Assembly: GCF_039930745.1 (NCBI RefSeq)
Contig: NZ_JBDTTH010000005.1
Location: 29,385-93,384 of the forward strand
Direction of reading: 5' to 3'
From: Polaromonas sp.
GTDB lineage: Bacteria; Pseudomonadota; Gammaproteobacteria; Burkholderiales; Burkholderiaceae_C
Length of the DNA stretch: 64,000 bases
Numbering within the stretch: position 1 is the stretch's first letter; each line of letters starts with the position of its first letter. This document shows positions 1-64,000 of the stretch, in pieces. A model generated the notes under the pieces. It was not told where the DNA came from, searched no databases, and saw only the letters and a list, made by a program, of their open reading frames with translations. The position numbers and the translations under genes were made by a program.

Positions 1-2
1 TG

Positions 3-713
3 GTCCGCCTGTCGGGCATGACGGATCGCCTGCCCGGACAGCTTTCGGGCGGGCAACAGCAGCGCGTTGCACTGGCGCGAGCACTGGTGTTCGAACCCCA
101 GCTGGTGCTGATGGACGAACCGCTGGGCGCACTTGACAAGCAGCTGCGTGAGCACATGCAGATTGAACTGAAGGAGTTGCACAAGCAACTGGGCGTGACG
201 TTTGTCTATGTCACCCACGACCAGGGCGAAGCGCTGACGATGAGCGACCGGGTAGCCGTTTTCAACGATGGTGCAATCCAGCAGCTGGCGCCGGTAGAGA
301 CACTGTATGAAACGCCCTCCAATCGTTTTGTTGCCGGTTTCGTCGGTGACAGCACGGTACTCAAAGGCAAGGGACATACGGCTGGCATTGAATTGCCGGG
401 TGGCCGTGTTCTGAACGGTATCAACGTCAATCAAGCCGCTGCCGGTGCGCAGGTCGAGGCCTACATCCGGCCGGAGCGCATTATGTTGCATCGCCAGGCG
501 CCGGCTTCATCGGTCGATGTTTTGCCGGCCCGCGTGGCGCGCATCATTTATTTCGGCGATCACTTGCGGCTGCTGTGTGATGTCGGTGCCGGCCAGGCAG
601 AAGCGACCGTCAAGCTGCCCCTGACGCTGTTGAATGGCCAGGCGCCGCCGCAACCGGGTGAGACCGTGCATCTGGAATTCCCAGCTGCGTTCACGCGGAT
701 CTACGCGGCGTAA
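3..713 (+). CDS. ABC transporter ATP-binding subunit, PotA-like (5' end lies before the window)
   Basis: Signature LSGGQQQRVALARAL, Walker B LVLMDEPLGALD, H-loop YVTHDQ and a TOBE-like C-terminus; frame is open back to the window edge. Confidence 0.9.
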   Translation, partial: VRLSGMTDRLPGQLSGGQQQRVALARALVFEPQLVLMDEPLGALDKQLREHMQIELKELHKQLGVTFVYVTHDQGEALTMSDRVAVFNDGAIQQLAPVETLYETPSNRFVAGFVGDSTVLKGKGHTAGIELPGGRVLNGINVNQAAAGAQVEAYIRPERIMLHRQAPASSVDVLPARVARIIYFGDHLRLLCDVGAGQAEATVKLPLTLLNGQAPPQPGETVHLEFPAAFTRIYAA

Positions 714-778
714 GCGCTTTCTCTCTCACCATTTTCAACGTCACCTTTACCTTTATCAACCACCGAGGAAATAGCACC

Positions 779-1807
779 ATGAAGAAAAACATCATCGCCA
801 TCACCGTGGCTTCGTGCCTGGCCTTACCTGCGCTTGCGCAGCAGCAGCTCACCGTCGTGAACTTCGGCGGCGCGAATGCCAACGCCCAGAAAAAGGCCTA
901 TTACGAGCCCTACGAAAAAATGGGTACCAAAATTGTTGCCGTGGAATACAACGGAGAGCAGGCCAAGATCAAGGCCATGGTCGAGACGAAAAAGATCACC
1001 TGGGATGTGGTCGAGGTCGAAGCACCCGACGTACAGCGCGGCTGCGACGAAGGCTTGTTTGAAAAAATCGATTTCAGCAAGATCGGCAACAAGGCCGACT
1101 TTCTGCCGGCCGCTGTGAAGGAATGCGGCGTCGGCGTTTTTGTATGGTCCACCGTGATGGCCTGGAACGCCGACAAAGTCAAAACCGCCCCCACCAGCTG
1201 GGCAGACTTCTGGGACGTCAAGAAGATCCCGGGCAAGCGCGGCATGCGCAAAGGCGCCCGCTACAACCTGGAATTCGCGCTGATGGCCGACGGCGTCAAA
1301 CCCGCCGACGTTTACAAAGTTTTGGGTACCAAGGACGGTGCCGACCGCGCATTTCGCAAGCTGACAGAGCTCAAGCCCAACATCCAGTGGTGGGAGGCTG
1401 GCGCCCAGCCCGCCCAGTTCCTTGTGGCCGGTGACGTCGCCCTCAGCACGGTCTACAACGGCCGCATTGACGCCGCCAACCGCGAGGGCCGCAACCTGAA
1501 GATCTACTGGCCCGGCGGCATTTATGACCTGGACTACTGGGTCATTCCCAAAGGCGCCCCCAACAAGGACGCATCGATGAAATTCATTGCCTTCGCCAGC
1601 CAGCCCGCTACGCAGGCTGTTTATGCCCAGAACATTGCCTATGGCCCGGTCAACAACAAGGCCCTGGCCAAGCTCGACAAAAAGGTATTGGATGATTTGC
1701 CAACGTCGCCAGCCAATGCGAAAGAGGCCATCCAGATGAATGTCGGCTTCTGGGCCGACCAGGGTGAGGCGCTTGAAAAACGCTTTGCCTCCTGGGCCAC
1801 GCAATAA
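779..1807 (+). CDS. ABC transporter periplasmic substrate-binding protein, PotD/PotF-like (polyamine/GABA)
   Basis: Signal peptide MKKNIIAITVASCLALPALA; PTSWADFWD and DYWVIPKGAPNK motifs; operon context. Confidence 0.88.
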   Translation: MKKNIIAITVASCLALPALAQQQLTVVNFGGANANAQKKAYYEPYEKMGTKIVAVEYNGEQAKIKAMVETKKITWDVVEVEAPDVQRGCDEGLFEKIDFSKIGNKADFLPAAVKECGVGVFVWSTVMAWNADKVKTAPTSWADFWDVKKIPGKRGMRKGARYNLEFALMADGVKPADVYKVLGTKDGADRAFRKLTELKPNIQWWEAGAQPAQFLVAGDVALSTVYNGRIDAANREGRNLKIYWPGGIYDLDYWVIPKGAPNKDASMKFIAFASQPATQAVYAQNIAYGPVNNKALAKLDKKVLDDLPTSPANAKEAIQMNVGFWADQGEALEKRFASWATQ

Positions 1808-1828
1808 GCCGACGGAGCAAGCACCCCC

Positions 1829-3082
1829 ATGAGCAGTACCACCAGCCAGGGCCGCCTTCAGGGCGGTGACGTCCTCGCATTGCGACGCGCGCTCTCGCGC
1901 GCGGATGCACGGCGAAAATGGCGCGCCTTTGCGCTTACCGTGCCCCTGCTGGTGTTTCTTCTGTTGACCCTGCTCATTCCGATTGCGGCCCTGCTGCAAC
2001 GCGCCGTTGAAAACCCGGAAGTGGTGGCCGCGCTGCCACGGACGGTGCAAAGCCTCAAGGACTGGAACGCCCAGACGCCACCCGCACCTGCAAGTTACTC
2101 GGCGCTGGTGGAGGACCTGAGCCACCTTCCCGACAGTTCAGATGCCGGCGCGCTGGCACGCCGCCTCAACTCTGAGGTGCCCGGTGCGCGCTCCCTCGTG
2201 ATGAGCACCTACCGCGCGCTGCCTGTCACGGGCTCGCCAGAGGAAATACAGGCCAGGCTGCTCGAGCTTGATCCGCGCTGGGGGGAGCTTGGTTTTTGGC
2301 AAGCCATCGCCAAAAACAGCTCCCGTTGGACACCCGACTACCTGCTGGCGTCGGTGGACCTGCAGCGCGACAGCCAAGGCAAGGTGGAGCGCATGCCGCC
2401 AGAGCAGCGGGCGTTCGGCGCCATCTTGCTGCGCACCTTCCAGATCAGTTTTGTGGTCACCATTTTTTGCCTGGCGCTGGGCTACCCCCTGGCCTGGTGG
2501 CTGGCTTCATTGCCGGCACGCAAGGCGAATCTTTTGATGATCCTGGTACTGGTGCCCTTCTGGACATCGATTCTGGTACGCGTGGCGGCCTGGATTGTGC
2601 TGCTGCAATCTGAAGGCTTGGTCAACCGGGGGCTGATGGGTATTGGCCTCATTGACAGCCCCCTGGCGCTGCTGTTCAACCGCGCCGGCGTGGTGATTGC
2701 CATGGTGCACATCCTGCTGCCTTTCATGATCTTGCCGCTTTACAGCGTGATGAAAAACGTGCCGGCGACTTACGTGCGGGCCGCCGTTTCATTGGGCAGC
2801 GCGCCGCTGGCCGCTTTTTTTCGGGTGTATGTACCGCAGACCTATCCCGGCATCAGCGCCGGCGCGCTGCTGGTTTTTATTCTCTCGATAGGTTATTACG
2901 TCACCCCCGCCCTGCTCGGTGGCGCTGATGACCAGATGCTGAGCTATTACATCGCCCGCTATACCAACGTCGAAGTCAATTGGGGCATGGCCTGTGCGCT
3001 GGGCGCCGTGCTGCTGGTGGCCACGATGATTCTTTACAGCGTTTACCGGCGCATCGGCAAGGCCGAGCTCAGCATTGGCTGA
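1829..3082 (+). CDS. ABC transporter permease, PotB-like
   Basis: Multiple TM segments; LVLVPFWTSILVR; EAA-like loop YVRAAVSLGSAP. Confidence 0.88.
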   Translation: MSSTTSQGRLQGGDVLALRRALSRADARRKWRAFALTVPLLVFLLLTLLIPIAALLQRAVENPEVVAALPRTVQSLKDWNAQTPPAPASYSALVEDLSHLPDSSDAGALARRLNSEVPGARSLVMSTYRALPVTGSPEEIQARLLELDPRWGELGFWQAIAKNSSRWTPDYLLASVDLQRDSQGKVERMPPEQRAFGAILLRTFQISFVVTIFCLALGYPLAWWLASLPARKANLLMILVLVPFWTSILVRVAAWIVLLQSEGLVNRGLMGIGLIDSPLALLFNRAGVVIAMVHILLPFMILPLYSVMKNVPATYVRAAVSLGSAPLAAFFRVYVPQTYPGISAGALLVFILSIGYYVTPALLGGADDQMLSYYIARYTNVEVNWGMACALGAVLLVATMILYSVYRRIGKAELSIG

Positions 3083-3122
3083 CATTTTTTTCTTCTTTTA
3101 CAGACGCAGACACCGGCTCACC

Positions 3123-3947
3123 ATGTTCAAAATCAAAGGCCCAGTCTTTCCCCGCTATGCCACTTTGGCAGACAAGGCCGGCTGGTGGCTGGTGCGCGCC
3201 GTCTGTGTTGCCATTCTGGTTTTCTTGCTGGCTCCCATCCTGGTGATGGTGCCACTGTCTTTTTCAGACAGCTCTTTTCTGACCTACCCCATCCCGGGCT
3301 GGTCAATGAAGTGGTACCACAACCTGCTGGATTCACCTGAATGGGCCCGGGCTGCCAAAAACAGCTTCATCGTGGCGCCTGCCGCAACCCTGATTGCCAC
3401 CGCACTGGGCACTTTGGCCGCCGTCGGCTTGTCCAGAGCCAACTTCCGGTTCAAGAGCCTCCTGATGGGCATTCTCATCGCGCCCATGGTGGTCCCCATC
3501 GTTGTGGTGGGTGTGGCCACCTATCTGTATTTCGCGCCGCTGGGTCTGGCCGACAGTTACTTCGGGCTGATTGTGGTGCACGCCGCCCTGGGTGCGCCTT
3601 TTGTGCTGACCACCGTGCTGGCGACGCTCGCCGGCTTCAACCACAACCTGGTGCGCGCGTCGCTCAGCCTCGGCGAAACACCGTTGCGCACGTTTTTCAG
3701 GATCACTCTGCCGGTCATCGCGCCGGGCGTGATCTCCGGCGCGCTGTTCGCGTTTGCCACGTCGTTTGATGAAGTGGTGGTCACGCTGTTCCTGGCAGGC
3801 GCGGAGCAAGCCACTTTGCCGAGGCAGATGTTCACAGGTATCCGGGAAAATATTTCACCCACGATCGCGGCCGTGGCCACATTGCTTATTCTGTTCACCA
3901 CAACGCTCCTGCTGCTGCTTGAATGGCTGCGCGGGCGCCGGCGCTGA
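3123..3947 (+). CDS. ABC transporter permease, PotC-like
   Basis: TM segments, LVRASLSLGETP loop and FATSFDEVVV. ATG at 3123 preferred over the ORF-track start 3075. Confidence 0.88.
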   Translation: MFKIKGPVFPRYATLADKAGWWLVRAVCVAILVFLLAPILVMVPLSFSDSSFLTYPIPGWSMKWYHNLLDSPEWARAAKNSFIVAPAATLIATALGTLAAVGLSRANFRFKSLLMGILIAPMVVPIVVVGVATYLYFAPLGLADSYFGLIVVHAALGAPFVLTTVLATLAGFNHNLVRASLSLGETPLRTFFRITLPVIAPGVISGALFAFATSFDEVVVTLFLAGAEQATLPRQMFTGIRENISPTIAAVATLLILFTTTLLLLLEWLRGRRR

Positions 3948-4079
3948 GCGCCCGCCCCTGCCCGGCACCCGGGAAGCAAGCGGCCACAAGACACCCTGGC
4001 CCGAAACCGGTCAAAATCAAGCCATCTCCCGGATACCCCACTCTTTTTCCAGATACCCCCCTTTTCCAGGACATTCCCC

Positions 4080-5558
4080 ATGGACATGAAAACCTCCCCC
4101 ATTTCCCTGCTCAAAGACCCCAGCCTGTTCAAAACCGACGCCCTGATCAACGGCCAGTGGGTCCAGGGCGCGGCCCGTTTTGACGTCAACGACCCCGCCA
4201 CCGGCCTCAAACTCGCCGACGTGGCCAACCTGGGCGCCCAGGAGGCCGAAACCGCCATAGCCGCCGCCAACGCCGCCTGGCCGGCCTGGCGCAGCAAGAC
4301 CGGCAAAGAGCGCCATGCGATTTTGCTCAAGTGGTACCAGCTCCTGATGGCCAATCAGGAAGACCTGGGCCGCATCATGACCGCCGAGCAGGGCAAGCCC
4401 TTTGCGGAAGCCAAAGGCGAAATCGCCTACGGCGCGAGTTTTGTCGAGTGGTTTGCCGAAGAAGCCAAACGCGTCAACGGCGAAACCCTGCCCCAGTTCG
4501 ACAACAACCGCCGCCTGATGGTCTTGAAGCAGCCCATCGGCGTGTGCGCCGCCATCACCCCCTGGAACTTCCCGTTGGCCATGATCACCCGCAAGGTCGC
4601 CCCAGCGCTGGCCGCCGGTTGCCCGGTGGTCATCAAGCCTGCCGAACTGACCCCGCTGACCGCCCTGGCCGCCGCCGAGCTGGCTGTACGCGCCGGCATT
4701 CCGGCCGGCGTGCTCAATGTGCTAACCGCCGACAGCGCCAACTCGATTGCTGTCGGCAAGGTGTTCTGCGCCAGCGATATCGTGCGCCACATCAGCTTTA
4801 CCGGCTCGACAGAAGTGGGCCGCATCCTGATGGCGCAAAGCGCGCCGTCCATCAAGAAGCTGGCGCTGGAGTTGGGCGGCAACGCCCCCTTCATCGTGTT
4901 TGACGACGCCGACATCGACTCGGCCGTCGAAGGGGCGATGGCCAGCAAGTACCGCAACGCCGGCCAGACCTGTGTCTGCGCCAACCGCATTTATGTGCAG
5001 GACGGCGTGTACGACCAGTTCGTCGAGAAATTCGCGGCCAAGGTCAAGCTGCTCAAGGTTGGCAATGGCTTTGAAGACGGCGTGGTTCAGGGCCCGCTGA
5101 TCGAAGACGCGGCCGTTGACAAGGTGCAGCGCCATGTGGACGACGCGCTGGCCAAAGGCGGCAAGCTGCTGGCCGGCGGCAAAAAGCTCAAAGGCCAGTT
5201 CTTCGAGCCCACCGTGATCTCGGAGGCCACCGGCGACATGTTGTGCGCCAAAGAAGAAACCTTTGGCCCGTTTGCGCCGGTGTTTCGCTTCAAGGATGAG
5301 CAGGAGGCGATTGACGCCGCCAACAACACCGAGTTCGGTCTGGCCAGCTACTTCTACAGCCGCGACATCGGCCGGATCTACCGCGTCGCCGAGGCGCTGG
5401 AATACGGTATGGTCGGCATCAACGCTGGCGTGATTGCCACCGAACACGTGCCTTTTGGTGGCGTCAAGCAGTCCGGCCTGGGCCGGGAAGGCTCCAGCCA
5501 TGGCATGGAAGAGTACCTCGAGATGAAATACCTTTGCATGGGAGACATACAGAAATGA
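4080..5558 (+). CDS. gabD: NAD(P)+-dependent succinate-semialdehyde dehydrogenase
   Basis: ITPWNFP, FTGSTEVG, LELGGNAP, catalytic NAGQTCVC, EETFGP, PFGGVKQSGLGREGS. Confidence 0.92.
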   Translation: MDMKTSPISLLKDPSLFKTDALINGQWVQGAARFDVNDPATGLKLADVANLGAQEAETAIAAANAAWPAWRSKTGKERHAILLKWYQLLMANQEDLGRIMTAEQGKPFAEAKGEIAYGASFVEWFAEEAKRVNGETLPQFDNNRRLMVLKQPIGVCAAITPWNFPLAMITRKVAPALAAGCPVVIKPAELTPLTALAAAELAVRAGIPAGVLNVLTADSANSIAVGKVFCASDIVRHISFTGSTEVGRILMAQSAPSIKKLALELGGNAPFIVFDDADIDSAVEGAMASKYRNAGQTCVCANRIYVQDGVYDQFVEKFAAKVKLLKVGNGFEDGVVQGPLIEDAAVDKVQRHVDDALAKGGKLLAGGKKLKGQFFEPTVISEATGDMLCAKEETFGPFAPVFRFKDEQEAIDAANNTEFGLASYFYSRDIGRIYRVAEALEYGMVGINAGVIATEHVPFGGVKQSGLGREGSSHGMEEYLEMKYLCMGDIQK

Positions 5559-6004
5559 ACCGCAGAACCCTCTTGCAAGCCGGCATCGTCGGTGCTGCTG
5601 CCTTATCCACTCCGTTTTTGATAGCTGCTCACGCCCAGGGGACGGGGGCTGCAGGCCAAAAACGTCACAAACTTGTGATCCAGGTCAGCGACAATGACCC
5701 GGCCAAGTGGAACTTGGCCCTCAACAATGCCAAAAATGTGCAGGAAGACGTGGGCGCCGCCAACGTGGACATCGCCATCGTCGCCTACGGGCCGGGCATT
5801 GGCATGCTCAAGCTGGACTCGCCCACTGGTGGGCGAATTGCCGACGCCATGAAAGCCAATGTGCGCGTTGTCGCCTGCGAAAACACCATGCGCGGCCAGA
5901 AGCTGGGCAAGGACGACATGTTGCCCGCCATCAGCTACGTGCCGGCCGGCGTAACTGAAATCATGAAAAAACAGCAGGACGGCTGGGCTTACCTCCGGCC
6001 CTGA
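5555..6004 (+). CDS. DsrE-family protein with Tat-type signal peptide
   Basis: MNRRTLLQ twin-arginine leader with AHA cleavage site; LALNNAKN, VAYGPGI, VVACENTM, VPAGVTEI motifs; ATGA overlap with gabD stop. Confidence 0.75.
   Translation: MNRRTLLQAGIVGAAALSTPFLIAAHAQGTGAAGQKRHKLVIQVSDNDPAKWNLALNNAKNVQEDVGAANVDIAIVAYGPGIGMLKLDSPTGGRIADAMKANVRVVACENTMRGQKLGKDDMLPAISYVPAGVTEIMKKQQDGWAYLRP
5608..5661 (+). repeat. In-frame copy of the dispersed palindromic repeat inside the DsrE gene
   Basis: ATAGCTGCT-CAC-GCCC-N9-GGGC-TGCA-GGCCAA has the same blocks and spacing as the intergenic copies at 26802 and 30342. Confidence 0.7.
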
Positions 6005-6060
6005 ACATCTGCGTCAAAAACCGAGCCACCCGGCTCGCCGTGGTTTTACAATCAGGTAAC

Positions 6061-6134
6061 GCGGGTGTAGTTCAATGGTAGAACTTTTGCTTCCCAAGCA
6101 AATAGCGTGGGTTCGATTCCCATCACCCGCTCCA
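6061..6134 (+). tRNA. tRNA-Gly (anticodon CCC)
   Basis: Acceptor GCGGGTG/CACCCGC, D stem GTTC/GAAC, anticodon arm TTTGC-TTCCCAA-GCAAA, T loop GTTCGATTC, U73 discriminator, encoded CCA. Confidence 0.96.
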
Positions 6135-6215
6135 CACATGGCTTGACGCCGATTGCAGCTCGACTCAATGCACACGCTGGTCCTGTGACAAGGAAATCAG
6201 CGGTTTTTGTTTTTG

Positions 6216-6273
6216 TGACAAGAATTTGAATAATCTTTATTATTCAATAAGTTAGCGTATTTCATTCTTGTCA
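6216..6273. promoter_or_regulatory. Inverted repeats upstream of the Fic gene (operator-like)
   Basis: TGACAAGAAT (6216-6225) / ATTCTTGTCA (6264-6273) flank the perfect palindrome TTGAATAAT-CTTT-ATTATTCAA (6226-6247). Confidence 0.45.
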
Positions 6274-6276
6274 ATC

Positions 6277-7428
6277 ATGCCAAAATCCACGCCCTCCGAG
6301 ATCGTTGCGCTGCTCATCACGGCTGGACCGGCAGGGCAGAGCCCCGAAGCGCTTGAGAAGCTACTGAGCCCTGTCAGCCGCTCAACGATCAACAGAAGAT
6401 TGGCTGAGCTGGTGAAAGCGGGCGCCATCAAGGCCGAAGGGGCCGGGCGCGCCACCCGCTATGTCTCAGCCTCACCATTCACACGCGCCGATATCGACGC
6501 GTACTTCAACATGCCATGGCAGCAACGTCCCGTGGCTTACTTCAAAGAAGAGCTCCTGGCGGCACTGCCCAACATCGATGCTGCCAAAGCACAACGCTGC
6601 GCGCAGATTCAGGCCATTGCCAACCCGATTGACAAGCGATACCTCTCGACTTTTCTAGTTGATTTTTCCTGGGGTTCGTCGGTGCTTGAAGGGGGCACCT
6701 ACTCTGCGCTGGATACCGAAGCGTTGATTCAATACGGGCAAAAAAACAAGGACAAACCGACGGCTGACGCCGTTCTTGTGCTCAACCACAAAAGAGCTGC
6801 CGAATATCTGTGGACGCACCGCGCACTTACCGTTGACAACGTCTGCGCCATGCATGCGCTGCTGACGGACGACCATGGGCTGGCAGAACTGGCGGACTCG
6901 GACCATTTTCTGCCCGCGCACCAAAGAGGCAGGCCCCGGGAGTTTGAAGACGTCACTCTGGGTGCGTCGGCCTACGTTCCACCGTTTCGGCCTGCCACGG
7001 CTTACATCGAAAAAGCGCTGGCGCAAATCATTACAAGCGCCAACACACTTCACCCCGTCCAGGCTGCGCTCTACCTGATGACGCGCATTCCCTACCTGCA
7101 AGCCTTTGCCAACGGCAACAAGCGCAGCTCACGGCTGGCTGCCAATGCCGCACTCATTTCGCACGGGCTCCTGCCCTTTTCTTTCGCAGACGTTGACAAA
7201 AATGATTACATCCGGGGGATTGCGGCGTTTTACGAGTTGGGCACCATACACATCGTCGAGCAAACTTTTATTCAGGGCTACGCGAAGTCCGTCGTACGCA
7301 GCAGCAACATCCCGGTCAGTATGCGAACGCTTGGCTTCAACGTGGAAGATGTGGCTCAGTCACTGGCTGACTTCATCAACACAGGCCGACAGCCCACCGA
7401 CAAGTATGCGCGGCTGTTTCTGACTTGA
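6277..7428 (+). CDS. Fic-family protein with N-terminal winged-helix/HTH, non-canonical Fic motif
   Basis: N-terminal VSRSTINRRLAELVKAGAIKAEGAGRATRY; FSWGSSVLEG; Fic motif YLQAFANGNKRSSR. ATG at 6277 (TTG at 6268 is an alternative). Confidence 0.82.
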   Translation: MPKSTPSEIVALLITAGPAGQSPEALEKLLSPVSRSTINRRLAELVKAGAIKAEGAGRATRYVSASPFTRADIDAYFNMPWQQRPVAYFKEELLAALPNIDAAKAQRCAQIQAIANPIDKRYLSTFLVDFSWGSSVLEGGTYSALDTEALIQYGQKNKDKPTADAVLVLNHKRAAEYLWTHRALTVDNVCAMHALLTDDHGLAELADSDHFLPAHQRGRPREFEDVTLGASAYVPPFRPATAYIEKALAQIITSANTLHPVQAALYLMTRIPYLQAFANGNKRSSRLAANAALISHGLLPFSFADVDKNDYIRGIAAFYELGTIHIVEQTFIQGYAKSVVRSSNIPVSMRTLGFNVEDVAQSLADFINTGRQPTDKYARLFLT

Positions 7429-7453
7429 CCGCAATGACTGCACTGGAGGCTCA

Positions 7454-7517
7454 TTCAATGGCAGAACGGCAGCTTCCCAAGCTTCATACGAGGGTTCGAT
7501 TCCCTTCACCCGCTCCA
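7454..7517 (+). pseudogene. 5'-truncated tRNA-Gly(CCC)-like copy
   Basis: 64 nt from the D arm to CCA, 51/64 identical to the tRNA at 6071-6134. The upstream TGGAGGC cannot pair with the 3' acceptor strand CACCCGC, and the anticodon stem has one mismatch. Confidence 0.8.
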
Positions 7518-7551
7518 AACGACAACGCCTACTCGCGAAACATCCCTGGGT

Positions 7552-9390
7552 ATCGGCATAGGGGGCAGCCATTATCGGCTGCGCCCCTGCCACACCACCC
7601 GGCATGCGGGTCCGCACCGGGCGGTTCGAGAAGTTGAGGTCAGCATAGTCGGGGAATGCCGAAGCGGTCGAAGTACGCATCGGTCAGCACCAGATTGACG
7701 TACTTGTCACTGTTGTACCACCAGCGCCGGGTAGATGCAGCCACTTGCGCGGCCACATCCACGGAGGCCCCCAGAGCCCGAAGCTCCCGGAACACCGTTG
7801 TTCCCCGACGCCAGAACTTCAGCTGGATCGCTCTGAGCCGGTGCCGCAGCCACTTGTCCAAGGCGCGGAACGTGCTGGGCGTTTGCGTTAGCTGGAAGTA
7901 CGCCTTCCAGCCTGGCATGAAGGCCTGCAGCGCCGCTCCAATTTCCTGAAGGCTGCGTCCGGTCTGCCGTCGGGTGAGTTGCCTCACCCTCTGGCGGTAA
8001 CGTTTGAGCGCCGCATCGGCCACGTCCCGGCGTACCTTGCCCGTAGGCGAGAGCCAGAAGCAGTAACCGAGGAACTTGCGTTTCCACACAGGTGCTACAG
8101 CCGTCTTGGCCTCATTGAGCGACAGCCGCAACCTCGCGTAGCAGCGTCTGAGTCCCGCCAGCACCCGCTGGCCTGAGGCGATGCTTTTAACGTAGACGTT
8201 GCAGTCGTCGGCGTAGCGCACAAATTTGTGCCCCCTGCGTTCGAGTTCGCGGTCCACCTCGTCAAGCATCACGTTGGCCAGCAGGGGCGACAGCGGCCCG
8301 CCTTGCGGCGTGCCCTCGTGGCGCTCCGTCTGTAGCCCACCGTCCATGATCCCGGCCTGAAGGTATCGGCGTATGAGCCGCAGCACCACCTTGTCGGTGA
8401 GGCGGCGGGCCAGCCGGTCCATCAGGATGTCGTGGTTGACGCGGTCAAAGAATTGCTCCAGGTCCACGTCCACCACCACCGCATAACCTTCCTGCACATA
8501 GCCGTGTGCCTGCAGGATCGCCCCGTGCGCGCCGCGCCCGGGCCGAAACCCGAAGCTGTGCTCGCTGAAGGTGGGGTCGATCACAGGCTGGAGCACCTGC
8601 AGTAGGGCTTGCTGAATCAGACGGTCGGTGACCGTGGGTATGCCCAACTCTCTCTTGCCGCCGCCCGGTTTGGGTATCTGCACGCGGCGTACCGGACTGG
8701 GCCGGTAGGTGCCGTCCTGCAGGCTTTGCCGGATGACGAGCCAGTGGGTTTTGAGGTACTCCCCGGTCTGCTCTACCGTGCGTCCATCGACGCCGGCGCT
8801 TCCCTTGTTGGCTTTGACGCGTTTCCACGCCATCGCCATATTCTGCTTTGCCAGAGCCTGCGCAAGCAGGTCTGACCCCCAGCTCGTTTGTTCATGCCGC
8901 GCCGTTGGTGATTCATCGCGCACGGACCCGCCTCGGGCTTCACTCGATGCGTAGTCCATTCGCTCTGCCGTCTCGGCAGACTTCTGATGCTGTTCACTTC
9001 CAAGCGACATGTCTCGTCACTGTCCTTCTCGTTCGGCCCTTCGCCGGGTTGCCCCGGCTACTATGGCCTCTGCTGACTTCCCGCTGCCGGTTGCCCGGTC
9101 ACCCTTTCAGGCGTGAGGCGGGATCTCCCCAGGTAAGAATGCACTCCTTCACCGCACAATCGCCGCATTTACGCCGCCCAATCCTTGACCACAAGAGCTT
9201 CGCAGTTTCTTGCCTGCTCGCCCTGATCGGCGTCGCCTCATATGCGATTCGTGTTCCTCGACTCGCGGTTTATGTTCCACGCTTCCTTCCCACACTCGGT
9301 TGCCCTCATGCAGTTGCGTTTCGCTTCGCTCGCTGTGGTCAGCTCGCGGGAGGACTTTCACCTCCAGGAGTGCGCCCATGCTGGGCGCAC
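7552..9390 (-). mobile_element. Class IIC group II intron (retroelement), apparently complete
   Basis: Minus strand starts GTGCGCCCAGCATGGGCGCAC at 9390. Domain V GAACCGCCCGGTGCGGACCCGCATGCCGGGTGGTGT has the CGC triad. Domain VI ends CCCCTATGCCGAT at 7552. The insertion follows a terminator hairpin plus T7. Confidence 0.93.
7640..9010 (-). CDS. ltrA: Group II intron reverse transcriptase/maturase (no endonuclease domain)
   Basis: RT0 NKGSAGVDG, IPKPGGGKRELGIPTVTDRLIQQA, DLEQFFDRVNHD, GTPQGGPLSPLLAN, YADD and FLGY motifs, followed by domain X. Confidence 0.95.
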   Translation of the reverse strand: MSLGSEQHQKSAETAERMDYASSEARGGSVRDESPTARHEQTSWGSDLLAQALAKQNMAMAWKRVKANKGSAGVDGRTVEQTGEYLKTHWLVIRQSLQDGTYRPSPVRRVQIPKPGGGKRELGIPTVTDRLIQQALLQVLQPVIDPTFSEHSFGFRPGRGAHGAILQAHGYVQEGYAVVVDVDLEQFFDRVNHDILMDRLARRLTDKVVLRLIRRYLQAGIMDGGLQTERHEGTPQGGPLSPLLANVMLDEVDRELERRGHKFVRYADDCNVYVKSIASGQRVLAGLRRCYARLRLSLNEAKTAVAPVWKRKFLGYCFWLSPTGKVRRDVADAALKRYRQRVRQLTRRQTGRSLQEIGAALQAFMPGWKAYFQLTQTPSTFRALDKWLRHRLRAIQLKFWRRGTTVFRELRALGASVDVAAQVAASTRRWWYNSDKYVNLVLTDAYFDRFGIPRLC

Positions 9391-9414
9391 AAAAAAACCG
9401 GGCATACGCCCGGT
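9391..9414 (-). terminator. Rho-independent terminator of the pilin gene; target site of the IIC intron
   Basis: Minus strand ACCGGGC-GTAT-GCCCGGT followed by a T run (9391-9397), 22 nt after the pilin stop. Confidence 0.85.
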
Positions 9415-9436
9415 ATTCACAGTGCCGTCTTGCAAA

Positions 9437-10075
9437 TCAAAGCTGCTTGCACAAAAAGAAATTTTGCGTATCTTCAATATAGGCAGCCGCAACAGGCGCA
9501 GCCCCAGCAGGCGCAACGATAGAGGAGCGGATCACACCGGTGTTGTTGACACCATCGTCAAGGATCCGGTCCAGGGCACCCGCGAATTTTCCTGACAATC
9601 CATTGAGACAGACCGTGTTTCCGCTCAAGCCATAAACGCCGTTACCCAGCGCAATTGTGCCGCCGCCGGCATGAACCGGACGCGCAGCGGCCCCAGCGAG
9701 AACAGCGCTGCCAGAGATAAAACCCGCATAACGGAGTGCGCGAAATGCATTCACGGTCTCCCCTGCAGCCACCGCATAAGGATCGCCGCCGGTGACGCCG
9801 ATCAAACCGTTGCCGTTCCCACCGCCGACGTTGGCGGCCCAGCCGTTTTGCGTTGTCGTGTTGATGGTTTCATCCCCTGGCAGGGCCCGGTAGCGGTCAC
9901 GGTAGCTCAGCACCCCGGCGCTGACTGCGTCCATATCTTTGCCAATATTCTTGATCTTGCTGCTTTCGATCAGTTCCTGACCTTTAAGGACACCTGCCAG
10001 CAGCAGGCCAACAATGACCAGCACAATTGCGATTTCCACCAGAGTGAAACCGGCTTGCTTTTTGAATGACTTCAT
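9437..10075 (-). CDS. Type IV pilin-like protein (prepilin N-terminal cleavage/methylation domain)
   Basis: Class III signal KKQAG|FTLVEIAIVLVIVGLLLAG with Glu5; C-terminal Cys pair. Confidence 0.9.
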   Translation of the reverse strand: MKSFKKQAGFTLVEIAIVLVIVGLLLAGVLKGQELIESSKIKNIGKDMDAVSAGVLSYRDRYRALPGDETINTTTQNGWAANVGGGNGNGLIGVTGGDPYAVAAGETVNAFRALRYAGFISGSAVLAGAAARPVHAGGGTIALGNGVYGLSGNTVCLNGLSGKFAGALDRILDDGVNNTGVIRSSIVAPAGAAPVAAAYIEDTQNFFLCKQL

Positions 10076-10095
10076 TCATGACTCCAAATTAGACG

Positions 10096-10162
10096 GCACG
10101 AATTGCGCCGGTAAGAAAATGTATCTTTTGTTTTAGGAATCAGGGAGTCAGGATTTTTTACA
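10096..10162 (-). promoter_or_regulatory. Candidate enhancer-like box plus sigma54-like -24/-12 element upstream of the pilin
   Basis: 17-bp TGTAAA-N5-CTGACT (10162-10146), then GG-N10-GC (CGGCGCAATTCGTGC, 10110-10096). Both matches are imperfect. Confidence 0.3.
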
Positions 10163-11309
10163 GGGGGATGGAGAGCATCACCCGCAGGCCCGTCCCCAAG
10201 GTTTCCGCAAAAAGCTCCCCGCCTGCTGCCTGCGCCTGTTTGCGCGCCTGGTACATGCCCAGTCCCTTGTTCACCGAACCAGAACTGGACCAGGGTTCAA
10301 ACAGCTTTTCCAGGGGAATCTCCAGCCGCAAGTGCTTTGTTTCCATGGAAACCAGGGTGTTCTGCGCGTCTTGCTTGATCACGATGCGGCAACTGGCCGG
10401 GAGCATGCGCTCACGCGACAGGCTGGACACATTGCCCAGCACATTGTCCAGAACAGCCGCCAGCGCATGACTGTCCCATTCCACCCGCGCGGAGCCTGCC
10501 AGATCGATCTCAACCTGATGCAACTCTGCTGCCTGCCGGATGTGCTCCGGCAGATCAAGCAGTTCCAACTCCGCCGCTCCATGCATTTCAAGTGGCGCTG
10601 ACACCGAGGCCTGCCAGGCCGGGTTCAGCAGCGCCTGGCTCATGCGCTCCGCCCGTTGGGTGGCATGCGCGGCATTTTTTTTTAGGCGTTTTGCGCGCGT
10701 AAGGAGTTCGGCATCGCTTTCGGCGGATCCAAAATCCTCCGCCACCAGTTGCACCCACTGCGCGAGGTTGCGCATGTCGTGCTGCAGGAACACCCCCACC
10801 CGGGCGCGTTGACTGGAGGCGGCCACCAGCGCCAGCTGGCGGGCGGCCAGCGCCCCCTGGATCATCGCGAACAGCACTTCGGACGCCTGGACGGCAAACA
10901 GGTGACGCTCTCCGCGCAGTCCCTTGAGGCCGATGCGGAATTCCAGCGAGATGTCGTCGTAGTCAAAGCGCTGGTGAAGAATCCGGTCGCTGATCCGCTC
11001 CGCGTCGAAGGAAAGACGGGCTCCTCCTTCATGCGGCCTGAGCGGTATTTTTGCGCCGAGGCGCGTGAACACAGGCGAGCCATACCAGTTGCCGCGCCAG
11101 TCCAGGCTGCGCAGCCCCAGATCGGCCAGTGTTTTCTGATGGAGGACCAGGGTGCCCAGCAAATCGTCGTGCAGGGATTCGCGCAAGGCCAGCAACTGGT
11201 CCATGCGCCCACGGTGCTGGCGGCTCAGGTGGCGGAGCCAGAACAGGGTCAGGCCGACGCTCGAGCCGGCCACAACCAGGGCAACGGCTGCGTCGTACAA
11301 GTCGGTCAC
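10158..11309 (-). CDS. Sensor histidine kinase-like protein, PrsK-like, degenerate ATP-binding domain
   Basis: One N-terminal TM; H box VFLQHDMRNLAQW; N box VLDNVLGN; F box KLFEPW; G2 KGLGMY; no DxGxG G1 box. GTG start overlaps the regulator stop. Confidence 0.75.
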   Translation of the reverse strand: MTDLYDAAVALVVAGSSVGLTLFWLRHLSRQHRGRMDQLLALRESLHDDLLGTLVLHQKTLADLGLRSLDWRGNWYGSPVFTRLGAKIPLRPHEGGARLSFDAERISDRILHQRFDYDDISLEFRIGLKGLRGERHLFAVQASEVLFAMIQGALAARQLALVAASSQRARVGVFLQHDMRNLAQWVQLVAEDFGSAESDAELLTRAKRLKKNAAHATQRAERMSQALLNPAWQASVSAPLEMHGAAELELLDLPEHIRQAAELHQVEIDLAGSARVEWDSHALAAVLDNVLGNVSSLSRERMLPASCRIVIKQDAQNTLVSMETKHLRLEIPLEKLFEPWSSSGSVNKGLGMYQARKQAQAAGGELFAETLGTGLRVMLSIPL

Positions 11310-11923
11310 GACGAAGCTCTTTCAATACCGAATTTCTTCATGAAGTAATACAGGTGCTCCCGCGTCAGGCCCAGCTTGCGGGACGCCTGCGCCACATTGA
11401 ACTGGCTTTCCGCCAGCACCGAACGCACCAGGCGCTCCTGCGCCGCCTCGCCGAATTCGCGCACCCCCTCGCTGATGGGCGCGGTCAGCGTCATGCGCGC
11501 CTGACCGTCCATGCTGAGCTGGTTTTCCGCCTGCAGGAATAAAACCGCCCTGGCCAGGGCTTCCCGTACGCGCTGACTGCTGGCAGGTTTGTTCAGGAAA
11601 TCAAAAGCTCCCAGACCTATCGCAGTGAGCGCTACGGAAGGTTCATCCTGCCCCGTCAGCACCACCACCTTGAGCGAAGGCCGGTCGACCATCAGCAATC
11701 GCAACAACTCCAGGCCCGCTGTCGGCTCATTGGGATGCGGCGGCAGGCCGAGATCAAGAACGGCGAGATCAAACGCCGTCTGCGTCCGGCGGGAAATTGC
11801 CAGGGCTTCCACGGGAGAGCCAGCCGACAGCACGTCGTAACCCATGTCTTCGAGCGAGCCGGACCACCAATCGCGCAAAGAGGCATCGTCTTCGACAACA
11901 AGAACGGTGCGGCGGCCTTGCAT
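11306..11923 (-). CDS. Response regulator, REC + Fis-type HTH (PrsR-like, no AAA+ domain)
   Basis: VEDD, LDLGLPP, LTG and NKP receiver motifs; C-terminal NVAQASRKLGLTREHLYYFMKKFGI. ATG at 11923 preferred. Confidence 0.82.
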   Translation of the reverse strand: MQGRRTVLVVEDDASLRDWWSGSLEDMGYDVLSAGSPVEALAISRRTQTAFDLAVLDLGLPPHPNEPTAGLELLRLLMVDRPSLKVVVLTGQDEPSVALTAIGLGAFDFLNKPASSQRVREALARAVLFLQAENQLSMDGQARMTLTAPISEGVREFGEAAQERLVRSVLAESQFNVAQASRKLGLTREHLYYFMKKFGIERASS

Positions 11924-11975
11924 GATGAAGGGGTAATGAATTGAGACAGCTGTGTTGCGGGTACCGGTGATGCCC

Positions 11976-12884
11976 CTAGGGCAGTACACCATTTCCCTGC
12001 ATGCGCTGGATCAGCTGTTCGATGGTCAGCCACACCACGAGGTCATCAAAGTATCCGTTCGGCGCAGTCGACTCGGACCGGGGCCGCGACACCAGGACCC
12101 TGTCATTGTTTGTATTTGCGGTCTCGTCCACGCTCAGGGCAGGCGGCGCCGCATTGAGATTGGCGCCGTAGGAATACACAGCGTAAGCCGGATTGGCGAG
12201 CTGTCGGCCACCCGCACAGGCGGCAGCGCCAATCGAGTCACAAACAAAAATATCACTCACAGGAGCAGCAACCGGGTTGTAGTAGCGGTTGCGAATACCG
12301 TCAGCGTGCGTGAAGGGGTAACAGCTTGCGACACCCCCTGCGCAGGTGGCCGGCGTGATCGCCAGTGTGACGGACCCGTTGTTTGTCGTGGTATTCAAAG
12401 TGGTGGGCACCATGTAGCGCAGGGGACGGGCCCAGGCATCCAGCGCAAGACCATTTGCACTTTGTCCTGGCAGGCCCAGTGTCGCAGCCGGCACAAAACC
12501 CGTGTTGGCAGTAGCCGTTGTAAAACAACGCCCTCGCTCCGACCCCTGGCCTGTGGCGGGCGCAAAAACCTCCGCACCACAACCGGCCCCAGGATTCGGA
12601 TTGGTACAGAAACTCTCTCTTCCCGCGCTGGTTGCCGTGGCTGGACACGGCAGGCGCCGGTTGACCATGGCGAACGCGAGGACGGCATCGCTTGCATCCT
12701 GCATCTGGCGCAGCGTGTCGGAAAATTTTTTGTTGATCAATTGCGGGCCCAACGCAGCCATGCCCGCTCCCAGTGCCAGTCCCGCAATGACCAGCACCAG
12801 GGCAATCTCGATCAGGCTGAAGCCACGCTGCCGGCCTTTGGCAAAGGAGCGTTCTCGGGCGGCAGTAAAAGTTTTTTGAGTCAT
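11976..12884 (-). CDS. Pilin/pseudopilin-like protein with large Cys-containing C-terminal domain
   Basis: GRQRG|FSLIEIALVLVIAGLALG class III signal; RRLPCPAT motif. ATG at 12884 preferred. Confidence 0.85.
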   Translation of the reverse strand: MTQKTFTAARERSFAKGRQRGFSLIEIALVLVIAGLALGAGMAALGPQLINKKFSDTLRQMQDASDAVLAFAMVNRRLPCPATATSAGRESFCTNPNPGAGCGAEVFAPATGQGSERGRCFTTATANTGFVPAATLGLPGQSANGLALDAWARPLRYMVPTTLNTTTNNGSVTLAITPATCAGGVASCYPFTHADGIRNRYYNPVAAPVSDIFVCDSIGAAACAGGRQLANPAYAVYSYGANLNAAPPALSVDETANTNNDRVLVSRPRSESTAPNGYFDDLVVWLTIEQLIQRMQGNGVLP

Positions 12885-12888
12885 ATCG

Positions 12889-13455
12889 TCACTCCTTGTT
12901 GCGCAAGACCGGGGCCAGCTTTGGCGGATTGATTCGGATGGATCCCGGGGGCAGCATGTCGAGAGCCTGCCCGGAAGGCACGTCAACCACCTGACCGGGC
13001 TTGACCTTGAGCTGGACGTCTTTCACCAGCGGCCTCAATACACCGGCCTGGCCTGCCAGCGTGCGCAGTGGAGTCACTGAAGCCTGTCCGTACAAGGGCT
13101 GGTCATTGACCCATACCGTGCTGCGATTGCCCGAGCGTACGACAAAGCCGCTGACGACCAGCGTATCGGGAAGTGCCAACGCCTGATTTTCAGAAGGGAG
13201 CGCCTGCACCCCTTGTTCCACGTCAGCACTGAGGTTTCGCACTGCTTCCAGGTTCCGCCGCTGCGCGGGTGAGAGCAGCAGGGACCCAAGTTTCCGTATC
13301 GCCCCGGTATCGGTTCCAACAGGCATTTCAGGTTTTCCTGTCTGGGCAAGCGCGGAAAAAACAAACAGCGCGAGCGGGCCACAGGCAGCAATGTGTACCC
13401 ACGGCATGGCGCGATGCAGAAGTAGGCCATGGATTTTCACAGCGTTCCCTGTCAT
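12889..13455 (-). CDS. Pilus-operon accessory protein (secreted/lipoprotein-like, uncharacterised)
   Basis: Hydrophobic leader; LGSLLLSPAQRRNLE and GFVVRSGNRSTVWVND segments; ATGA coupling within the operon. Confidence 0.6.
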   Translation of the reverse strand: MTGNAVKIHGLLLHRAMPWVHIAACGPLALFVFSALAQTGKPEMPVGTDTGAIRKLGSLLLSPAQRRNLEAVRNLSADVEQGVQALPSENQALALPDTLVVSGFVVRSGNRSTVWVNDQPLYGQASVTPLRTLAGQAGVLRPLVKDVQLKVKPGQVVDVPSGQALDMLPPGSIRINPPKLAPVLRNKE

Positions 13456-14084
13456 GGGGGCTTGACCGCTGAATTTTCAGCCACCACATAAAGCCAGGAG
13501 AGTTCGCACTTCACATCCACAGCGGGGGTTGATGCGCCAGATTTCATGAACATTTTCCGGTCGTACACACAGTTGTCAGTGGTGAAATACCCGCCACCGC
13601 CCCCCTGCAGGCGCGAAAGCACGGTAATCCATTCCTCCTCATGCACTGCACTGATACCGAGTTTCATCGGGACGCGTACCAGATGTGCCACTGTCTCCCC
13701 AGACTTGTCGTCGGTAAATGGTCTCAACTTTTCCTGCACGCCCAGCTCCCACGACAGGTCGCTTTTTCGCAGGTCACGCGCCGCGCTTTCCAGCGTCTCC
13801 AGCATGGCCAATCGATCAGGCTTGTGGGCAAAACGGGACTGCTTGAGCTTACCGAACAGCTGCAGATTTTCCTCCAGCCTTGCACGGTCCGATTGAGTGT
13901 TTTCCAGCGACAAATTGGCCGCGTCCAGAGTCGCCTGGGCCCTCGCCTGCTCCAGCGCAAGGTCTTGCGCCAGCCAATGTGAACCGCCAGCCATCGCGGC
14001 AGCGGCGATACACATGGCAGCGCTCCACACGAGGGGTTTGGCCGCGATCTGCCAGATGCTCCGTGACTGTTGCGACGCGCTCAT
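13452..14084 (-). CDS. PilO/GspM-like inner-membrane alignment protein
   Basis: Single TM, coiled coil, then a ferredoxin-like pattern (PMKLGISAVHEEEW); operon position; ATGA overlaps at both ends. Confidence 0.6.
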   Translation of the reverse strand: MSASQQSRSIWQIAAKPLVWSAAMCIAAAAMAGGSHWLAQDLALEQARAQATLDAANLSLENTQSDRARLEENLQLFGKLKQSRFAHKPDRLAMLETLESAARDLRKSDLSWELGVQEKLRPFTDDKSGETVAHLVRVPMKLGISAVHEEEWITVLSRLQGGGGGYFTTDNCVYDRKMFMKSGASTPAVDVKCELSWLYVVAENSAVKPP

Positions 14085-15664
14085 GCTGCCACCTTCTGCA
14101 AACACAACTCAAGTGTTCGCGCGCCGACTTCACCCAAGGTGCCGGTTTGGACCTGCACCGGGTCCAGGGTGACGGTGGACTTGAGCAGCGACGCTGACCA
14201 GCCACCCGAGTTGAGACTCGTCAACAGGCTGTCCTGCAAGGCCAGCGCCTGCCTCTGTGTCAGCGAGCGTGGCAACTCGGCACTGACACTCAACAGGGCG
14301 AGCGCAGGCTTTGCTGGTTCAGCAGCGGGGACCGGTTCCACGGGGGGAGCGGCGGGGTCCATGATCACGGGACACGCGAAGGGTGCAGCCGTAGCGGGAG
14401 GCGCGCCGGCGACCTGGGCTTGCAGGCGCGGCAACTCCCACGATATTTTCTGCACCTCCACCCCGCGCGCATTGCTGAGCGCAGCAGCCAGGTGTTGCAG
14501 GCCGGAAAACTGGTCGGGCTGGGCTGCAATCGTCTGTTTCCAGGCCTGCACCGTCGCCACAGCAAGCCCGGCTTCGCTCAGGTCACCCTTGGCGCGCAGC
14601 ACTTCCTGCTTGGCCTGCGCGTTGATGGCTGCAGCGCCAATCACTTGCTGCTGCGCCAGGTTGCGCTTGCCCCAGGACAGCCATAACAAGTCTGCAGACC
14701 ACAAGCCCGCGACGACCAGGGCGATGACACCGGTGATGGTCGCAGTGCGGGCTACCTGGGCTGCACGCCACTGGGTGCGCGACTCATCGGGCAAAAACTG
14801 CAGTTGCGCGGATGCCGACTTGAGTCGTGGCAACAAATACGCATAGGCATCAAGCACCGGCTCGATAATTTGCAGATCCAGTGCCGGGTCACTACGCGAG
14901 GCTTCCAGCGCCTGCTCGTCGTCCGACGGAAGCCACATCTGGGTGGCCACGGGTTGCTCGGTACTGCTGATCCACTCCTGGGAGATCAGGTACTGGATGG
15001 TTCGCCGCGCTTCGGCGAGCACGAAGTCAGCCGACAGGCTGCCCTCACCGGCGCTCAGCGCCAGCCTGGAGAACAGCGGAGTTTTGCCCCGCACCAGCAC
15101 CTGACGCAAACCCGCCGGCGTGGCCACCAGCGCGAGCACAGGCGGGACGATCCCGGGCACCTGAACCTTGTTTCCGGTTTCGGCGGGCGTGTCGGAGGGT
15201 GCCCGCCGGGGCGCCTTGCGATTGACGGAAAGCGCAACCAGGGCCGACAGGGGCCACAAACCCTTGACGTGAATGTGATGCGCCGTCAAAGCATGCAGCC
15301 ACTGGCCGATGCGCTCGCTTTGGCCCAAACCGATCAGACTCACGCGCGTAGGTGGCCGCCATGAACCGGACGGCTCCAGAACCGCTGCGCGGTAGGGATT
15401 GTCGCGCAGTTGCTGCGTCAACCGCCGCTGCAGCAGTTGCTGCCGAGTGGCAGACATCCAGATCGGCGGCAACACGTTGCGAATGTAAGCCTCGTCCATG
15501 ATGTCGCTGACCAACGAACACTCGGCGCGCGCTGGCAAGTGAGCGGCAACCCAGGTCAGCGGATCGTCGTGCGTCCGCGCCGTCGCGATCGGCTCTGCCC
15601 CGGCGCGATACAACCGGTACAGGTGCACCGTCTGCTGGGCGATAACGAGGGCGAACGCAGCCAT
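14081..15664 (-). CDS. PilM/PilN (GspL)-like fused alignment protein
   Basis: Cytoplasmic N-terminal domain, one central TM, periplasmic domain; lies between the platform gene and the PilO-like gene. Confidence 0.55.
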   Translation of the reverse strand: MAAFALVIAQQTVHLYRLYRAGAEPIATARTHDDPLTWVAAHLPARAECSLVSDIMDEAYIRNVLPPIWMSATRQQLLQRRLTQQLRDNPYRAAVLEPSGSWRPPTRVSLIGLGQSERIGQWLHALTAHHIHVKGLWPLSALVALSVNRKAPRRAPSDTPAETGNKVQVPGIVPPVLALVATPAGLRQVLVRGKTPLFSRLALSAGEGSLSADFVLAEARRTIQYLISQEWISSTEQPVATQMWLPSDDEQALEASRSDPALDLQIIEPVLDAYAYLLPRLKSASAQLQFLPDESRTQWRAAQVARTATITGVIALVVAGLWSADLLWLSWGKRNLAQQQVIGAAAINAQAKQEVLRAKGDLSEAGLAVATVQAWKQTIAAQPDQFSGLQHLAAALSNARGVEVQKISWELPRLQAQVAGAPPATAAPFACPVIMDPAAPPVEPVPAAEPAKPALALLSVSAELPRSLTQRQALALQDSLLTSLNSGGWSASLLKSTVTLDPVQVQTGTLGEVGARTLELCLQKVAA

Positions 15665-15665
15665 A

Positions 15666-16868
15666 CTAGAACTTGACCTTGGAGATCAGGTCGTAGATCG
15701 GCAGCATCACAGACGACATGATCCACATGATCATGCCACCCAGAAACACTGTGAGCACCGGCTGGATCAGGCCCTGCAATTTTTCAATCGCGTCGTTGAC
15801 TTCACGCGTGTAGAAATAGCTGACGTTGTCGAGCGCCTTGTCCAGCCCGCCGGTGGTTTCACCGACACGGATCATGCGCACCACCAGCGCCGGAAACAGC
15901 GTGGTTGCGGCAAACGCATCCGACACTTTTTGCCCTTGTGAAATGCTTCGGGCCGCACTGTTGATCGCCTTGCGAAACGCGGCGTTGGTCGACAGGGTTT
16001 CGCAAAAACCCATAGCGTCCAGCACCGAGACCCCACTGCGGTACATCAGGCCGAACGACTTGGCAAATCGCGCCATGATGATTTTTTTGAGGATGGGACC
16101 AAGCAGCGGAAAACTCAGCTTCCAGCCATCCACCCACAGCCTGGCCTCGGGTGAAACACGCACAGCAGTAGTCCAGGTGATGGCTACCAGCGCAATCGCA
16201 AGCGGTATGGTGTACCAATAGTTCTGCAGAAACCCGGAGAATGCGACAAGCGCGCGCGTCTGGATGGGAATGGTTCCACCCAGGTTCTTGATGAACGGGA
16301 TCAGCTGCGGTACCAGGTAAACCATCAAAAAACCGACAGCCCCCAGCACGATGGTGCCGGCAAACACAGGGTACATCAGCAGCTTCTTCGTCTGCGTGGC
16401 AATCTCGTCCGACCACTTCAGGCTTTCCACCAGTTCAGCGAGCACCTCAGGCAATTTGCCGGTGGCTTCGCCGGTACGGATCAGGCTGATGTTGACCTTG
16501 TCGATGCCCGCTGGAGATTGCTCCAGCGCATCCGACAGGCTGGCACCGCCCTCGATGCGGTCTACCAGGTCAGAAATGAAACGCCGCACACTCGGCGTGT
16601 CGGCGGAATCGCGCAAATCGATCAGAGACTCGAACAAGGGCACACCGGCCTGGCTGAGCGTCTGCATGTGGATGAAGATGTTGATTAGCTCCTTGCTCTC
16701 GAGCTTCTTGCTCGCAAACATGGTTGCCGCGCGAACCGGCTTGGCCTGCAGCAATTCGAGTTGCATGCGCCCGAGGCGGGCCTCCAGGTCTGATTCACTG
16801 GTGGCCGACTGCCGGCCGGAGATGGTCCGTCCTTCAGCGGTAACGGCGCGGTAGCTGAATTCAAGCAT
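15666..16868 (-). CDS. T2SS-F/PilC/MshG inner-membrane platform protein
   Basis: Two T2SSF repeats (AGVPLFESL...GEATGKL; SGVSVLDAM...GETTGGLD), LMYP motif, three TMs. Confidence 0.92.
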   Translation of the reverse strand: MLEFSYRAVTAEGRTISGRQSATSESDLEARLGRMQLELLQAKPVRAATMFASKKLESKELINIFIHMQTLSQAGVPLFESLIDLRDSADTPSVRRFISDLVDRIEGGASLSDALEQSPAGIDKVNISLIRTGEATGKLPEVLAELVESLKWSDEIATQTKKLLMYPVFAGTIVLGAVGFLMVYLVPQLIPFIKNLGGTIPIQTRALVAFSGFLQNYWYTIPLAIALVAITWTTAVRVSPEARLWVDGWKLSFPLLGPILKKIIMARFAKSFGLMYRSGVSVLDAMGFCETLSTNAAFRKAINSAARSISQGQKVSDAFAATTLFPALVVRMIRVGETTGGLDKALDNVSYFYTREVNDAIEKLQGLIQPVLTVFLGGMIMWIMSSVMLPIYDLISKVKF

Positions 16869-18583
16869 CAGGTACCCACGCGCGTCAGGTCAACCACGCG
16901 GGCGACTTCCTCGAGCGAGGTGCTGCCAGCTTTCACACGGGCCAAGCCGTCTTCGGCCATGGTGGTGAAGCCATTGCTGCGCGCATAGGCCGATATCTCC
17001 GGCGTACGGGCATTGCGCGAGAGCAGGTCGTCCAGACCCATGTCAAAGCGCAGAAGTTCCATGATGCTGGTCCGGCCCTTGTAGCCCTGCCCTTTGCACT
17101 GCGGGCAGCCGACCGCCCGGTAAAGCGTCAGCGGGAGCTTGACCGGTGCGTCGAGCAGGGTTTTCTCGACATCACCCGCCTCATAAGACTCCTTGCATTC
17201 GGGGCACAACAGGCGCACCAGACGCTGCGCCACGATGCCTATCAGGTTACCGGTCATCACGCTGGCAGGTATGCCGAGATCCAATAAACGCGCAATGGCC
17301 AGTACCGCCGAGTTGGCATGCAGGGTTGAAAACACCTGGTGGCCGGTCATGGCGGCGCGAAACGCCATCTCTGCCGTTTCATGGTCGCGAATCTCGCCCA
17401 CCAGGATGATGTCCGGATCCTGCCGCATCATGGAGCGGATGCCGTTGGCAAAATCCATCTTCGGGTTGTCCGCGGCGGAGGCCTGCCGGATGCGGGCCAT
17501 TGGGTATTCCACCGGGTCTTCCAACGTCATGATGTTGACGCTTTCGGTGTTCATCTCGTTGAGGATGGAATACAGCGTGGTGGTCTTGCCGCTGCCGGTT
17601 GGCCCGGTCACCAGGATGATGCCGTAGGGCCGCGCCAGCATCATGCGCAGCGTGTTCATGCGCGCTTCGGGCAGACCCATCTTGTCCATGGGCACAATGG
17701 ATTTGCGCCGGTCCAGCACCCGCAGCACAAAATTCTCGCCGTGAATCGTCGGCTGCGCAGCGGCCCGAAAATCAACGTCGTGGCCGCGGATCACCATCGA
17801 GATGCGGCCGTCCTGGGGTGCGCGGGTTTCTGCAATGTCCATGCCCGACAGCACCTTGAGCCGGACGGAGAGCGCCGGCCAGTACTGCTTGTGCAACACC
17901 CGCACCTGCCGTAGCACGCCGTCAATGCGGTAACGAATCCGTAAAAAACCCTCTTCGGGTTCGAAGTGAAGATCGGAGGCGCCTTCGTGCACAGCATCGG
18001 CGAGCAGCGCGTCAATCAGCCGAACGATGGGGTGCGCGAATGCCTCGATACCCCGCATCGACAAGGCATCATCATCCATTCGGCCGGTACGCAGCCCCTT
18101 GAGGATGTCGTCTATCGACAGCGCATAGCCGTAGAAGCGGTCAATCGCCGCCTTGATATCGGCCTTGGACGCCAGACGCCATGCCAGCGAAATGTCCACC
18201 GGCACCACAGACCGGCACTGGTCCATGGCCACGACGTCGTTGGTGTCGCTGATGGCCACTGTCAGTTTGCGGCTGTCTGCATCGAAGCCGACCGGGAACA
18301 CATCGTAGCTTTGTGCCAGTGTTTTCGGGATCAGCTTGATGGCCACGTCGTCGGGCACCATGTCGCTGAGCTTGATGGCCTCAGTCGCGCTGGCCGCGGC
18401 CATGATGGCCGTCAGGTCGTCGATCGACAACATGCCCAGGCTGACCAGGATGTCACCGAAGGAGCCGCCGCGCTTTTCGCGCTCCGTCCAGGCAATTTCG
18501 GCCTGGTCCTGCGTGATCAGGCCGCTACGCTCAAGTTCAAGATAGAACGTTGTGGGGTTGTAGATATCGAGCTTGGTGCTCAC
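16868..18583 (-). CDS. GspE/PilB/MshE-family assembly ATPase
   Basis: ASDLHFEP, Walker A GPTGSGKTTT, Asp box TLEDPVEY, Walker B RQDPDIILVGEIRD, His box, two CxxC (CPEC, CPQC). Confidence 0.94.
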   Translation of the reverse strand: MSTKLDIYNPTTFYLELERSGLITQDQAEIAWTEREKRGGSFGDILVSLGMLSIDDLTAIMAAASATEAIKLSDMVPDDVAIKLIPKTLAQSYDVFPVGFDADSRKLTVAISDTNDVVAMDQCRSVVPVDISLAWRLASKADIKAAIDRFYGYALSIDDILKGLRTGRMDDDALSMRGIEAFAHPIVRLIDALLADAVHEGASDLHFEPEEGFLRIRYRIDGVLRQVRVLHKQYWPALSVRLKVLSGMDIAETRAPQDGRISMVIRGHDVDFRAAAQPTIHGENFVLRVLDRRKSIVPMDKMGLPEARMNTLRMMLARPYGIILVTGPTGSGKTTTLYSILNEMNTESVNIMTLEDPVEYPMARIRQASAADNPKMDFANGIRSMMRQDPDIILVGEIRDHETAEMAFRAAMTGHQVFSTLHANSAVLAIARLLDLGIPASVMTGNLIGIVAQRLVRLLCPECKESYEAGDVEKTLLDAPVKLPLTLYRAVGCPQCKGQGYKGRTSIMELLRFDMGLDDLLSRNARTPEISAYARSNGFTTMAEDGLARVKAGSTSLEEVARVVDLTRVGT

Positions 18584-20283
18584 CTGGCGGCCCTCAGCGC
18601 AGCCAGCCGGGTCCGCGCGTTCAACTCGTCAAACCCTGCAGCCTTCCCCTGCGCGAGCCCGAGGGCTGTTTCGTAATACTGGGCCGCAAGGCTGGACTTG
18701 CGCATGTGATCAAGCGCAACCGCCAGGTTGTACGCGAACTGCGGCTCTTTCGGAGCCAGCGCGTGTGCCTTGAAAAACAGCGGTTGCGCTTCAGACCAGC
18801 GCTGCTCGCCCGACAACACCAGCGCTAGCGCGTGGTTCAGGTCGGCTTCCTGCGGCGAACGGGCCAGCAGTTCGCGCAGGCGCGACTCCTGCTGCGGCTC
18901 ACCGGCGGCCCGGCTAAGGTTGCTCACACCAGCCAAAGCCGTGGCGTTCTGTGGCTCCAGGCGCAGCACCCGCCGGTAGGCGTCCATCGCCGGTTCAAGC
19001 TGGTTGTTTGAATGCGCGATGACCGCCAGGCCAAGCCAGGCATCGCGCTGCGTGGCATCGGCCTTGAGAACTTCGCGGTACAGGCGCGCCGCTTCGACGG
19101 TGTTTCCCGACTGGTAAGCCGCATACGCCGAATCCATGAGCGATCCGGGTCTGGCCGTGCTGCTTGGCGGGGGCGAAGAGGCGACACTAGCGGCCACCGG
19201 CCCCTGAATGCGCGCGGGCCGGCTTCTCGATGCCGGGCTACGGGCAGGTTTATTGACCACCACGCGAGTAGGCGCATCTGCTGCAGGGGTTCGCGAAGGT
19301 GGCACAGATTGAACAACGGGAGAGGCAGGCGCAGCCTCGGGCGGCGACACCGGAACGGCTTCGGGAAGCGCAGCGGCCGGTGCCACCACGGGAGCAGCAG
19401 GTTCAGGTTCAGCCGGCGACGCAGGGGGTGCGGACAAGGCCGGTGTGTTGACCGCCACCAGGTTGCTCGAAGAGCCAAACATGGCGTCACCAAACAGCAG
19501 GAAGGCCATGATGGGCAATGCAAGCAGCAGTGCGATGATCCCTAGCACCCATTGGCGTCGCCGCTGCGGCCGAAGATCGGTGGCCTTGCCCGTTTTTTTG
19601 CCTGCCATGACGCCTGCCGCAGACAGTGCCTGGCGAGGCGTGGTCACAGGTGCCAGCGGCGGCGTTGGCACAGACTGTTTTTCGGCCGGCCTGGCAACTG
19701 CAGTGCCTGCGGGCCTGGAGTGGCCCTCGGATGGTTTGTCTGTCATCCCGCGTGCCGCCGGCCTGAGCGGGCCAGGACCGCTGGCCGCCGCACCGGATGC
19801 AGGCCTTTTGGACGAAACCGGATTGGCGACCAACGCCCCCCAATTGGAACTTGAGTCCTCCCACGCCGGCCTGTCGTAGCGGCCATAGGGACTGGATGCC
19901 TTGCGCGGCGCCAGAGATGCTGGTACCACGACCTCCGGCAAAGGTGTATCTTCTGCTGGCAGTTCGAAATCCAGAAAACTGGCATCGGACGCCGGTCGCA
20001 GGCCCGCAGGCCCCGGCGTGGCTGCCATGTCCAATTGAACAGCTTCCTGCGCTTGCGCTGCAGGTTGTGGCACCGGTGCCGGTTCTGCTTTCGGTACCGG
20101 CTCCAGTGCCACGTCTGTTTGCGCTTCCAGCGTGAGTTCGGCAAGGGGTGCAGCCTGCTCTGCAGCGGCAGCGGAATCCGACTGCGCGAGATCAGGTGCG
20201 GCCGCGGGCGTTTCGGCGTCCGCCAGCTTGCGTTTTTTTGAATCCTGCTCGGCCCGCCTGAGCGCATCCAGCAAAAGACTCAT
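18580..20283 (-). CDS. TPR protein, MshN-like
   Basis: MSLLLDALRRAE start, long Pro/Ala low-complexity linker, central TM, C-terminal TPR-like repeats (YNLAVALDH). Confidence 0.75.
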   Translation of the reverse strand: MSLLLDALRRAEQDSKKRKLADAETPAAAPDLAQSDSAAAAEQAAPLAELTLEAQTDVALEPVPKAEPAPVPQPAAQAQEAVQLDMAATPGPAGLRPASDASFLDFELPAEDTPLPEVVVPASLAPRKASSPYGRYDRPAWEDSSSNWGALVANPVSSKRPASGAAASGPGPLRPAARGMTDKPSEGHSRPAGTAVARPAEKQSVPTPPLAPVTTPRQALSAAGVMAGKKTGKATDLRPQRRRQWVLGIIALLLALPIMAFLLFGDAMFGSSSNLVAVNTPALSAPPASPAEPEPAAPVVAPAAALPEAVPVSPPEAAPASPVVQSVPPSRTPAADAPTRVVVNKPARSPASRSRPARIQGPVAASVASSPPPSSTARPGSLMDSAYAAYQSGNTVEAARLYREVLKADATQRDAWLGLAVIAHSNNQLEPAMDAYRRVLRLEPQNATALAGVSNLSRAAGEPQQESRLRELLARSPQEADLNHALALVLSGEQRWSEAQPLFFKAHALAPKEPQFAYNLAVALDHMRKSSLAAQYYETALGLAQGKAAGFDELNARTRLAALRAAR

Positions 20284-22076
20284 TGCCGCCGCCCCACCGG
20301 CACCGGTGTGCCAATCGACAACTGGCTACGGATAAAGGATGCATCGCCATCAATGCTGGAGTCACGCAATATGGTCGGCCGCAAAAAAATCACCAACTCG
20401 CTTTTGTTGGACTGGTTGCTGCGCAGCTTGAACAACTCCCCGACCACGGGAACGTCGCCCACACCGGGAATCTGGTCAGTCGCGTTGTTCCGGTCGTCCT
20501 GCATCAGTCCGCCCAGCACCGCCGTCTCGCCGTCGCGAACTTTCATGATCGATTCGAATTCGCGGGTTTGAATTTCCGGAATGCGGTTGGTGATGCCGGC
20601 CTGCGCCAGCGCGGGGCTGGGGTCATTCGCGTAGCTGGTGATGCGCGATACCGAGGGCCGCAAGTTCAGTGTGATCTCGTTGTCGTCGCCGACCTGCGCC
20701 GTCACATTCATCAGAAAGCCGACCGGCACCGTGTTGATGGTGGTGGTGTACACAGCAGCGACGGCGGCGACGCCGGGCGACGCTGGCGTGCCGGGCGTCA
20801 CCGAAATCGTGAAATAGACCTTGTTGTCCACCACCTTGAGCAGTGCGGCCTGGTTGTTCATGACACTGACTTTGGGACTGGACAGAACGCGCGTCTTTCC
20901 AAATGATTCAAGCAGGCGAACCGCCGCCCCAATGTCAGTCTTGCTACCGGTTCTGGACGCTACAAACTGGCCCAGAAAGGGCGGGTTCACTCCGGTCGAC
21001 AAGGCGGTCCCGCCGCCCGGCAACATTCCCAGCGCGAGGGCCGTCCCTCCAGGGGCGACCGCGTTACGGATCACCGCCCAGTTGATGCCTTGCTGATAAT
21101 CGCTGGTTAACGCGACTTCCACAATCGTGGCTTCAATCAGCACCTGCCGCCGCGCGTTGCCGACCACCTGGTCCAAAAACTCACGCACGCGCGCATGTTG
21201 CTTGCCTGTCGCACGCACGCTGATGACGCCGGTTTCGGGGTTGGCGATCACCGACGCGGCTTCCCGGTAAAGCGGCTGCGCGGCGGCCACAGGAGCGGGT
21301 GCCGCGGCAGCCGCGGTGAGTGTGCGCGACGCCGCACCTGCGGCGCCCGGCGCTGACGAAACAGCTGCAGCAGGTGCCGGCGCAACAGCAGCCGCAACCG
21401 GCGCGGTTGCTACCGCCGGATCAATCACCTTGTCGGTTTCGCGTAGCAGGTCGCGGATGTTATCGGTCAGCGTGGGCCAAAAACGATTGTTCGAGGTGTT
21501 GCGAATCGATGCCGAAGAAGAATTGCCGGTGCCCGAAGCCGTGCCCTGCCCCGTGGTGGCGACCTGTGACTCTGAGCCCGTGCTGCTGGACGAATCACGC
21601 GTGATGTTCGGATAGTCGACCTTGTACAAGCGAAGGAAAGGCGAATCAGGCAATACAAACAGGTTTTTTCCTTCCAGCTCATAACGCATGTCGACCTGGC
21701 GCGCGACGCGGTCGAGCAACTCGTGGATGGTCTGGTCCAGCGCGTTGAGGGTCACGTTGCCCGTGATACTCGGATGAATATCGAGGTTGAGTTTGGCATC
21801 GCGCGCCAGAGCAAACAGCAGCGTCTGCGCACTGACATTGCTGACCACCACGCTGTAGGTTTCCTGGGGCACGACCGCGCGGGGCGCCGGCAGGCGCGGC
21901 GCGCCGGCCGACAGCGCGGGAATAACGGCTGCATCCACGACGGGCTGTGCCAGTGGCGGAATCTGGCCAGGCTCCTGTGCCAGATGGCCTTTCAAGAGCG
22001 GCGGCGGTGGCGTGGCACAACCGGCGAGCATGACGCCGGCCAGCACCATTTGCCAGAAAGGGCGTGGAGTGTTCAA
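20280..22076 (-). CDS. mshL: Secretin, MshL-like lipoprotein
   Basis: Lipobox LAGC; STN-like domain (LARDAKLNLDIHP); VLIEATIVEV, LSSPKVSVMNNQ, GETAVLGGLMQ, ELVIFLRP motifs. Confidence 0.85.
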   Translation of the reverse strand: MNTPRPFWQMVLAGVMLAGCATPPPPLLKGHLAQEPGQIPPLAQPVVDAAVIPALSAGAPRLPAPRAVVPQETYSVVVSNVSAQTLLFALARDAKLNLDIHPSITGNVTLNALDQTIHELLDRVARQVDMRYELEGKNLFVLPDSPFLRLYKVDYPNITRDSSSSTGSESQVATTGQGTASGTGNSSSASIRNTSNNRFWPTLTDNIRDLLRETDKVIDPAVATAPVAAAVAPAPAAAVSSAPGAAGAASRTLTAAAAAPAPVAAAQPLYREAASVIANPETGVISVRATGKQHARVREFLDQVVGNARRQVLIEATIVEVALTSDYQQGINWAVIRNAVAPGGTALALGMLPGGGTALSTGVNPPFLGQFVASRTGSKTDIGAAVRLLESFGKTRVLSSPKVSVMNNQAALLKVVDNKVYFTISVTPGTPASPGVAAVAAVYTTTINTVPVGFLMNVTAQVGDDNEITLNLRPSVSRITSYANDPSPALAQAGITNRIPEIQTREFESIMKVRDGETAVLGGLMQDDRNNATDQIPGVGDVPVVGELFKLRSNQSNKSELVIFLRPTILRDSSIDGDASFIRSQLSIGTPVPVGRRQ

Positions 22077-23632
22077 GGGGCGGGTTCCTTCCGGATGGCG
22101 TCCAGGCTGCGTACGACCGGGCTGTAGCGCCGGATTGCTGCAGGAGAAGATTGTATGAATTCGAGCGCGTCCAGGCGACTCTCGAAATGCCCGGCATAGA
22201 GGGCATGAAACACCTGGCGCTGGTAAAGCCGGTTGTGAACGAACACCGGCACATCGGCCTGCCCAGAACCGTCCAGCGCCCCTTGCACTTCTTTGGCCAC
22301 TGCCAGCACCTCGGTCTCCCGGGGTGCCCGCTGCGAAAGCACTTGGACAGTGAAACCTTTGCTGGAGGAATTGGCCATGAATTCGTCTGTCACCCGCATG
22401 CGCAAGGCCAGGGAACTGTCCCGCAACTTCTGGGCTAGACTGGATTCGCCTGTTGTATTTGTCGCAGCCACGACAGGCTGGAGTCCATTAACTGCGGGTG
22501 TCCCGACCTCGAGCACTGCCGTGGGAGCCACTGCTTGAGCTGGGGGTGACGCCGGAACGGGGACAACCCGTGCGGCAACCTGGGAGGCTGGCGGTGGCAA
22601 GACGGCCGGCACGGCTGGCACCGCACCCACGCTGGCACTCGTCACCGGCTGGGTCGCTGCTACCCGTTCATGCCTTTCCGCGCCCCGTCCACTTCCCACA
22701 ACGTAACCTACGCCCAAGGCCGCCATCAGGCCAAGACCAGCCGCCGCATATCTTCGCAACAGTCCTGTAGAACCTGCCTTCATGTCCGCGTGCGCCGCTA
22801 ACGGCAGGCGCCTTGTCTTGGGCACGCTGTCGCTCGCGGCGCGGCGCACCTGTTCGAGGCCGACCTGGGGGACGCCTTCCGCGTACGCGGCAAGCATGGA
22901 TTTATCGGCGAGCATGTTGAGCTTGCGGGTACGGCCTTCAGACGCCTGAACCAGCAGACGCATCGCGGCAGCATCAAACAGCTCGCCACCTTTCCAGCCA
23001 GCCTTGTGAAGCCGGAACATCAGGTAAGCCGAAGCCTCCGGGGCGGTAAGGGGCTGCAACTCAAAGCGGTGGCTGATCCGGTCCTTGACTTGCCGTAGTT
23101 GCGGCGCGTCGAGCAGTTCGTCGAGTTCAGGCTGCCCGAACAGCACAATTTTGAGCAGCTTGTTCTGGGTGGTCTCCAGATTGGACAGAAGCCGGATTTC
23201 TTCCAGCGTGGTCGCCGGCATGCTGTGCGCCTCGTCAATCACCACGACAACGCGCCGCCCCTGCGAATAACGCGCGATCAGCTCGGCCTCGAGCGCTGCA
23301 AGCATGTGCGCCCGGTTGCCTTGGGGCGGCTCGGACATCAGGTCATGGGCAATGGCGCCCAGGATCTCGTCGCGATCAAAGACAGGGTTGGCGAGGTAGA
23401 CCGTATCTGATGGTAGAGGGCGCAAACGCTCAAGGAGCATGCGGCTGAGCATGGTCTTGCCCATGCCAATTTCGCCTACGACGCTGACGATCCCTTCGTC
23501 ATGCATGGACGCGACGACCAGCCCCTCCAGAATGTCGCCGCGCTGCCCCCCGGTGAAGAAGAGTCCTGTGTCTGGCGTAATCCGGAAGGGATCTGATGAA
23601 AGCTCGAAGTGGTCTAAATAAAGAACACTCAT
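22073..23632 (-). CDS. ExeA/MshM-family AAA ATPase with C-terminal SPOR-like domain
   Basis: PFRITPD, Walker A GEIGMGKT, Walker B VIDEAH, LFGQPEL, one TM, C-terminal FTVQV...AGHFESRLDA. Confidence 0.85.
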   Translation of the reverse strand: MSVLYLDHFELSSDPFRITPDTGLFFTGGQRGDILEGLVVASMHDEGIVSVVGEIGMGKTMLSRMLLERLRPLPSDTVYLANPVFDRDEILGAIAHDLMSEPPQGNRAHMLAALEAELIARYSQGRRVVVVIDEAHSMPATTLEEIRLLSNLETTQNKLLKIVLFGQPELDELLDAPQLRQVKDRISHRFELQPLTAPEASAYLMFRLHKAGWKGGELFDAAAMRLLVQASEGRTRKLNMLADKSMLAAYAEGVPQVGLEQVRRAASDSVPKTRRLPLAAHADMKAGSTGLLRRYAAAGLGLMAALGVGYVVGSGRGAERHERVAATQPVTSASVGAVPAVPAVLPPPASQVAARVVPVPASPPAQAVAPTAVLEVGTPAVNGLQPVVAATNTTGESSLAQKLRDSSLALRMRVTDEFMANSSSKGFTVQVLSQRAPRETEVLAVAKEVQGALDGSGQADVPVFVHNRLYQRQVFHALYAGHFESRLDALEFIQSSPAAIRRYSPVVRSLDAIRKEPAP

Positions 23633-24167
23633 GTTTTCAAGTACTTGTTAAAGAATGTTCATGTCTTGCTTAACTCTTTTTGGAGGTGCAACCTGCCCCC
23701 GATTATGCGTTTGAACCGAAAAAAGCAATAGAATGTTACAAGTCGGTCTTAATACTGTTGCATTAAGGGAATAGTTTTCCCACCGGTGCCGCATCTTGCT
23801 GGTTACTGCTCCATTTGCCAGGAGCCTTCCGTCGTTTTGGATCTTCCAAAAGACGGGAAAACGGGAGGCCGAATTGAACGAACGCCCAATCATCCCTCCT
23901 GAAGCGTCCGCCCTGCCGCCTGGGCAGTGTGCAGACGAGTTTACGCGTGATGCTGGGGAAAGCAAATGTAGCGGCCAGCCACGCAGACGGGAAGCCGACG
24001 TGCCAGCAGCCCGGCAGCGCATCCAATTCAGGCTGGACAGTCTGCCCAGTCAGCTATGGGGCGAAAAGCGGGCGAAAAATGGACCGGCATGTGGTCGCTT
24101 TGCGGCCGGCGATCCTTCTGCCGCGCAGGCTCCTCGGGCCTGAAAAGGTCAGTGGCCCGCCAAGTTC

Positions 24168-24806
24168 TCAATGCAGCTTGCAACCGGTTCTGGCCTGCAG
24201 GGCTTCCATGGTCACGCCTGGCGCCAGTTCGATGACCTTGAGACCTTCCGGCGTGACGTCCATCACGGCGAGGTCGGTGATGATGCGGTCCACGACGCCG
24301 ACCCCGGTCAGGGGCAAGGTACATTTTTCGAGGAGTTTCAGGTCCTCTGTACCGTCTTTTTTCTTCGCCACGTGTTCCATCAGCACGATCACGCGCTTGA
24401 CGCCGGCGACCAGGTCCATCGCGCCGCCCATGCCCTTGATCATCTTGCCCGGAATCATCCAGTTGGCCAGATCGCCCTTCTCGCTCACCTGCATCGCGCC
24501 AAGGATGCTGAGGTTGATCTTGCCGCCGCGGATCATGGCAAAGCTGTCGTGGCTGCCAAAAATCGCCGACCCCTTGATGGTGGTCACGGTCTGCTTGCCG
24601 GCGTTGATCAGGTCGGCATCCACCTCGTCTTCATACGGAAAGGGGCCAATGCCCAGCATGCCGTTCTCGCTTTGCAGCCAGACCTCGATGTGGTCGGGCA
24701 CGAAATTGGCCACCAGCGTCGGAATGCCGATGCCGAGGTTCACATAAAAACCGTCTTCCAGTTCCTGTGCCGCGCGTGCGGCCATTTGATCTTGGGTCCA
24801 AGCCAT
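24168..24806 (-). CDS. scoB: 3-oxoacid CoA-transferase subunit B
   Basis: VNLGIGIPT, catalytic [13 protein letters not shown]. Confidence 0.88.
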
Positions 24807-24817
24807 GTTCGTGCTCC

Positions 24818-25522
24818 TCAAACTTTACGGTCGCGGGTGGTGCGCTTTTCAATGCGCTTCTCGGGCGTGGGGTTGTGCACGATGCGGTGCACATAGATCC
24901 CGGGCAGGTGAATGTCGTCAGGCGCCAACTCGCCGGTGGCGACGATACGCTCCACCTCCACAATGCAGATCTTGCCCGCCATGGCTGCGGCCGGGTTGAA
25001 GTTGCGCGCCGTCAAGTTGAAGCGCAGGTTGCCCGAGCGGTCGGCGATGTCGGCCTTGACCAGCGCCACGTCAGGCACCAGGGAACGCTCCATCAAATAG
25101 GTTTCGCCATCAAACTCGCGCAATTCCTTGCCTTCCGCAACCAGGGTGCCCACACCGGTTTTCGTGAAAAACGCCGGAATGCCAGCGCCGCCGGCGCGCA
25201 GCTTTTCCGCCAGCGTGCCCTGCGGCGTGAACTCCAGCTCCAGTTCGCCGGCCAGGTATTGACGCTCGAACTCCTTGTTCTCGCCCACGTAGCTGGAAAT
25301 CATTTTCTTGATCTGCCGTGTCTCAAGCAGCTTACCCAGGCCGAAGCCATCAATGCCTGCGTTGTTGGAGATCACGGTGAGGTTTTTGACCTGGCTGGCC
25401 TTCAGCGCTTCAATCAGCGCCTCGGGAATGCCGCACAGGCCGAAACCGCCCACGGCCATCAACTGGCCGTCCTTGACGACGCCCTTCAGGGCCTCGGCAG
25501 CGGAGGGAAAAAGTTTGTTCAC
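24818..25522 (-). CDS. scoA: 3-oxoacid CoA-transferase subunit A
   Basis: [33 protein letters not shown]; GTG start. Confidence 0.88.
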
Positions 25523-25627
25523 AAAATCTCCTGGAGAACTTCAACACGAACTTTAAAAGCCTTACGATACTACTTATCAGCATACGTAGTTATCCCTAAA
25601 GTCAAACCCGCATTCCCGCATCGCACC

Positions 25628-26182
25628 ATGGACATCGACTACCGCCTGGCCTTCGACATGGCCCCCGTGGGCCTGGTGCTTTCGCGAAACCGGTCCATTG
25701 TCGATTGCAACCAGCATGTATGCGAGATGTTCGGCGCCACACGCGAGCAGCTGACCGGGCAATCTTTCCAGATTCTCTACCCCAGCGCCGACGAGTACGA
25801 GCGAACAGGTGCGCGCATGCTGCCCATCCTCAATGCAAAAGGGCACTACGCGGACGACCGCATCATGAAGCGGGTCGATGGCCGGCTCAAGGGCGAAACC
25901 TTCTGGTGCCATGTCACCGGACGCGCCCTGAACCGTGCGGCACCCCACGAGTCCGGCATCTGGACCTTTGAAGACCTCAGCTCCCGCCGCCCCGTCAAGG
26001 CCGAACTCACCGCGCGCGAACGCGAGGTCGCCGCGCACCTGATGGACGGCCTGACCTCCAAGGAAATCGGCCGCGCGCTGGGGATCAGCCACCGCACGGT
26101 GGAAATTTACCGTGCCCGCCTGATGCGAAAGTACAAGGCGTCAACCACTGCCGACCTGGTGCACAAGCTGATGGAAGGCTGA
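25628..26182 (+). CDS. PAS + LuxR-type HTH transcriptional regulator
   Basis: PAS-like N-terminus; LTAREREVAAHLMDGLTSKEIGRALGISHRTVEIYR; divergent from scoAB. The ORF-track 24767 start is a shadow extension. Confidence 0.88.
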   Translation: MDIDYRLAFDMAPVGLVLSRNRSIVDCNQHVCEMFGATREQLTGQSFQILYPSADEYERTGARMLPILNAKGHYADDRIMKRVDGRLKGETFWCHVTGRALNRAAPHESGIWTFEDLSSRRPVKAELTAREREVAAHLMDGLTSKEIGRALGISHRTVEIYRARLMRKYKASTTADLVHKLMEG

Positions 26183-26216
26183 AGCCCTCTTTGCTCCGGG
26201 CAGGCCTTCTCGGCCG

Positions 26217-26576
26217 TCAGGCGGCGTCCAGGTCCTCGACGCGGCGTATGGATTCGCGCGAGCGGTGGTCGCGCAATTTGTCCAGCGTGTGTTCAAGCAG
26301 CCGCTTGAGCTTGTCGCTGGCACCGCGGAAGGCCAAGTCCTGGCTGGGCGCATCGTGGTTTACGGCGACGGGTTCCTGATGGGCAAGCCGGGCTTCCATC
26401 GTGCAACGCATGTGGCCGTTGCTGGCCTTGTCACTGTTCTCCTCGCTCATATGCACTTCAATGCGGGTGATGTCGTCCTTGAAGCGGCGCAGGGATTCAT
26501 TGAGCTCAGTAGTTGCCCAGCGCTCAAATGTTTCGCCGGTATGGATGGTGTGATTGGAATTGACCTGAATTTGCAT
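26217..26576 (-). CDS. HPF/RaiA-family ribosome-associated protein
   Basis: MQIQVNS, ITRIEVHMSEEN, RCTMEARLA, AFRGASDKLKRLL. Confidence 0.8.
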   Translation of the reverse strand: MQIQVNSNHTIHTGETFERWATTELNESLRRFKDDITRIEVHMSEENSDKASNGHMRCTMEARLAHQEPVAVNHDAPSQDLAFRGASDKLKRLLEHTLDKLRDHRSRESIRRVEDLDAA

Positions 26577-26801
26577 GGTTATTTTTTCCTTTCAGACTGC
26601 AGCAGCGCACGGGCGACCGGTGCGCTGCCAGCAAGCCGCCGAAATGGCGGCCAGAAAATTCATTGTGCACCTGTAATCCGCGCTGGCTGTAGTCTTCGTT
26701 CGCATGCCCGGGTAAGGTCTGCGTTTATTGAAAGATGCAGCTGCACAGCATCTTTCTCACCGCATGCAGCCATGGGATGGACTTCCGGCGGCCCATGCAG
26801 C

Positions 26802-26864
26802 AGCTATCAATTCAATAGCTGCTCGCGCCCGCGGTTATTGGGCCAATGGCCAAAATGACTCTCA
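26802..26864 (+). repeat. Dispersed palindromic (REP/MITE-like) repeat, intergenic copy A
   Basis: AGCTAT-N7-ATAGCT-GCT, GCCC-N9-GGGC, GGCCAA; 41/63 identical to the copy at 30342 without gaps. Confidence 0.75.
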
Positions 26865-26871
26865 TCCAGAT

Positions 26872-27249
26872 TCAAACGCCCCTGGGGGCGTCTACCACTT
26901 CGGCCGCTGTGCGGAAAGCCTCCACCGCCGCGGGCAGGCCGCAATAGATGCTGGCGTGCAGCAGCACCTCCTGCAGTTCTTCAGGCGTCACGCCGTTGTT
27001 GAGTGCGCCGCGCACATGGCCCTTCAGCTCATGCTGCTTGCCAAGCGCCGTCAACATCGCCACCGTCACCAGGCTGCGCGTCTTCAGGTCCAGGCCCGGG
27101 CGCTGCCACACGTCGCCCCAGGCATTGCGCGTGATGTAGTGCTGGATGGGCGCCGAAAACGCAGAAGCCTTGTCAAAGGCACTGGCCACAAAATTCTCCC
27201 CCATCACCTGTTTGCGTGTGGCCAGGCCCTTTTCAAATGCCTCGTCCAT
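26872..27249 (-). CDS. Carboxymuconolactone decarboxylase family protein (PcaC-like)
   Basis: GLATRKQVMG, AWGDVWQRPGLDLKTRSL, HASIYCGLPAA. Confidence 0.85.
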   Translation of the reverse strand: MDEAFEKGLATRKQVMGENFVASAFDKASAFSAPIQHYITRNAWGDVWQRPGLDLKTRSLVTVAMLTALGKQHELKGHVRGALNNGVTPEELQEVLLHASIYCGLPAAVEAFRTAAEVVDAPRGV

Positions 27250-27335
27250 GTGTGCCTCCCGAGATGAAACTGCCAGCATAACGCTGCACCTTCGCACCCG
27301 CCGGCGGTGGGTCGGAGCCGTTTCAGCCCGCTTAA

Positions 27336-29633
<2,298 letters not shown>

Positions 29634-29657
29634 TACACCGACGTTCAAACAGGAGGG

Positions 29658-29703
29658 CGACCACCGGCCGGAGACATCCGGGCCGGTGGTCGGGCTTTTT
29701 TTT
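29658..29703 (+). terminator. Rho-independent terminator after katG
   Basis: CGACCACCGGCC...GGCCGGTGGTCG stem followed by a T run. Confidence 0.8.
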
Positions 29704-29756
29704 CCATGCGTGCAAACGTATCATTGCCACACCAACCCGCAATGAGAGACAAGTCC

Positions 29757-30332
29757 ATGACAAGCCGCTACCCTCTCCCCGACCTGAATACCGTCCCCGA
29801 AGACATCAAATCCAAAATCCTCGAAGTCCAGGAAAAAGCCGGGTTTGTGCCGAATGTGTTCCTGGCGCTGGCTCGCCGCCCCGCCGAATGGCGGGCATTC
29901 TTTGCCTACCACGACGCGCTGATGCTTAGGGAGGAGTCCAGCCTCACCAAGGGCGACCGCGAGATGATCGTCACCACCACCAGCGCGGCCAACCAATGCC
30001 TGTACTGCGTGGTGGCACACGGCGCGCTGCTGAGGATTTACGAGAAGAAGCCGCTGGTGGCCGACCAGGTGGCGGTGAACTACCGCAAGGCCGACATCAC
30101 GCCGCGGCAGCGCGCCATGCTGGACTTTGCGATGAAGGTTTGCGAACGCTCGCACGAGGTCGCGGAAGCCGACTTTGCCGCGCTGCATGCGCACGGCTTC
30201 AACGACGAAGACATCTGGGACATCGCGGCCATCACCGCCTTTTTCGGGCTGTCCAACCGCATCGCCAGCTTCTCGAGCATGATGCCCAACCCCGAGTTCT
30301 ACCTGATGGGCCGAGTACCCAAACAGAAATAG
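29757..30332 (+). CDS. Peroxidase-related enzyme, AhpD/CMD family
   Basis: GFVPNVF, EMIVTTTSAANQCLYCVVAHG (CxxC...H), FGLSNR. Confidence 0.88.
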   Translation: MTSRYPLPDLNTVPEDIKSKILEVQEKAGFVPNVFLALARRPAEWRAFFAYHDALMLREESSLTKGDREMIVTTTSAANQCLYCVVAHGALLRIYEKKPLVADQVAVNYRKADITPRQRAMLDFAMKVCERSHEVAEADFAALHAHGFNDEDIWDIAAITAFFGLSNRIASFSSMMPNPEFYLMGRVPKQK

Positions 30333-30341
30333 GAATCGATT

Positions 30342-30404
30342 AGCTATATATTTGCTAGCTGCTTACGCCCGTCCATCAAGGGCTGGAGGCCAATTTGACC
30401 ATCA
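30342..30404 (+). repeat. Dispersed palindromic repeat, intergenic copy B (between convergent genes)
   Basis: AGCTAT-N7-CTAGCT-GCT, GCCC-N9-GGGC, GGCCAA with spacing identical to copy A. Confidence 0.75.
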
Positions 30405-30821
30405 ACTGACAATGATGCGCATCCAGTCCGGTAAGGTGGCGGCTTTCTGGGTGGGAAAGTCCACCCAGATCGTGGTGGCACCGCCAGCGGCATACATCAC
30501 GCCGGACTGGTCCGCCCGCTCCATCGTGCCCCATGTCTCGAATGTCGTGCGGCCCGGGTCGCTGGCATACATCTTCACCCGCACGTCGCCGGGGTATTCG
30601 AGCTGCCTGTAGAAGTTGCAGAAGGCGTTGACGATGACCGGTCCCTCGCCTTTCGGGTCCGGCACGCAGCCGATGGAATACATCCAGTCGATGCGGGCCG
30701 TTTCAAGGTAGCGGAAATAGCTCGCATTGTTGACATGGCCCATAGCGTCCATGTCGCCCCAGCGGATGGGGATGTTCATTTCAAAAACCAGTTTTTTCTT
30801 CTCGGGTATTTCAATTTTCAT
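30402..30821 (-). CDS. Acyl-CoA thioesterase (4HBT/YbgC family)
   Basis: IRWGDMDAMGHVNNASYFRYLETAR. Confidence 0.9.
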   Translation of the reverse strand: MKIEIPEKKKLVFEMNIPIRWGDMDAMGHVNNASYFRYLETARIDWMYSIGCVPDPKGEGPVIVNAFCNFYRQLEYPGDVRVKMYASDPGRTTFETWGTMERADQSGVMYAAGGATTIWVDFPTQKAATLPDWMRIIVS

Positions 30822-30876
30822 GGTGCTGCCTGGAGGCAAAAAATGGCGGAAGGAAGATCATCGCCGGGATGAGCAT

Positions 30877-31779
30877 TCACCGATGCGCCCGTATGGAAAC
30901 GAGAATGCCCAGTGTGAACAACACGCAGGCGGCGAGCTGCGCAGCGGTGGGCCAGCGGCCGTCCCACGCGAAAGAATAAAGCAAGGCAAAAATTGTTTCA
31001 CTGACGATGAGCTGCCCGCACAGGCTGGCGCTCAGGCGCTGACTGGCCACGTTCCACAATATCGTGGCCAGCCAGGTGGAACCCACACCGGCCAGCACAC
31101 AAAGCAGCACAAAGGTGCCCCAGTCCTCGTGCGCAGCCATTGCATGAAAGTCCGAGCCTGCCACCGCCCACATGAGCAGCGCACCCAGGCCGGTGGCGAT
31201 GCCCAGCCAGTTCGCCCAGTCGGTGGCATTGACCTCCGGGTGCCGCTTGAGCCACGCGGAGTTGAGAATGGCAAAAGCCGTCCAGCACACGAGCGAGGCA
31301 GAAACAAACAGCATGCCGCGCCGGAAATGCGGGGTCGTGTCCTGGCCCGCCTCATGCGTGGAGCCCATCATGAGCGCCAGTCCGGCCAGCGTGAGTGCCA
31401 ACCCTGGTAGCAGTGAGGGCCAGCGCAGGCCCTGCGGCTTGCCCAGCAGCATGACCCAAAGTGGAATGGTGCCAATGACCAACGAAGGCACCTCGGTACC
31501 CGCATCGCGAATGGCCAGCACCAGCAGAAGGTAATAACCGCTGAAGCCCAGCACACTCATGGCCAGCGCAGCACCGGCCTGGCGCAAGCTGGGCACACGC
31601 CTGCTGCGCCAGCCCGCAAGCATCACCAGCGCCGCGACGAGGCCGTAAACGGCAAAACGGCCCGCCATCAGGTCCACCGACGAAAACCCGCCAACGCCCA
31701 TGTTGACCATGCGGGGCGCCACAAAAACCAGGCCCCACAGCGCACCGGCTGCCAAGCCGGCTAGAACACCGGTAAGCAT
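30877..31779 (-). CDS. DMT/EamA-family transporter
   Basis: About ten TM segments; GLAAGALWGLVFVAP; GQLIVSETIFALLY. Confidence 0.82.
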   Translation of the reverse strand: MLTGVLAGLAAGALWGLVFVAPRMVNMGVGGFSSVDLMAGRFAVYGLVAALVMLAGWRSRRVPSLRQAGAALAMSVLGFSGYYLLLVLAIRDAGTEVPSLVIGTIPLWVMLLGKPQGLRWPSLLPGLALTLAGLALMMGSTHEAGQDTTPHFRRGMLFVSASLVCWTAFAILNSAWLKRHPEVNATDWANWLGIATGLGALLMWAVAGSDFHAMAAHEDWGTFVLLCVLAGVGSTWLATILWNVASQRLSASLCGQLIVSETIFALLYSFAWDGRWPTAAQLAACVLFTLGILVSIRAHR

Positions 31780-31817
31780 CAGCGAAAAACGGCAAGGAAT
31801 AAAACCCGGCGCAAGCT

Positions 31818-32600
31818 TCAGACTCCGAAACCGTCGTCCGCAGCAATGACGGCGCCGTTGACAAAATGGCTCTGGCCGCTGGCCAGCATCACCAGCAATG
31901 CGTCCAGGTCCTCCGGCTTGCCGATGCGCTTGCGCGGCAACATCTGCACCAGCTTCTGGCCCTGCTCGGTCTGCCAGTGGTGATGATTGATCTCGGTGTC
32001 GATGTAGCCCGGGCAGATGGCGTTGACGTTGATGCCGAACTTGCCCCACTCCAGCGCCATGGCCTTGGTCATTTGCACCACTGCGGCCTTGCTCATGCAG
32101 TACACGCCGATCTGCGGCAACACGCGAAGGCCCGCCATCGACGCGATGTTGATGATGCGGCCGCCGGCAAAGCTGCCGGGTGCCATGCCGCGCGAACGAG
32201 CCAACATGCGTTTGCCGACTTCCTGAGCAACAAAAAATGCGCCTTTGACATTGGTGCCAAAAATGAAGTCGTAGTCGTCTTCGCTCACGTCCTGCATGCG
32301 CTGCGTGGTACTCACGCCCGAATTGTTGACGAGAATGTCGATGGGCCCGACCTCGGTTTCCGCATGGGCAACCGCGGCCTTGATGCTGGCATGGTCCGTC
32401 ACATCGAGCATGACCACGTGGGCATCGCCGCCCTCGGCTTCGATCTGTGCACGCAATGCCTTGAGCTTGTCCATTCTGCGGCTGGCCAGTACCACCGCAG
32501 CGCCGGCGCCGCTCAAGGTCCTGGCGAACTGCGCACCCAGTCCGCCTGATGCGCCGGTCACAAGTGCGACACGCCCTGAAAGATCCAGGCTATAAGCCAT
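31818..32600 (-). CDS. SDR-family oxidoreductase
   Basis: TGASGGLG, NNSG, YCMSK catalytic motif, NAICPG. Confidence 0.92.
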   Translation of the reverse strand: MAYSLDLSGRVALVTGASGGLGAQFARTLSGAGAAVVLASRRMDKLKALRAQIEAEGGDAHVVMLDVTDHASIKAAVAHAETEVGPIDILVNNSGVSTTQRMQDVSEDDYDFIFGTNVKGAFFVAQEVGKRMLARSRGMAPGSFAGGRIINIASMAGLRVLPQIGVYCMSKAAVVQMTKAMALEWGKFGINVNAICPGYIDTEINHHHWQTEQGQKLVQMLPRKRIGKPEDLDALLVMLASGQSHFVNGAVIAADDGFGV

Positions 32601-32739
32601 TAGAGGCTCCTCTCAATAAAAGTGTACGAATGCGAACGGTCGTTCGATGCCCCGGATTCACGACATAAAATCAGGCGCGAAACCTGCGGCCGTTACCCAA
32701 GGGCCACCGTTCCTGAAAATCATTATCAGCGAGTCCACC

Positions 32740-34425
32740 ATGAAAACCGAAGAATTACTAGCCCAGTTCGGCCCCCGCGAAGCAATGGAATACGACGTGG
32801 TCGTTGTCGGGGGCGGCCCCGGTGGCCTGGCGACTGCCATTCGACTGAAACAGCTGGCCGCAGAGAAAGGCACGGAGCTTTCGGTCGTGGTGCTTGAAAA
32901 AGGCTCTGAGCCTGGCGCGCACATTCTCTCCGGCGCAGTCATGGACCCGAAGGCCCTCACCGAGCTGATTCCGAACTGGAAAGAACTCGAAGCGCCGCTC
33001 AACCAGCCCGTGACCAGCGACGAGGTATTGTTCCTCAGCGAAACGGGTGCCACCAAAACACCGGCATTTTTCGTGCCCGAGTGCTTCCATAACGAAGGCA
33101 ACTATGTCATCAGCCTGGGCAATGTGGTGCGCTGGCTGGCGCAGCAGGCGGAAAACCTCGGCGTTGAAATTTTCCCCGGCTTCGCGGCCGCCGAAGTGCT
33201 CTACAACGACAACGGCTCCGTCAAGGGCGTGGCGACCGGCAACCTCGGCGTCGGCAAGGACGGCCAGCCGAGCGACCACTTTCAGCTCGGCATGGAACTG
33301 CACGGCAAGTACACCATCTTTGCGGAAGGCGCACGCGGCCACCTGGGTCGCCAGCTGATGGCCCAATTCAAGCTCAATGACGGCAAGGACCCGCAGGCCT
33401 ACGCGTTGGGTATCAAAGAACTCTGGGAAATCGATCCCGCCAAACACAAGCCCGGTCTGGTGGTGCACACCGCCGGCTGGCCGATGGACAGCAAGACCTA
33501 CGGCGGCGGCTTCATGTACCACCTGGAAGACAACAAGGTCACGCTGGGTCTGGTGGTCGGCCTGGACTACACCAATCCTTACCTCAGCCCCTTCGAGGAA
33601 ATGCAGCGCTGGAAGACCCATCCGAGCATCAAGGCTTACCTGGAGGGCGGCAAACGCATCAGCTACGGCGCGCGCGCGATCACGGCCGGTGGCTTGGTCA
33701 GCCTGCCCAAAACAGTGTTCCCCGGTGGCGCGTTGATCGGCTGCGAAGCCGGCTACCTGAATGCCGCCCGCATCAAGGGCAGCCATGCAGCCATCAAGAC
33801 CGGCATGCTGGCGGCAGAAGCAGCCTACGACGCCGTCACCAGCGGGCGCCAGCACGACGAACTCAGCGCCTACCCCGAAGCCTTTGCCAAGAGCTGGCTG
33901 CACGCCGAACTCAACCAATCGCGCAACTTCAAGCAGTGGTTCAAGAAAGGCGTGTACCTCGGCTCTTTCATGACCGGCATTGAGCAGTGGCTGCTGCCCA
34001 AGCTCGGTATCCGCAATCCGCCCTGGACGATTCGCCGCAAGACGGCCGACCATGAGATGCTGAAGCCGGCTGCAGAATGCCAGCCGATTGTTTATCCCAA
34101 GCCCGACAACAAGATCACCTTCGACCGCCTGAGCTCGGTGTTTGTCTCCAACACCAACCATGAAGAGCAGCAGCCCGCCCACCTGACACTCAAGGACGAC
34201 AGCGTGCCGGTCAACATCAACCTGGCGACCTACGCCGGTCCGGAATCGCGCTACTGCCCGGCCGGTGTGTACGAGTTCGTAAAAAATCCGGACAACACCG
34301 ACCGCCTGCAGATCAATGCGCAGAACTGCGTGCACTGCAAGACCTGCGATATCAAGGACCCGACCCAGAACATCGTGTGGGTCACGCCAGAAGGCGGTGG
34401 CGGTCCAAACTACAGCGGTATGTAA
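32740..34425 (+). CDS. Electron transfer flavoprotein-ubiquinone oxidoreductase
   Basis: VGGGPGGL, EKGSEPGAHILSG, RYCPAGVYE and NCVHCKTCDIKDP Fe-S motifs; ATG at 32740. Confidence 0.95.
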   Translation: MKTEELLAQFGPREAMEYDVVVVGGGPGGLATAIRLKQLAAEKGTELSVVVLEKGSEPGAHILSGAVMDPKALTELIPNWKELEAPLNQPVTSDEVLFLSETGATKTPAFFVPECFHNEGNYVISLGNVVRWLAQQAENLGVEIFPGFAAAEVLYNDNGSVKGVATGNLGVGKDGQPSDHFQLGMELHGKYTIFAEGARGHLGRQLMAQFKLNDGKDPQAYALGIKELWEIDPAKHKPGLVVHTAGWPMDSKTYGGGFMYHLEDNKVTLGLVVGLDYTNPYLSPFEEMQRWKTHPSIKAYLEGGKRISYGARAITAGGLVSLPKTVFPGGALIGCEAGYLNAARIKGSHAAIKTGMLAAEAAYDAVTSGRQHDELSAYPEAFAKSWLHAELNQSRNFKQWFKKGVYLGSFMTGIEQWLLPKLGIRNPPWTIRRKTADHEMLKPAAECQPIVYPKPDNKITFDRLSSVFVSNTNHEEQQPAHLTLKDDSVPVNINLATYAGPESRYCPAGVYEFVKNPDNTDRLQINAQNCVHCKTCDIKDPTQNIVWVTPEGGGGPNYSGM

Positions 34426-34439
34426 AACCGCTCAGCTCC

Positions 34440-34470
34440 AAAAGAGCCCGGTTTTCCGGGCTTTTTTTTT
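34440..34470 (+). terminator. Rho-independent terminator after ETF-QO
   Basis: AAAAGAGCCCGG-TTTT-CCGGGCTTTT followed by a long T run. Confidence 0.85.
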
Positions 34471-34860
34471 GCGCGACTTTTGCAGCCCCGTCAGCGTCAG
34501 CGAGGAAAGCAAGTCGTTTATAAACTTGTGACTTTCTGTCGCCGGACTCGGATGTGCGGTGTCACGCGCTGAACGCGTCCCATCGGGAGAAAACGGCTGT
34601 TTCAGCCCCAGCCCACAGCGTGCCGGGCGAACGATTGGTCACGCTTTGTCGGCACATCCCCTCCATCGGGCCGATGTCTGACGCACACAATGGTTCTCCT
34701 CCGACACAGGCTATTTCGGCAGTCGGGGAATCTATAAGCACGCAGTTGAAGATCGCGCCACCCCTAGCGTGGCTGCGCTTTACAGCGCAACGCCGCTTTC
34801 CGTCGAATTTCGTGGCTCTCCACCTCCTTCAACCACACCGGCTCTCCCGGTTCTTTCAAA

Positions 34861-35967
34861 ATGACTTTGAACAAACCCCATGTATTGCTAACCGGCGGCG
34901 CCGGCTATATAGGCAGCCACACCTACGTCGCCCTGGTCGAGGCTGGCTACCAGCCTGTGATTCTTGATGATTTTTCCAACAGCCACCCGGTGGTGCTGGA
35001 CCGGCTGCAGCATCTGACCGGCCAGCGCGTGGTCTGCGAGCGTGGGGATGTTCTTCACACCGGACTGGTTACAGAAGTACTGCAGCGCCATGGCTGCGTT
35101 GCCGCCATTCATTTCGCCGGGCTCAAGGCGGTCGGGGAAAGTGTTGAACAACCGCTGCGGTATTACCGAACCAATGTGGGAGGACTGGTCAGCCTGCTTC
35201 AGGCCATGGAAACTGCCGACTGCCGTTCTGTGGTCTTTTCCTCCAGCGCAACGGTCTACGGTGACCCCGCACACATTCCGGTCACGGAACAGTCTCCATG
35301 CATGCCGGAAAGCCCCTATGCTCATACCAAACTGGTGTGTGAAAACATCCTCGCCTCACTCAAAGGGGCAGATCCCTCCTGGCGTGTGGGGGTTTTGCGT
35401 TACTTCAATCCTGTAGGTGCGCATCCCAGCGGCTTGATCGGCGAAGATCCCAGCGGCGCACCAAATAACCTGATGCCCTATGTCACCCAAGTCGCTGTCG
35501 GCAAGCGCGCCAAACTGCGCGTGTTCGGCAACGACTACGCTACACCCGACGGCACGGGTGTGCGGGACTACCTGCACGTTTCAGATCTGGCCGAAGGCCA
35601 TGTGGCAGCGGTCCGCGCGCTGCTGGCGCGGGAACAGAGTTTCACGGTCAATCTGGGCACGGGTGAGGGTACAAGTGTGCTCGGCGTCCTGGACGCGTTT
35701 GAACGCGCCAGCGGCCAGCCCATTCCTTTTGAATTCGCGCCGCGGCGTGCCGGCGATGTCGCAAAGTATTTCGCCGATGTATCGATGGCGGAGGATCTTC
35801 TGGGCTGGCGTGCCACCCGCAGCATTGACGACATGTGCCGCGACTCCTGGCGCTGGCAGCAAAACAACCCTGACGGCTACCGGACAGCCGGAAATGCGCC
35901 CACCAGCCCCGTGCACTCTCTCCGGGCGGGAGTTGCCAGCCCGGCCCTAACCGGCGGAGTTGTCTGA
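34861..35967 (+). CDS. galE: UDP-glucose 4-epimerase
   Basis: TGGAGYIGSH, HFAGLKAVGES, SSSATVYG, LRYFNPVGAH, DGTGVRDY. Confidence 0.95.
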   Translation: MTLNKPHVLLTGGAGYIGSHTYVALVEAGYQPVILDDFSNSHPVVLDRLQHLTGQRVVCERGDVLHTGLVTEVLQRHGCVAAIHFAGLKAVGESVEQPLRYYRTNVGGLVSLLQAMETADCRSVVFSSSATVYGDPAHIPVTEQSPCMPESPYAHTKLVCENILASLKGADPSWRVGVLRYFNPVGAHPSGLIGEDPSGAPNNLMPYVTQVAVGKRAKLRVFGNDYATPDGTGVRDYLHVSDLAEGHVAAVRALLAREQSFTVNLGTGEGTSVLGVLDAFERASGQPIPFEFAPRRAGDVAKYFADVSMAEDLLGWRATRSIDDMCRDSWRWQQNNPDGYRTAGNAPTSPVHSLRAGVASPALTGGVV

Positions 35968-36059
35968 CTCCAGCGCCGGACAGCCATGGCCCATTCGGAC
36001 TATTGTTTATTGCTGCACTGCACAACAAACTCCTCTTTCCCCTCCACAAGAGGACCTTC

Positions 36060-36404
36060 ATGCGTCTTACGTTGCTCTCATCCGCTTTTTTTTCCGCCTG
36101 CCTTACATCGGCCGCGGCCCAACCCGGCCCGAGCGCACTTCCCGCTGCAAACACCAGCAAAATCGTCAAGGCCAAACAGCTTGCAAAGGCCCCCGAGGCA
36201 ACGACCCGCATGAAGCTGCAACCCGGTCAGGAAGCCATCAAGGTCAGCGCGGCGCACACTGCGGCGCCGGGCCGACCGATGGCCCAAGGCACTGTTGCCA
36301 GCCAGCCGGACGAGCCCGATGAGCTGCCCTATGGCACCCTACTGGCCACGCTGGTCCTGATGGCCGCCATTGCCGTGCGGCGGTCAAAAGCAGGAAGGCC
36401 TTGA
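36060..36404 (+). CDS. Small secreted protein with degenerate PEP-CTERM-like C-terminal sorting signal
   Basis: Signal peptide, Ala/Pro-rich body, then QPDEPDELPYGTLLATLVLMAAIAVRRSK (motif, TM, basic tail). Confidence 0.55.
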   Translation: MRLTLLSSAFFSACLTSAAAQPGPSALPAANTSKIVKAKQLAKAPEATTRMKLQPGQEAIKVSAAHTAAPGRPMAQGTVASQPDEPDELPYGTLLATLVLMAAIAVRRSKAGRP

Positions 36405-37924
36405 GCATGGGCGGGCTCGGCCGGCCTGGCGTGACAGCGGTCAAGTGGAGTGCGGTTTCCACCGCCGCCCGTTTTGTCCTGCAATTGCTGGCGCAAGTGG
36501 TGCTTGCCCGCACGCTCGGGCCGGAGATCTTCGGTGTCTTCGCAATTGGTATGGTCGTGTTGACCTTCGCCACCTTTGTTTCCGGCTTTGGCTTTAGCTG
36601 GAGCCTGCTTCAGCGAACCACGCTGCGGGACCAGGACATCCGTTTCGCCTGGACATGGCAGCTGCTGGTAGGCGCCATAACCATGCTTGCACTGTATCTG
36701 CTTGCACCCCTGCTCGCGCAATACTTCAGGGAACCCCGGGCGGAATCGGTCATTGAGTGGCTATCGCTCGCCTGCCTGCTAACAGCAGCGGCGGCCCCGG
36801 CCACCTACCTGCTGCAGCGTGATCTGAACTTTCGGGCCGTCGGATTGGTGCAGGTCGGCAGCTACGCGGCAGGTTACGTTGCTGTCGGCATGCCCATGGC
36901 ATTGCTGGGATGGGGCACGGGCGCTTTGGTGGCGGCCTGGCTCGTGCAAGCCGCTGTGCAACTGGTCGCCAGTTATGCACTCAAGCCGCATGCCGTGCGC
37001 CCGCTTTTCTGGTACCCCGATGCGGCCTCAGCGGTGGGCACCGGCCGCACGGTTTTTTTCACCAACATCATCAACTGGGTGCTCAACAACATGGACCGCG
37101 TGCTGATAGGCCGGCTGCTCAATGCCCAGGCGCTGGGCTTGTACAACGTTGCCTACAACCTGGCCACCATGCCCAACACCTTGCTGCTGGGTGCCTTGCA
37201 ACCGGCTTTCCTGGCCGCCGGTGCGCGTCTCCAGAACGAGCAGCAAAGGCTGGGCCAAGCCTATTTCCAGATGCTGGCCACTATTCTTGTTCTGGCGGTT
37301 CCGGCCTTTGTCTTTCTTGCCGTCATTTCCGCCGACCTCGTGCGTCTGCTCTATGGACCCCAGTGGAGCGGTGCGGCATGGGTGCTGGCCATCCTGTTCC
37401 TGAGCATGCCGGCTTATGTGATCTGGGGGCTGTCCACGCCAGTTCTCTGGAATACCGGGCGCAAGCACTATGAGTTTGTGCTGCAACTGCCATTGGTTGC
37501 CGCGGGTGCCCTTGGTTTTTATTTCTTTGCCGGCCAGGGCATCCTCTCAGCAGCCAGCGTAGCCGCCTTGCTGCTCGTGCTGCGGGCAGGGGTAGTCGGT
37601 GCCGCAGCGTTTCGTGCGGTGCAGCTGAACTGGACAGGGTTGCTGCCTCACCTCGCGCGCGGGTTGCTGCTGAGCACCCTGGCAGTAGCTGGTGCCCTGG
37701 CCGGCCAGGAGCTTGCAGGCAGGTCCGGGCAGCCACTGCTTTCCCTGATGGCCAGCACATTCATTGCCCTCGTCCTGCTCGCCTCCGTCGTGGCCTTGCG
37801 TCCGCAAGTGCTCGGTGAACAGGCCGCCGCCATGGTGCTCCGGTTTGTGCCCCGGCTTACGCACTTTCTGCGCCGGGCCAGCCCGCCAATGCCAGTGAAA
37901 ACAATGGGTGAGCAACAGCTCTGA
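36401..37924 (+). CDS. wzx: Wzx-like polysaccharide flippase
   Basis: LARTLGPEIFG, LLQRDLNFR, DRVLIGRLL, LGLYNVAY; about 12-14 TMs. Confidence 0.85.
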   Translation: MSMGGLGRPGVTAVKWSAVSTAARFVLQLLAQVVLARTLGPEIFGVFAIGMVVLTFATFVSGFGFSWSLLQRTTLRDQDIRFAWTWQLLVGAITMLALYLLAPLLAQYFREPRAESVIEWLSLACLLTAAAAPATYLLQRDLNFRAVGLVQVGSYAAGYVAVGMPMALLGWGTGALVAAWLVQAAVQLVASYALKPHAVRPLFWYPDAASAVGTGRTVFFTNIINWVLNNMDRVLIGRLLNAQALGLYNVAYNLATMPNTLLLGALQPAFLAAGARLQNEQQRLGQAYFQMLATILVLAVPAFVFLAVISADLVRLLYGPQWSGAAWVLAILFLSMPAYVIWGLSTPVLWNTGRKHYEFVLQLPLVAAGALGFYFFAGQGILSAASVAALLLVLRAGVVGAAAFRAVQLNWTGLLPHLARGLLLSTLAVAGALAGQELAGRSGQPLLSLMASTFIALVLLASVVALRPQVLGEQAAAMVLRFVPRLTHFLRRASPPMPVKTMGEQQL

Positions 37925-39395
37925 ACGCCCCATCATGGAACAGGTCATCATTATTTCCGTTCTCCTGACAGGCGCCGTACTGGCAGCATTCGGGGCGACG
38001 CTGGGCATGGCCGGCGCTGTTCAGCTGACCTCCCGGCGCAGCCACGGCTATTTGCACTGGATGTTCTATGCAATCTTGCTGATGCAGGTGCTTTCCGTGG
38101 TGCTTTCCGGTCGCGATGTCACTGTACCCCTGAGCGTGAGCGAGCTCGATGTGCCGATCCAGCATCCACTGCAAAGTCTGGCCCAGCCCCTGGTATCGCT
38201 GCTTCTCCTGACCATAGCCTGCGAACGCATTCTCACCCATTGGTTGAAACGGGACAAAGCGGTGCTCATGCCCTCCGCAATCCTGGTGGGTTTCTTTATT
38301 TTCTGGCTGGGTACGGTAGCGGCCCCGGGGCTGCTGGGCGCCAACCCGAAGCTTTCCCATGCCTACATTTATCCGCTGGTTATCGGCATGGCGGCCGTCT
38401 TGGCCCAAAGCGATGAACTGAACCATGCCTTCAGGGCTGCGCGCAACGCTCTGCTGCTGTTCATGGTGGCAGGGCTGCTGCTGATCCCCTTCAAGACCAG
38501 CATGGTGCTTGAAACTTCCTACTCCCAGGGCCTGCTGCCCGGCGTACCGCGCTTGGCGGGCCTGGCGACCCATGCGGTGTCTTTGGGAATGCTCGCGCAG
38601 ATTGGTTTGCTGTGTTTGCTGGCATGCCCCTATCGACGCATGTGGCTGAACCGGCTGGCATGGGCCATCGGGCTGGGCGTGCTCTTTATGGCCCAGTCCA
38701 AAACGGCATGGATTTCATTCATCCTGTGCTCGGCCTGCATCATTGCAGTGCGCGGAGGTCCGGCTTTCTGGCGCCGTGTGGGTGATCCGGTGCGCCCCGA
38801 GTTCGGCATCGCCTCCCTGCTGGCTTTCATGGCCGCAGTGGCAGCTTTGCTGCTGCTGCTGATATTCGGTGATGTGGGTGGCAGGCTGGGCAGTTTTTTT
38901 GACAGCGCCGAAGGCGCCCAACTCGCCTCCTTGACCGGCCGCGACCGGATCTGGGCTGTCGCCTGGGACGAATGGCAGCGCAATCCGGTCTTTGGTTATG
39001 GGCCTTCCTTGTGGGACGCCAGTTTCCGGGCAAGTATCGGCATGCCTGCCGCAACCCACGGGCACAACCAGTTCATGGACACCCTCGCGCGCGCCGGCAT
39101 CGTCGGTGTCGTGGCCTTGGTGGTGTATGCGCTGGTACTGCTGGTGCTGTCCGTCAGGTATGCGCGTGCCAGCCATGGCATCTCGCTGGCACTGTTCGTG
39201 GCGCTGGCCATGCGCTCCATCAGTGAAGTCCCCCTTCTGCTGTTCGGTTATGGGTCCGAACTGGTCACGCATATGTTGCTGTTGATGACGCTGGCAAGTG
39301 CCGCCAGCGACGCCCGTCTGGCCCGGGCCCGGCCTGCCCCGCATCGCCCGGCATCCACGGCGGCCTTCACCACCCGCCAGCCATCGGCCACCTGA
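37908..39395 (+). CDS. Wzy polymerase / O-antigen ligase family protein
   Basis: Multi-TM; AQSKTAW, LTGRDRIW, PVFGYG, HGHNQFMDTL. Confidence 0.82.
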   Translation: MSNSSERPIMEQVIIISVLLTGAVLAAFGATLGMAGAVQLTSRRSHGYLHWMFYAILLMQVLSVVLSGRDVTVPLSVSELDVPIQHPLQSLAQPLVSLLLLTIACERILTHWLKRDKAVLMPSAILVGFFIFWLGTVAAPGLLGANPKLSHAYIYPLVIGMAAVLAQSDELNHAFRAARNALLLFMVAGLLLIPFKTSMVLETSYSQGLLPGVPRLAGLATHAVSLGMLAQIGLLCLLACPYRRMWLNRLAWAIGLGVLFMAQSKTAWISFILCSACIIAVRGGPAFWRRVGDPVRPEFGIASLLAFMAAVAALLLLLIFGDVGGRLGSFFDSAEGAQLASLTGRDRIWAVAWDEWQRNPVFGYGPSLWDASFRASIGMPAATHGHNQFMDTLARAGIVGVVALVVYALVLLVLSVRYARASHGISLALFVALAMRSISEVPLLLFGYGSELVTHMLLLMTLASAASDARLARARPAPHRPASTAAFTTRQPSAT

Positions 39396-39403
39396 TTCGC
39401 TCC

Positions 39404-40366
39404 ATGAAGTTTTCCATCATCATTCCTCTTTACAACAAAGCGTCCTATATCGCAGGCACACTGAACTCGGCACTGGCGCAGACCTTTACGGATTTTGAGG
39501 TCATCGTGATTGACGATGGCTCCACCGATTGCGGCCCCGATCTGGTTGCTGCCGTGGACGATCCACGCGTGCGCCTGGTACGCCAGGCCAACGCCGGCGT
39601 TTCTGCCGCGCGCAACCGCGGGATCGAGCTGGCTAAAGGTGAATGGGTGGCATTTCTCGATGCGGATGACTGGCACCATCCGGACTATCTGGCTACCCTT
39701 GTGGCCACTCAAGCCCTTCACCCGGAAGCAGACACCGTAGCCTCCGGGTTTGTGTTTATCCCGGACAGCCCGGACCGCTGGCCACCCCGCTGGCCGGAAT
39801 ACGCCAACCCGCCGGACGTGGAACTCATCACGGATTTACCGGTGCGATGGATGAGAGGCCCATCACTGTGCACCAGCGCAGTCTCTTCGCGAACCGCACG
39901 GCTGCGGCAAATGCAACCCTGTTTTCCGCCCGGGGAGTCGCAAGGCGAAGACCTCGACCTCTGGTTTCGGCTGGCAGAGCAAACTCCGATTGCGCTGGTT
40001 CGTGCTCCGCTAATGGCCTACCGTGTGGCAGCAGAAGGCAGTTTGAGCACCACTCATATCGCTTCGACCATTCCACCGTTTTTGCAGCGCTTGCGCTTTC
40101 GTGCCATTTCCGGAGCCATGAGCCCCTCACTGCGCGGATCAAGCCTGTGGCTGGCAGCACAACACGATGTGACGCTGGCACGCCAGGCCGTGGCTTCAGG
40201 CAACCGGCTCGAGGCGCTGCGCTGCCTGTATCGGGGCCGTCGCGCCATCAACAGCGGACGCTGGTGGTTGACAGCCGTCATTGCGCTGCTTTTACCCGGC
40301 CAGACGATCCAGAACTGGGAACTCTGGCGCATGCGCAGGACAGCCACCCCGCCCGATGCGAGATAA
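39404..40366 (+). CDS. Glycosyltransferase family 2
   Basis: SIIIPLYNK, VIDDGSTD, NAGVSAARNRG, FLDADD, GEDLDLW. Confidence 0.92.
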   Translation: MKFSIIIPLYNKASYIAGTLNSALAQTFTDFEVIVIDDGSTDCGPDLVAAVDDPRVRLVRQANAGVSAARNRGIELAKGEWVAFLDADDWHHPDYLATLVATQALHPEADTVASGFVFIPDSPDRWPPRWPEYANPPDVELITDLPVRWMRGPSLCTSAVSSRTARLRQMQPCFPPGESQGEDLDLWFRLAEQTPIALVRAPLMAYRVAAEGSLSTTHIASTIPPFLQRLRFRAISGAMSPSLRGSSLWLAAQHDVTLARQAVASGNRLEALRCLYRGRRAINSGRWWLTAVIALLLPGQTIQNWELWRMRRTATPPDAR

Positions 40367-40370
40367 AGAC

Positions 40371-41453
40371 ATGAAACCTGAAAACTTCTCCAGCCCTGGA
40401 CGAGCATCGCCACCACCTTGCCGCGTGTCGGTCATCATCAAGGCGTTAAATGAAGAAAAAAGCATAAGGTCAACCATAGAAAGTGCATTGCGCGCGGTCG
40501 CCCCCGTGGGCGGCGAAGTCATCCTTGCCGACTCCTGCTCCACAGACCGCACCGTGGAGCTGGCGAGCGATTACCCGATACGCATCGTGCAGCTGATGCA
40601 TCCCCACGAGCGTTGCTGCGGCGTCGGTCCTCAGCTGGGCTTCCAGCATTCACGCGGCGAGTTTGTCTACATTCTTGACGGTGACATGCAGATGCGGGAA
40701 GGCTTCCTGGAGCAAGCCATGGACTTTATGGCCGGGTATCCGGAAGTCGCAGGTGTCGGCGGCCATGTGGTCGAAGGCAACACCGAGAGTCTGGAATACC
40801 GCGCGCGCGCGGAACGTAGCCCGGCCCACCGGGCGCCCGGCCGCGTTGATCGTCTCGACGGGGGCGGCTTCTACAGACGCGCTGCCATCGAGGCTGCAGG
40901 CTACTTTTCAGACCGCAACCTTCACAGCTATGAAGAATTTGACCTGGCAGTGCGGCTGCGCACGCTGGGCTGGCAGCTATGGCGCCTGCCAGTCGAGGCA
41001 GCCGACCACTTTGGCCACGACGCTCCTCCCTATCAACTGCTGTTGCAGCGCTGGCGCAGCCGCTACATCTGCGGCTTGGGTGAACTGGTTCGCGCCGCCG
41101 CCGGCCAGCCACGCATGCGCCTGGTGTTGCAGGGTCTGAACGAACTGCGCCTCTACCTGGCGGTACTGCTGTGGTGGGCTCTGCTTGCCAGCGTCCCCTT
41201 CTGGCCCCTGCCCGGGTTGCCGCGCCTGGCTTGCTTCGGCCTGCTCGTTGCGGCACCCGTGATGCTGATGGCCTGGAAAAAACGCTCGCTGACCAAAGCA
41301 CTGTACTCGGTGGTGTCGTGGTGCTTCAATGCTGCCGGACTCCTGCGTGGACTGGTGCAACCACAACGCCCTGCGCGAGAAGCCATTTCCAGCCGCATTC
41401 TCCGGGAACCCATGGGTCCTTTCTCACAAACGGTCCGGGGCGGCGTTCGCTAG
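40371..41453 (+). CDS. Glycosyltransferase family 2 with C-terminal TMs
   Basis: VSVIIKALNEE, LADSCSTD, ILDGDM, SYEEFDL. Confidence 0.88.
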   Translation: MKPENFSSPGRASPPPCRVSVIIKALNEEKSIRSTIESALRAVAPVGGEVILADSCSTDRTVELASDYPIRIVQLMHPHERCCGVGPQLGFQHSRGEFVYILDGDMQMREGFLEQAMDFMAGYPEVAGVGGHVVEGNTESLEYRARAERSPAHRAPGRVDRLDGGGFYRRAAIEAAGYFSDRNLHSYEEFDLAVRLRTLGWQLWRLPVEAADHFGHDAPPYQLLLQRWRSRYICGLGELVRAAAGQPRMRLVLQGLNELRLYLAVLLWWALLASVPFWPLPGLPRLACFGLLVAAPVMLMAWKKRSLTKALYSVVSWCFNAAGLLRGLVQPQRPAREAISSRILREPMGPFSQTVRGGVR

Positions 41454-41511
41454 TGTCCTGTCCTGTTCAGGCCGCAGCCGCTCTCCTCCTGTTTGCATTC
41501 CGGAAATAACC

Positions 41512-42690
41512 ATGCCAGCAAATCAATCCATGTTCCCCCCAGCCGCGCCGATGCGTAGCGGCAACTACATCTACATCGCCTGTCCCTGGACTCCCAAAGG
41601 GGGCGGAATGTTCAAGGTGGCGGACTACCTCATCCAGGCGCAAGCCTTCAATCCACCGCCCGGTACCGCCGAACTGCGGCCGCTGGACACCCGCGGCGGT
41701 GCCAATGCGCTGTCTTCCTCCTGGTTCCTTGCTGCGGCCCTGGGGAAAATCGTGCGCGGAAGGCTCAATGGGCGGTTGGCCGGGGTGCACGTGAATATGG
41801 CGGAACGATTGAGCTTCTTCAGAAAAGCCGCGGTCATCGCCCTGTGCCGTCTCCTCGGTGTACCGGTGGTGCTGCATTTGCACGCGGCACAGCTGCACCA
41901 CGCCTACCGGGCCTGGCCGCGACCGCTGCAGGCCCTGGCACGCTGGATTTTCTCCCTGCCCTCCTGCTGTGTGGTACTGGGCAGCGCGGCACGGCGCTTT
42001 GTCTGCGAGGAACTCAAGGTCCCTGCCAGCCGCATCGAAATTGTCATCAACGGTGTTCCGGAGCCTACCGAGACGCGGCGCGATGCGGCGGCACAAGACG
42101 TGCAGCGCATCCTGTTTGTCGGCAATCTGACAGAACGCAAAGGCGTGTCCGATCTCTTACACGCCATGGCTGTGCCCGGCTTCGATCCTGCCCGGCTGGA
42201 AGTGACGTTCGCTGGTGGCGGCGATGTCGGTAGCTACCAGGAGAAGGCGCGAGAACTGGGCCTAGACAGCTTTGTCCGCTTTGCGGGATGGTCAGACCAG
42301 CAGCAAGTGTCGCGCCTGATGGCGCGCGCCGATGTGCTGGTGCTTGCCTCCTATGACGAGGGCCTGCCCCTGGTCATCCTGGAAGCCATGGCCAACAGCG
42401 TGGCCGTTGTCTGCAGCCCGGTCGGGGAAATCCCTTTCGTTCTGACTGACGGCGTCAACGCCTGCTTCGTCCAACCCGGCGACGTAGCCGGGCTTGCTGC
42501 GGCCCTGCAGCGGGTGCTGCGGGAGCCTGCGCTGAGGGAATCCCTTGAGCGCAATGGGCGCGCACTGTATGACCTGCAGTTTTCACTGAGGCGCTTTTCC
42601 GCCAGCATTGCGCACATCCATCGGCGCCATTTCGGCATCGCGGGCCAGCCGCTGGAAAACAGCACACCGATCGAGGAGGCCTCATTTTGA
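41512..42690 (+). CDS. Glycosyltransferase family 4
   Basis: VIINGV, FVGNLTERKG, SYDEGLPLVILEAMA (EX7E). Confidence 0.9.
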   Translation: MPANQSMFPPAAPMRSGNYIYIACPWTPKGGGMFKVADYLIQAQAFNPPPGTAELRPLDTRGGANALSSSWFLAAALGKIVRGRLNGRLAGVHVNMAERLSFFRKAAVIALCRLLGVPVVLHLHAAQLHHAYRAWPRPLQALARWIFSLPSCCVVLGSAARRFVCEELKVPASRIEIVINGVPEPTETRRDAAAQDVQRILFVGNLTERKGVSDLLHAMAVPGFDPARLEVTFAGGGDVGSYQEKARELGLDSFVRFAGWSDQQQVSRLMARADVLVLASYDEGLPLVILEAMANSVAVVCSPVGEIPFVLTDGVNACFVQPGDVAGLAAALQRVLREPALRESLERNGRALYDLQFSLRRFSASIAHIHRRHFGIAGQPLENSTPIEEASF

Positions 42691-44378
42691 TTTCCAGTGC
42701 CAACAGCATCCCCCACGGCGCATGCCTCCAGGCCGACGTCTGCGTTGTGGGTGGCGGGCCAGCCGGCATCGCGCTCACGCTGGCCCTCTCGGCAAAAGGA
42801 TTTTCGGTGCTGATGCTGGAGTCCGGATTCTTGAAGGCAGATGAAAAAACCCAGTCCCTCTATGAGGGAGAGATCGCCGACAAACGCCTGCACAGCCCAC
42901 CGGACAAGTACCGGCAGCGGCGCCTGGGTGGTTCGACAGCCATCTGGGGCGGACGCTGCATGCCGTTTGACCCGATCGACTTTGAAAAACGCGACCACAT
43001 CCCCCACAGCGGCTGGCCGCTGTCGTACGAAGACCTGTTGCCCTACTACCCCGAGGCCAATGCCCTGGCGGAGGCCGGCCGCTTCAGCTACAACGCCGAG
43101 GAGGCGCTCGGTCCGGACGTGGCCCCGCTGATTCGCGGCTTTAGCAGCACGCGGGTCCGCACAAGCGGGCTTGAACGTTTCTCCTGTCCTACCCATTTCG
43201 GAACCCGTTATGCCAAGCGGCTGCAGCTGGCTGCCGGTGTGGAGGTTCTGCTCGGGGCCAACTGCACCGGCATCCGATTACAACCGGACGGCCGTGCCGT
43301 GCGCATGATCGAGGTGGCCACGCTGGCCGGCAAACGGTTTTCGGTGACGCCGCGCGCAGCAGTGCTGGCTGCAGGGGGCCTGGAAACTGCGCGCCTGCTG
43401 CTGGCTTCGCGCGATACAGCGCCTGCAGGCATAGGCAATCACCACGACGTGGTGGGCCGTTATTACATGTGCCACATTGCCGGGAATGTCGGCATGCTGA
43501 CGGTCCACGGCTCACCGGGTAGCGTGCGGCATGGGTACGAACTGGCGCCCGAAGGGGTTTATTGCCGGCGGCGCCTGTCAGTCACGGCTGGCGAGCAGCG
43601 GCACCTGGGTCTGGCAAATGCGGTCGGCCGCCTGCATTTCCCGCGTATCACCGACCCCGCGCACCGCAGCGGCGTGTTGTCCGGGCTGTTTCTGGCACGC
43701 AAGCTGATCAGCTACGAATACAGCAAGCGCTTGCACGATGGCAAAGCACCCACGCTGGGCACCTACGCACGCCACCTGCTCAATGTGGTGACCGACCCCA
43801 TCGACACCGCCGCATTTCTGGGTCATTGGGTAACCCACCGAACCCTCGCGAGCCGGAAATTCCCGTCAGTGATCCTGCGCAACCGTACCAACCGCTTCAG
43901 CCTGGAAATGCATGGGGAGCAACTGCCACAAGCCAGCAGCCGCGTCATGCTTACCGACAAGATGGATGCCCTCGGCATGCCGAAACTGCGGGTGGACTGG
44001 CGCTACAGCCAGGCCGATATCGAGTCAGTCCAGCGAACCCTGGACGTTTTCGTCCGGGAATTTGAACAAAGCGGCACCGCCCGCCTTGAATACAACCGTT
44101 CAACCCTGGAGGAGGACCTCATGCGTTTTGGGGCGTATGGAGGCCATCACATTGGCACCACACGTATGGGCAACGACGAGCGCACCAGTGTTGTTAATGC
44201 CGACTGCCAGGTCCATTCCGTGCACAATCTTTTCATAGCGGGCAGCGCGGTATTTCCCACCTCCAGCCAAGCCAATCCCACGCTCACGCTCATTGCCCTG
44301 TCGCTGAGGCTGGGCGACACCCTCTCGCGCAGGCTGCAGGCCAGGGAGCCCGCGGAACTCCTCGAGGTAGCTGCATGA
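42687..44378 (+). CDS. GMC-family FAD-dependent oxidoreductase
   Basis: VGGGPAGI, LGGSTAIWGG, LAAGGLETARLLL, HHIGTTRMG, FPTSSQANPTLT. Confidence 0.88.
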   Translation: MISSANSIPHGACLQADVCVVGGGPAGIALTLALSAKGFSVLMLESGFLKADEKTQSLYEGEIADKRLHSPPDKYRQRRLGGSTAIWGGRCMPFDPIDFEKRDHIPHSGWPLSYEDLLPYYPEANALAEAGRFSYNAEEALGPDVAPLIRGFSSTRVRTSGLERFSCPTHFGTRYAKRLQLAAGVEVLLGANCTGIRLQPDGRAVRMIEVATLAGKRFSVTPRAAVLAAGGLETARLLLASRDTAPAGIGNHHDVVGRYYMCHIAGNVGMLTVHGSPGSVRHGYELAPEGVYCRRRLSVTAGEQRHLGLANAVGRLHFPRITDPAHRSGVLSGLFLARKLISYEYSKRLHDGKAPTLGTYARHLLNVVTDPIDTAAFLGHWVTHRTLASRKFPSVILRNRTNRFSLEMHGEQLPQASSRVMLTDKMDALGMPKLRVDWRYSQADIESVQRTLDVFVREFEQSGTARLEYNRSTLEEDLMRFGAYGGHHIGTTRMGNDERTSVVNADCQVHSVHNLFIAGSAVFPTSSQANPTLTLIALSLRLGDTLSRRLQAREPAELLEVAA

Positions 44379-45391
44379 GGGTACTGGTACTGGGTGCCAC
44401 CGGGCACATCGGCCGCCGGATGATGGAAGTGCTCCGGGCCACAAGTTGGTCGGCGCCCGTGGGCGCGTCACGCAGCCAGGTGAGCGCTGTCTCCTCCCCT
44501 GACGCCATGACCCTGGACACGCGCAATGTTCCAGCCTTGACTTCGGTGCTTAAGCGCTTTGATGCCGTGGTCAATTGCGTCGCCGGTGATGCCGCCTCCA
44601 TTTCTGGAGGTGCTGAAGCACTCGTGCAAGCGGGCTTGGCCGGCGGCTGTCCGCGGATCATTCACTTGAGCACCATGTCGGTTTACGGACCGGCGGAAGG
44701 CGAGCTTCGTGAAGACGCAGCGCTCGATCCGGCTCTGGGATGGTACGGTCGCGCCAAGTGTGAGGCCGAAGCGCATTTAGCGGCTTATGCACGCCAGGGC
44801 GGTGAGGCGGTGATCCTGCGGCCTGGTTGCGTTTTCGGGCCGGGCAGCGAACTCTGGGTGGGACGTACAGGACGCTGGCTGCATTCCGGACGCCTGGGCG
44901 ATCTGGGTGCCGCAGGCGATGGCTGGTCAAACCTGGTTCATGTGGATGACGTTTGCCAGGCGTTGGTGGCTGCATTGCGGCTGCCCGTCGCACCGGGACA
45001 ATCGCCCGCCTTTAACCTGGCAGCCCCCGACAGCCCGCGCTGGAACGACTTCTTCGTGGATCTGGCGCTTGCGCTGGACGCCACGCCGGTAAGGCGTATT
45101 TCGCGGCGGCAGCTGCAGCTTGACGCCTGGCTGGCGGGGCCGCCACTCAAGCTGGCGCAGCTACTGCTCAAGCGTCTGGGAAAAGAACAAACCGCTCTAC
45201 CCAGTCCGATGCCACCGGGGTTGCTCCGGCTATGGACACAGCATATTCACCTCGATGCCAGCCTCGCCACGCAAACACTGGGCCTGACATGGACACCTTA
45301 TCCGGAAGGCCTGCAGAGTTCTGCGGCCTGGTTCTCCGGGAAGTACAGCTCCTCCGGGAAAATGATGGGTAAACCGCTGTGGATGCATTGA
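44375..45391 (+). CDS. NAD-dependent epimerase/dehydratase
   Basis: VLGATGHIG, HLSTMSVYG, YGRAK (YxxxK), LRPGCVFG. Confidence 0.85.
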   Translation: MRVLVLGATGHIGRRMMEVLRATSWSAPVGASRSQVSAVSSPDAMTLDTRNVPALTSVLKRFDAVVNCVAGDAASISGGAEALVQAGLAGGCPRIIHLSTMSVYGPAEGELREDAALDPALGWYGRAKCEAEAHLAAYARQGGEAVILRPGCVFGPGSELWVGRTGRWLHSGRLGDLGAAGDGWSNLVHVDDVCQALVAALRLPVAPGQSPAFNLAAPDSPRWNDFFVDLALALDATPVRRISRRQLQLDAWLAGPPLKLAQLLLKRLGKEQTALPSPMPPGLLRLWTQHIHLDASLATQTLGLTWTPYPEGLQSSAAWFSGKYSSSGKMMGKPLWMH

Positions 45392-45996
45392 AAGCAGATA
45401 CCTACCGCGAGTTTGGACGCTTCAGCTGGTGGCTGGTGGTCAAGGGCTTCTTCTTGCGCGAGGCGTATCGCGTCGTGGTCACTCTGCGCTGGTGCCAGGC
45501 TACGCGGCAACTCCCTTCGGCCGTTCGCTGGATCTTCTTCGTCCCCGCGCGCCTGTTGCACGGTCTTGCAAGTCAATGGGCTGGTATTGAACTCCCCTGG
45601 CGAACACCTGTTGCCGCTGGATTGGCATTGACCCATGGACGAGGCATTGTGGTCACGGCGGATGCGCGCATAGGCAGCAATGTGACCCTTTTTCACGGCG
45701 TTACCCTGGGGCGGCGCGATCAAATCGACAGTGAAGGACTTCGGTCCACCACCTATCCGGTCATTGAAGACGAGGTCTGGATCGGCCCGCACGCGATCGT
45801 GGTGGGCGGTGTGACGATCGGCAAAGGCAGTCGGATAGCCGGCGGCGCCTATGTTCTCGAGAGTATTCCGCCTCGCTGTGTCGTGATGGGCAACCCGGGG
45901 GAAATAGTCAAGAACGATTGCACACCCGATGTGGACAACCGCTGGGACCCGTCCTCCGACGCTTCGCCTTCTCGGCATCCTGCCGCTGCACCTTGA
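45379..45996 (+). CDS. Serine O-acetyltransferase-like hexapeptide-repeat acetyltransferase
   Basis: HGRGIVV, IGSNVTLFHGVTLG, PVIEDEVWIGPHA, GNPG. Confidence 0.82.
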   Translation: MDALKADTYREFGRFSWWLVVKGFFLREAYRVVVTLRWCQATRQLPSAVRWIFFVPARLLHGLASQWAGIELPWRTPVAAGLALTHGRGIVVTADARIGSNVTLFHGVTLGRRDQIDSEGLRSTTYPVIEDEVWIGPHAIVVGGVTIGKGSRIAGGAYVLESIPPRCVVMGNPGEIVKNDCTPDVDNRWDPSSDASPSRHPAAAP

Positions 45997-46032
45997 TCCC
46001 CCGACGCAAAACACGGGGCTTCAGGACAGGGC

Positions 46033-46800
46033 TCAAGCACGGCGCACGGACGCCAGGCGCAGGGCTCGTGTCAGGAAAAGAGGGTTGCCGATCACATAAC
46101 GCTGAAACAGGCGGCGCGGTTCCAACGCCAGCCTGAAGACCCATTCCAGCCCCTTGCGGCGCATCCACACCGGGGCGCGAGGCGTCTTGCCACCCAGAAA
46201 ATCAATGATGGCACCACCGCAAACAATCAGACAAGGAAAAGTCAGCACCGAACGCAAGGCAGCAGCCACCTCCTCCTGCCGCGGCATGCCCATGCCGAGA
46301 ACGATCAGGGCAGGCTGGTGCAGAAGGGCAAGACCTGCATAAACGCCGGTATCATGAAAACCATGGGCACTGACAAAACGGCTGTTGGGGGCAAACTCCC
46401 GCGCACCCAGCTGCAAGGCGCGTTGCAGATAGGGTTCCTCCGTTCCATAAAAAGCAATGCAACGTCCGTCGAACTGCCTGAGCAGTTGGGGGATCAGATC
46501 GGTTCCATTGAGATTGAGCCCGGGCTGCAGACGCAGCAGCTTGAACAGCGTGGCCATGCCCGAACCGTCCCGGAGCACCATGTCTGCCGAACGCAGGGCC
46601 TCAAAAAATGGTGCCGAGTTCGCCAGCGAATTCATGGCATGCGCGTTGGCGAAAGCCAGAACAAACGGACCATCAGGCTGACCCAGCCGGGCCAACAGTT
46701 GCTGCTCTTGCGTCGTGGTTTGCACGCGCTCAATTTTGTCAACGAGATAATCCCAGCGTTCCTGCCAGTCTGCACAGACGTCCGGACTACCGCGCATCAT
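46033..46800 (-). CDS. WecB/TagA/CpsF-family glycosyltransferase
   Basis: FANAH, LRDGSG, NLNGTDLIP, LGMGMPRQE, RAPVWMRRKGLEWVFRL. Confidence 0.9.
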   Translation of the reverse strand: MMRGSPDVCADWQERWDYLVDKIERVQTTTQEQQLLARLGQPDGPFVLAFANAHAMNSLANSAPFFEALRSADMVLRDGSGMATLFKLLRLQPGLNLNGTDLIPQLLRQFDGRCIAFYGTEEPYLQRALQLGAREFAPNSRFVSAHGFHDTGVYAGLALLHQPALIVLGMGMPRQEEVAAALRSVLTFPCLIVCGGAIIDFLGGKTPRAPVWMRRKGLEWVFRLALEPRRLFQRYVIGNPLFLTRALRLASVRRA

Positions 46801-46847
46801 GTTGCAACCCTCGCGTTCGCAGCAGCGACACCAGGGGCGTGTTTCTG

Positions 46848-47249
46848 ATGGAAAGCCATGCACGCATCTCCTGTAGCCAGGCAGTGCGGAGAAGCGTCCG
46901 CTTGCTGGCCGCCATGACCGTAATTCTGGCCAGCGCGGGCCTGTATGTACTTGGCACCCAGGCTTTTGCCATGGGCCTGTTTCCCTCCCCTTGGGACAAA
47001 CTGGCGCATGTGATTACCTTTGCGTGGATAGGTGGGGCCTTCGGCCTGGCGACCGGCAAGCGTGGATGGCCCAGGGTTTTTTATTGCATCGCAGGCGCCC
47101 TCCTGATTGGCATCACGGACGAGTGGCACCAAGCCTATCTGCCCGGCCGGACGGCCAGCTGGAGCGACCTCCTCGCCGACGCCGCAGGCGGAGCGCTTGC
47201 CGCGGCCGCGCTCAGTTGGCGGCACTGGCTGATCCAGAGGCGAATTTGA
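46848..47249 (+). CDS. VanZ-family membrane protein
   Basis: WDKLAH, DEWHQAYLPGRTASWSDLLAD. Confidence 0.85.
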   Translation: MESHARISCSQAVRRSVRLLAAMTVILASAGLYVLGTQAFAMGLFPSPWDKLAHVITFAWIGGAFGLATGKRGWPRVFYCIAGALLIGITDEWHQAYLPGRTASWSDLLADAAGGALAAAALSWRHWLIQRRI

Positions 47250-48144
47250 CATCGTTAAGGACCGAACCGACCAGGGCGACACCAAACTCCCGCAGGCCGT
47301 TCGTGAACCGGGCCAGCTGCGGCACAGAGCTCCTGTCTTGCCGAGCGACCACCAGCGCAGCGCCGGCACGCACCGCCACCGTGTGGGCATCCGCGCACTT
47401 GCTGGCAGGCGGCGTGTCGATGATGATGACACTGAAATCCTCGCCCAGGGACTGCAGAAGCTTGGAAAAATCCTGGCGACCGAGCAGCTCCTGCGGATTC
47501 GGAGGAATGGCGCCGGCAGGCAGCACCGACAGGTCCTGCAGGGTTTCAATACCAACTACCGCCTCGAGGCCGGCACGGCCCGCCAGCATGTCCGACAGCC
47601 CCGCTGTTCTGCCAAGATTGAAAAGGTGATGCTGGCGCGGCGCGCGCATGTCGGCATCAACAAGCAGGGTGCGCTCCCCCAATTGCGAAAAAACAATGGC
47701 GAGGTTGGCGGCAATATAACTTCGCCCGTCTCCGGCTCCCGCGCTGACGATGGCCAGTCCCCTTCGGTCTGCACCGGTGTCGAACCAGCGCAGCATCAAC
47801 TGGCTGCGCAACTCACGCAGTTGTTCCACAGGACGGCTGCCGGGCTGGTAGGCTGCAACCAGCTCCCGGCTCAGGGTGCTGCCTCGGGCCAGGTACGGGT
47901 AGCCAAACTGGATGGACAAGGCATAACGAACATCGTCATCGCTTATCAGCCGAAGGGCAATGCCGGCATCGCCGAAACGCACGCCTCGTTCGCGCTGGAA
48001 ATCCAGGATGCGCTGGGCATCAGGTGGTGAAAGTCTTCCTGAGTCAACCAGGATGGTGCCGATGGAACGCCCAGCGCCCGTGGCGGGTTTGCTGGGCACG
48101 GTCAGTGGCACTGACCTGATCGTCTGGGGCGGAGCTCTGTTCAT
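47212..48144 (-). CDS. epsG: Chain-length determinant tyrosine kinase, EpsG type
   Basis: N-terminal SIGTILVDSGRL...FGDAGIAL; EQLRELRSQL; GDGRSYIAANLA; LVDADMR; IIDTPP. Confidence 0.85.
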   Translation of the reverse strand: MNRAPPQTIRSVPLTVPSKPATGAGRSIGTILVDSGRLSPPDAQRILDFQRERGVRFGDAGIALRLISDDDVRYALSIQFGYPYLARGSTLSRELVAAYQPGSRPVEQLRELRSQLMLRWFDTGADRRGLAIVSAGAGDGRSYIAANLAIVFSQLGERTLLVDADMRAPRQHHLFNLGRTAGLSDMLAGRAGLEAVVGIETLQDLSVLPAGAIPPNPQELLGRQDFSKLLQSLGEDFSVIIIDTPPASKCADAHTVAVRAGAALVVARQDRSSVPQLARFTNGLREFGVALVGSVLNDVKFASGSASAAN

Positions 48145-49529
48145 GTGGACCTTCCTAATGTGAGACGATGCGAGCCGGGCAACCGGGCTGTGCCTGCACT
48201 GGAAACAATGCTAGCCAGCACCGGTAAGTCCAGCATGTGTACCAGATCTTCGGTGGATCTCACCCGGCGGTTCATCAGTTCAAGCAATACGGCGCACGCA
48301 ATTCCCAGAAGGGTTCCGCCAAAAGCTGCAATCAGCAGATTGAGCAGCAGCTTCGGGCTGGACGGTGCAGAGGGCGGCGTCGCGGTGTTGAGGCGAACGG
48401 CATTGGTCTGGTTGGACAGGCTTTGCAAGCGGGTCTGCGATGCGCTCTGGGTCACCGTCTCATAGGCGCGTTGGGCCGACTCGACGTCGCGCCGGTACAC
48501 ATTCAGCTCATCGCGCTCCTTGTTCAGTTGCATGACACGTGCTTTCTGCGCTGCAAGCGCTCCCTGCAGCTCCCGTTCGCGGTCCTTGCCCACGCGGTAA
48601 GTCGTCTCGATCGAATTCGTGACACGCCCCACCTCGCTGGACAGGCGGCTGCGCAGGGAGGTCAGCTCGGCTTCGAGGCTTTGCCGCTCGGGATGATTCA
48701 CGCCGAGCCGCGACCTGGCTTCCTGGACCTTGGCTTCGAGCCGGGCAATGTCGGTTTTCAGGCCATTGATCAAGGGACTCTGCATGACCTCGGCGACAGT
48801 ATCGCCACGGGAATTGCGCTTGCTCTGGCTGTCTGTGGTTTCTCCCTGCACGGTCGTCAGCTGGGAGGATATTTCCGCCAGCTTGGTGGTTTCGTAGTCC
48901 ACACGTTCGTCGCTTGAAACAATGCCGGCCTTTTGCTGGTATTGCGACAGGCGGGCCTGGGCTTCTTCCAGCTTCGCGCGCGAGGCTTTGGTTTGCTCGT
49001 CAAACCACTCCGCATAAAGCCGTGCAGGTTCGGTTTTGAGCGCCAGGGTGATGTCCAGATAGGCCTGTGCAAAAGCATTGGCAGTTGCCGCCGCCAATTC
49101 AGGATCATTTCCTTTGTAGGTGATGTTGATCACATTGCTCTCCCGGGCGGGCCGCACATCCAGGCCTTGCTGCAAAGAGCCGGCGAGCCAGGCGTCGAGT
49201 TCTCCGCGGCCTTCGGTCGCTTCCTGCCACTTCTCCCTGATCCCCGGAGCCTGGTCCAGCTTCATCGCCTTGACAACCTGTCGGGCAACACGATCACCGC
49301 CAATGATGTCAACCTGGGTGGCCATGTAGCTCGGTGCAACCACACCGGGTACCGCTGTCCCCGCCAGCGGGTCCGGCGAGCGGATGTCGACCAGCACCGC
49401 GGTCTGTGCTGTGTATTTGGCCGGAAGCAGAAAACTGACCGCAAGCGCGGCCAGCACCGTGGCGACCAGAATGAACAAGGCCACCGGGTAACGCGCCCGT
49501 AATATCAAAAGGAATTGATGGAGTGTCAT
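48141..49529 (-). CDS. epsF: Chain-length determinant protein, EpsF type
   Basis: N-terminal TM, YMATQVDII, RESNVINITY, long coiled coil, C-terminal PSSPK plus TM. Confidence 0.88.
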   Translation of the reverse strand: MTLHQFLLILRARYPVALFILVATVLAALAVSFLLPAKYTAQTAVLVDIRSPDPLAGTAVPGVVAPSYMATQVDIIGGDRVARQVVKAMKLDQAPGIREKWQEATEGRGELDAWLAGSLQQGLDVRPARESNVINITYKGNDPELAAATANAFAQAYLDITLALKTEPARLYAEWFDEQTKASRAKLEEAQARLSQYQQKAGIVSSDERVDYETTKLAEISSQLTTVQGETTDSQSKRNSRGDTVAEVMQSPLINGLKTDIARLEAKVQEARSRLGVNHPERQSLEAELTSLRSRLSSEVGRVTNSIETTYRVGKDRERELQGALAAQKARVMQLNKERDELNVYRRDVESAQRAYETVTQSASQTRLQSLSNQTNAVRLNTATPPSAPSSPKLLLNLLIAAFGGTLLGIACAVLLELMNRRVRSTEDLVHMLDLPVLASIVSSAGTARLPGSHRLTLGRST

Positions 49530-49531
49530 GG

Positions 49532-50416
49532 TCAAAAAATGCTTTCACGGACATAAATCACGTCTTCAGGGCGGACCAGATCAGTGAGCTGAGGCACCGC
49601 TTCCACCACCTTGCCTGTCGCATCGCGCCGATGAATACGCAGCCGGTTCTGGCTACCGCGCGCGGTCGGGCCACCGCCCTGTGCCAGAGCCTGCATGACC
49701 GTCATGCCGCGCTCTATGCGATAAGGGCCGGGCTTTTGCGCCTCGCCATAGATGTAGAACACGGGCGCCTTGTTGACATACAGGGTATCGCCAGCGGCGA
49801 CCGGGATGTCTTCATCCGACTTCACATTCAAAAAAAGCGCCGGGATATCGATCACTTTGCGAAACGGTTTGCCATCGCGCTGGCCCGTGAGAATCAGCAC
49901 ATCATCCCCAGTGGGGGTAGTACCTCCTGCTGCGGCCAGCATGTCGCTGACACGTGTATTGGTGGTCTCGATCGGAAAGCGGCCCGGTCGGCTCACCTGG
50001 CCCAAAACCGCTACCTGATTGCCTCGCACCTGCCGCAGAATAATGTTGACTTGCGGGACTTTGACAAAGCCGCCGTTACGCAGGGCATCGGCAATTTTCT
50101 TTTCAGCCTCGGCGATGGTCAGCCCGCCAAGCTGCAGGCTGCCCACAAGCGGGTAGCTGATCACCCCGCTTTCAGACACGCGCGCGTCCACGGAAAGGTC
50201 GGGGCTCTGATAGACCTGAACACCGATGGCATCACCGGGACCCAGCCGGTAGTCCTGCTTGCTTGGTATCGAAGCCTGTTCTCCTGGCGTTGCAACTGCA
50301 GCTGCCGCTGCGACGGGTGCAGTTGCAGCCTGCAGCGGAGCACCGGTCTGTGCAAATCCAGCGATTGAAAAAACAATCAGCCATGCTGTCGCGAAATAAC
50401 GAATGTGGAGTGTCAT
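49532..50416 (-). CDS. epsE: Polysaccharide export protein, EpsE (Wza/SLBB) type
   Basis: DYRLGPGD, ISYPLVG, GQVSRPGRF, YGEAQKPGPY, PEDVIYVRESIF. Confidence 0.88.
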   Translation of the reverse strand: MTLHIRYFATAWLIVFSIAGFAQTGAPLQAATAPVAAAAAVATPGEQASIPSKQDYRLGPGDAIGVQVYQSPDLSVDARVSESGVISYPLVGSLQLGGLTIAEAEKKIADALRNGGFVKVPQVNIILRQVRGNQVAVLGQVSRPGRFPIETTNTRVSDMLAAAGGTTPTGDDVLILTGQRDGKPFRKVIDIPALFLNVKSDEDIPVAAGDTLYVNKAPVFYIYGEAQKPGPYRIERGMTVMQALAQGGGPTARGSQNRLRIHRRDATGKVVEAVPQLTDLVRPEDVIYVRESIF

Positions 50417-50467
50417 GGGAATACCTCTGGAATGGTCATGGCAAAAAAGATGAAGCTGCCCAGCCCA

Positions 50468-51697
50468 TCAAAAACTGGCGAGGGCCGAGAGTCCAACCGT
50501 ATTGCTCCGGTAATCAAAACCCGGTTCGCTGGAGGTACGCCTGTCACGCTGAAGCGAAGCGGTCAATTTGAGCGCGCGCCAGGGCATCCAGTCGAATGCC
50601 AGGGAAGCCTGCTTCGTGATGTCACGGCGGTTGCTTTCCACAAAGCCTGGAAGAGCCCCGTTGTAATCACGCACGCCGTGGCTATAGCGCGCCCGGAGGG
50701 CCGTTTTCTCCGTCGGCTTCCAGGTTGGTGCAATGAAGAACCGGTGACCCTCAAAATAACTGGCCGTTGTTATCTGATAACTGCCGAGTTCACGTACCGC
50801 GCCGGCAGCGATAGCGGTTTTGGCGGTGACAGCCCAGGTCGCATCCAACTGGCCTACAAAGCCAGAAAAATCCCGCGCTGCAAAGTCGTCGTGTGATCGG
50901 TCGAAGTGCGACAGCCGGCCGCGCAACATCGTCTTCGCGGTGGGCGCCCAGTCCAGCCGGAATTCGTGTTCCCGATCCTTGAAGCTGCGGGCGAACACCG
51001 GTGACAGGGCTCGGCCTGGATAATCACCGTCGCCGTTCCTGAAGCGATACGCCATGGAGGTATTGGAAGGAAAGACATACCGTACGCCGGCCTCCGCACC
51101 TTCGACATGGGTATCCGCCTCGAAGGTGGAAGTCTCGCTGCTCTTGCTGCTGCGGTCAAAAACGCCGCCCACCAGGCGCCAGGCGCCGTCGATTTCGTAC
51201 TCGGCGTCAAACACCGTCGAACGGGTGGTTCGATGGCTGACCTGGCCAAAATTCTGCACGTCTGCTGTGGTGTCGATGTATTCCTTCCGGTCGGAAGTCA
51301 GGTTCCCATGCAGAGCAGGGGTAAAGCTCCATCGCCAGGCCGCAGCATAGTTGAGCGCCGTAAAGTCCAGATGGGAGAACCGCTGATAGTGATAGTCCTG
51401 GGCGTTCACATCCAGCTCGAACCGCTGCAGGCTATAAGGCTTGTTCAACTTGATACCCAAAGTCGTGACTGCAATGGTGTCCGATCGGGTGGGCGATCCG
51501 ATCACGGCCTGGGTATTGGCCGAATCCGACAACCGGAACACATTGCTGTCGCGTTCGACAGACTGGCCAGCCTGGAACTGGAGCGTGTCAAGATCGTCCG
51601 CCAAAACCATGCTGGGAACAAATCCGAGCACTGCCAGTGGAAAAGGAATAAGTGTGCGACAAGAGATCAAAAGAAACCCCCTTGCCGGATAAGGCAA
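50468..51697 (-). CDS. epsL: Outer-membrane beta-barrel for polysaccharide export, EpsL type
   Basis: Signal peptide, DSNVFRLS, alternating beta-strand pattern, terminal Phe; position between epsB and epsE. Confidence 0.75.
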   Translation of the reverse strand: MPYPARGFLLISCRTLIPFPLAVLGFVPSMVLADDLDTLQFQAGQSVERDSNVFRLSDSANTQAVIGSPTRSDTIAVTTLGIKLNKPYSLQRFELDVNAQDYHYQRFSHLDFTALNYAAAWRWSFTPALHGNLTSDRKEYIDTTADVQNFGQVSHRTTRSTVFDAEYEIDGAWRLVGGVFDRSSKSSETSTFEADTHVEGAEAGVRYVFPSNTSMAYRFRNGDGDYPGRALSPVFARSFKDREHEFRLDWAPTAKTMLRGRLSHFDRSHDDFAARDFSGFVGQLDATWAVTAKTAIAAGAVRELGSYQITTASYFEGHRFFIAPTWKPTEKTALRARYSHGVRDYNGALPGFVESNRRDITKQASLAFDWMPWRALKLTASLQRDRRTSSEPGFDYRSNTVGLSALASF

Positions 51698-51830
51698 AAC
51701 GTGAAGTCCGGGCGACCCGCGTGGGGTGCCGGTAGGTATGGGTAGATGGTGTGCATGAATGTTACGAATGTGGAGAGGGCTGAAGCAATAGCTCTTTCGC
51801 CCTAATGCGCTCTGTTGGATTCAAGGCCTT

Positions 51831-53258
51831 TCAATAAGCGGAGCTGTCCTTGAAGACCAGGCGTATTGTTTTAAAGATGATGAAAAAATCCAGCTGCAGG
51901 GACCAGTTGCGCAGGTAATCCAGGTCGCAATCGATTCGCGCCTGCATTTTGTCCAGCGTGTCTGTTTCGCCGCGCTGGCCGTTGACTTGGGCCCAGCCCG
52001 TGATTCCGGGACGGACCTTGTGACGGACCATGTAACCCTTGATGAGCGTGCGATACATTTCGTTGTGCGCCACGGCATGCGGCCTGGGCCCCACGATGCT
52101 CATGCGCCCCTGCAGCACATTGATGAATTGAGGCAGCTCATCGAGCGAGGTCTTGCGCAGGAAAGCCCCCAGGCGCGTCACACGCAAGTCGTTTTTCTGC
52201 GCCTGGCGAATTGCACCACCATCTTCCGTCACAGCCATGGAGCGAAACTTGTAGACCAGGATCTGCTCGCCGTCCAGGCCATACCGTCGCTGCTTGAAAA
52301 TGACCGGCCCCGGCGAGTCCAGTTTCACCAGCAATCCGATCATCAGCATGACCGGAAAAATCAGCAGAAGAATCAGCAAGGACAACACGATGTCGCTGCC
52401 GCGCTTGAGCACACCGTTGACACCCCGGAACGGAGTATCACAGACCGATATCACGGTGACGCCGCACACCGAATCACTGCGCCCCTGGATCAGGTCGGTG
52501 ATGAACATGTCCGGGACAAAATAAATGGAAGCCGTGGTGTCCTTGAGGCCGTCCAGCACCTGGAGGATGCGCGGCCTTGCAGCCATGGGCAAGGACAGGT
52601 AAATGAACTGGATCCTGTGCCGTTTGACGTAGGCTGGCAGCTCCTCGATTTTCCCGATCAGCTGGTGCTCACCCTGCATCCCCCTGCGCCCTTCACCGCG
52701 GTCATCAAAGAACCCCATAAGCTCAATACCCGAGTATTGGGAGCCCGTAATATGTTCAGCCAGGGAAGCGCCCTGGTCGTTCATGCCCACAATCACGGCC
52801 TTGCCGGGGGGACCTTGGAGTTTCAACAGCTGCGGCGCTGCGGCTCTCAGCGCCAGGTGCGCTCCCGCCTGGGCCACCGGGGCCAGCCACAGCCAACTGC
52901 CGATAACGGTCATCGAAAATTTGTAGAACGATTCTGTTGCATACCCCGTCAACAGCAACAGGCCCGCAATCCAGAGCCAATGGAAAGCAATGTTGAAAAA
53001 TACCCGCCAGATCGGCAGGCGAAGCTGCGAACTGCCCGGAAAGGTCAACGAAAAAACGATGATCGAGAGGATCAGATAGGACGGGCTTATCGAATTCTCG
53101 AAGTAAAAGGCCAACGCCCAAAGCGAGAACACCAGCACCAGCGGGTCGAGGGCAGCTTCGATCACCGTGAAGACGTTGCTTCTGCCCAGCCCCGCGGAGC
53201 GCGGCTCGCGGCTGTTCAGCCAGGCCGACGCGGAAGCAGCCTGATTGATCTCAGCCAT
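51831..53258 (-). CDS. Undecaprenyl-phosphate glucose phosphotransferase (WcaJ/EpsB)
   Basis: KRGSDI, GPVIFKQRRYG, KFRSM, TSLDELPQFINVLQGRMSIVGPRP, PGITGWAQVNG. Confidence 0.93.
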   Translation of the reverse strand: MAEINQAASASAWLNSREPRSAGLGRSNVFTVIEAALDPLVLVFSLWALAFYFENSISPSYLILSIIVFSLTFPGSSQLRLPIWRVFFNIAFHWLWIAGLLLLTGYATESFYKFSMTVIGSWLWLAPVAQAGAHLALRAAAPQLLKLQGPPGKAVIVGMNDQGASLAEHITGSQYSGIELMGFFDDRGEGRRGMQGEHQLIGKIEELPAYVKRHRIQFIYLSLPMAARPRILQVLDGLKDTTASIYFVPDMFITDLIQGRSDSVCGVTVISVCDTPFRGVNGVLKRGSDIVLSLLILLLIFPVMLMIGLLVKLDSPGPVIFKQRRYGLDGEQILVYKFRSMAVTEDGGAIRQAQKNDLRVTRLGAFLRKTSLDELPQFINVLQGRMSIVGPRPHAVAHNEMYRTLIKGYMVRHKVRPGITGWAQVNGQRGETDTLDKMQARIDCDLDYLRNWSLQLDFFIIFKTIRLVFKDSSAY

Positions 53259-54066
53259 CCAGCGACACCTGCTTCATTTTGGAGACAGCCTGTGCGCGGC
53301 TGAAAACATTGAGCTTCTGGAAAATGCGCTGCATGTGATTTTTCACCGTGAATCCACTGATATTCAAAATGGTTCCAATCTCCGAGTTGGTCTTTCCCAT
53401 CGCCACCCAGGCCATGATCTGGGTTTCGCGCTCACTCAAGCCACTGACGTCTTCTTGCAAATTTCGTACCGGCCTTGAGGTGCCACCACGCTGTTGCGGC
53501 AGCAAGGTCATCCGGCGCAACGCCGCGTCGATGGAGGGCATCAGCACCCTGAGCGCCGTACTCGCAGGCTCGACCGGAATATCTTCCGTGTCCAGTAGCA
53601 CATAGAGGCACTCTTGCCCGTTCCGCTCGTCACACAAACCGTGAATCAGTGCGGAACGCATGCCACGCAATGCAGCGGTGAATGACCCCGGCAAGCTGGC
53701 ACTGCCCAGCAAATAGTCAAACTCGTGAAAGTTCAGTCTGCAGGGCATCCTCCCTGCTGCAAGCCAGTGATCGTGGAATTTACCGAGCAGGAAAGGCAGG
53801 CTGTCCGTGCCATCGCTATAGGACCGCGCGCCCGGCAGATTCGACAAAATGTCGTGCCGCACCGTGCCTTCGCGAAAGTCTCCCCACCCGGCTAACAGGA
53901 TGTCGTGCGACAGGTAGTCCTGCACGTCTCCCTGCAGCCATTGCAGCAGGTCGATGTGACGCTCCAGAGCCTCGGTTTGCCTGATCAAGTGCAGGTAGCG
54001 CACGGCAGCACCGTCGCGGTGCGACATGTGAGTCTTCATGGTTGCGTACGACATCCCTGTGTTCAT
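53251..54066 (-). CDS. epsA: LuxR-family transcriptional regulator, EpsA type
   Basis: LSHDILLAGWGDF N-terminal domain; LSERETQIMAWVAMGKTNSEIGTILNISGFTVKNH HTH; heads the eps operon. Confidence 0.85.
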   Translation of the reverse strand: MNTGMSYATMKTHMSHRDGAAVRYLHLIRQTEALERHIDLLQWLQGDVQDYLSHDILLAGWGDFREGTVRHDILSNLPGARSYSDGTDSLPFLLGKFHDHWLAAGRMPCRLNFHEFDYLLGSASLPGSFTAALRGMRSALIHGLCDERNGQECLYVLLDTEDIPVEPASTALRVLMPSIDAALRRMTLLPQQRGGTSRPVRNLQEDVSGLSERETQIMAWVAMGKTNSEIGTILNISGFTVKNHMQRIFQKLNVFSRAQAVSKMKQVSLDG

Positions 54067-54338
54067 TTTTAGCTCTATCCCCTGCGGTGCGCTGCAATCT
54101 TTGAAGAATGACGGACCTCTTTAAGGAGCGTAATCGACCGCGCCGCATACTCAGCGTAGGAAACGTGCAAGCACTGTGTAGGCGAATGCTTACGTTTCGC
54201 GTCATCCGCCTTTGCACATTTCCACACAGATACGAGTTGCAACAGTTTGATCCCACAAGTTTCCTGACGGAACGCGCGATATGGGTGCAACCGGGCTTAC
54301 CCTTGACGGCCTGATTTTGAAAATAGAAAGACGAACTG

Positions 54339-55361
54339 ATGGCAGGCACGAAAATGAAACGCAGCATAGAAGTCGATACATTGCGGGGTATCGCCTGCAT
54401 GCTATTGGTGTTCTTTCACACCGTAGGCGCCACGCCGACAGAGGGCTTGAAACTTCCGGACGGACACTGGCTGGGAACGTTCAACGACATGCTCGCCTAT
54501 TTCCGCATGCCGCTTTTCTCTTTCATATCGGGCTATGTCTATGCGTTTCGCCCTTACCAGGGAAACGCACCAGGCTTCATCAAGGGCAAAGTGAGGCGTC
54601 TCCTGTTGCCTCTCCTGACCGTAGGCACCTTTTACGCCATCGTGCAAACCATCACACCAGGTGCCAATGCCAGCGTGAACAACTGGTGGCTGCTGCATGT
54701 CCTGCCGGTGGGGCACTTCTGGTTTCTTGAAGCCCTGTTCGTCATTTTTCTGCTGGTCATTCTTCTCGAACACCTGAAAGCCCTCTCCACAGTGCCCAGT
54801 TTTGCACTGGTTTGGGGAGCCAGCGCCTTACTTTTCGCTCTGCCTGGGTTCACCAACTATTTTGGAGTGCGCGGCGCACTTTATCTGATGCCTTTTTTCC
54901 TTGCTGGACTGGCCTGCAAACGCTTCGATATCCGTGGTTCTGTACCACGCCTTCTGGCTGCGACAGCACTTATAGCCAGCCTTGCGGTTGTCGTGCTGCT
55001 TCCGCCATACATGAAGGAACATGCGGTGTGGGTACTGGTCTCATTGGCCATCGGTGTTTCTGCCGGCGTGCTGCTGCTTCGAAGCGGTTGGGAGTCACGT
55101 CCCCTGGCCTACATAGGCGCGTATTCCTTTGCCATCTACCTGCTCCATGTCTTCTTCACTGCGAGCAGCCGGATTTTCCTCAATAAAATGGGGGTGACAG
55201 ACACCTACGCCTTGTTGCCGCCGGGTGTCGTCGCCGGCATCTTCGGCCCGATTGTCTGCGCGCAGATCATCGGCCGCAATGAAACGCTGAACCTCTGGCT
55301 GCTGGGAAGCACGTCAAAAGTAAAAACGACCCGAGTCAGCAGAGCGGAAGCCGCCGTTTAG
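54339..55361 (+). CDS. Acyltransferase family 3 (polysaccharide O-acylation)
   Basis: DTLRGIA, FRMPLFSFISGY, HFWFLEALF, SFAIYLLHVFF; multi-TM. Confidence 0.88.
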   Translation: MAGTKMKRSIEVDTLRGIACMLLVFFHTVGATPTEGLKLPDGHWLGTFNDMLAYFRMPLFSFISGYVYAFRPYQGNAPGFIKGKVRRLLLPLLTVGTFYAIVQTITPGANASVNNWWLLHVLPVGHFWFLEALFVIFLLVILLEHLKALSTVPSFALVWGASALLFALPGFTNYFGVRGALYLMPFFLAGLACKRFDIRGSVPRLLAATALIASLAVVVLLPPYMKEHAVWVLVSLAIGVSAGVLLLRSGWESRPLAYIGAYSFAIYLLHVFFTASSRIFLNKMGVTDTYALLPPGVVAGIFGPIVCAQIIGRNETLNLWLLGSTSKVKTTRVSRAEAAV

Positions 55362-55490
55362 CCGGAGACGCTCTGCCGGCAACAAGACCCACCCGCGCTG
55401 GTTTTCGCCAGTTCCTGGCCGTCTTCGGCAACTCGCGGAGCAACCCCTGCCGGAAGTGATTGAAGACAGGACGCTGTCGACGTCGCAAAA

Positions 55491-55682
55491 CAGCTGATGG
55501 GTATGATCACGCCGCCCTTTGGCGTAAACCTGTTTGCAGCATGTACGGTGGCACGGATAACGCTGGACAAAATCATCAAACACCTGATTCCCTTTGTGCT
55601 GGTAATCGTCGCTTGCCTGGTGGTGGTCACTCATGTCCCAATCATCTCGCTGGGCCTGCGCGATCTGCTGTACGCCCGCTAA
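55491..55682 (+). pseudogene. 3' remnant of a TRAP transporter large permease (DctM)
   Basis: GMITPPFGVNLFAAC...PFVLVIVACLVVVTHVPIISL matches the DctM C-terminus; an in-frame stop at 55461 and no upstream homology. Confidence 0.75.
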
Positions 55683-55752
55683 CGGAAGAAAATTTCACAC
55701 GCCTGTCATTTTCTGCGTTCATGCTTGGGGCCTCCATTGCCTATGAGGTCCC

Positions 55753-56307
55753 ATGCAGCTCCACAAGACCGACCGCGCACGCGCTGAGCTTCAGCCCGGC
55801 ACCCGAACGCTTGGCCAGCGCGAGCGCACCTTGCTGCTGCTGGCCGACGGAAGCCGGTCTGCACAGGACTTGCGGCCGCTGTTCAATGGGGATGGCGAGA
55901 AAATTGCTCTGCAACTGCTGCGTGAAGGTTTTTTGCACATCCCATCCGTCGGCTCGCCGGGGCCTGCGTCCGGTTCAACACAGCCGCCAAAAGCCGGTAG
56001 GCAGTTGCAGGCCAGCAAGGTCTCGTCGGCTACCGCTCCAATTTCAGCAGACCAGTTTGACGGAAAGAGGTCGTTGGCGACCACGCGGATGTTTCTTTTT
56101 GATATCTGTGAACGCATGTTTTCCCAGCGGCACCCGGATCTGGCAGAGCGCTTCCGGGAAAGCTTGCGCAGCGCCAGAGACCGTGAGGCCATGCTGATTG
56201 CGTCGCGCGACATGATCGGGGCGATCGGGGAAATCGCGGGGCACGAACGGGCTGATTCCATCAGTGAACGGATTGCCATGCTGTTGCCTGCCGAGGGGGC
56301 AGCCTGA
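55753..56307 (+). CDS. Hypothetical protein
   Basis: RBS-like GAGG before the ATG; plausible two-domain protein (KTDRARAEL...LLLLADG; SLATTRMFLFDICERMF). Confidence 0.65.
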   Translation: MQLHKTDRARAELQPGTRTLGQRERTLLLLADGSRSAQDLRPLFNGDGEKIALQLLREGFLHIPSVGSPGPASGSTQPPKAGRQLQASKVSSATAPISADQFDGKRSLATTRMFLFDICERMFSQRHPDLAERFRESLRSARDREAMLIASRDMIGAIGEIAGHERADSISERIAMLLPAEGAA

Positions 56308-56330
56308 GACGGTTCAGCTACACTTGACGG

Positions 56331-56547
56331 GTCAGGAGAGAGTTTTCCTCGAGAAAACCGCCGAAGGCGCATGCGGCACCCCAATGGTGCTCTGAACGCT
56401 CAGGCAAAAGGACTGGCAAGCGCCGCCCGGCCGAACACCCGCCAGGCAGCGTTCCCTACTGGAGAGAGGCCCCCCCATGAGGCGGCCCACCGAAGGAGCA
56501 AACCTGCATCGCCAGGCGAATCTCTCAGGTAAAGAGGACAGCAGGGG
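56331..56547 (+). ncRNA. Tandem glycine riboswitch
   Basis: Two aptamers, each GGAGAG...CCGAAGG...CTCAGG...GGAC (about 56331-56413 and 56454-56547), directly upstream of gcvT. Confidence 0.93.
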
Positions 56548-56594
56548 CAGCCCATGGCTCATGGCCATGTTGTATGTTTGCCCCGGAGAACGCC

Positions 56595-57737
56595 TTGTCC
56601 GCCATCGCCCCTGAACTGCTGAAAACGCCTCTGTACGACCTGCATCTGGAACTCGGCGCGCGCATGGTCCCGTTTGCCGGTTATTCCATGCCGGTGCAGT
56701 ACCCGGCCGGCCTGATGGCCGAGCACCACCACACACGTAGCGCCGCCGGCCTCTTCGACGTCTCGCACATGGGCCAGTTGCGCCTTGTGGGGCCAAACGC
56801 CGCAGCCGCACTGGAATCCCTGATTCCTGTCGATGTGATCGACCTACCCGCAGGCAAGCAGCGCTACGGCCTGCTGCTCAACGACGACGGCGGCATCATC
56901 GATGACCTGATGTTTTTCAACCGCGACTACCTCAACGGCGGCGATATTTTTGTCATCGTCAATGGCGCCTGCAAAGTCGGTGACATCGCACATATCCAGA
57001 AAAATATCGGTAGCCGCTGCAACGTTATTCCCATGCCGAACATGGCTTTGCTGGCGTTGCAGGGTCCGCAGGCGGTGAACGCTCTCTCGCGCTTGGCTCC
57101 GGGTGTCGAAAAACTGGTTTTCATGACCGGCGGGCGCTTTAACGTGGCAGGCTGCGACTGCTTTCTCACCCGCAGCGGCTACACCGGCGAAGACGGTTTT
57201 GAAATTTCCGTGCCTGCCGCACAGGCCGACACCCTGGCCCGCGCCCTGCTCGCCCAGCCTGAGGTCAAGCCGGTCGGCCTGGGCGCACGCAACTCGCTGC
57301 GGCTGGAAGCCGGGCTCTGTCTCTACGGCAACGACATCGACAGCACCAGCACACCGGTTGAAGCCAGCCTGAACTGGGCGATCCAGAAAGTGCGCCGCAA
57401 CGGTGGTGCCCGCGCAGGCGGTTTCCCGGGTGCGGACAAGGTGCTGGCCCAGCTCGCGGATCCGGCCGTTCTCACGCGCAAGCGTGTGGGCCTGACAGCA
57501 CTGGAGCGCATCCCTGTGCGCGATCACACGCAACTGGAGTGCATAGATGGCACGCCGATTGGCGAGGTCACCAGCGGCCTGCTCGGCCCCACCATCGACA
57601 AACCCGTGGCCATGGGCTACGTGAAGCCCGAGTTCTCGGCCATCGGTACACGCGTGAACGCCATCGTGCGCGGCAAACCTGTGCCCATGGAAGTGAGCGC
57701 CATGCCTTTTGTTCCGAATCGTTATTTCCGCGGCTGA
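56595..57737 (+). CDS. gcvT: Glycine cleavage system aminomethyltransferase T
   Basis: GLFDVSHMGQ, GGIIDDL, RSGYTGEDGFEI, GLGARNSLRLEAGLCLYG; TTG start behind GGAG. Confidence 0.96.
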   Translation: MSAIAPELLKTPLYDLHLELGARMVPFAGYSMPVQYPAGLMAEHHHTRSAAGLFDVSHMGQLRLVGPNAAAALESLIPVDVIDLPAGKQRYGLLLNDDGGIIDDLMFFNRDYLNGGDIFVIVNGACKVGDIAHIQKNIGSRCNVIPMPNMALLALQGPQAVNALSRLAPGVEKLVFMTGGRFNVAGCDCFLTRSGYTGEDGFEISVPAAQADTLARALLAQPEVKPVGLGARNSLRLEAGLCLYGNDIDSTSTPVEASLNWAIQKVRRNGGARAGGFPGADKVLAQLADPAVLTRKRVGLTALERIPVRDHTQLECIDGTPIGEVTSGLLGPTIDKPVAMGYVKPEFSAIGTRVNAIVRGKPVPMEVSAMPFVPNRYFRG

Positions 57738-57762
57738 ATTTTTATATTTTTTGGAGAACCCC

Positions 57763-58128
57763 ATGATCAAGTACACCGAAGACCACGAATGGATCAAAGT
57801 TGACGGCAGCATCGCCACAGTGGGCATCACCCACCACGCCCAGGACGCACTGGGTGACGTTGTATTTGTCGACCTGCCTTCTGTTGGCAGCACGTTGGCC
57901 CAGAAGGAGGTCGCCGGCGTGGTGGAGTCCGTGAAGGCTGCGGCCGACGTGTATATGCCCCTCAGCGGTGATGTGACTGAAGTCAATGAGGCGCTGCGCG
58001 ACGATCCCTCACTGGCCAACACCGATCCGCTGGGCGCAGGCTGGTTCTTCAAGGTCAAACTGTCCGACAAGGGCCAGCTTGACGCGCTGATGGACGAGAC
58101 AAGCTACACCGCCTTCTCCGGCTCCTGA
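57763..58128 (+). CDS. gcvH: Glycine cleavage system protein H
   Basis: [23 protein letters not shown], lipoyl motif [10 protein letters not shown]. Confidence 0.96.
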
Positions 58129-58160
58129 ACTTTCTGCAACCGCCTGATACGGGACCTGCC

Positions 58161-61058
58161 ATGCTGATGCCAACCGCCAAGCCCCTGCGCGAGCTTGAAA
58201 ACGCTTCCGAGTTCATTGCCCGCCATATCGGCATCGATGATGCTGACGAAGCACACATGCTCAACGTGGTGGGCTCTGCCTCGCGGCGTGAACTCATCGA
58301 CGGTATCGTGCCGCGTAGCATCGCACGGCGCAATGCCATGGCGATTCCGGCATCCGCCACCGAAGCCCAGGCCTTGGCAGAGCTGAAGGCAATGGCTGAA
58401 AGGAACAAGGTGTTCAAGAGCTTTATCGGCCAAGGCTATTACGGCACGCACACACCCGGTGTGATCCTTCGCAACATCCTGGAAAACCCCGCCTGGTACA
58501 CCGCCTACACGCCTTACCAGGCTGAAATTTCACAGGGCCGTATGGAGGCGCTGGTCAACTTCCAGACCATGGTCTGCGACCTGACCGGCATGCCGATTGC
58601 AAACGCCTCCATGCTGGACGAGGCCACCGCCGCCGCTGAAGCCATGACCCTGGCCAAACGCAGTGTCAAGAGCAAGAGCAATGTCTTCATCGTGGCTGGC
58701 GATTGCCATCCGCAAACCATCGAGGTCATCCAAACCCGCGCCAGACCGCTGGGCATTGAGGTCAAGGTCAGCACCGCCGCCGTGACCGTGCCGCAGCTGA
58801 TGGCTGAGGGCAATTACTTCGGCGTGCTGGCCCAGTACCCGGCCACCACAGGCAGCATTCATGACTTGCGCCCCCTGGCTGGACAAGCCCATGTAGATGG
58901 GGCAGCGCTCTGCGTCGCTGCCGACCTGCTGGCACTCACGCTGCTGGCGCCTCCCGGTGAATGGGACGCCGACATCGTGCTGGGCAGCACCCAGCGCTTT
59001 GGCGTGGCCATGGGCAACGGCGGCCCCCATGCTGCCTACCTGGCCTGTCGCGATGAATACAAACGCTCCCTGCCCGGCCGTCTGGTGGGCGTCAGCGTCG
59101 ATGTGCACGGCAACCCGACCTACCGCCTGGCACTGCAAACCCGCGAGCAACACATCCGCCGCGAAAAGGCCACCTCCAACATCTGCACGGCCCAGGTGCT
59201 GCCGGCCGTGCTGGCCAGCATGTACGCGGTGTACCACGGCCCGCAAGGCCTCAAGCGCATCGCGCAGCGCGTAGCCAGCTACACCGCCATTTTTGCGCGC
59301 GGCATGCAGCAGATGGGTTACGAGATAACTAACGCCAGCGCCTTCGACTCGGTCACCATCAAGACAGGAGATGCTACACAATTGATAGCTGATCGCGCTC
59401 ACCAGTCGGAGGCGAACCTGCGATATCGCTTGAACAATCACTTGGGCGTTTCGCTCGACGAAACCACCACGCGCGAAGACCTGGAAATGCTCTGGTCCTT
59501 CTTTGTCAAACCAGGCAAGCCCATGCCGCGCCTGAGCGATTTCGAAAAAGGCGTTGAGCCGCTGATCCCCGAAGAGCTGCGCCGCACCACGCCATTCCTC
59601 ACGCACCCGGTGTTCAACACGCACCATTCCGAAACTAGCATGTTGCGCTACATCCGCATGCTCAGCGACAAGGACTTGGCACTGGACCGTAGCATGATCC
59701 CGCTCGGCAGCTGCACCATGAAGCTCAACGCGACCAGCGAGATGATTCCCGTCACCTGGCCCGAGTTCGCCAACATCCACCCCTTTGCCCCGCAAGAGCA
59801 ACTGCAAGGCTATGCCGATCTTGACCGGCAACTGCGCGAGTGGCTTTGCCAGGCCACAGGTTACGCCGGCATCAGCCTGCAGCCCAACGCCGGTTCCCAG
59901 GGCGAATACGCCGGCCTGCTGGTCATCAAAGCCTTCCATGAGGCACAAGGCCAGGGCCACCGCAACATCTGCCTGATTCCCTCATCGGCCCATGGCACCA
60001 ATCCGGCCAGCGCGCAAATGGCCGGCATGACGGTGGTGGTGACAGCCTGCGATGCGCAGGGCAATGTGGACATGGCCGACCTGAAGGCCAAGTGCGAGCA
60101 ACACAGCGCCAATCTGTCCTGCATGATGATCACCTACCCCAGCACGCACGGCGTGTTTGAAACACGGGTGAAAGAGCTTTGCGCACTGGTGCATTCGCAC
60201 GGCGGCCGGGTCTATGTCGACGGCGCCAACATGAACGCACTGGTCGGCGTGGCCGCACCGGGTGAGTTTGGCGGCGACGTGAGCCACCTGAACCTGCACA
60301 AGACCTTCTGCATTCCGCACGGCGGCGGCGGCCCCGGTGTCGGGCCCGTCTGCGTCGTGGCCGACCTTGTGCCTTTCCTGCCTGGCCATGCCACCGCGGG
60401 GTTTCCGGTCAATGGCGTGGGCGCCATATCAGCAGCGCCTCTTGGCAATGCGGCCGTGTTGCCTATCAGCTGGATGTACTGCCGCATGATGGGCGCAGAA
60501 GGCCTGCAACAGGCTACCGAGATCGCCATCCTGAGCGCCAACTACATCAGCGCACGCCTGAAAGACCGCTACCCGACGCTGTACGCCAGCGAGAATGGCC
60601 ATGTGGCGCACGAATGCATTCTGGATCTGCGCCCGCTGAAGGAAACCAGCGGCGTCAGCGCCGAAGACGTGGCCAAACGCCTGATGGACTACGGCTTTCA
60701 CGCGCCGACACTCAGCTTCCCGGTGCCCGGCACGCTGATGGTCGAACCCACCGAAAGCGAGACCCTGGCCGAGCTGGACCGTTTCATCAACGCCATGATC
60801 GCCATCCGTGAAGAGATCCGCAAGGTTGAGGCGGGGCACTGGCCGCAGGACAACAATCCGCTCAAACACGCACCACACACCGCAGCCAGCCTGCTGGGTG
60901 CCGAGTGGGACCGGCCGTATTCGCGCGAAACCGGCGCCTTTCCGCTGGCCACGCTCAAGCAGGTCAAGTACTGGCCGCCGGTGGGCCGGGTGGACAACGT
61001 ATATGGCGACCGCAACCTGTTCTGCAGCTGCGTGCCGGTGAGCGATTACGCCAGCTGA
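58161..61058 (+). CDS. gcvP: Glycine dehydrogenase (decarboxylating) P protein
   Basis: [36 protein letters not shown] lysine [15 protein letters not shown]. Confidence 0.97.
59372..59416 (+). repeat. Degenerate in-frame copy of the dispersed repeat inside gcvP
   Basis: TGCTAC-N7-ATAGCTGATCGCGC; same frame as the DsrE copy; right half eroded. Confidence 0.45.
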
Positions 61059-61070
61059 TCTTTGAGCAGC

Positions 61071-61826
61071 ATGGAGCCGCAGACGCTGGTCATCATTGCT
61101 GGCGCAATTGCTGCAGGTTTTGTGCAGGGCCTGTCGGGTTTCGGCTTCGGCCTGGTCGCCATGTCCTTCTGGGCCTGGACGATTGACCCCCGCCTTGCCG
61201 CTGCCATGGCTGTCTTTGGCGCGTTGACCGGTCAGATCATCGCAGCCATCACCGTGCGGCGCGGCTTTGACCTCAAACGCCTCGCGCCTTTTGTGTTGGG
61301 CGGCCTGCTGGGCCTTCCGCTTGGCATGCTCTTGCTGCCGCGGGTAGACGTGCAGGTGTTCAAGGCATTTCTGGGAAGCTTGCTGGCTGTCTGGTGCCCG
61401 GCCATGCTCTTCAGCGCGCAACTGCCCCGCATCACGCGAGGCGGCCACGTGGCTGATGCGCTGATCGGTGCCGGTGGCGGGGTCATGGGTGCACTCGGCG
61501 GCTTCACCGGCGTACTGCCCACGCTGTGGTGCACCCTACGCGGCACGGACAAAGACACCCAACGCGCCATCGTGCAAAACTTCAACCTGTCCATGTTGCT
61601 GGTCACCTTTGGCAGCTACCTCGCCACCGGCATCATCAGCACCGCCACCCTCCCTTACCTCGCCATCGTCGCACCTGCCATGCTGATTCCGTCGCTCCTG
61701 GGCGCGCGGCTGTACATCGGCATCAGCGAAGCAACGTTTCGCAAGGTCGTACTGAGTTTGCTGACTTGTACCGGAGTGGCTTTGTTGGCTTCGTCGGTGC
61801 CGGGCTTGTTGCGGCGCTTGGGCTGA
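61071..61826 (+). CDS. Sulfite exporter TauE/SafE family protein
   Basis: AGFVQGLSGFGFGLV, GALGGFTG, LGARLY; about eight TMs. Confidence 0.88.
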   Translation: MEPQTLVIIAGAIAAGFVQGLSGFGFGLVAMSFWAWTIDPRLAAAMAVFGALTGQIIAAITVRRGFDLKRLAPFVLGGLLGLPLGMLLLPRVDVQVFKAFLGSLLAVWCPAMLFSAQLPRITRGGHVADALIGAGGGVMGALGGFTGVLPTLWCTLRGTDKDTQRAIVQNFNLSMLLVTFGSYLATGIISTATLPYLAIVAPAMLIPSLLGARLYIGISEATFRKVVLSLLTCTGVALLASSVPGLLRRLG

Positions 61827-62328
61827 GCATGGGGTCAATGATTGTGCTCCCCTCCATTTGAAGGAGGTCACCAGACCCACGGCTGGCTGGCTCAGAGGCA
61901 GTTGCCTGCGGGAGCTCTAGCAATACGCTGCCTCGTTGCGGTTGCCCTATTCGGCGTGCCCGCCATCCGTCATTCGGGCTGGCTGCTCTCTGTGAGGAGA
62001 TCAGCGAGCGTTCCAAGCAAAAGGGACAGCAATGAGTTCAACAGATTGTTCGATACGGACGCGCAGCGGCAGAGCAAGAATTGGAACTACAAAGACCGCC
62101 GAGAGATATAGCTGCTGGCGATTATTCCGGTGATGTGCGGCCTAACCACTCAACGGGGCTAAGGAACGCACCAACGGCTTGACCCGCAAGGCTCTTCAGG
62201 TCATCATCCGCCTCATGGACCAGGCCGCTGGCGGTCCACCCAGCTCAAACGCCGGCTTGCAAGGCATTCCCGTGACGTGTCAGCTGGTAGGTAAATCTTA
62301 AAAAATCGAAGCGCACAGGAGTGTAGAT

Positions 62329-63117
62329 ATGAGAATGCGTTTAAGAAGGCCGCTCCTCTTTTGTGCCGCTGCCGTATTGCTTTGCTGTTCGCTGGCGAAG
62401 GCACAGACCGATTTCACGGTAGTTCCCAGGCACCTGGTTGTCGCCCGTGAGCTGGTTGAAAACATCAAGCCTGAAGACAATCAATACACGCTCAGGGAAC
62501 GGTCTATCAGCTTTCCGGGAGATATCTTCTCGAACAAGTATGCGATGAGGGCTGATTGCTCCGGCTTCTTGCTGGCTATTTTTGAACGAGCCAAATACTC
62601 GACGCAATCAAAGATGTCGTTTCTGGAATGGACGCCCAATCGGAAAAAACACACCGCAGAAGATTTCGTCCTCTCCATCGAAAAAGAGGGGGGCTTTACA
62701 CGCATCACCAAAGTCGAAGATTTAAAGCCCGGGGACGTGCTGGCGCACGCAATGCTGAATGTGGAAGACAAAAGGAAAACAGGCACGACGGGCCATGTAT
62801 TTTTGATCAACGGCCAGCCGAAACAAATCGTCCCCAGAAAACCGATCGTTGAAGAAACCAGGCAGTTCGAAGTTTCCGTCATCGACTCGAACGAAGCCTA
62901 TACCGGCGATGACGACAGCAGATTGGCTGACCCGTCGAACAAGGTCAAAGGGCTGGGCAAAGGAACCATCCGCCTTTACGCTGACTCCAGTGGCGAACTC
63001 GTAGGGTGGGCAACCACATTCAAAACTTCGACGAGGTTCTTTTCCTACAACCCGAGGTTTCCGTCTGAGACCAAGGCCCGGAAAGCGGCCATGGGAAGAC
63101 CAGTTGCAGGGATCTGA
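62329..63117 (+). CDS. Secreted protein with NlpC/P60-like Cys-His motifs
   Basis: Signal peptide; ADCSGF, DLKPGDVL and GHVF motifs; AGGAG RBS; visibly lower GC than its neighbours. Confidence 0.6.
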   Translation: MRMRLRRPLLFCAAAVLLCCSLAKAQTDFTVVPRHLVVARELVENIKPEDNQYTLRERSISFPGDIFSNKYAMRADCSGFLLAIFERAKYSTQSKMSFLEWTPNRKKHTAEDFVLSIEKEGGFTRITKVEDLKPGDVLAHAMLNVEDKRKTGTTGHVFLINGQPKQIVPRKPIVEETRQFEVSVIDSNEAYTGDDDSRLADPSNKVKGLGKGTIRLYADSSGELVGWATTFKTSTRFFSYNPRFPSETKARKAAMGRPVAGI

Positions 63118-63226
63118 TATTCCTGGAAGAGAGGTCAAGAAGTGTCGCCTTCGGCCATCTATCGATACCTGATCTCCGAAAATAAATCAGGGCTCCAGGA
63201 TTCCGGAGCAAGTCCGTGATGAAAAC

Positions 63227-63883
63227 TCAGGCAGTCAATCCCTCCAACCACCCCATCGCCTCCACCAACTCCCGCTCAATGAGCTCGTGCTGGCTCGGAT
63301 ACTCGGCGTAACTCAGCTCAATAGGTAGCGTCTTCACCAAATCGCGAATCACATGCGCATTGGTCAGCGGGATCACCTGGTCATGCGTGCCGTGGCTGAG
63401 CCAGAGTTGTTTTCCTTCCAGCGCTTCTGGCGCTGCTACCAATGGCACCACCTGTGTCAACAGGCGGCTGTGCAGCACCATCGCGGCCTGTAGCAGCACG
63501 GGCCGGGTTAGCAGCAGCGAGAGCGACATGATGCCGCCCTGGCTGAAGCCGCCGACCACCACACGTTCGGGCGGGACGCCCAGTTGCTGTGCGGCTGAAG
63601 CCACAGTCTTTGCCACCATGGCGCGGCTGGCGACCTCTTGCGCTTCGTTGATGATGCGGTCGCCCACCCGGTTGATGGAAAACTCAAACCAGCCGTAAGC
63701 GCCTGGACCCATCACATACGGGGCGCGCAGGCTGATAACGTGAAACTGCGGCGGCACATGAGGCGCCAGGCCAAACAGGTCTTCTTCGTCGCTGCCGACG
63801 CCGTGCATCAGCACCAGCAGCCAGGGTGCAGCACTTGCCGCATCGGCGGGTCGGTGCAAAAAAGAAAGGGGCAAATCAAGCAT
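63227..63883 (-). CDS. Phospholipase/carboxylesterase alpha/beta hydrolase
   Basis: LMHGVGSDE, nucleophile GFSQG, HGTHDQVIP, QHEL; AGGAG RBS before the ATG at 63883. Confidence 0.88.
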   Translation of the reverse strand: MLDLPLSFLHRPADAASAAPWLLVLMHGVGSDEEDLFGLAPHVPPQFHVISLRAPYVMGPGAYGWFEFSINRVGDRIINEAQEVASRAMVAKTVASAAQQLGVPPERVVVGGFSQGGIMSLSLLLTRPVLLQAAMVLHSRLLTQVVPLVAAPEALEGKQLWLSHGTHDQVIPLTNAHVIRDLVKTLPIELSYAEYPSQHELIERELVEAMGWLEGLTA

Positions 63884-63916
63884 GGGCAAAACTCCTGCGG
63901 GCATTGTGCCCGGCAT

Positions 63917-64000
63917 TCATGCAGACGGCTGCGGCAGAAGGCGCTTGAGGGCGAGCACCCCCAGCACAAACACCGCGCACAGCCCCACCGACATGAGCTG
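63917..64000 (-). CDS. 3' end of a membrane-protein gene running off the window
   Basis: Open frame QLMSVGLCAVFVLGVLALKRLLPQPSA* with a hydrophobic stretch. Confidence 0.5.
   Translation of the reverse strand, partial: QLMSVGLCAVFVLGVLALKRLLPQPSA

What the first reader, a model, noticed from the sequence alone, without database searches (positions are those of the whole stretch)
5608..5661. The same repeat is translated in-frame at the signal-peptide cleavage site of a DsrE protein
Seen: ATAGCTGCTCACGCCC-N9-GGGCTGCAGGCCAA matches intergenic copy B at 28 of 38 aligned positions with identical spacing. It reads ATA GCT GCT CAC GCC CAG..., encoding IAAHAQGTGAAGQK, which includes the A-H-A cleavage motif and the linker to the mature domain. 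The ATA codon is unusual for a high-GC genome. Known: Rickettsia palindromic elements show that repeats can be exapted inside proteins. Inference: a non-coding repeat has been domesticated as part of an export signal.
Basis: partly seen in the sequence, partly recalled or inferred. Interest (0 to 1): 0.65.

Follow-up and report, generated by a model that had tools for sequence, protein, structure and literature searches.

The report
Genome-wide DNA motif inside DsrE signal peptide
A 69-base DNA motif present about 600 times in this Polaromonas genome also lies in frame inside the export signal of a small periplasmic DsrE-family protein; the motif did not create that signal, but it is an old copy of an almost undescribed DNA signal that is preserved even inside genes, against codon preference.

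Summary
Window 5607-5674 is a full-length copy (32.5 bits, genome-wide E 2e-7) of a ~69-nt dispersed motif with about 620 copies in this genome. It is translated in frame as the end of the Tat signal peptide, the AHA|Q cleavage site and the linker of a DsrE-family protein.

The "domesticated insert" reading is only partly supported. The same block sits at the same place in DsrE orthologues from 11 GTDB genera, but only in genomes that carry the family. Homologues in family-free genomes have an equivalent RR...AxA-Q...K signal that is 0-7 residues shorter, not 23. So the export signal predates the motif.

The DNA is held to the motif against codon bias:
- GC3 is 0.46 in the segment and 0.80 elsewhere in the gene.
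- Motif-required A/T third bases are kept in 88% of motif-bearing orthologues and 21% of motif-free ones.

About 90 other copies lie in frame inside ORFs such as LeuRS, PurL, PurK, DapF and MetH, 28 of them in the DsrE frame. Their net length change ranges from 0 to +20 residues.

How copies arise and what reads the motif are unknown. It has no Rfam family, no stable hairpin and no cognate RAYT.

The parts
4080..5558 (+). Upstream aldehyde dehydrogenase (GabD-like) gene. Its TGA stop overlaps the DsrE start codon (ATGA).
   Evidence: ORF list and sequence. The same C-terminal peptide ...YLC.GDIQK precedes DsrE in many orthologous loci.
5555..6004 (+). DsrE/DsrF-family protein gene, 149 aa, with an N-terminal Tat-type signal peptide.
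   Evidence: Pfam PF02635 at 32.2 bits, above its 22.7 cut-off. TAT_signal scores 16.9 bits, below its cut-off. The RR motif is kept in 29 of 30 aligned homologues. Close relatives are named 'DsrE family protein [Polaromonas sp.]'.
5561..5566 (+). Twin-arginine codons (MNRRTLLQAG) of the signal n-region, upstream of the motif.
   Evidence: Translation; conserved in orthologues.
5607..5674 (+). Full-length in-frame copy of the ~69-nt dispersed motif. It encodes STPFLIAAHAQGTGAAGQKRHKL.
   Evidence: nhmmer at 32.5 bits, E 1.9e-7 genome-wide, model positions 6-73 of 76. GC3 is 0.46 against 0.80 in the rest of the gene.
5609..5625 (+). Left module of the motif: ACTCC-N7-ATAGC, the family form GCTAY-N7-RTAGC.
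   Evidence: Position-wise family profile. Orthologues read GCTCC/GCTAC ... ATAGC/GTAGC.
5633..5649 (+). GCCC-N9-GGGC module. The 9-nt spacer is variable across the family.
   Evidence: The spacer is uninformative in the family profile.
5627..5638 (+). Codons A-H-A|Q, the predicted signal-peptidase I site. Here the copy departs from the motif consensus (TGC to CAC, CGT to CAG).
   Evidence: Translation. AxA-Q is kept in the motif-bearing orthologues and in most motif-free homologues. Cleavage itself is inferred, not shown.
26801..26864 (+). Intergenic family copy A.
   Evidence: nhmmer at 41.8 bits.
30338..30405 (+).
   Evidence: nhmmer at 58.6 bits.
59369..59404 (+). Weak half-copy (left part only) in frame inside the glycine dehydrogenase (GcvP-like) ORF, in the same frame as DsrE.
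   Evidence: nhmmer at 22.0 bits, E 3.7e-4, model positions 4-39.

Best explanation
Window 5607-5674 is an old, position-conserved, in-frame copy of a lineage-specific ~69-nt DNA motif. The motif consensus is ttGCTAT-N7-ATAGCTGCTTGCGCCCG-N6-AAGGGCTGGAGGCC-ATTT..., with about 620 copies in this genome.

The copy lies in the most permissive part of a periplasmic DsrE-family gene. That part covers the end of the Tat signal h-region, the AxA cleavage site and the Gly/Ala-rich linker.

The copy stands in place of pre-existing signal and linker codons, with a net gain of about 0-7 codons. It did not create the export signal. The peptide is a compromise:
- Where the signal peptide needs particular residues (A-x-A-Q), the protein wins.
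- At synonymous and tolerant positions, the DNA motif wins, against the genome's GC3 codon bias.

The motif is kept at the DNA level only in genomes that carry the genome-wide family. It is rewritten to ordinary GC-rich codons where the family is lost.

Shown: family membership, frame, orthologous conservation, co-occurrence with the family, the codon-bias violation, and pre-existence of the signal architecture.

Inferred: the family is a DNA-level recognition signal kept uniform by a genome-wide process (biased replacement or conversion, or selection by an unknown reader), not an RNA hairpin or an active RAYT-mobilised REP. How the copy first arrived, by length-neutral replacement or by insertion followed by trimming, is unresolved.
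For: Membership:
- 27 of 30 block positions match copy B, with no shuffle matching.
- The profile hit is 32.5 bits, E 1.9e-7 genome-wide.
- The reversed control pattern gives 0 hits in 61 genomes, against 165 strict copies here.

Orthology:
- The block scores 7-33 bits in 11 same-genus orthologues.
- It scores 9-27 bits in orthologues from other genera.

Co-occurrence:
It finds 0-1 copies in 7 genomes.
- All 13 sampled block-bearing DsrE orthologues lie in family-bearing genomes.
- All 5 orthologues from family-free genomes lack the block.

The signal predates the motif:
- Motif-free homologues read, for example, MQARRTFILALGASLLTPMAIAQTVAGAAGKANK-VVFQVSD.
- They align with only 3-7 gap residues.

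DNA-level maintenance:
- GC3 is 0.46 in the segment and 0.80 in the rest of the gene. Relative codon frequency is 0.27 against 0.52, Mann-Whitney p 4e-5.
- At the ten columns where the motif requires a third-position A/T, 88% of codons in 21 motif-bearing orthologues end in A/T. The figure is 21% in 9 motif-free homologues and 20% in the mature domain.
- Motif-bearing sisters L001/L002 differ at 14% of third positions in the segment, 24% in the mature domain and 53% in the adjacent N-terminus.
- The motif/no-motif sisters L091/L095 differ at 48% of segment sites against 11% in the mature domain.

Generality:
- 93 ORF-internal placements (92 distinct copies) have coding-like GC3 on both flanks. 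28 are in the DsrE frame, giving xIAAxAxxxRAGGxxD-type peptides.
- Orthologous copies in LeuRS and PurL show conserved cores and scrambled spacers.
- The PurK copy aligns without a gap to a native helix of solved homologues.

Not an RNA structure:
- No Rfam hit.
- Folding z-score is -0.35.
- There is no Watson-Crick covariation; only neighbouring A/T-tract columns co-vary.
Against: - The DsrE gene tree is poorly resolved (14 of 27 inner branches are open). It is therefore not proven that the motif-free homologues L104-L110 are outgroups rather than decayed descendants.
- Some genic copies are net insertions: MetH +20 aa, DapF and PurL +11. A classic insertion followed by trimming therefore remains possible for DsrE.
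- G014 and G017 carry the family, yet their non-syntenic DsrE copies lack the block.
- Third-position identity at high-information motif sites (0.675) is only modestly above that of the mature domain (0.61).
- No reader protein, uptake bias or conversion tract has been demonstrated.
- Signal-peptide cleavage at AHA|Q is predicted only. The Pfam TAT_signal score is below its cut-off.
Confidence: 0.68

Rival explanations
1. Classic RPE-like event. A mobile 69-bp element inserted in frame into the ancestral DsrE signal region, adding 23 codons. It supplied the present c-region and AxA site. Later deletions trimmed now-redundant native residues. Motif-free versions are decayed and shortened descendants.
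For: - The element is 69 nt, which is 23 codons, and is stop-free in this frame.
- MetH shows a net +20 aa at its copy relative to E. coli MetH. DapF and PurL show +11.
- The motif-free L009, L010 and L095 are nested among motif-bearing orthologues and look like shortened, GC-rich versions of the same peptide.
Against: - No DsrE homologue shows the expected 23-residue difference. The differences are 0-7.
- More distant homologues from family-free genomes already have RR...AxA-Q...K signals.
- The PurK copy replaces a native helix residue for residue.
- No mobilising enzyme is linked to the motif.
Confidence: 0.22
2. The motif is untranslated here. The true DsrE start is the in-frame GTG at 5675, the upstream open frame is fortuitous, and the motif is simply an intergenic copy downstream of gabD.
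For: - An in-frame GTG exists at 5675, immediately after the motif.
- The motif lies about 50 nt after the gabD stop, a typical place for intergenic copies.
Against: - The upstream frame is open and encodes a conserved MNRR...AxA-Q signal in 21 motif-bearing orthologues.
- All indels in those orthologues are multiples of three.
- Motif-free homologues also have N-terminal signals, so the family is exported.
- Public annotations call the 149-150 aa form.
Confidence: 0.03
3. Chance or convergent resemblance. Ala-rich signal peptides happen to spell GCTGCT...GCC...GGGGCTGCAGGC.
For: The peptide is low-complexity and Ala/Gly-rich, and similar peptides occur in motif-free homologues.
Against: - Genome-wide E is 1.9e-7, with 0 control hits in 61 genomes.
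- The match relies on rare A/T-ending codons (ATA 4.8%, GCT 8.7%, TTG 10.8%), which motif-free homologues do not use.
- The match extends into both flanks of the reported stretch.
Confidence: 0.01

Closest known systems
Rickettsia palindromic elements (RPE; Ogata et al., as summarised in PMC10969869)
   Same: A dispersed short repeat found many times in frame inside unrelated, functional protein genes, translated as part of the protein.
   Different: - RPEs are about 150-bp insertions that add a peptide segment.
- Here the DsrE copy adds only 0-7 residues, and the PurK copy adds none.
- This motif is not a stable palindrome.
- Copies stay at orthologous sites across genera and are held to the consensus against codon bias.
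DNA uptake signal sequences (USS of Pasteurellaceae, DUS of Neisseriaceae); comparison from general knowledge
   Same: - Hundreds of copies in both orientations (79 forward, 86 reverse strict copies).
- Lineage-specific.
- Many copies lie inside genes in a few preferred frames, some without indels.
- GC core plus A/T tracts.
- Lost together with the genome-wide family.
   Different: - The motif is 69 nt and about 55 bits, against 9-12 nt cores.
- Some copies are clear net insertions (MetH +20 aa).
- No evidence here for competence-linked uptake or for a receptor.
REP/BIME elements mobilised by RAYT (TnpA-REP) transposases; GTAG-tagged REPs (PMC3733652)
   Same: - High copy number, mostly intergenic and close to gene ends.
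- Carries RTAGC/GCTAY tags resembling the GTAG tag.
- A single RAYT-like Y1_Tnp gene exists in the genome.
   Different: - The RAYT-like gene is flanked by a different repeat (GGGGTCAG type), not by this motif.
- That gene is also present in motif-free genomes G001, G009 and G224.
- Hairpin propensity is weak: mean z -1.3 for the family and -0.35 for the DsrE copy.
- About 15% of copies are inside ORFs.
Spaced motif ATAGCT(N)22CAAAAG of Polaromonas naphthalenivorans CJ2 (PMC5217627)
   Same: Very probably the same family. It shares the ATAGCT core, has 125 copies with 14% in genes, and is often about 50 bp from gene ends.
   Different: It is only a statistical listing. The paper gives no full-length element, no orthology, no coding-frame analysis and no function.
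BRE, the Beta-proteobacterial repeat element (PMC3110155)
   Same: A betaproteobacterial dispersed repeat also reported in Polaromonas sp. JS666, with some copies entirely within coding sequences.
   Different: BRE is 75-91 bp, 69% GC and often in tandem arrays. The present motif is AT-richer, about 69 nt and non-tandem. I did not compare the sequences directly, because the BRE consensus is not in the text held.

Membership tests
Polaromonas-type ~69-nt dispersed motif family (this genome's repeat) | Significant full-length match to a profile built from other copies | tested here: met
   32.5 bits, E 1.9e-7 for the whole genome, model positions 6-73 of 76. The DsrE copy was excluded from the profile.
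Polaromonas-type ~69-nt dispersed motif family (this genome's repeat) | The block occurs only where the genome-wide family occurs | tested here: met
   13 of 13 block-bearing orthologues lie in family-bearing genomes. 5 of 5 orthologues from family-free genomes lack the block.
Rickettsia palindromic element-like in-frame insertion | The element adds its own length of peptide relative to orthologues without it | tested here: not met
   Motif-free DsrE homologues are 0-7 residues shorter in this region, not 23.
Rickettsia palindromic element-like in-frame insertion | In frame, stop-free and translated with the host protein | tested here: met
   The frame is open from 5555 to 6004 and conserved in 21 orthologues. 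Translation itself is not shown experimentally.
REP/RAYT system | The cognate RAYT gene is flanked by the repeat, and its presence tracks the repeat | tested here: not met
   The single Y1_Tnp gene (G000 C3:27938-28654) has no motif copy within 3.8 kb. It is also present in motif-free G001, G009 and G224.
REP/RAYT system | Stable imperfect palindrome (hairpin as ssDNA or RNA) | tested here: inconclusive
   Short GCTAT/ATAGC and GCCC/GGGC complements exist. However, the DsrE copy folds at z -0.35, the family mean z is -1.3, and there is no base-pair covariation.
DNA uptake signal sequences (USS/DUS) | Preferential uptake of motif-bearing DNA by the competence machinery | not testable with these tools
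   Needs uptake or transformation assays.
DNA uptake signal sequences (USS/DUS) | Genic copies arise by substitution, without indels | tested here: inconclusive
   Net change at genic copies is PurK 0, DsrE 0-7, carboxyltransferase +7, DapF +11, PurL +11 and MetH +20 residues.
Tat (twin-arginine) signal peptide | RR motif, hydrophobic h-region and AxA c-region at the N-terminus | tested here: inconclusive
   MNRRTLLQAG...AHA|Q is visible and conserved. Pfam TAT_signal scores 16.9 bits, below its 22.7 cut-off. There is no NCBIfam hit. Export was not tested.
DsrE/DsrF-like family (PF02635) | Domain match above the curated cut-off | tested here: met
   32.2 bits against a 22.7 cut-off, residues 41-148.
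Any Rfam RNA family | Covariance-model match | tested here: not met
   No match at gathering scores in the window, and none at E up to 10 over 5500-5750 other than a spurious 8-bit lncRNA match.

The most novel reading that the evidence does not exclude
The 69-nt motif is the recognition sequence of a still-unknown genome-wide system. Candidates are a self-DNA or uptake-type signal, or a sequence-directed conversion machinery. This system actively writes and maintains its site in the chromosome, including over protein-coding DNA. On this reading, the DsrE signal peptide, like segments of LeuRS, PurK, PurL and DapF, has an amino-acid sequence partly dictated by a DNA signal rather than by protein function.
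Probability: 0.3. Interest if true: 0.85.

Novelty: new variant of a known kind. Interest (0 to 1): 0.6.

Why it matters
The case shows a protein export signal whose codons serve two functions. One is the signal-peptide function. The other is a long DNA motif that the lineage preserves against its own codon bias.

More broadly, the family has the following properties:
- about 600 copies per genome;
- presence in 11 GTDB genera;
- roughly 15% of copies inside genes;
- conservation at orthologous sites;
- erasure where the family is lost.

No described repeat class matches this cleanly. RPEs insert, USS are short, and REPs are extragenic and RAYT-linked.

It would also give a practical caution for annotation and for dN/dS analyses in these bacteria.

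Tried and rejected
- **Rfam.** No family covers the motif, either at gathering scores over the whole window or at permissive E-values over 5500-5750.
- **RNA hairpin or terminator idea.** The DsrE copy folds no better than shuffles (z -0.35). The family mean z is -1.3. Mutual information shows only neighbouring A/T-tract coupling and no stem covariation.
- **REP/RAYT idea.** The single Y1_Tnp gene is not flanked by the motif and also occurs in motif-free genomes.
- **BRE of Hot et al. 2011.** Its composition and length differ.
- **Mattes et al. 2008 (JS666 MITE).** The paper is not held.
- **NCBIfam naming of the protein.** No hit.
- **Strict pattern counts**. These underestimate the family outside the closest relatives. 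G020 and G136 scored 0 by pattern but 137 and at least 150 by model R1. The pattern tally was therefore not used for the absence calls.
- **DsrE gene tree.** It is too short to root the motif-free homologues confidently.
- **Search of this scan's notes by sequence.** It found nothing.

Full report
**Observation**

They lie in ORF 5555-6004, which encodes a 149-aa protein: MNRRTLLQAGIVGAAALSTPFLIAAHAQGTGAAGQKRHKLVIQVSD....

Pfam assigns residues 41-148 to DsrE/DsrF (PF02635, 32.2 bits) and sees a sub-threshold TAT_signal at residues 1-19. The ATG overlaps the stop of the upstream aldehyde dehydrogenase gene (ATGA).

A pattern made from the two conserved blocks finds only one other site in the window at up to 3 mismatches. 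That site is intergenic copy B at 30355-30393. No shuffle produced a match.

**The repeat family**

Aligning 335 genomic sites on the ATAGCTGC core shows an element of about 69-70 nt. It runs from -17 to +52 around the anchor T, which is window position 5622. The consensus is ttGCTAT-N7-ATAGCTGCTTGCGCCCG-N6-AAGGGCTGGAGGCC-ATTT-..-AAAA.

A profile built without the DsrE copy finds 620 copies at E below 1e-3 in the 4.8-Mb assembly. It matches the DsrE site over model positions 6-73 of 76, which is window 5607-5674, at 32.5 bits and E 1.9e-7.

Other properties of the family:
- The reversed control pattern has no hit in 61 genomes, against 165 strict hits here.
- It is not in Rfam.
- It does not fold unusually well.
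- It shows no base-pair covariation. The only coupled columns are neighbouring A/T-tract positions, which suggests a double-stranded DNA signal rather than an RNA.
- In the library searched, the only trace found is a statistical listing of ATAGCT(N)22CAAAAG in P. naphthalenivorans CJ2, with 125 copies and 14% in genes.
- BRE differs in composition and length.

**Orthologues**

DsrE orthologues of the same genus carry the block at the same place, at 7-33 bits. So do orthologues from other GTDB genera of the family at 63-75% protein identity, for example GCTACTTTTTTGGTAGCAGCAAGTGCCCAG...GGGGCTGGTGGC.

A sequence-only covariance model (R1) shows the family in 17 genomes of 11 genera. G356 has only 15. 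Seven genomes have 0-1 copies.

Every sampled block-bearing DsrE lies in a family-bearing genome (13 of 13). The five orthologues from family-free genomes (G224, G293, G106, G361, G360) lack the nucleotide block.

**Did the repeat create the export signal? No.**

Motif-free homologues have the same architecture. Examples:
- MQARRTFILALGASLLTPMAIAQTVAGAAGKANK-VVFQVSD
- MPDRRIFIIGLGGALIAPMAFAQSAATGAADKAHK-...

In the alignment they differ from the motif-bearing forms by only 3-7 gap residues. A plain 69-nt insertion would add 23.

At the cleavage site the DsrE copies depart from the motif consensus, which encodes I-A-A-C-A-R in this frame. They keep A-x-A-Q in all orthologues instead. Protein constraint therefore overrides the motif exactly where the signal peptidase needs it.

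The gene tree is too short to root firmly. An ancient insertion with later trimming therefore cannot be excluded, and it is kept as the main rival.

**DNA-level maintenance**

- The segment has GC3 of 0.46, against 0.80 in the rest of the gene and 0.80 genome-wide.
- It uses rare codons: ATA 4.8%, GCT 8.7%, ACT 5.7%, CTT 5.2% (Mann-Whitney p 4e-5).
- At the ten codon columns where the motif requires a third-position A/T, 88% of codons in 21 motif-bearing orthologues obey. The figure is 21% in nine motif-free homologues and 20% A/T overall in the mature domain.
- The motif-bearing sisters L001/L002 differ at 14% of third positions in the segment, 24% in the mature domain and 53% in the adjacent N-terminus.
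- The well-supported sister pair L091 (G207, at least 150 copies) and L095 (G356, 15 copies) differ at 48% of segment sites but only 11% of mature-domain sites.

The segment is thus frozen while the family is present and is rewritten wholesale when the family is lost.

**A general phenomenon**

In this genome, 93 ORF-internal placements (92 distinct copies) lie inside open frames of at least 330 nt that have coding-like GC1/2/3 on both flanks. Two frames dominate:
- the antisense frame, giving ...PPALxxRAQAAxxSIA (37 copies);
- the DsrE frame, giving ...xIAAxAxxxRAGGxxD (28 copies).

MetH carries dlIAANAQLAGAGGQKD, almost the DsrE peptide.

Homology confirms real genes around the copies in LeuRS, PurL, PurK, DapF, MetH and an acyl-CoA carboxyltransferase.

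In LeuRS and PurL the copy is at the same codons across the genus. The motif cores are conserved and the 9-nt spacers scrambled. Species without the family have GC-rich, slightly shorter equivalents.

Net length relative to solved homologues ranges widely:

| Protein | Net residues added |
|---|---|
| PurK | 0 (aligned residue for residue with a native helix) |
| Carboxyltransferase | +7 |
| DapF | +11 |
| PurL | +11 |
| MetH | +20 |

Both replacement and insertion therefore seem to occur.

The single RAYT-like gene is not flanked by the motif and also exists in motif-free genomes.

**Verdict**

It is wrong on origin: the export signal is older than the motif and was not supplied by it.

The DsrE case is one of about 90 in-frame copies of an almost undescribed, DNA-level motif family. 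How copies arise and what reads the motif remain unknown.

Earlier notes of this scan on other Polaromonas genomes reached similar readings. I treated them as leads and tested the claims independently here.

Noticed in passing
window 9036-9309 (-): Group II intron domains D1-D4 (RF01998 at 52.5 bits, RF02001 at 111 bits) next to the pilus operon region.
   Followed up: no
window 56323-56551 (+): Tandem glycine riboswitch aptamers upstream of the glycine-cleavage genes. This is the ordinary arrangement.
   Followed up: no
window 6071-6137 and 7454-7520: An intact tRNA (6061-6131) and a 79%-identical partial second tRNA copy bracket a Fic-domain-like ORF (6268-7428) just downstream of dsrE. This looks like an integration scar.
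   Followed up: no
window 26785-26830: Intergenic copy A has an extra, reversed left arm (nhmmer minus-strand hit 26823-26799, 15.5 bits). Together they form the palindrome GCAGCAGCTATCAATTCAATAGCTGCTC.
   Followed up: partly
G000 C3:27938-28654: A single RAYT-like Y1_Tnp gene is flanked by a different inverted repeat (AATTGGGGTCAG / CTGACCCCAATT). This suggests a second, unrelated REP-type family in the genome.
   Followed up: partly
G000 C5:11010-11077 (outside the window, same contig): A 46.8-bit motif copy lies in frame inside a long membrane-protein ORF that looks like ComEC/Rec2. The identification is by eye only and was not checked with a family search.
   Followed up: no
L016 (G008 C78) versus the window: A close relative (LeuRS 92%, PurL 95% identical) has a gabD-linked DsrE that is only 61% identical. 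It carries a lipoprotein-type signal (…FLTGC) instead of the Tat signal, so the gene at this locus has been exchanged or has diverged sharply.
   Followed up: partly
L018 (G016 C223) and L102 (G209 C279): In these two orthologues the DsrE signal region is interrupted by a stop or a frameshift within the motif. They may be pseudogenes or assembly errors.
   Followed up: no
G000 C7:49760-51177: Three motif copies lie in frame inside one 15.4-kb open frame, a giant Ala/Pro/Gln-rich protein.
   Followed up: no

What the first reader, a model, noticed from the sequence alone, without database searches (positions are those of the whole stretch)
9437..23632. MSHA-like pilus operon carrying its own miniature PrsK/PrsR-like two-component pair
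Seen in sequence: a mostly translationally coupled minus-strand cluster (ExeA/MshM, secretin, TPR, ATPase, platform, PilMN-like, PilO-like, accessory, pilin) followed by a response regulator, a kinase and a terminal pilin. Known: the LDLGLPP receiver signature and HD(L/M)(K/R)N H-box resemble PrsR/PrsK, regulators of PEP-CTERM/exosortase floc and biofilm systems. Inference: a stripped-down PrsKR module has been recruited to control a pilus or secretion machine. A PEP-CTERM-type eps locus lies 11 kb away, so the two may form one attachment/flocculation programme. No retraction ATPase or prepilin peptidase is encoded in the cluster.
Basis: partly seen in the sequence, partly recalled or inferred. 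Interest (0 to 1): 0.7.

Follow-up and report, generated by a model that had tools for sequence, protein, structure and literature searches.

The report
Pilus operon with built-in pilin switch
A conserved gene cluster for an MSHA-type surface pilus in Polaromonas and many other Betaproteobacteria carries its own cut-down sensor-regulator pair, related to the PrsK/PrsR floc regulators, which most likely switches on the main pilin gene through a conserved DNA site just upstream of it.

Summary
Window 9437-23632 (minus strand) is a 12-gene, mostly 4-nt-overlapping operon. In order it encodes a MshM/ExeA-like ATPase, MshL-type secretin, TPR protein, MshE/GspE ATPase, GspF platform, PilM-PilN fusion (fold-confirmed), two small envelope proteins, a large pilin, a response regulator, a histidine kinase and a terminal pilin.

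The PrsKR resemblance is measurable. All 29 regulators sampled match TIGR02915 (PrsR) best. In a search of 1.84 billion proteins, the ten nearest ~450-aa (PrsR-sized) relatives I tested were all PrsR-type. The kinase link to PrsK is consistent but weak.

Neither protein is a PrsK/PrsR member. The regulator lacks the sigma-54 AAA+ domain. The kinase has one TM helix instead of PrsK's membrane/GAF input, and it lacks the G1 box.

The pair is not a local recruitment. In 80 loci from Polaromonas to Gallionella it keeps the same position.

New here is a 17-bp box (TGTAAA-N5-yTGACT) plus a -10-like hexamer before the terminal pilin. It occurs once in the window. In 1.3 Mb of related loci it gave 77 hits, each followed by a pilin gene. 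Its layout resembles the PrsR box.

The proposed link to the eps locus is not supported by flanking-gene synteny or by the box.

Verdict: a new variant of a known kind.

The parts
22073..23632 (-). MshM/ExeA-like AAA ATPase (519 aa), first gene of the operon
   Evidence: PF13401 AAA_22 at 2.8e-26. TIGR03015 scores 187 bits against a 324.5 cut-off. It is also the first gene in the Gallionellales, Ramlibacter and Polaromonas loci.
20280..22076 (-). MshL-type secretin (598 aa)
   Evidence: PF00263 at 3.8e-39. TIGR02519 pilus_MshL scores 252.7 against a 250.2 cut-off.
18580..20283 (-). TPR protein (MshN/TadD-like position)
   Evidence: Several TPR Pfam families match. TIGR02917 PrsT scores only 55 bits against a 312 cut-off.
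16868..18583 (-). Assembly ATPase (MshE/GspE/PilB family) with MshEN domain
   Evidence: PF00437 at 1.3e-124; PF05157 at 2.4e-13. The c-di-GMP motif model NF053729 scores 29, below its 38 cut-off.
15666..16868 (-). Inner-membrane platform (GspF/PilC/MshG family)
   Evidence: PF00482 at 1.7e-48.
14081..15664 (-). PilM-PilN fusion (GspL/MshI-like) alignment protein
   Evidence: No Pfam, NCBIfam or PDB sequence hit. The AlphaFold model has pLDDT 82.4. Foldseek finds PilM at 4e-08 and the EpsL/GspL cytoplasmic domain at 2e-07 with TM 0.65.
13452..14084 (-). Bitopic membrane protein with coiled coil (PilO/MshJ-like by position; not tested)
   Evidence: No family hit. One TM helix followed by a coiled coil is seen in the sequence. 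The position is conserved in relatives.
12889..13455 (-). Small secreted protein (MshK/PilP-like by position; not tested)
   Evidence: Signal-peptide-like N-terminus and no family hit. Homologues sit at the same position in relatives.
11976..12884 (-). Large Cys-rich prepilin (302 aa, 21-residue leader, G|FSLIE)
   Evidence: PF07963 and TIGR02532 match. Conserved upstream of the regulator in relatives.
11306..11923 (-). PrsR-like response regulator without an AAA+ domain (receiver plus Fis-type HTH, 205 aa)
   Evidence: PF00072 and PF02954 match. TIGR02915 scores 101.8 bits against a 502.6 cut-off. The phospho-acceptor set D12, D13, D57, T90 and K112 is invariant.
10158..11309 (-). Single-TM histidine kinase with a PrsK-like transmitter and no G1 box (383 aa)
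   Evidence: TIGR02916 is the only NCBIfam hit (30.5 bits, 1.4e-07). The AlphaFold model has pLDDT 81.6, with a TM helix, a small alpha/beta domain, a DHp domain carrying H177, and a CA domain. Foldseek matches class I kinases.
10115..10164 (-). Conserved pilin-promoter element: 17-bp box TGTAAAAAATCCTGACT (10162-10146), a 22-nt spacer, then TACATT
   Evidence: PWM score 45.2, and no other site in the window reaches even a score of 8. In 1.3 Mb of related loci there are 77 hits, all on the operon strand and all followed within about 120 nt by a prepilin ORF.
10094..10110 (-). 5'-UTR hairpin of the terminal pilin mRNA
   Evidence: Found by the stem-loop scan. Compensatory stem changes occur among Polaromonas loci.
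9437..10075 (-). Terminal prepilin (212 aa; leader MKSFKKQAG|FTLVE), the probable major subunit
   Evidence: PF07963 at 3.1e-07. The N-terminus GFTLVE(I/L)AIVLVI(I/V)GLLL is near-invariant across all loci. The gene is duplicated in tandem in the Gallionella-type loci L029, L048, L061, L064, L078 and L080, each copy with its own box.
9397..9414 (-). Intrinsic terminator that ends the cluster
   Evidence: Seven-pair GC-rich stem followed by a T7 run.

Best explanation
This is an MSH-class (MSHA-like) type IV filament operon of a re-ordered betaproteobacterial lineage. A dedicated two-component switch is one of its fixed parts.

The machine genes, a large minor pilin, the regulator and the kinase are co-transcribed and translationally coupled. 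The terminal pilin is the probable major subunit and has its own promoter.

Proposed mechanism (inferred):
- The kinase has a single TM helix, no periplasmic domain, and a small cytoplasmic alpha/beta domain. It reads a membrane or cytoplasmic cue, possibly the state of the machine or the pool of unassembled pilin, as PilS does.
- The kinase sets the phosphorylation of the PrsR-like regulator.
- The regulator has lost the sigma-54 AAA+ module. It binds as a dimer to the 17-bp TGT-N11-AC(T/A) box, which sits about 22 nt upstream of a TAcAnT -10 hexamer (roughly -52 to -36).
- From there it activates, or gates, sigma-70-type transcription of the pilin gene or genes.

Shown: gene content, the folds of two proteins, the family affinities, the synteny, and the conservation and specificity of the box.

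Inferred: that the regulator binds the box, the sign of regulation, the signal, and whether the filament is an adhesive pilus or a secretion pseudopilus.
For: - Machine identity. Denise et al. [quoted passage not shown]
- PrsR affinity of the regulator: 29 of 29 relatives; 39% identity to a PrsR encoded next to an annotated prsK; all ten ~450-aa hits tested have TIGR02915 as top family at 446-718 bits. Three of five contexts checked show a ~690-aa GAF-bearing kinase immediately upstream of the regulator; one of those is a full exosortase/PrsT locus, and the other two contigs are short.
- PrsK affinity of the kinase: 13 of 15 relatives; BLASTP 8e-08; hhalign 91%; kinases encoded next to PrsR-type regulators take five of the six top non-family ranks.
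- Fixed synteny: in all 80 kinase-ascertained loci, wherever the contig extends, the order is secretin, TPR, ATPase, platform ... regulator, kinase, pilin. Whole clusters have unrelated flanks.
- Cis element. It is present in 69 of 76 loci with an intact kinase 3' end, and each tandem pilin paralogue has its own copy.
- Box layout: it is the same 17-nt TGT-N11-ACA type that Haft et al. 2006 described for the PrsR box (PMC1569441, section 7). I found that type upstream of real PEP-CTERM genes: TGTCGG-N5-TTTACA twice in L170, TGTCGA-N5-TTTACA in L089, and TGTCGG-N5-TTGACA and -CTTACA on pDV.
- The regulator is the only DNA-binding protein encoded in the cluster.
Against:
- The box-regulator link rests on co-occurrence. 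The loci were ascertained through the kinase, so a box without the pair could not be looked for.
- The box shares only TGT and yTkAC with the PrsR box. TGTAAA-N5-TTTACA boxes also occur upstream of sigma-54 promoters of unrelated genes in L121, so the layout is typical of Fis-HTH activators in general.
- I saw no clean co-variation between the regulator's recognition helix and the box half-sites.
- The kinase lacks the DxGxG G1 box (ETKHLR in its place; a real PrsK has DNGVGM). It may therefore be a poor autokinase.
- The spacing between the TGACTy element and the -10 hexamer (21 nt) is not that of a standard sigma-70 promoter.
Confidence: 0.6

Rival explanations
1. The pair controls something other than the pilin gene, such as the eps/PEP-CTERM floc programme or the whole operon. 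The conserved box would then be a promoter element read by another factor: an alternative sigma or a global regulator.
For: - The nearest relatives of the pair regulate PEP-CTERM genes (PMC1569441, PMC9850573).
- An XrtB-type eps locus and a PEP-CTERM-like small ORF lie in the same window.
- The 21-nt spacing is unusual for sigma-70 promoters.
Against: - No second copy of the box occurs in the 64-kb window; apart from the pilin copy, no site reaches a PWM score of 8.
- The cluster's flanks are unrelated in other genera and contain no eps genes.
- All 77 hits in related loci precede pilin genes.
- The cluster encodes no sigma factor or other DNA-binding protein.
Confidence: 0.15
2. The kinase is a pseudokinase or dedicated phosphatase. 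The regulator would be phosphorylated by another donor, or act unphosphorylated, so the pair works as a brake and not as an on-switch.
For: - The G1 box DxGxG is replaced by (E/D)-T-P-x-L-P throughout the family.
- A genuine PrsK keeps DNGVGM.
- An earlier first-reader note (e1-5236358) raised the same point.
Against: - H177, the N box (D288, N289, N293), the F box (F337, E338, P339) and the G2 box (G349, L350, G351) are invariant or nearly so.
- An acidic residue is usually kept at the G1 Asp position.
- Solved kinase domains aligned by the profile also have variant G1 regions: the P. aeruginosa bacteriophytochrome reads LNETSGL and a VanS-type domain reads TNRGKTI. That such variants are catalytically active is my recollection and was not tested here.
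- The model has a normal class I kinase fold.
Confidence: 0.2
3. The machine is a type II secretion-like exporter and not an adhesive pilus. The terminal 'pilin' would be a pseudopilin whose level is tuned by the pair.
For: - The pilin set in the cluster is small: two prepilins here.
- The terminal pilin's N-terminus gives weak GspG/GspH hits at 24 bits.
- The PilM-PilN fusion is GspL-like.
- GspE and GspF models score highly.
Against: - The secretin passes the MshL equivalog cut-off while GspD fails (171 against 351).
- MshM-like and TPR (MshN-like) genes and an MshEN domain are present.
- No GspC, GspI, GspJ, GspK or GspM families were detected.
- Tandem amplification of the pilin gene, each copy with its own promoter, suits a major fibre subunit.
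Confidence: 0.15

Closest known systems
Vibrio cholerae MSHA pilus locus (mshIJKLMNEGF plus mshBACDOPQ); MSH class of Denise et al. 2019
   Same: - It has MshM-like, MshL, TPR (MshN-like), MshE-type ATPase with MshEN, and MshG/GspF-type platform genes.
- It is a single locus.
- No prepilin peptidase or retraction ATPase is encoded in the locus.
   Different: - Gene order is M-L-N-E-G-(PilMN)-(O-like)-(small secreted) instead of I-J-K-L-M-N-E-G-F.
- The alignment proteins are unrecognisable by sequence.
- There are only two prepilins here instead of seven.
- It carries an embedded two-component pair and a dedicated pilin promoter box.
PrsK/PrsR (TIGR02916/TIGR02915), the PEP-CTERM regulatory two-component system
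   Same: - The receiver domain is 39% identical and shares the LDLGLPPxPxxxxxGL signature.
- Both have a Fis-type HTH.
- H box, F box and G2 box resemble PrsK: HD(M/L)(R/K)N, LF(E/K)P(W/F) and GLG-Y-A(R/K).
- The candidate DNA site has the 17-nt TGT-N11-ACA layout of the PrsR box.
   Different: - The regulator has no sigma-54 AAA+ domain.
- The kinase has one TM helix and a small alpha/beta domain instead of PrsK's multi-TM plus GAF input (about 690 aa).
- The G1 box is lost.
- Gene order is regulator then kinase, not kinase then regulator.
- The target promoter has a -10 hexamer and no GG-N10-GC.
- The half-site reads TGTAAA instead of TGTCGG.
PilS/PilR control of pilA in Pseudomonas aeruginosa
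   Same: A dedicated two-component pair is proposed to control the major pilin gene of a type IV filament, and the pilin gene has its own promoter. The kinase could sense pilin in the membrane, but that is speculation.
   Different: PilR is a sigma-54 activator and PilS has six TM helices. The proteins here are not their orthologues: the NCBIfam best hits are PrsR and PrsK.
ActR/PrrA/RegA-type regulators (receiver plus Fis HTH, no AAA+)
   Same: They share the same two-domain architecture and act at sigma-70-type promoters (from my knowledge of the family). This is the second-best NCBIfam family (61 bits).
   Different: The receiver domain is clearly closer to PrsR (102 against 61 bits). The nearest PrsR-sized relatives tested in the large search are PrsR-type.

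Membership tests
[quoted passage not shown] | Score at or above the curated equivalog cut-off (502.6 bits) | tested here: not met
   101.8 bits. It is still the best of 18,950 models.
[quoted passage not shown] | Central sigma-54 interaction (AAA+) domain | tested here: not met
   Only PF00072 and PF02954 match. The protein is 205 aa, and all 29 relatives are about 200-215 aa.
[quoted passage not shown] | PrsR-type receiver domain (LDLGLPP plus insert) | tested here: met
   39% identity to the PrsR-type regulator encoded next to an annotated prsK on an Alteromonas plasmid. The family profile scores two PrsRs at 89-93 bits and other regulators at 40 bits or less.
[quoted passage not shown] | Co-occurrence with exosortase and PEP-CTERM genes carrying a sigma-54 promoter and PrsR box | tested here: inconclusive
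   No exosortase and no PrsR box with a sigma-54 promoter was seen in the window.
PrsK (TIGR02916, PEP-CTERM system histidine kinase) | Score at or above the curated cut-off (300 bits) | tested here: not met
   30.5 bits, covering only model positions 462-679.
PrsK (TIGR02916, PEP-CTERM system histidine kinase) | Large N-terminal multi-TM domain plus GAF input | tested here: not met
   The model shows one TM helix (residues 3-48) and a small alpha/beta domain of about 75 residues. Kinases encoded next to PrsR-type regulators are 683-696 aa, several with GAF hits.
PrsK (TIGR02916, PEP-CTERM system histidine kinase) | PrsK-type transmitter core | tested here: inconclusive
   PrsK is the best curated family in 13 of 15 relatives. 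BLASTP gives 8e-08 at 19% identity and hhalign gives 91%. Separation from other NtrB-type kinases is small: 52-37 bits against 38-34.
MSH-class type IV filament (Denise et al. 2019 model) | Mandatory genes mshA (pilin), mshE, mshG, mshL and mshM in one locus | tested here: met
   A prepilin, a T2SSE ATPase with MshEN, a T2SSF platform, a secretin passing the MshL equivalog, and an AAA_22 MshM-like ATPase are all present. The TXSScan profiles themselves were not available, so the test used Pfam and NCBIfam.
MSH-class type IV filament (Denise et al. 2019 model) | No prepilin peptidase in the locus | tested here: met
   None of the 12 ORFs is a peptidase, and the junctions leave no space for one.
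MSH-class type IV filament (Denise et al. 2019 model) | Placement inside the MSH clade in ATPase/secretin phylogeny | not tested
Class I two-component histidine kinase (functional autokinase) | H, N, G1, F and G2 boxes | tested here: inconclusive
   The H, N, F and G2 boxes are conserved. The G1 DxGxG box is replaced by (E/D)TPxLP. The fold is canonical.

The most novel reading that the evidence does not exclude
This lineage may record the conversion of a sigma-54 PrsK/PrsR-type switch into a sigma-70-type one.
- The activator lost its AAA+ module.
- Its 17-bp box moved from an enhancer position about 60 nt upstream of a -24/-12 promoter to a position overlapping the -35 region of a -10-only promoter.
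- The kinase shed its multi-TM/GAF sensor and its G1 box. It became a single-helix device that reads the pilin pool or the machine state in the membrane, and it may act mainly as a phosphatase.

Earlier notes from this scan describe sister MSH-like loci with full-length sigma-54 versions. I did not verify them. If they are right, the two forms would be a natural before-and-after pair.
Probability: 0.25. Interest if true: 0.7.

Novelty: new variant of a known kind. Interest (0 to 1): 0.55.

Why it matters
MSH-like clusters have been noted in passing in the iron oxidisers Sideroxydans ES-1 and Gallionella ES-2 as rearranged msh loci of unknown function (PMC3770913). My searches of the paper library found nothing describing their regulators. 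The kinase is annotated 'hypothetical protein' in most genomes, with no Pfam hit on record.

This report offers a concrete, testable circuit of kinase, regulator, 17-bp box and pilin gene. It is conserved from Polaromonas and Rhodoferax to Gallionella, Sideroxydans and Sulfuritalea. That gives an experimental handle on surface attachment in cold-water, groundwater and iron-oxidising Betaproteobacteria.

It is also a clean natural example of an enhancer-binding-protein lineage reduced to a plain receiver-HTH activator, with a matching change of promoter type.

Tried and rejected
- A sigma-54 promoter before the terminal pilin. GGCGCAATTCGTGC fits GG-N10-GC, but related Polaromonas loci lose the GG while keeping base pairing. 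It is a 5'-UTR hairpin.
- A second copy of the pilin box upstream of the operon or in the eps region. None was found. A loose 17-mer match at 34768, 77 nt before galE, falls within the chance expectation: 5 hits against 8.7 in shuffles, with no -10 at the right spacing.
- A PrsR box in the Alteromonas plasmid region. The AT-rich DNA gives chance matches, and the candidate downstream gene is not a PEP-CTERM gene.
- A printed PrsR-box consensus in the literature. Only the Haft 2006 text description is held.
- Co-variation between the regulator's recognition helix and the box half-sites. It is confounded by lineage and not clean.
- Reaching sister lineages with the PilMN-like profile. Only Polaromonas-type relatives were returned.
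- Testing whether the nearest full-length PrsRs sit in pilus loci. None of the five contexts checked contains pilus genes. Three show a GAF-bearing kinase of about 690 aa upstream of the regulator, and the other two contigs are short.
- A PDB sequence search for the 527-aa protein. No hits.
I therefore could not check the window's own genome for exosortase, a full-length PrsK/PrsR, PilD or PilT, and I could not look for transcript data.

Full report
**What is there.** The minus strand of window 9437-23632 carries twelve ORFs. Their junctions are -4, -4, -4, -1, +1, -4, -4, +4, +52, -4 and +82 nt once the likely true starts are used. Pfam and NCBIfam identify the following:
- an AAA_22 MshM/ExeA-like ATPase (best model TIGR03015, 187 bits, below cut-off);
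- a secretin that just passes the MshL equivalog (252.7 against 250.2), while GspD and PilQ fail;
- a TPR protein;
- a T2SSE assembly ATPase with an MshEN domain;
- a T2SSF platform;
- three proteins with no family;
- a 302-aa Cys-rich prepilin;
- a receiver plus Fis-HTH regulator;
- a histidine kinase;
- a 212-aa prepilin.

An intrinsic terminator at 9414-9397 ends the cluster.

I modelled the first family-less protein (527 aa) from an alignment of 38 positional homologues. The model has pLDDT 82.4. Foldseek matches its N-terminal half to PilM (4e-08) and to the cytoplasmic domain of EpsL/GspL (2e-07, TM 0.65). A long TM helix and a small periplasmic domain follow. The 'PilO-like' and 'accessory' labels for the next two genes rest on position and topology only.

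The cluster has no second ATPase and no peptidase. Absence of a prepilin peptidase is the norm for MSH loci according to Denise et al. 2019 (PMC6668835).

**The organism and the spread of the cluster.** Homologues of the kinase are annotated mostly as Polaromonas 'hypothetical protein'. A scan of one genome per species with a kinase alignment found 152 relatives, of which 80 loci were kept. They come from Polaromonas, Rhodoferax, Ramlibacter, Sulfuritalea, other Rhodocyclales, Gallionella, Sideroxydans, Nitrosomonadales and Oxalobacteraceae.

In every locus where the contig reaches far enough, the order is the same: secretin, TPR, ATPase, platform..., pilin, regulator, kinase, pilin. All regulators are about 200-215 aa.

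I viewed three whole clusters with their flanks: Gallionellales, Ramlibacter and a second Polaromonas. Each begins at the AAA_22 gene and ends at the terminal pilin or pilins, and each sits among unrelated housekeeping genes.

The pair is therefore an old, fixed part of this cluster type and not a local recruitment. The neighbouring eps locus is not part of the unit.

**Is the pair PrsK/PrsR-like?**

*Regulator.*
- TIGR02915 (PrsR) is the best of 18,950 NCBIfam models at 101.8 bits. ActR/PrrA follows at 61.3, NtrX at 55.9 and NtrC at 42.9.
- The same holds for all 29 relatives scanned.
- I fetched two real examples from plasmids. One is the exosortase-adjacent regulator on D. vulgaris pDV (TIGR02915 585 bits). 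The other is the regulator next to an annotated prsK on an Alteromonas plasmid (491 bits; its PrsK scores 387).
- The receiver domain is 39% identical to the Alteromonas protein and shares LDLGLPPxPxxxxxGL.
- A profile of the family's receiver domain scores the two PrsRs at 89-93 bits and other regulators in the held loci at 40 bits or less.
- A profile search of 1.84 billion representative proteins returned the family itself (about 45 clusters of 200-230 aa), many multi-receiver proteins whose summed scores are not comparable, and proteins of about 450 aa with two matched stretches. I tested ten of the latter. All ten have TIGR02915 as top family at 446-718 bits, and eight pass the cut-off.
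- I looked up five of their genomic contexts. Three show a GAF-bearing kinase of about 690 aa immediately upstream of the regulator, and one of those is a complete exosortase/PrsK/PrsR/PrsT locus. The other two contigs are short. None contains pilus genes.

*Kinase.* The link is consistent but weak.
- TIGR02916 is its only NCBIfam hit (30.5 bits, transmitter core only).
- TIGR02916 is the commonest and best family in 13 of 15 relatives.
- BLASTP to the Alteromonas PrsK gives 8e-08 at 19% identity, and hhalign gives 91% probability.
- I compared the family's transmitter profile with about 60 kinases encoded next to NtrC-type regulators. The kinases next to PrsR-type regulators take five of the six top non-family ranks (52-37 bits), but unrelated kinases follow closely at 38-34 bits.

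**Membership.** Neither protein is a member of the curated families. The regulator lacks the sigma-54 AAA+ module. The kinase model (45 sequences, pLDDT 81.6) shows a single N-terminal TM helix running into a long helix, a small alpha/beta domain (residues about 50-127), a DHp domain with H177, and a CA domain. Foldseek matches only class I kinases. PrsK's multi-TM and GAF input is absent.

The G1 box DxGxG is replaced by (E/D)TPxLP throughout the family, whereas the real PrsK has DNGVGM. The H, N, F and G2 boxes are invariant or nearly so. Profile alignments to solved kinases show that variant G1 regions exist in other kinase domains: LNETSGL in the P. aeruginosa bacteriophytochrome and TNRGKTI in a VanS-type domain. 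Loss of G1 therefore does not prove loss of activity.

Gene order also differs: regulator then kinase here, kinase then regulator in the PrsK/PrsR loci I saw.

**A conserved cis element.** Aligning the DNA after the kinase stop codon across genera revealed a strongly conserved element. It overlaps the last codons of the kinase gene in many loci: (T/C)GTAAA-N5-(C/T)T(G/T)AC(T/A), then yCC, about 19 further variable bases, and a TAcAnT hexamer.

In the window it reads TGTAAAAAATCCTGACT at 10162-10146, with TACATT 22 nt downstream. The pilin ATG lies about 90 nt from the start of the element.

- A weight matrix built from 65 distinct copies scores the window copy at 45.2.
- Apart from that copy, no site in the 64-kb window reaches a score of 8. 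In 20 shuffles of the window the top score stayed at 13 or below in 19 cases, with a single outlier at 21.
- In the 1.3 Mb of related loci there are 77 hits scoring 20 or more. All lie on the operon strand, and all are followed within about 50-120 nt by a prepilin ORF with the near-invariant N-terminus GFTLVE(I/L)AIVLVI(I/V)GLLL.
- Loci with two or three tandem pilin paralogues have one copy per paralogue.
- Of 76 loci with an intact kinase 3' end and enough downstream DNA, 69 carry it.
- The matrix was trained on these same loci, so the first copies are circular evidence. The strand bias, the absence of off-target hits and the extra copies are not.

**Comparison with the PrsR box.** Haft et al. 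2006 describe the presumed PrsR binding site as a 17-nt motif ending in TTTACA, about 63 nt upstream of a sigma-54 promoter (PMC1569441, section 7). The logo is not held, so I derived examples from real PEP-CTERM genes:
- TGTCGGAAAACTTTACA and TGTCGGAACTCTTTACA before two PEP-CTERM genes in an exosortase/PrsK/PrsR/PrsT contig (L170);
- TGTCGAGATTATTTACA, 61 nt before TGGCACAGAATTTGCC and a PEP-CTERM gene (L089);
- TGTCGGATAGGTTGACA and TGTCGGAGAACCTTACA on pDV.

The pilin box has the same 17-nt frame, the same TGT start and the same yTkAC end. It differs at positions 4-6 (AAA against CGG) and often at the last base.

The resemblance should not be over-read. TGTAAA-N5-TTTACA boxes also precede sigma-54 promoters of an ABC-permease gene and a TolC-like gene in an unrelated contig (L121). 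The layout is therefore general to Fis-HTH activators. What differs here is the position: the box lies about 22 nt from a -10-like hexamer, with no GG-N10-GC. That fits an activator lacking an AAA+ domain. The GG-N10-GC-like string in the Polaromonas 5' UTR is a hairpin that keeps pairing through compensatory changes.

**Most likely mechanism.** The machine genes and the pair are co-transcribed, and the major pilin gene is transcribed separately under the pair's control. The circuit resembles PilS/PilR-pilA in logic. It is built from a PrsK/PrsR-type lineage and works without sigma-54. The signal is unknown. The kinase has no periplasmic domain, so a membrane or cytoplasmic cue is likely. I put 0.6 on the core claim that the pair controls the terminal pilin through the box.

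**The eps link.** The window does hold an XrtB-type eps operon. EpsA, EpsB/WcaJ, EpsL, EpsE, EpsF and EpsG all score above their cut-offs at 47212-54066. It also holds a generic wzx/glycosyltransferase block from 34861 and a small ORF with a PEP-CTERM-like tail. Neither the flanking-gene synteny nor the box connects these to the pilus cluster. A shared attachment programme remains possible at a higher regulatory level, but nothing here supports it.

**Literature and earlier notes.** MSH-like clusters in Sideroxydans ES-1 and Gallionella ES-2 were noted as rearranged relative to Vibrio and of unknown function (PMC3770913; also PMC10734482). My searches of the held library found no description of the embedded pair or the box.

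Earlier AI notes from this scan report sister MSH-like loci in other genomes with full-length sigma-54 PrsR/PrsK-like pairs and sigma-54 pilin promoters. I could not verify these here. If they are true, the present locus is the reduced, sigma-54-independent form.

**Limits.** I could therefore not examine the window's own genome or any transcript data.

Noticed in passing
window 7640-9390 (minus strand): A group II intron lies directly after the pilin terminator. GTGCG at 9390-9386 follows the T-run. Rfam group-II-D1D4-3 matches 9137-9309 at 111 bits and D1D4-1 matches 9036-9119. The RT/maturase ORF at 7640-9010 scores 409 bits on TIGR04416. From my own knowledge, this layout is that of terminator-targeting (class C) introns.
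   Followed up: partly
window 10094-10110 (minus strand): A hairpin sits in the 5' UTR of the terminal pilin mRNA. Among Polaromonas loci the stem changes in a compensatory way: CGGCGC/GTGCCG, CGGTGC/GCGCCG and CGATGC/GCATCG. It may be a stabilising or translational element.
   Followed up: partly
window 47212-54066 (minus strand): An XrtB-type eps operon is present. EpsA, EpsB/WcaJ, EpsL, EpsE, EpsF and EpsG all score above their NCBIfam cut-offs. No exosortase gene was seen in the window.
   Followed up: partly
window 36060-36404 (+): A 114-aa secreted protein ends in DEPDELPYGTLLATLVLMAAIAVRRSKAGRP, a PEP-CTERM-like tail. It has no NCBIfam hit at 1e-05 and no PrsR box or sigma-54 promoter upstream.
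   Followed up: partly
window 47212-48144 (minus strand): The N-terminus of the EpsG tyrosine kinase gives a sub-threshold match to the MshE-type c-di-GMP-binding motif model NF053729 (28.8 bits against a 38 cut-off).
   Followed up: no
window 24767-26182 (+): A PAS plus LuxR/GerE regulator is divergent from the pilus operon. A shorter PAS-GerE gene lies near the operon start in another Polaromonas (L086 2493-3047). It may be an additional regulator of the operon promoter.
   Followed up: no
L083 15416-16990; L085 14483-15790: Gallionellales and Ramlibacter versions of the cluster carry an extra large gene between the small secreted protein and the large pilin. The Gallionellales one is 524 aa with a GspK-like QGFALLLF N-terminus. 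The Ramlibacter one is 435 aa with faint Big_1/invasin hits. The Polaromonas window lacks this gene.
   Followed up: no
L121 4017-4054 and minus strand 509-546: Tandem TGTAAA-N5-TTTACA boxes lie 55 and 76 nt upstream of sigma-54 promoters of an ABC-permease-like gene and a TolC-like gene in a metagenome contig. This shows that the box type is used by other Fis-HTH activators.
   Followed up: partly
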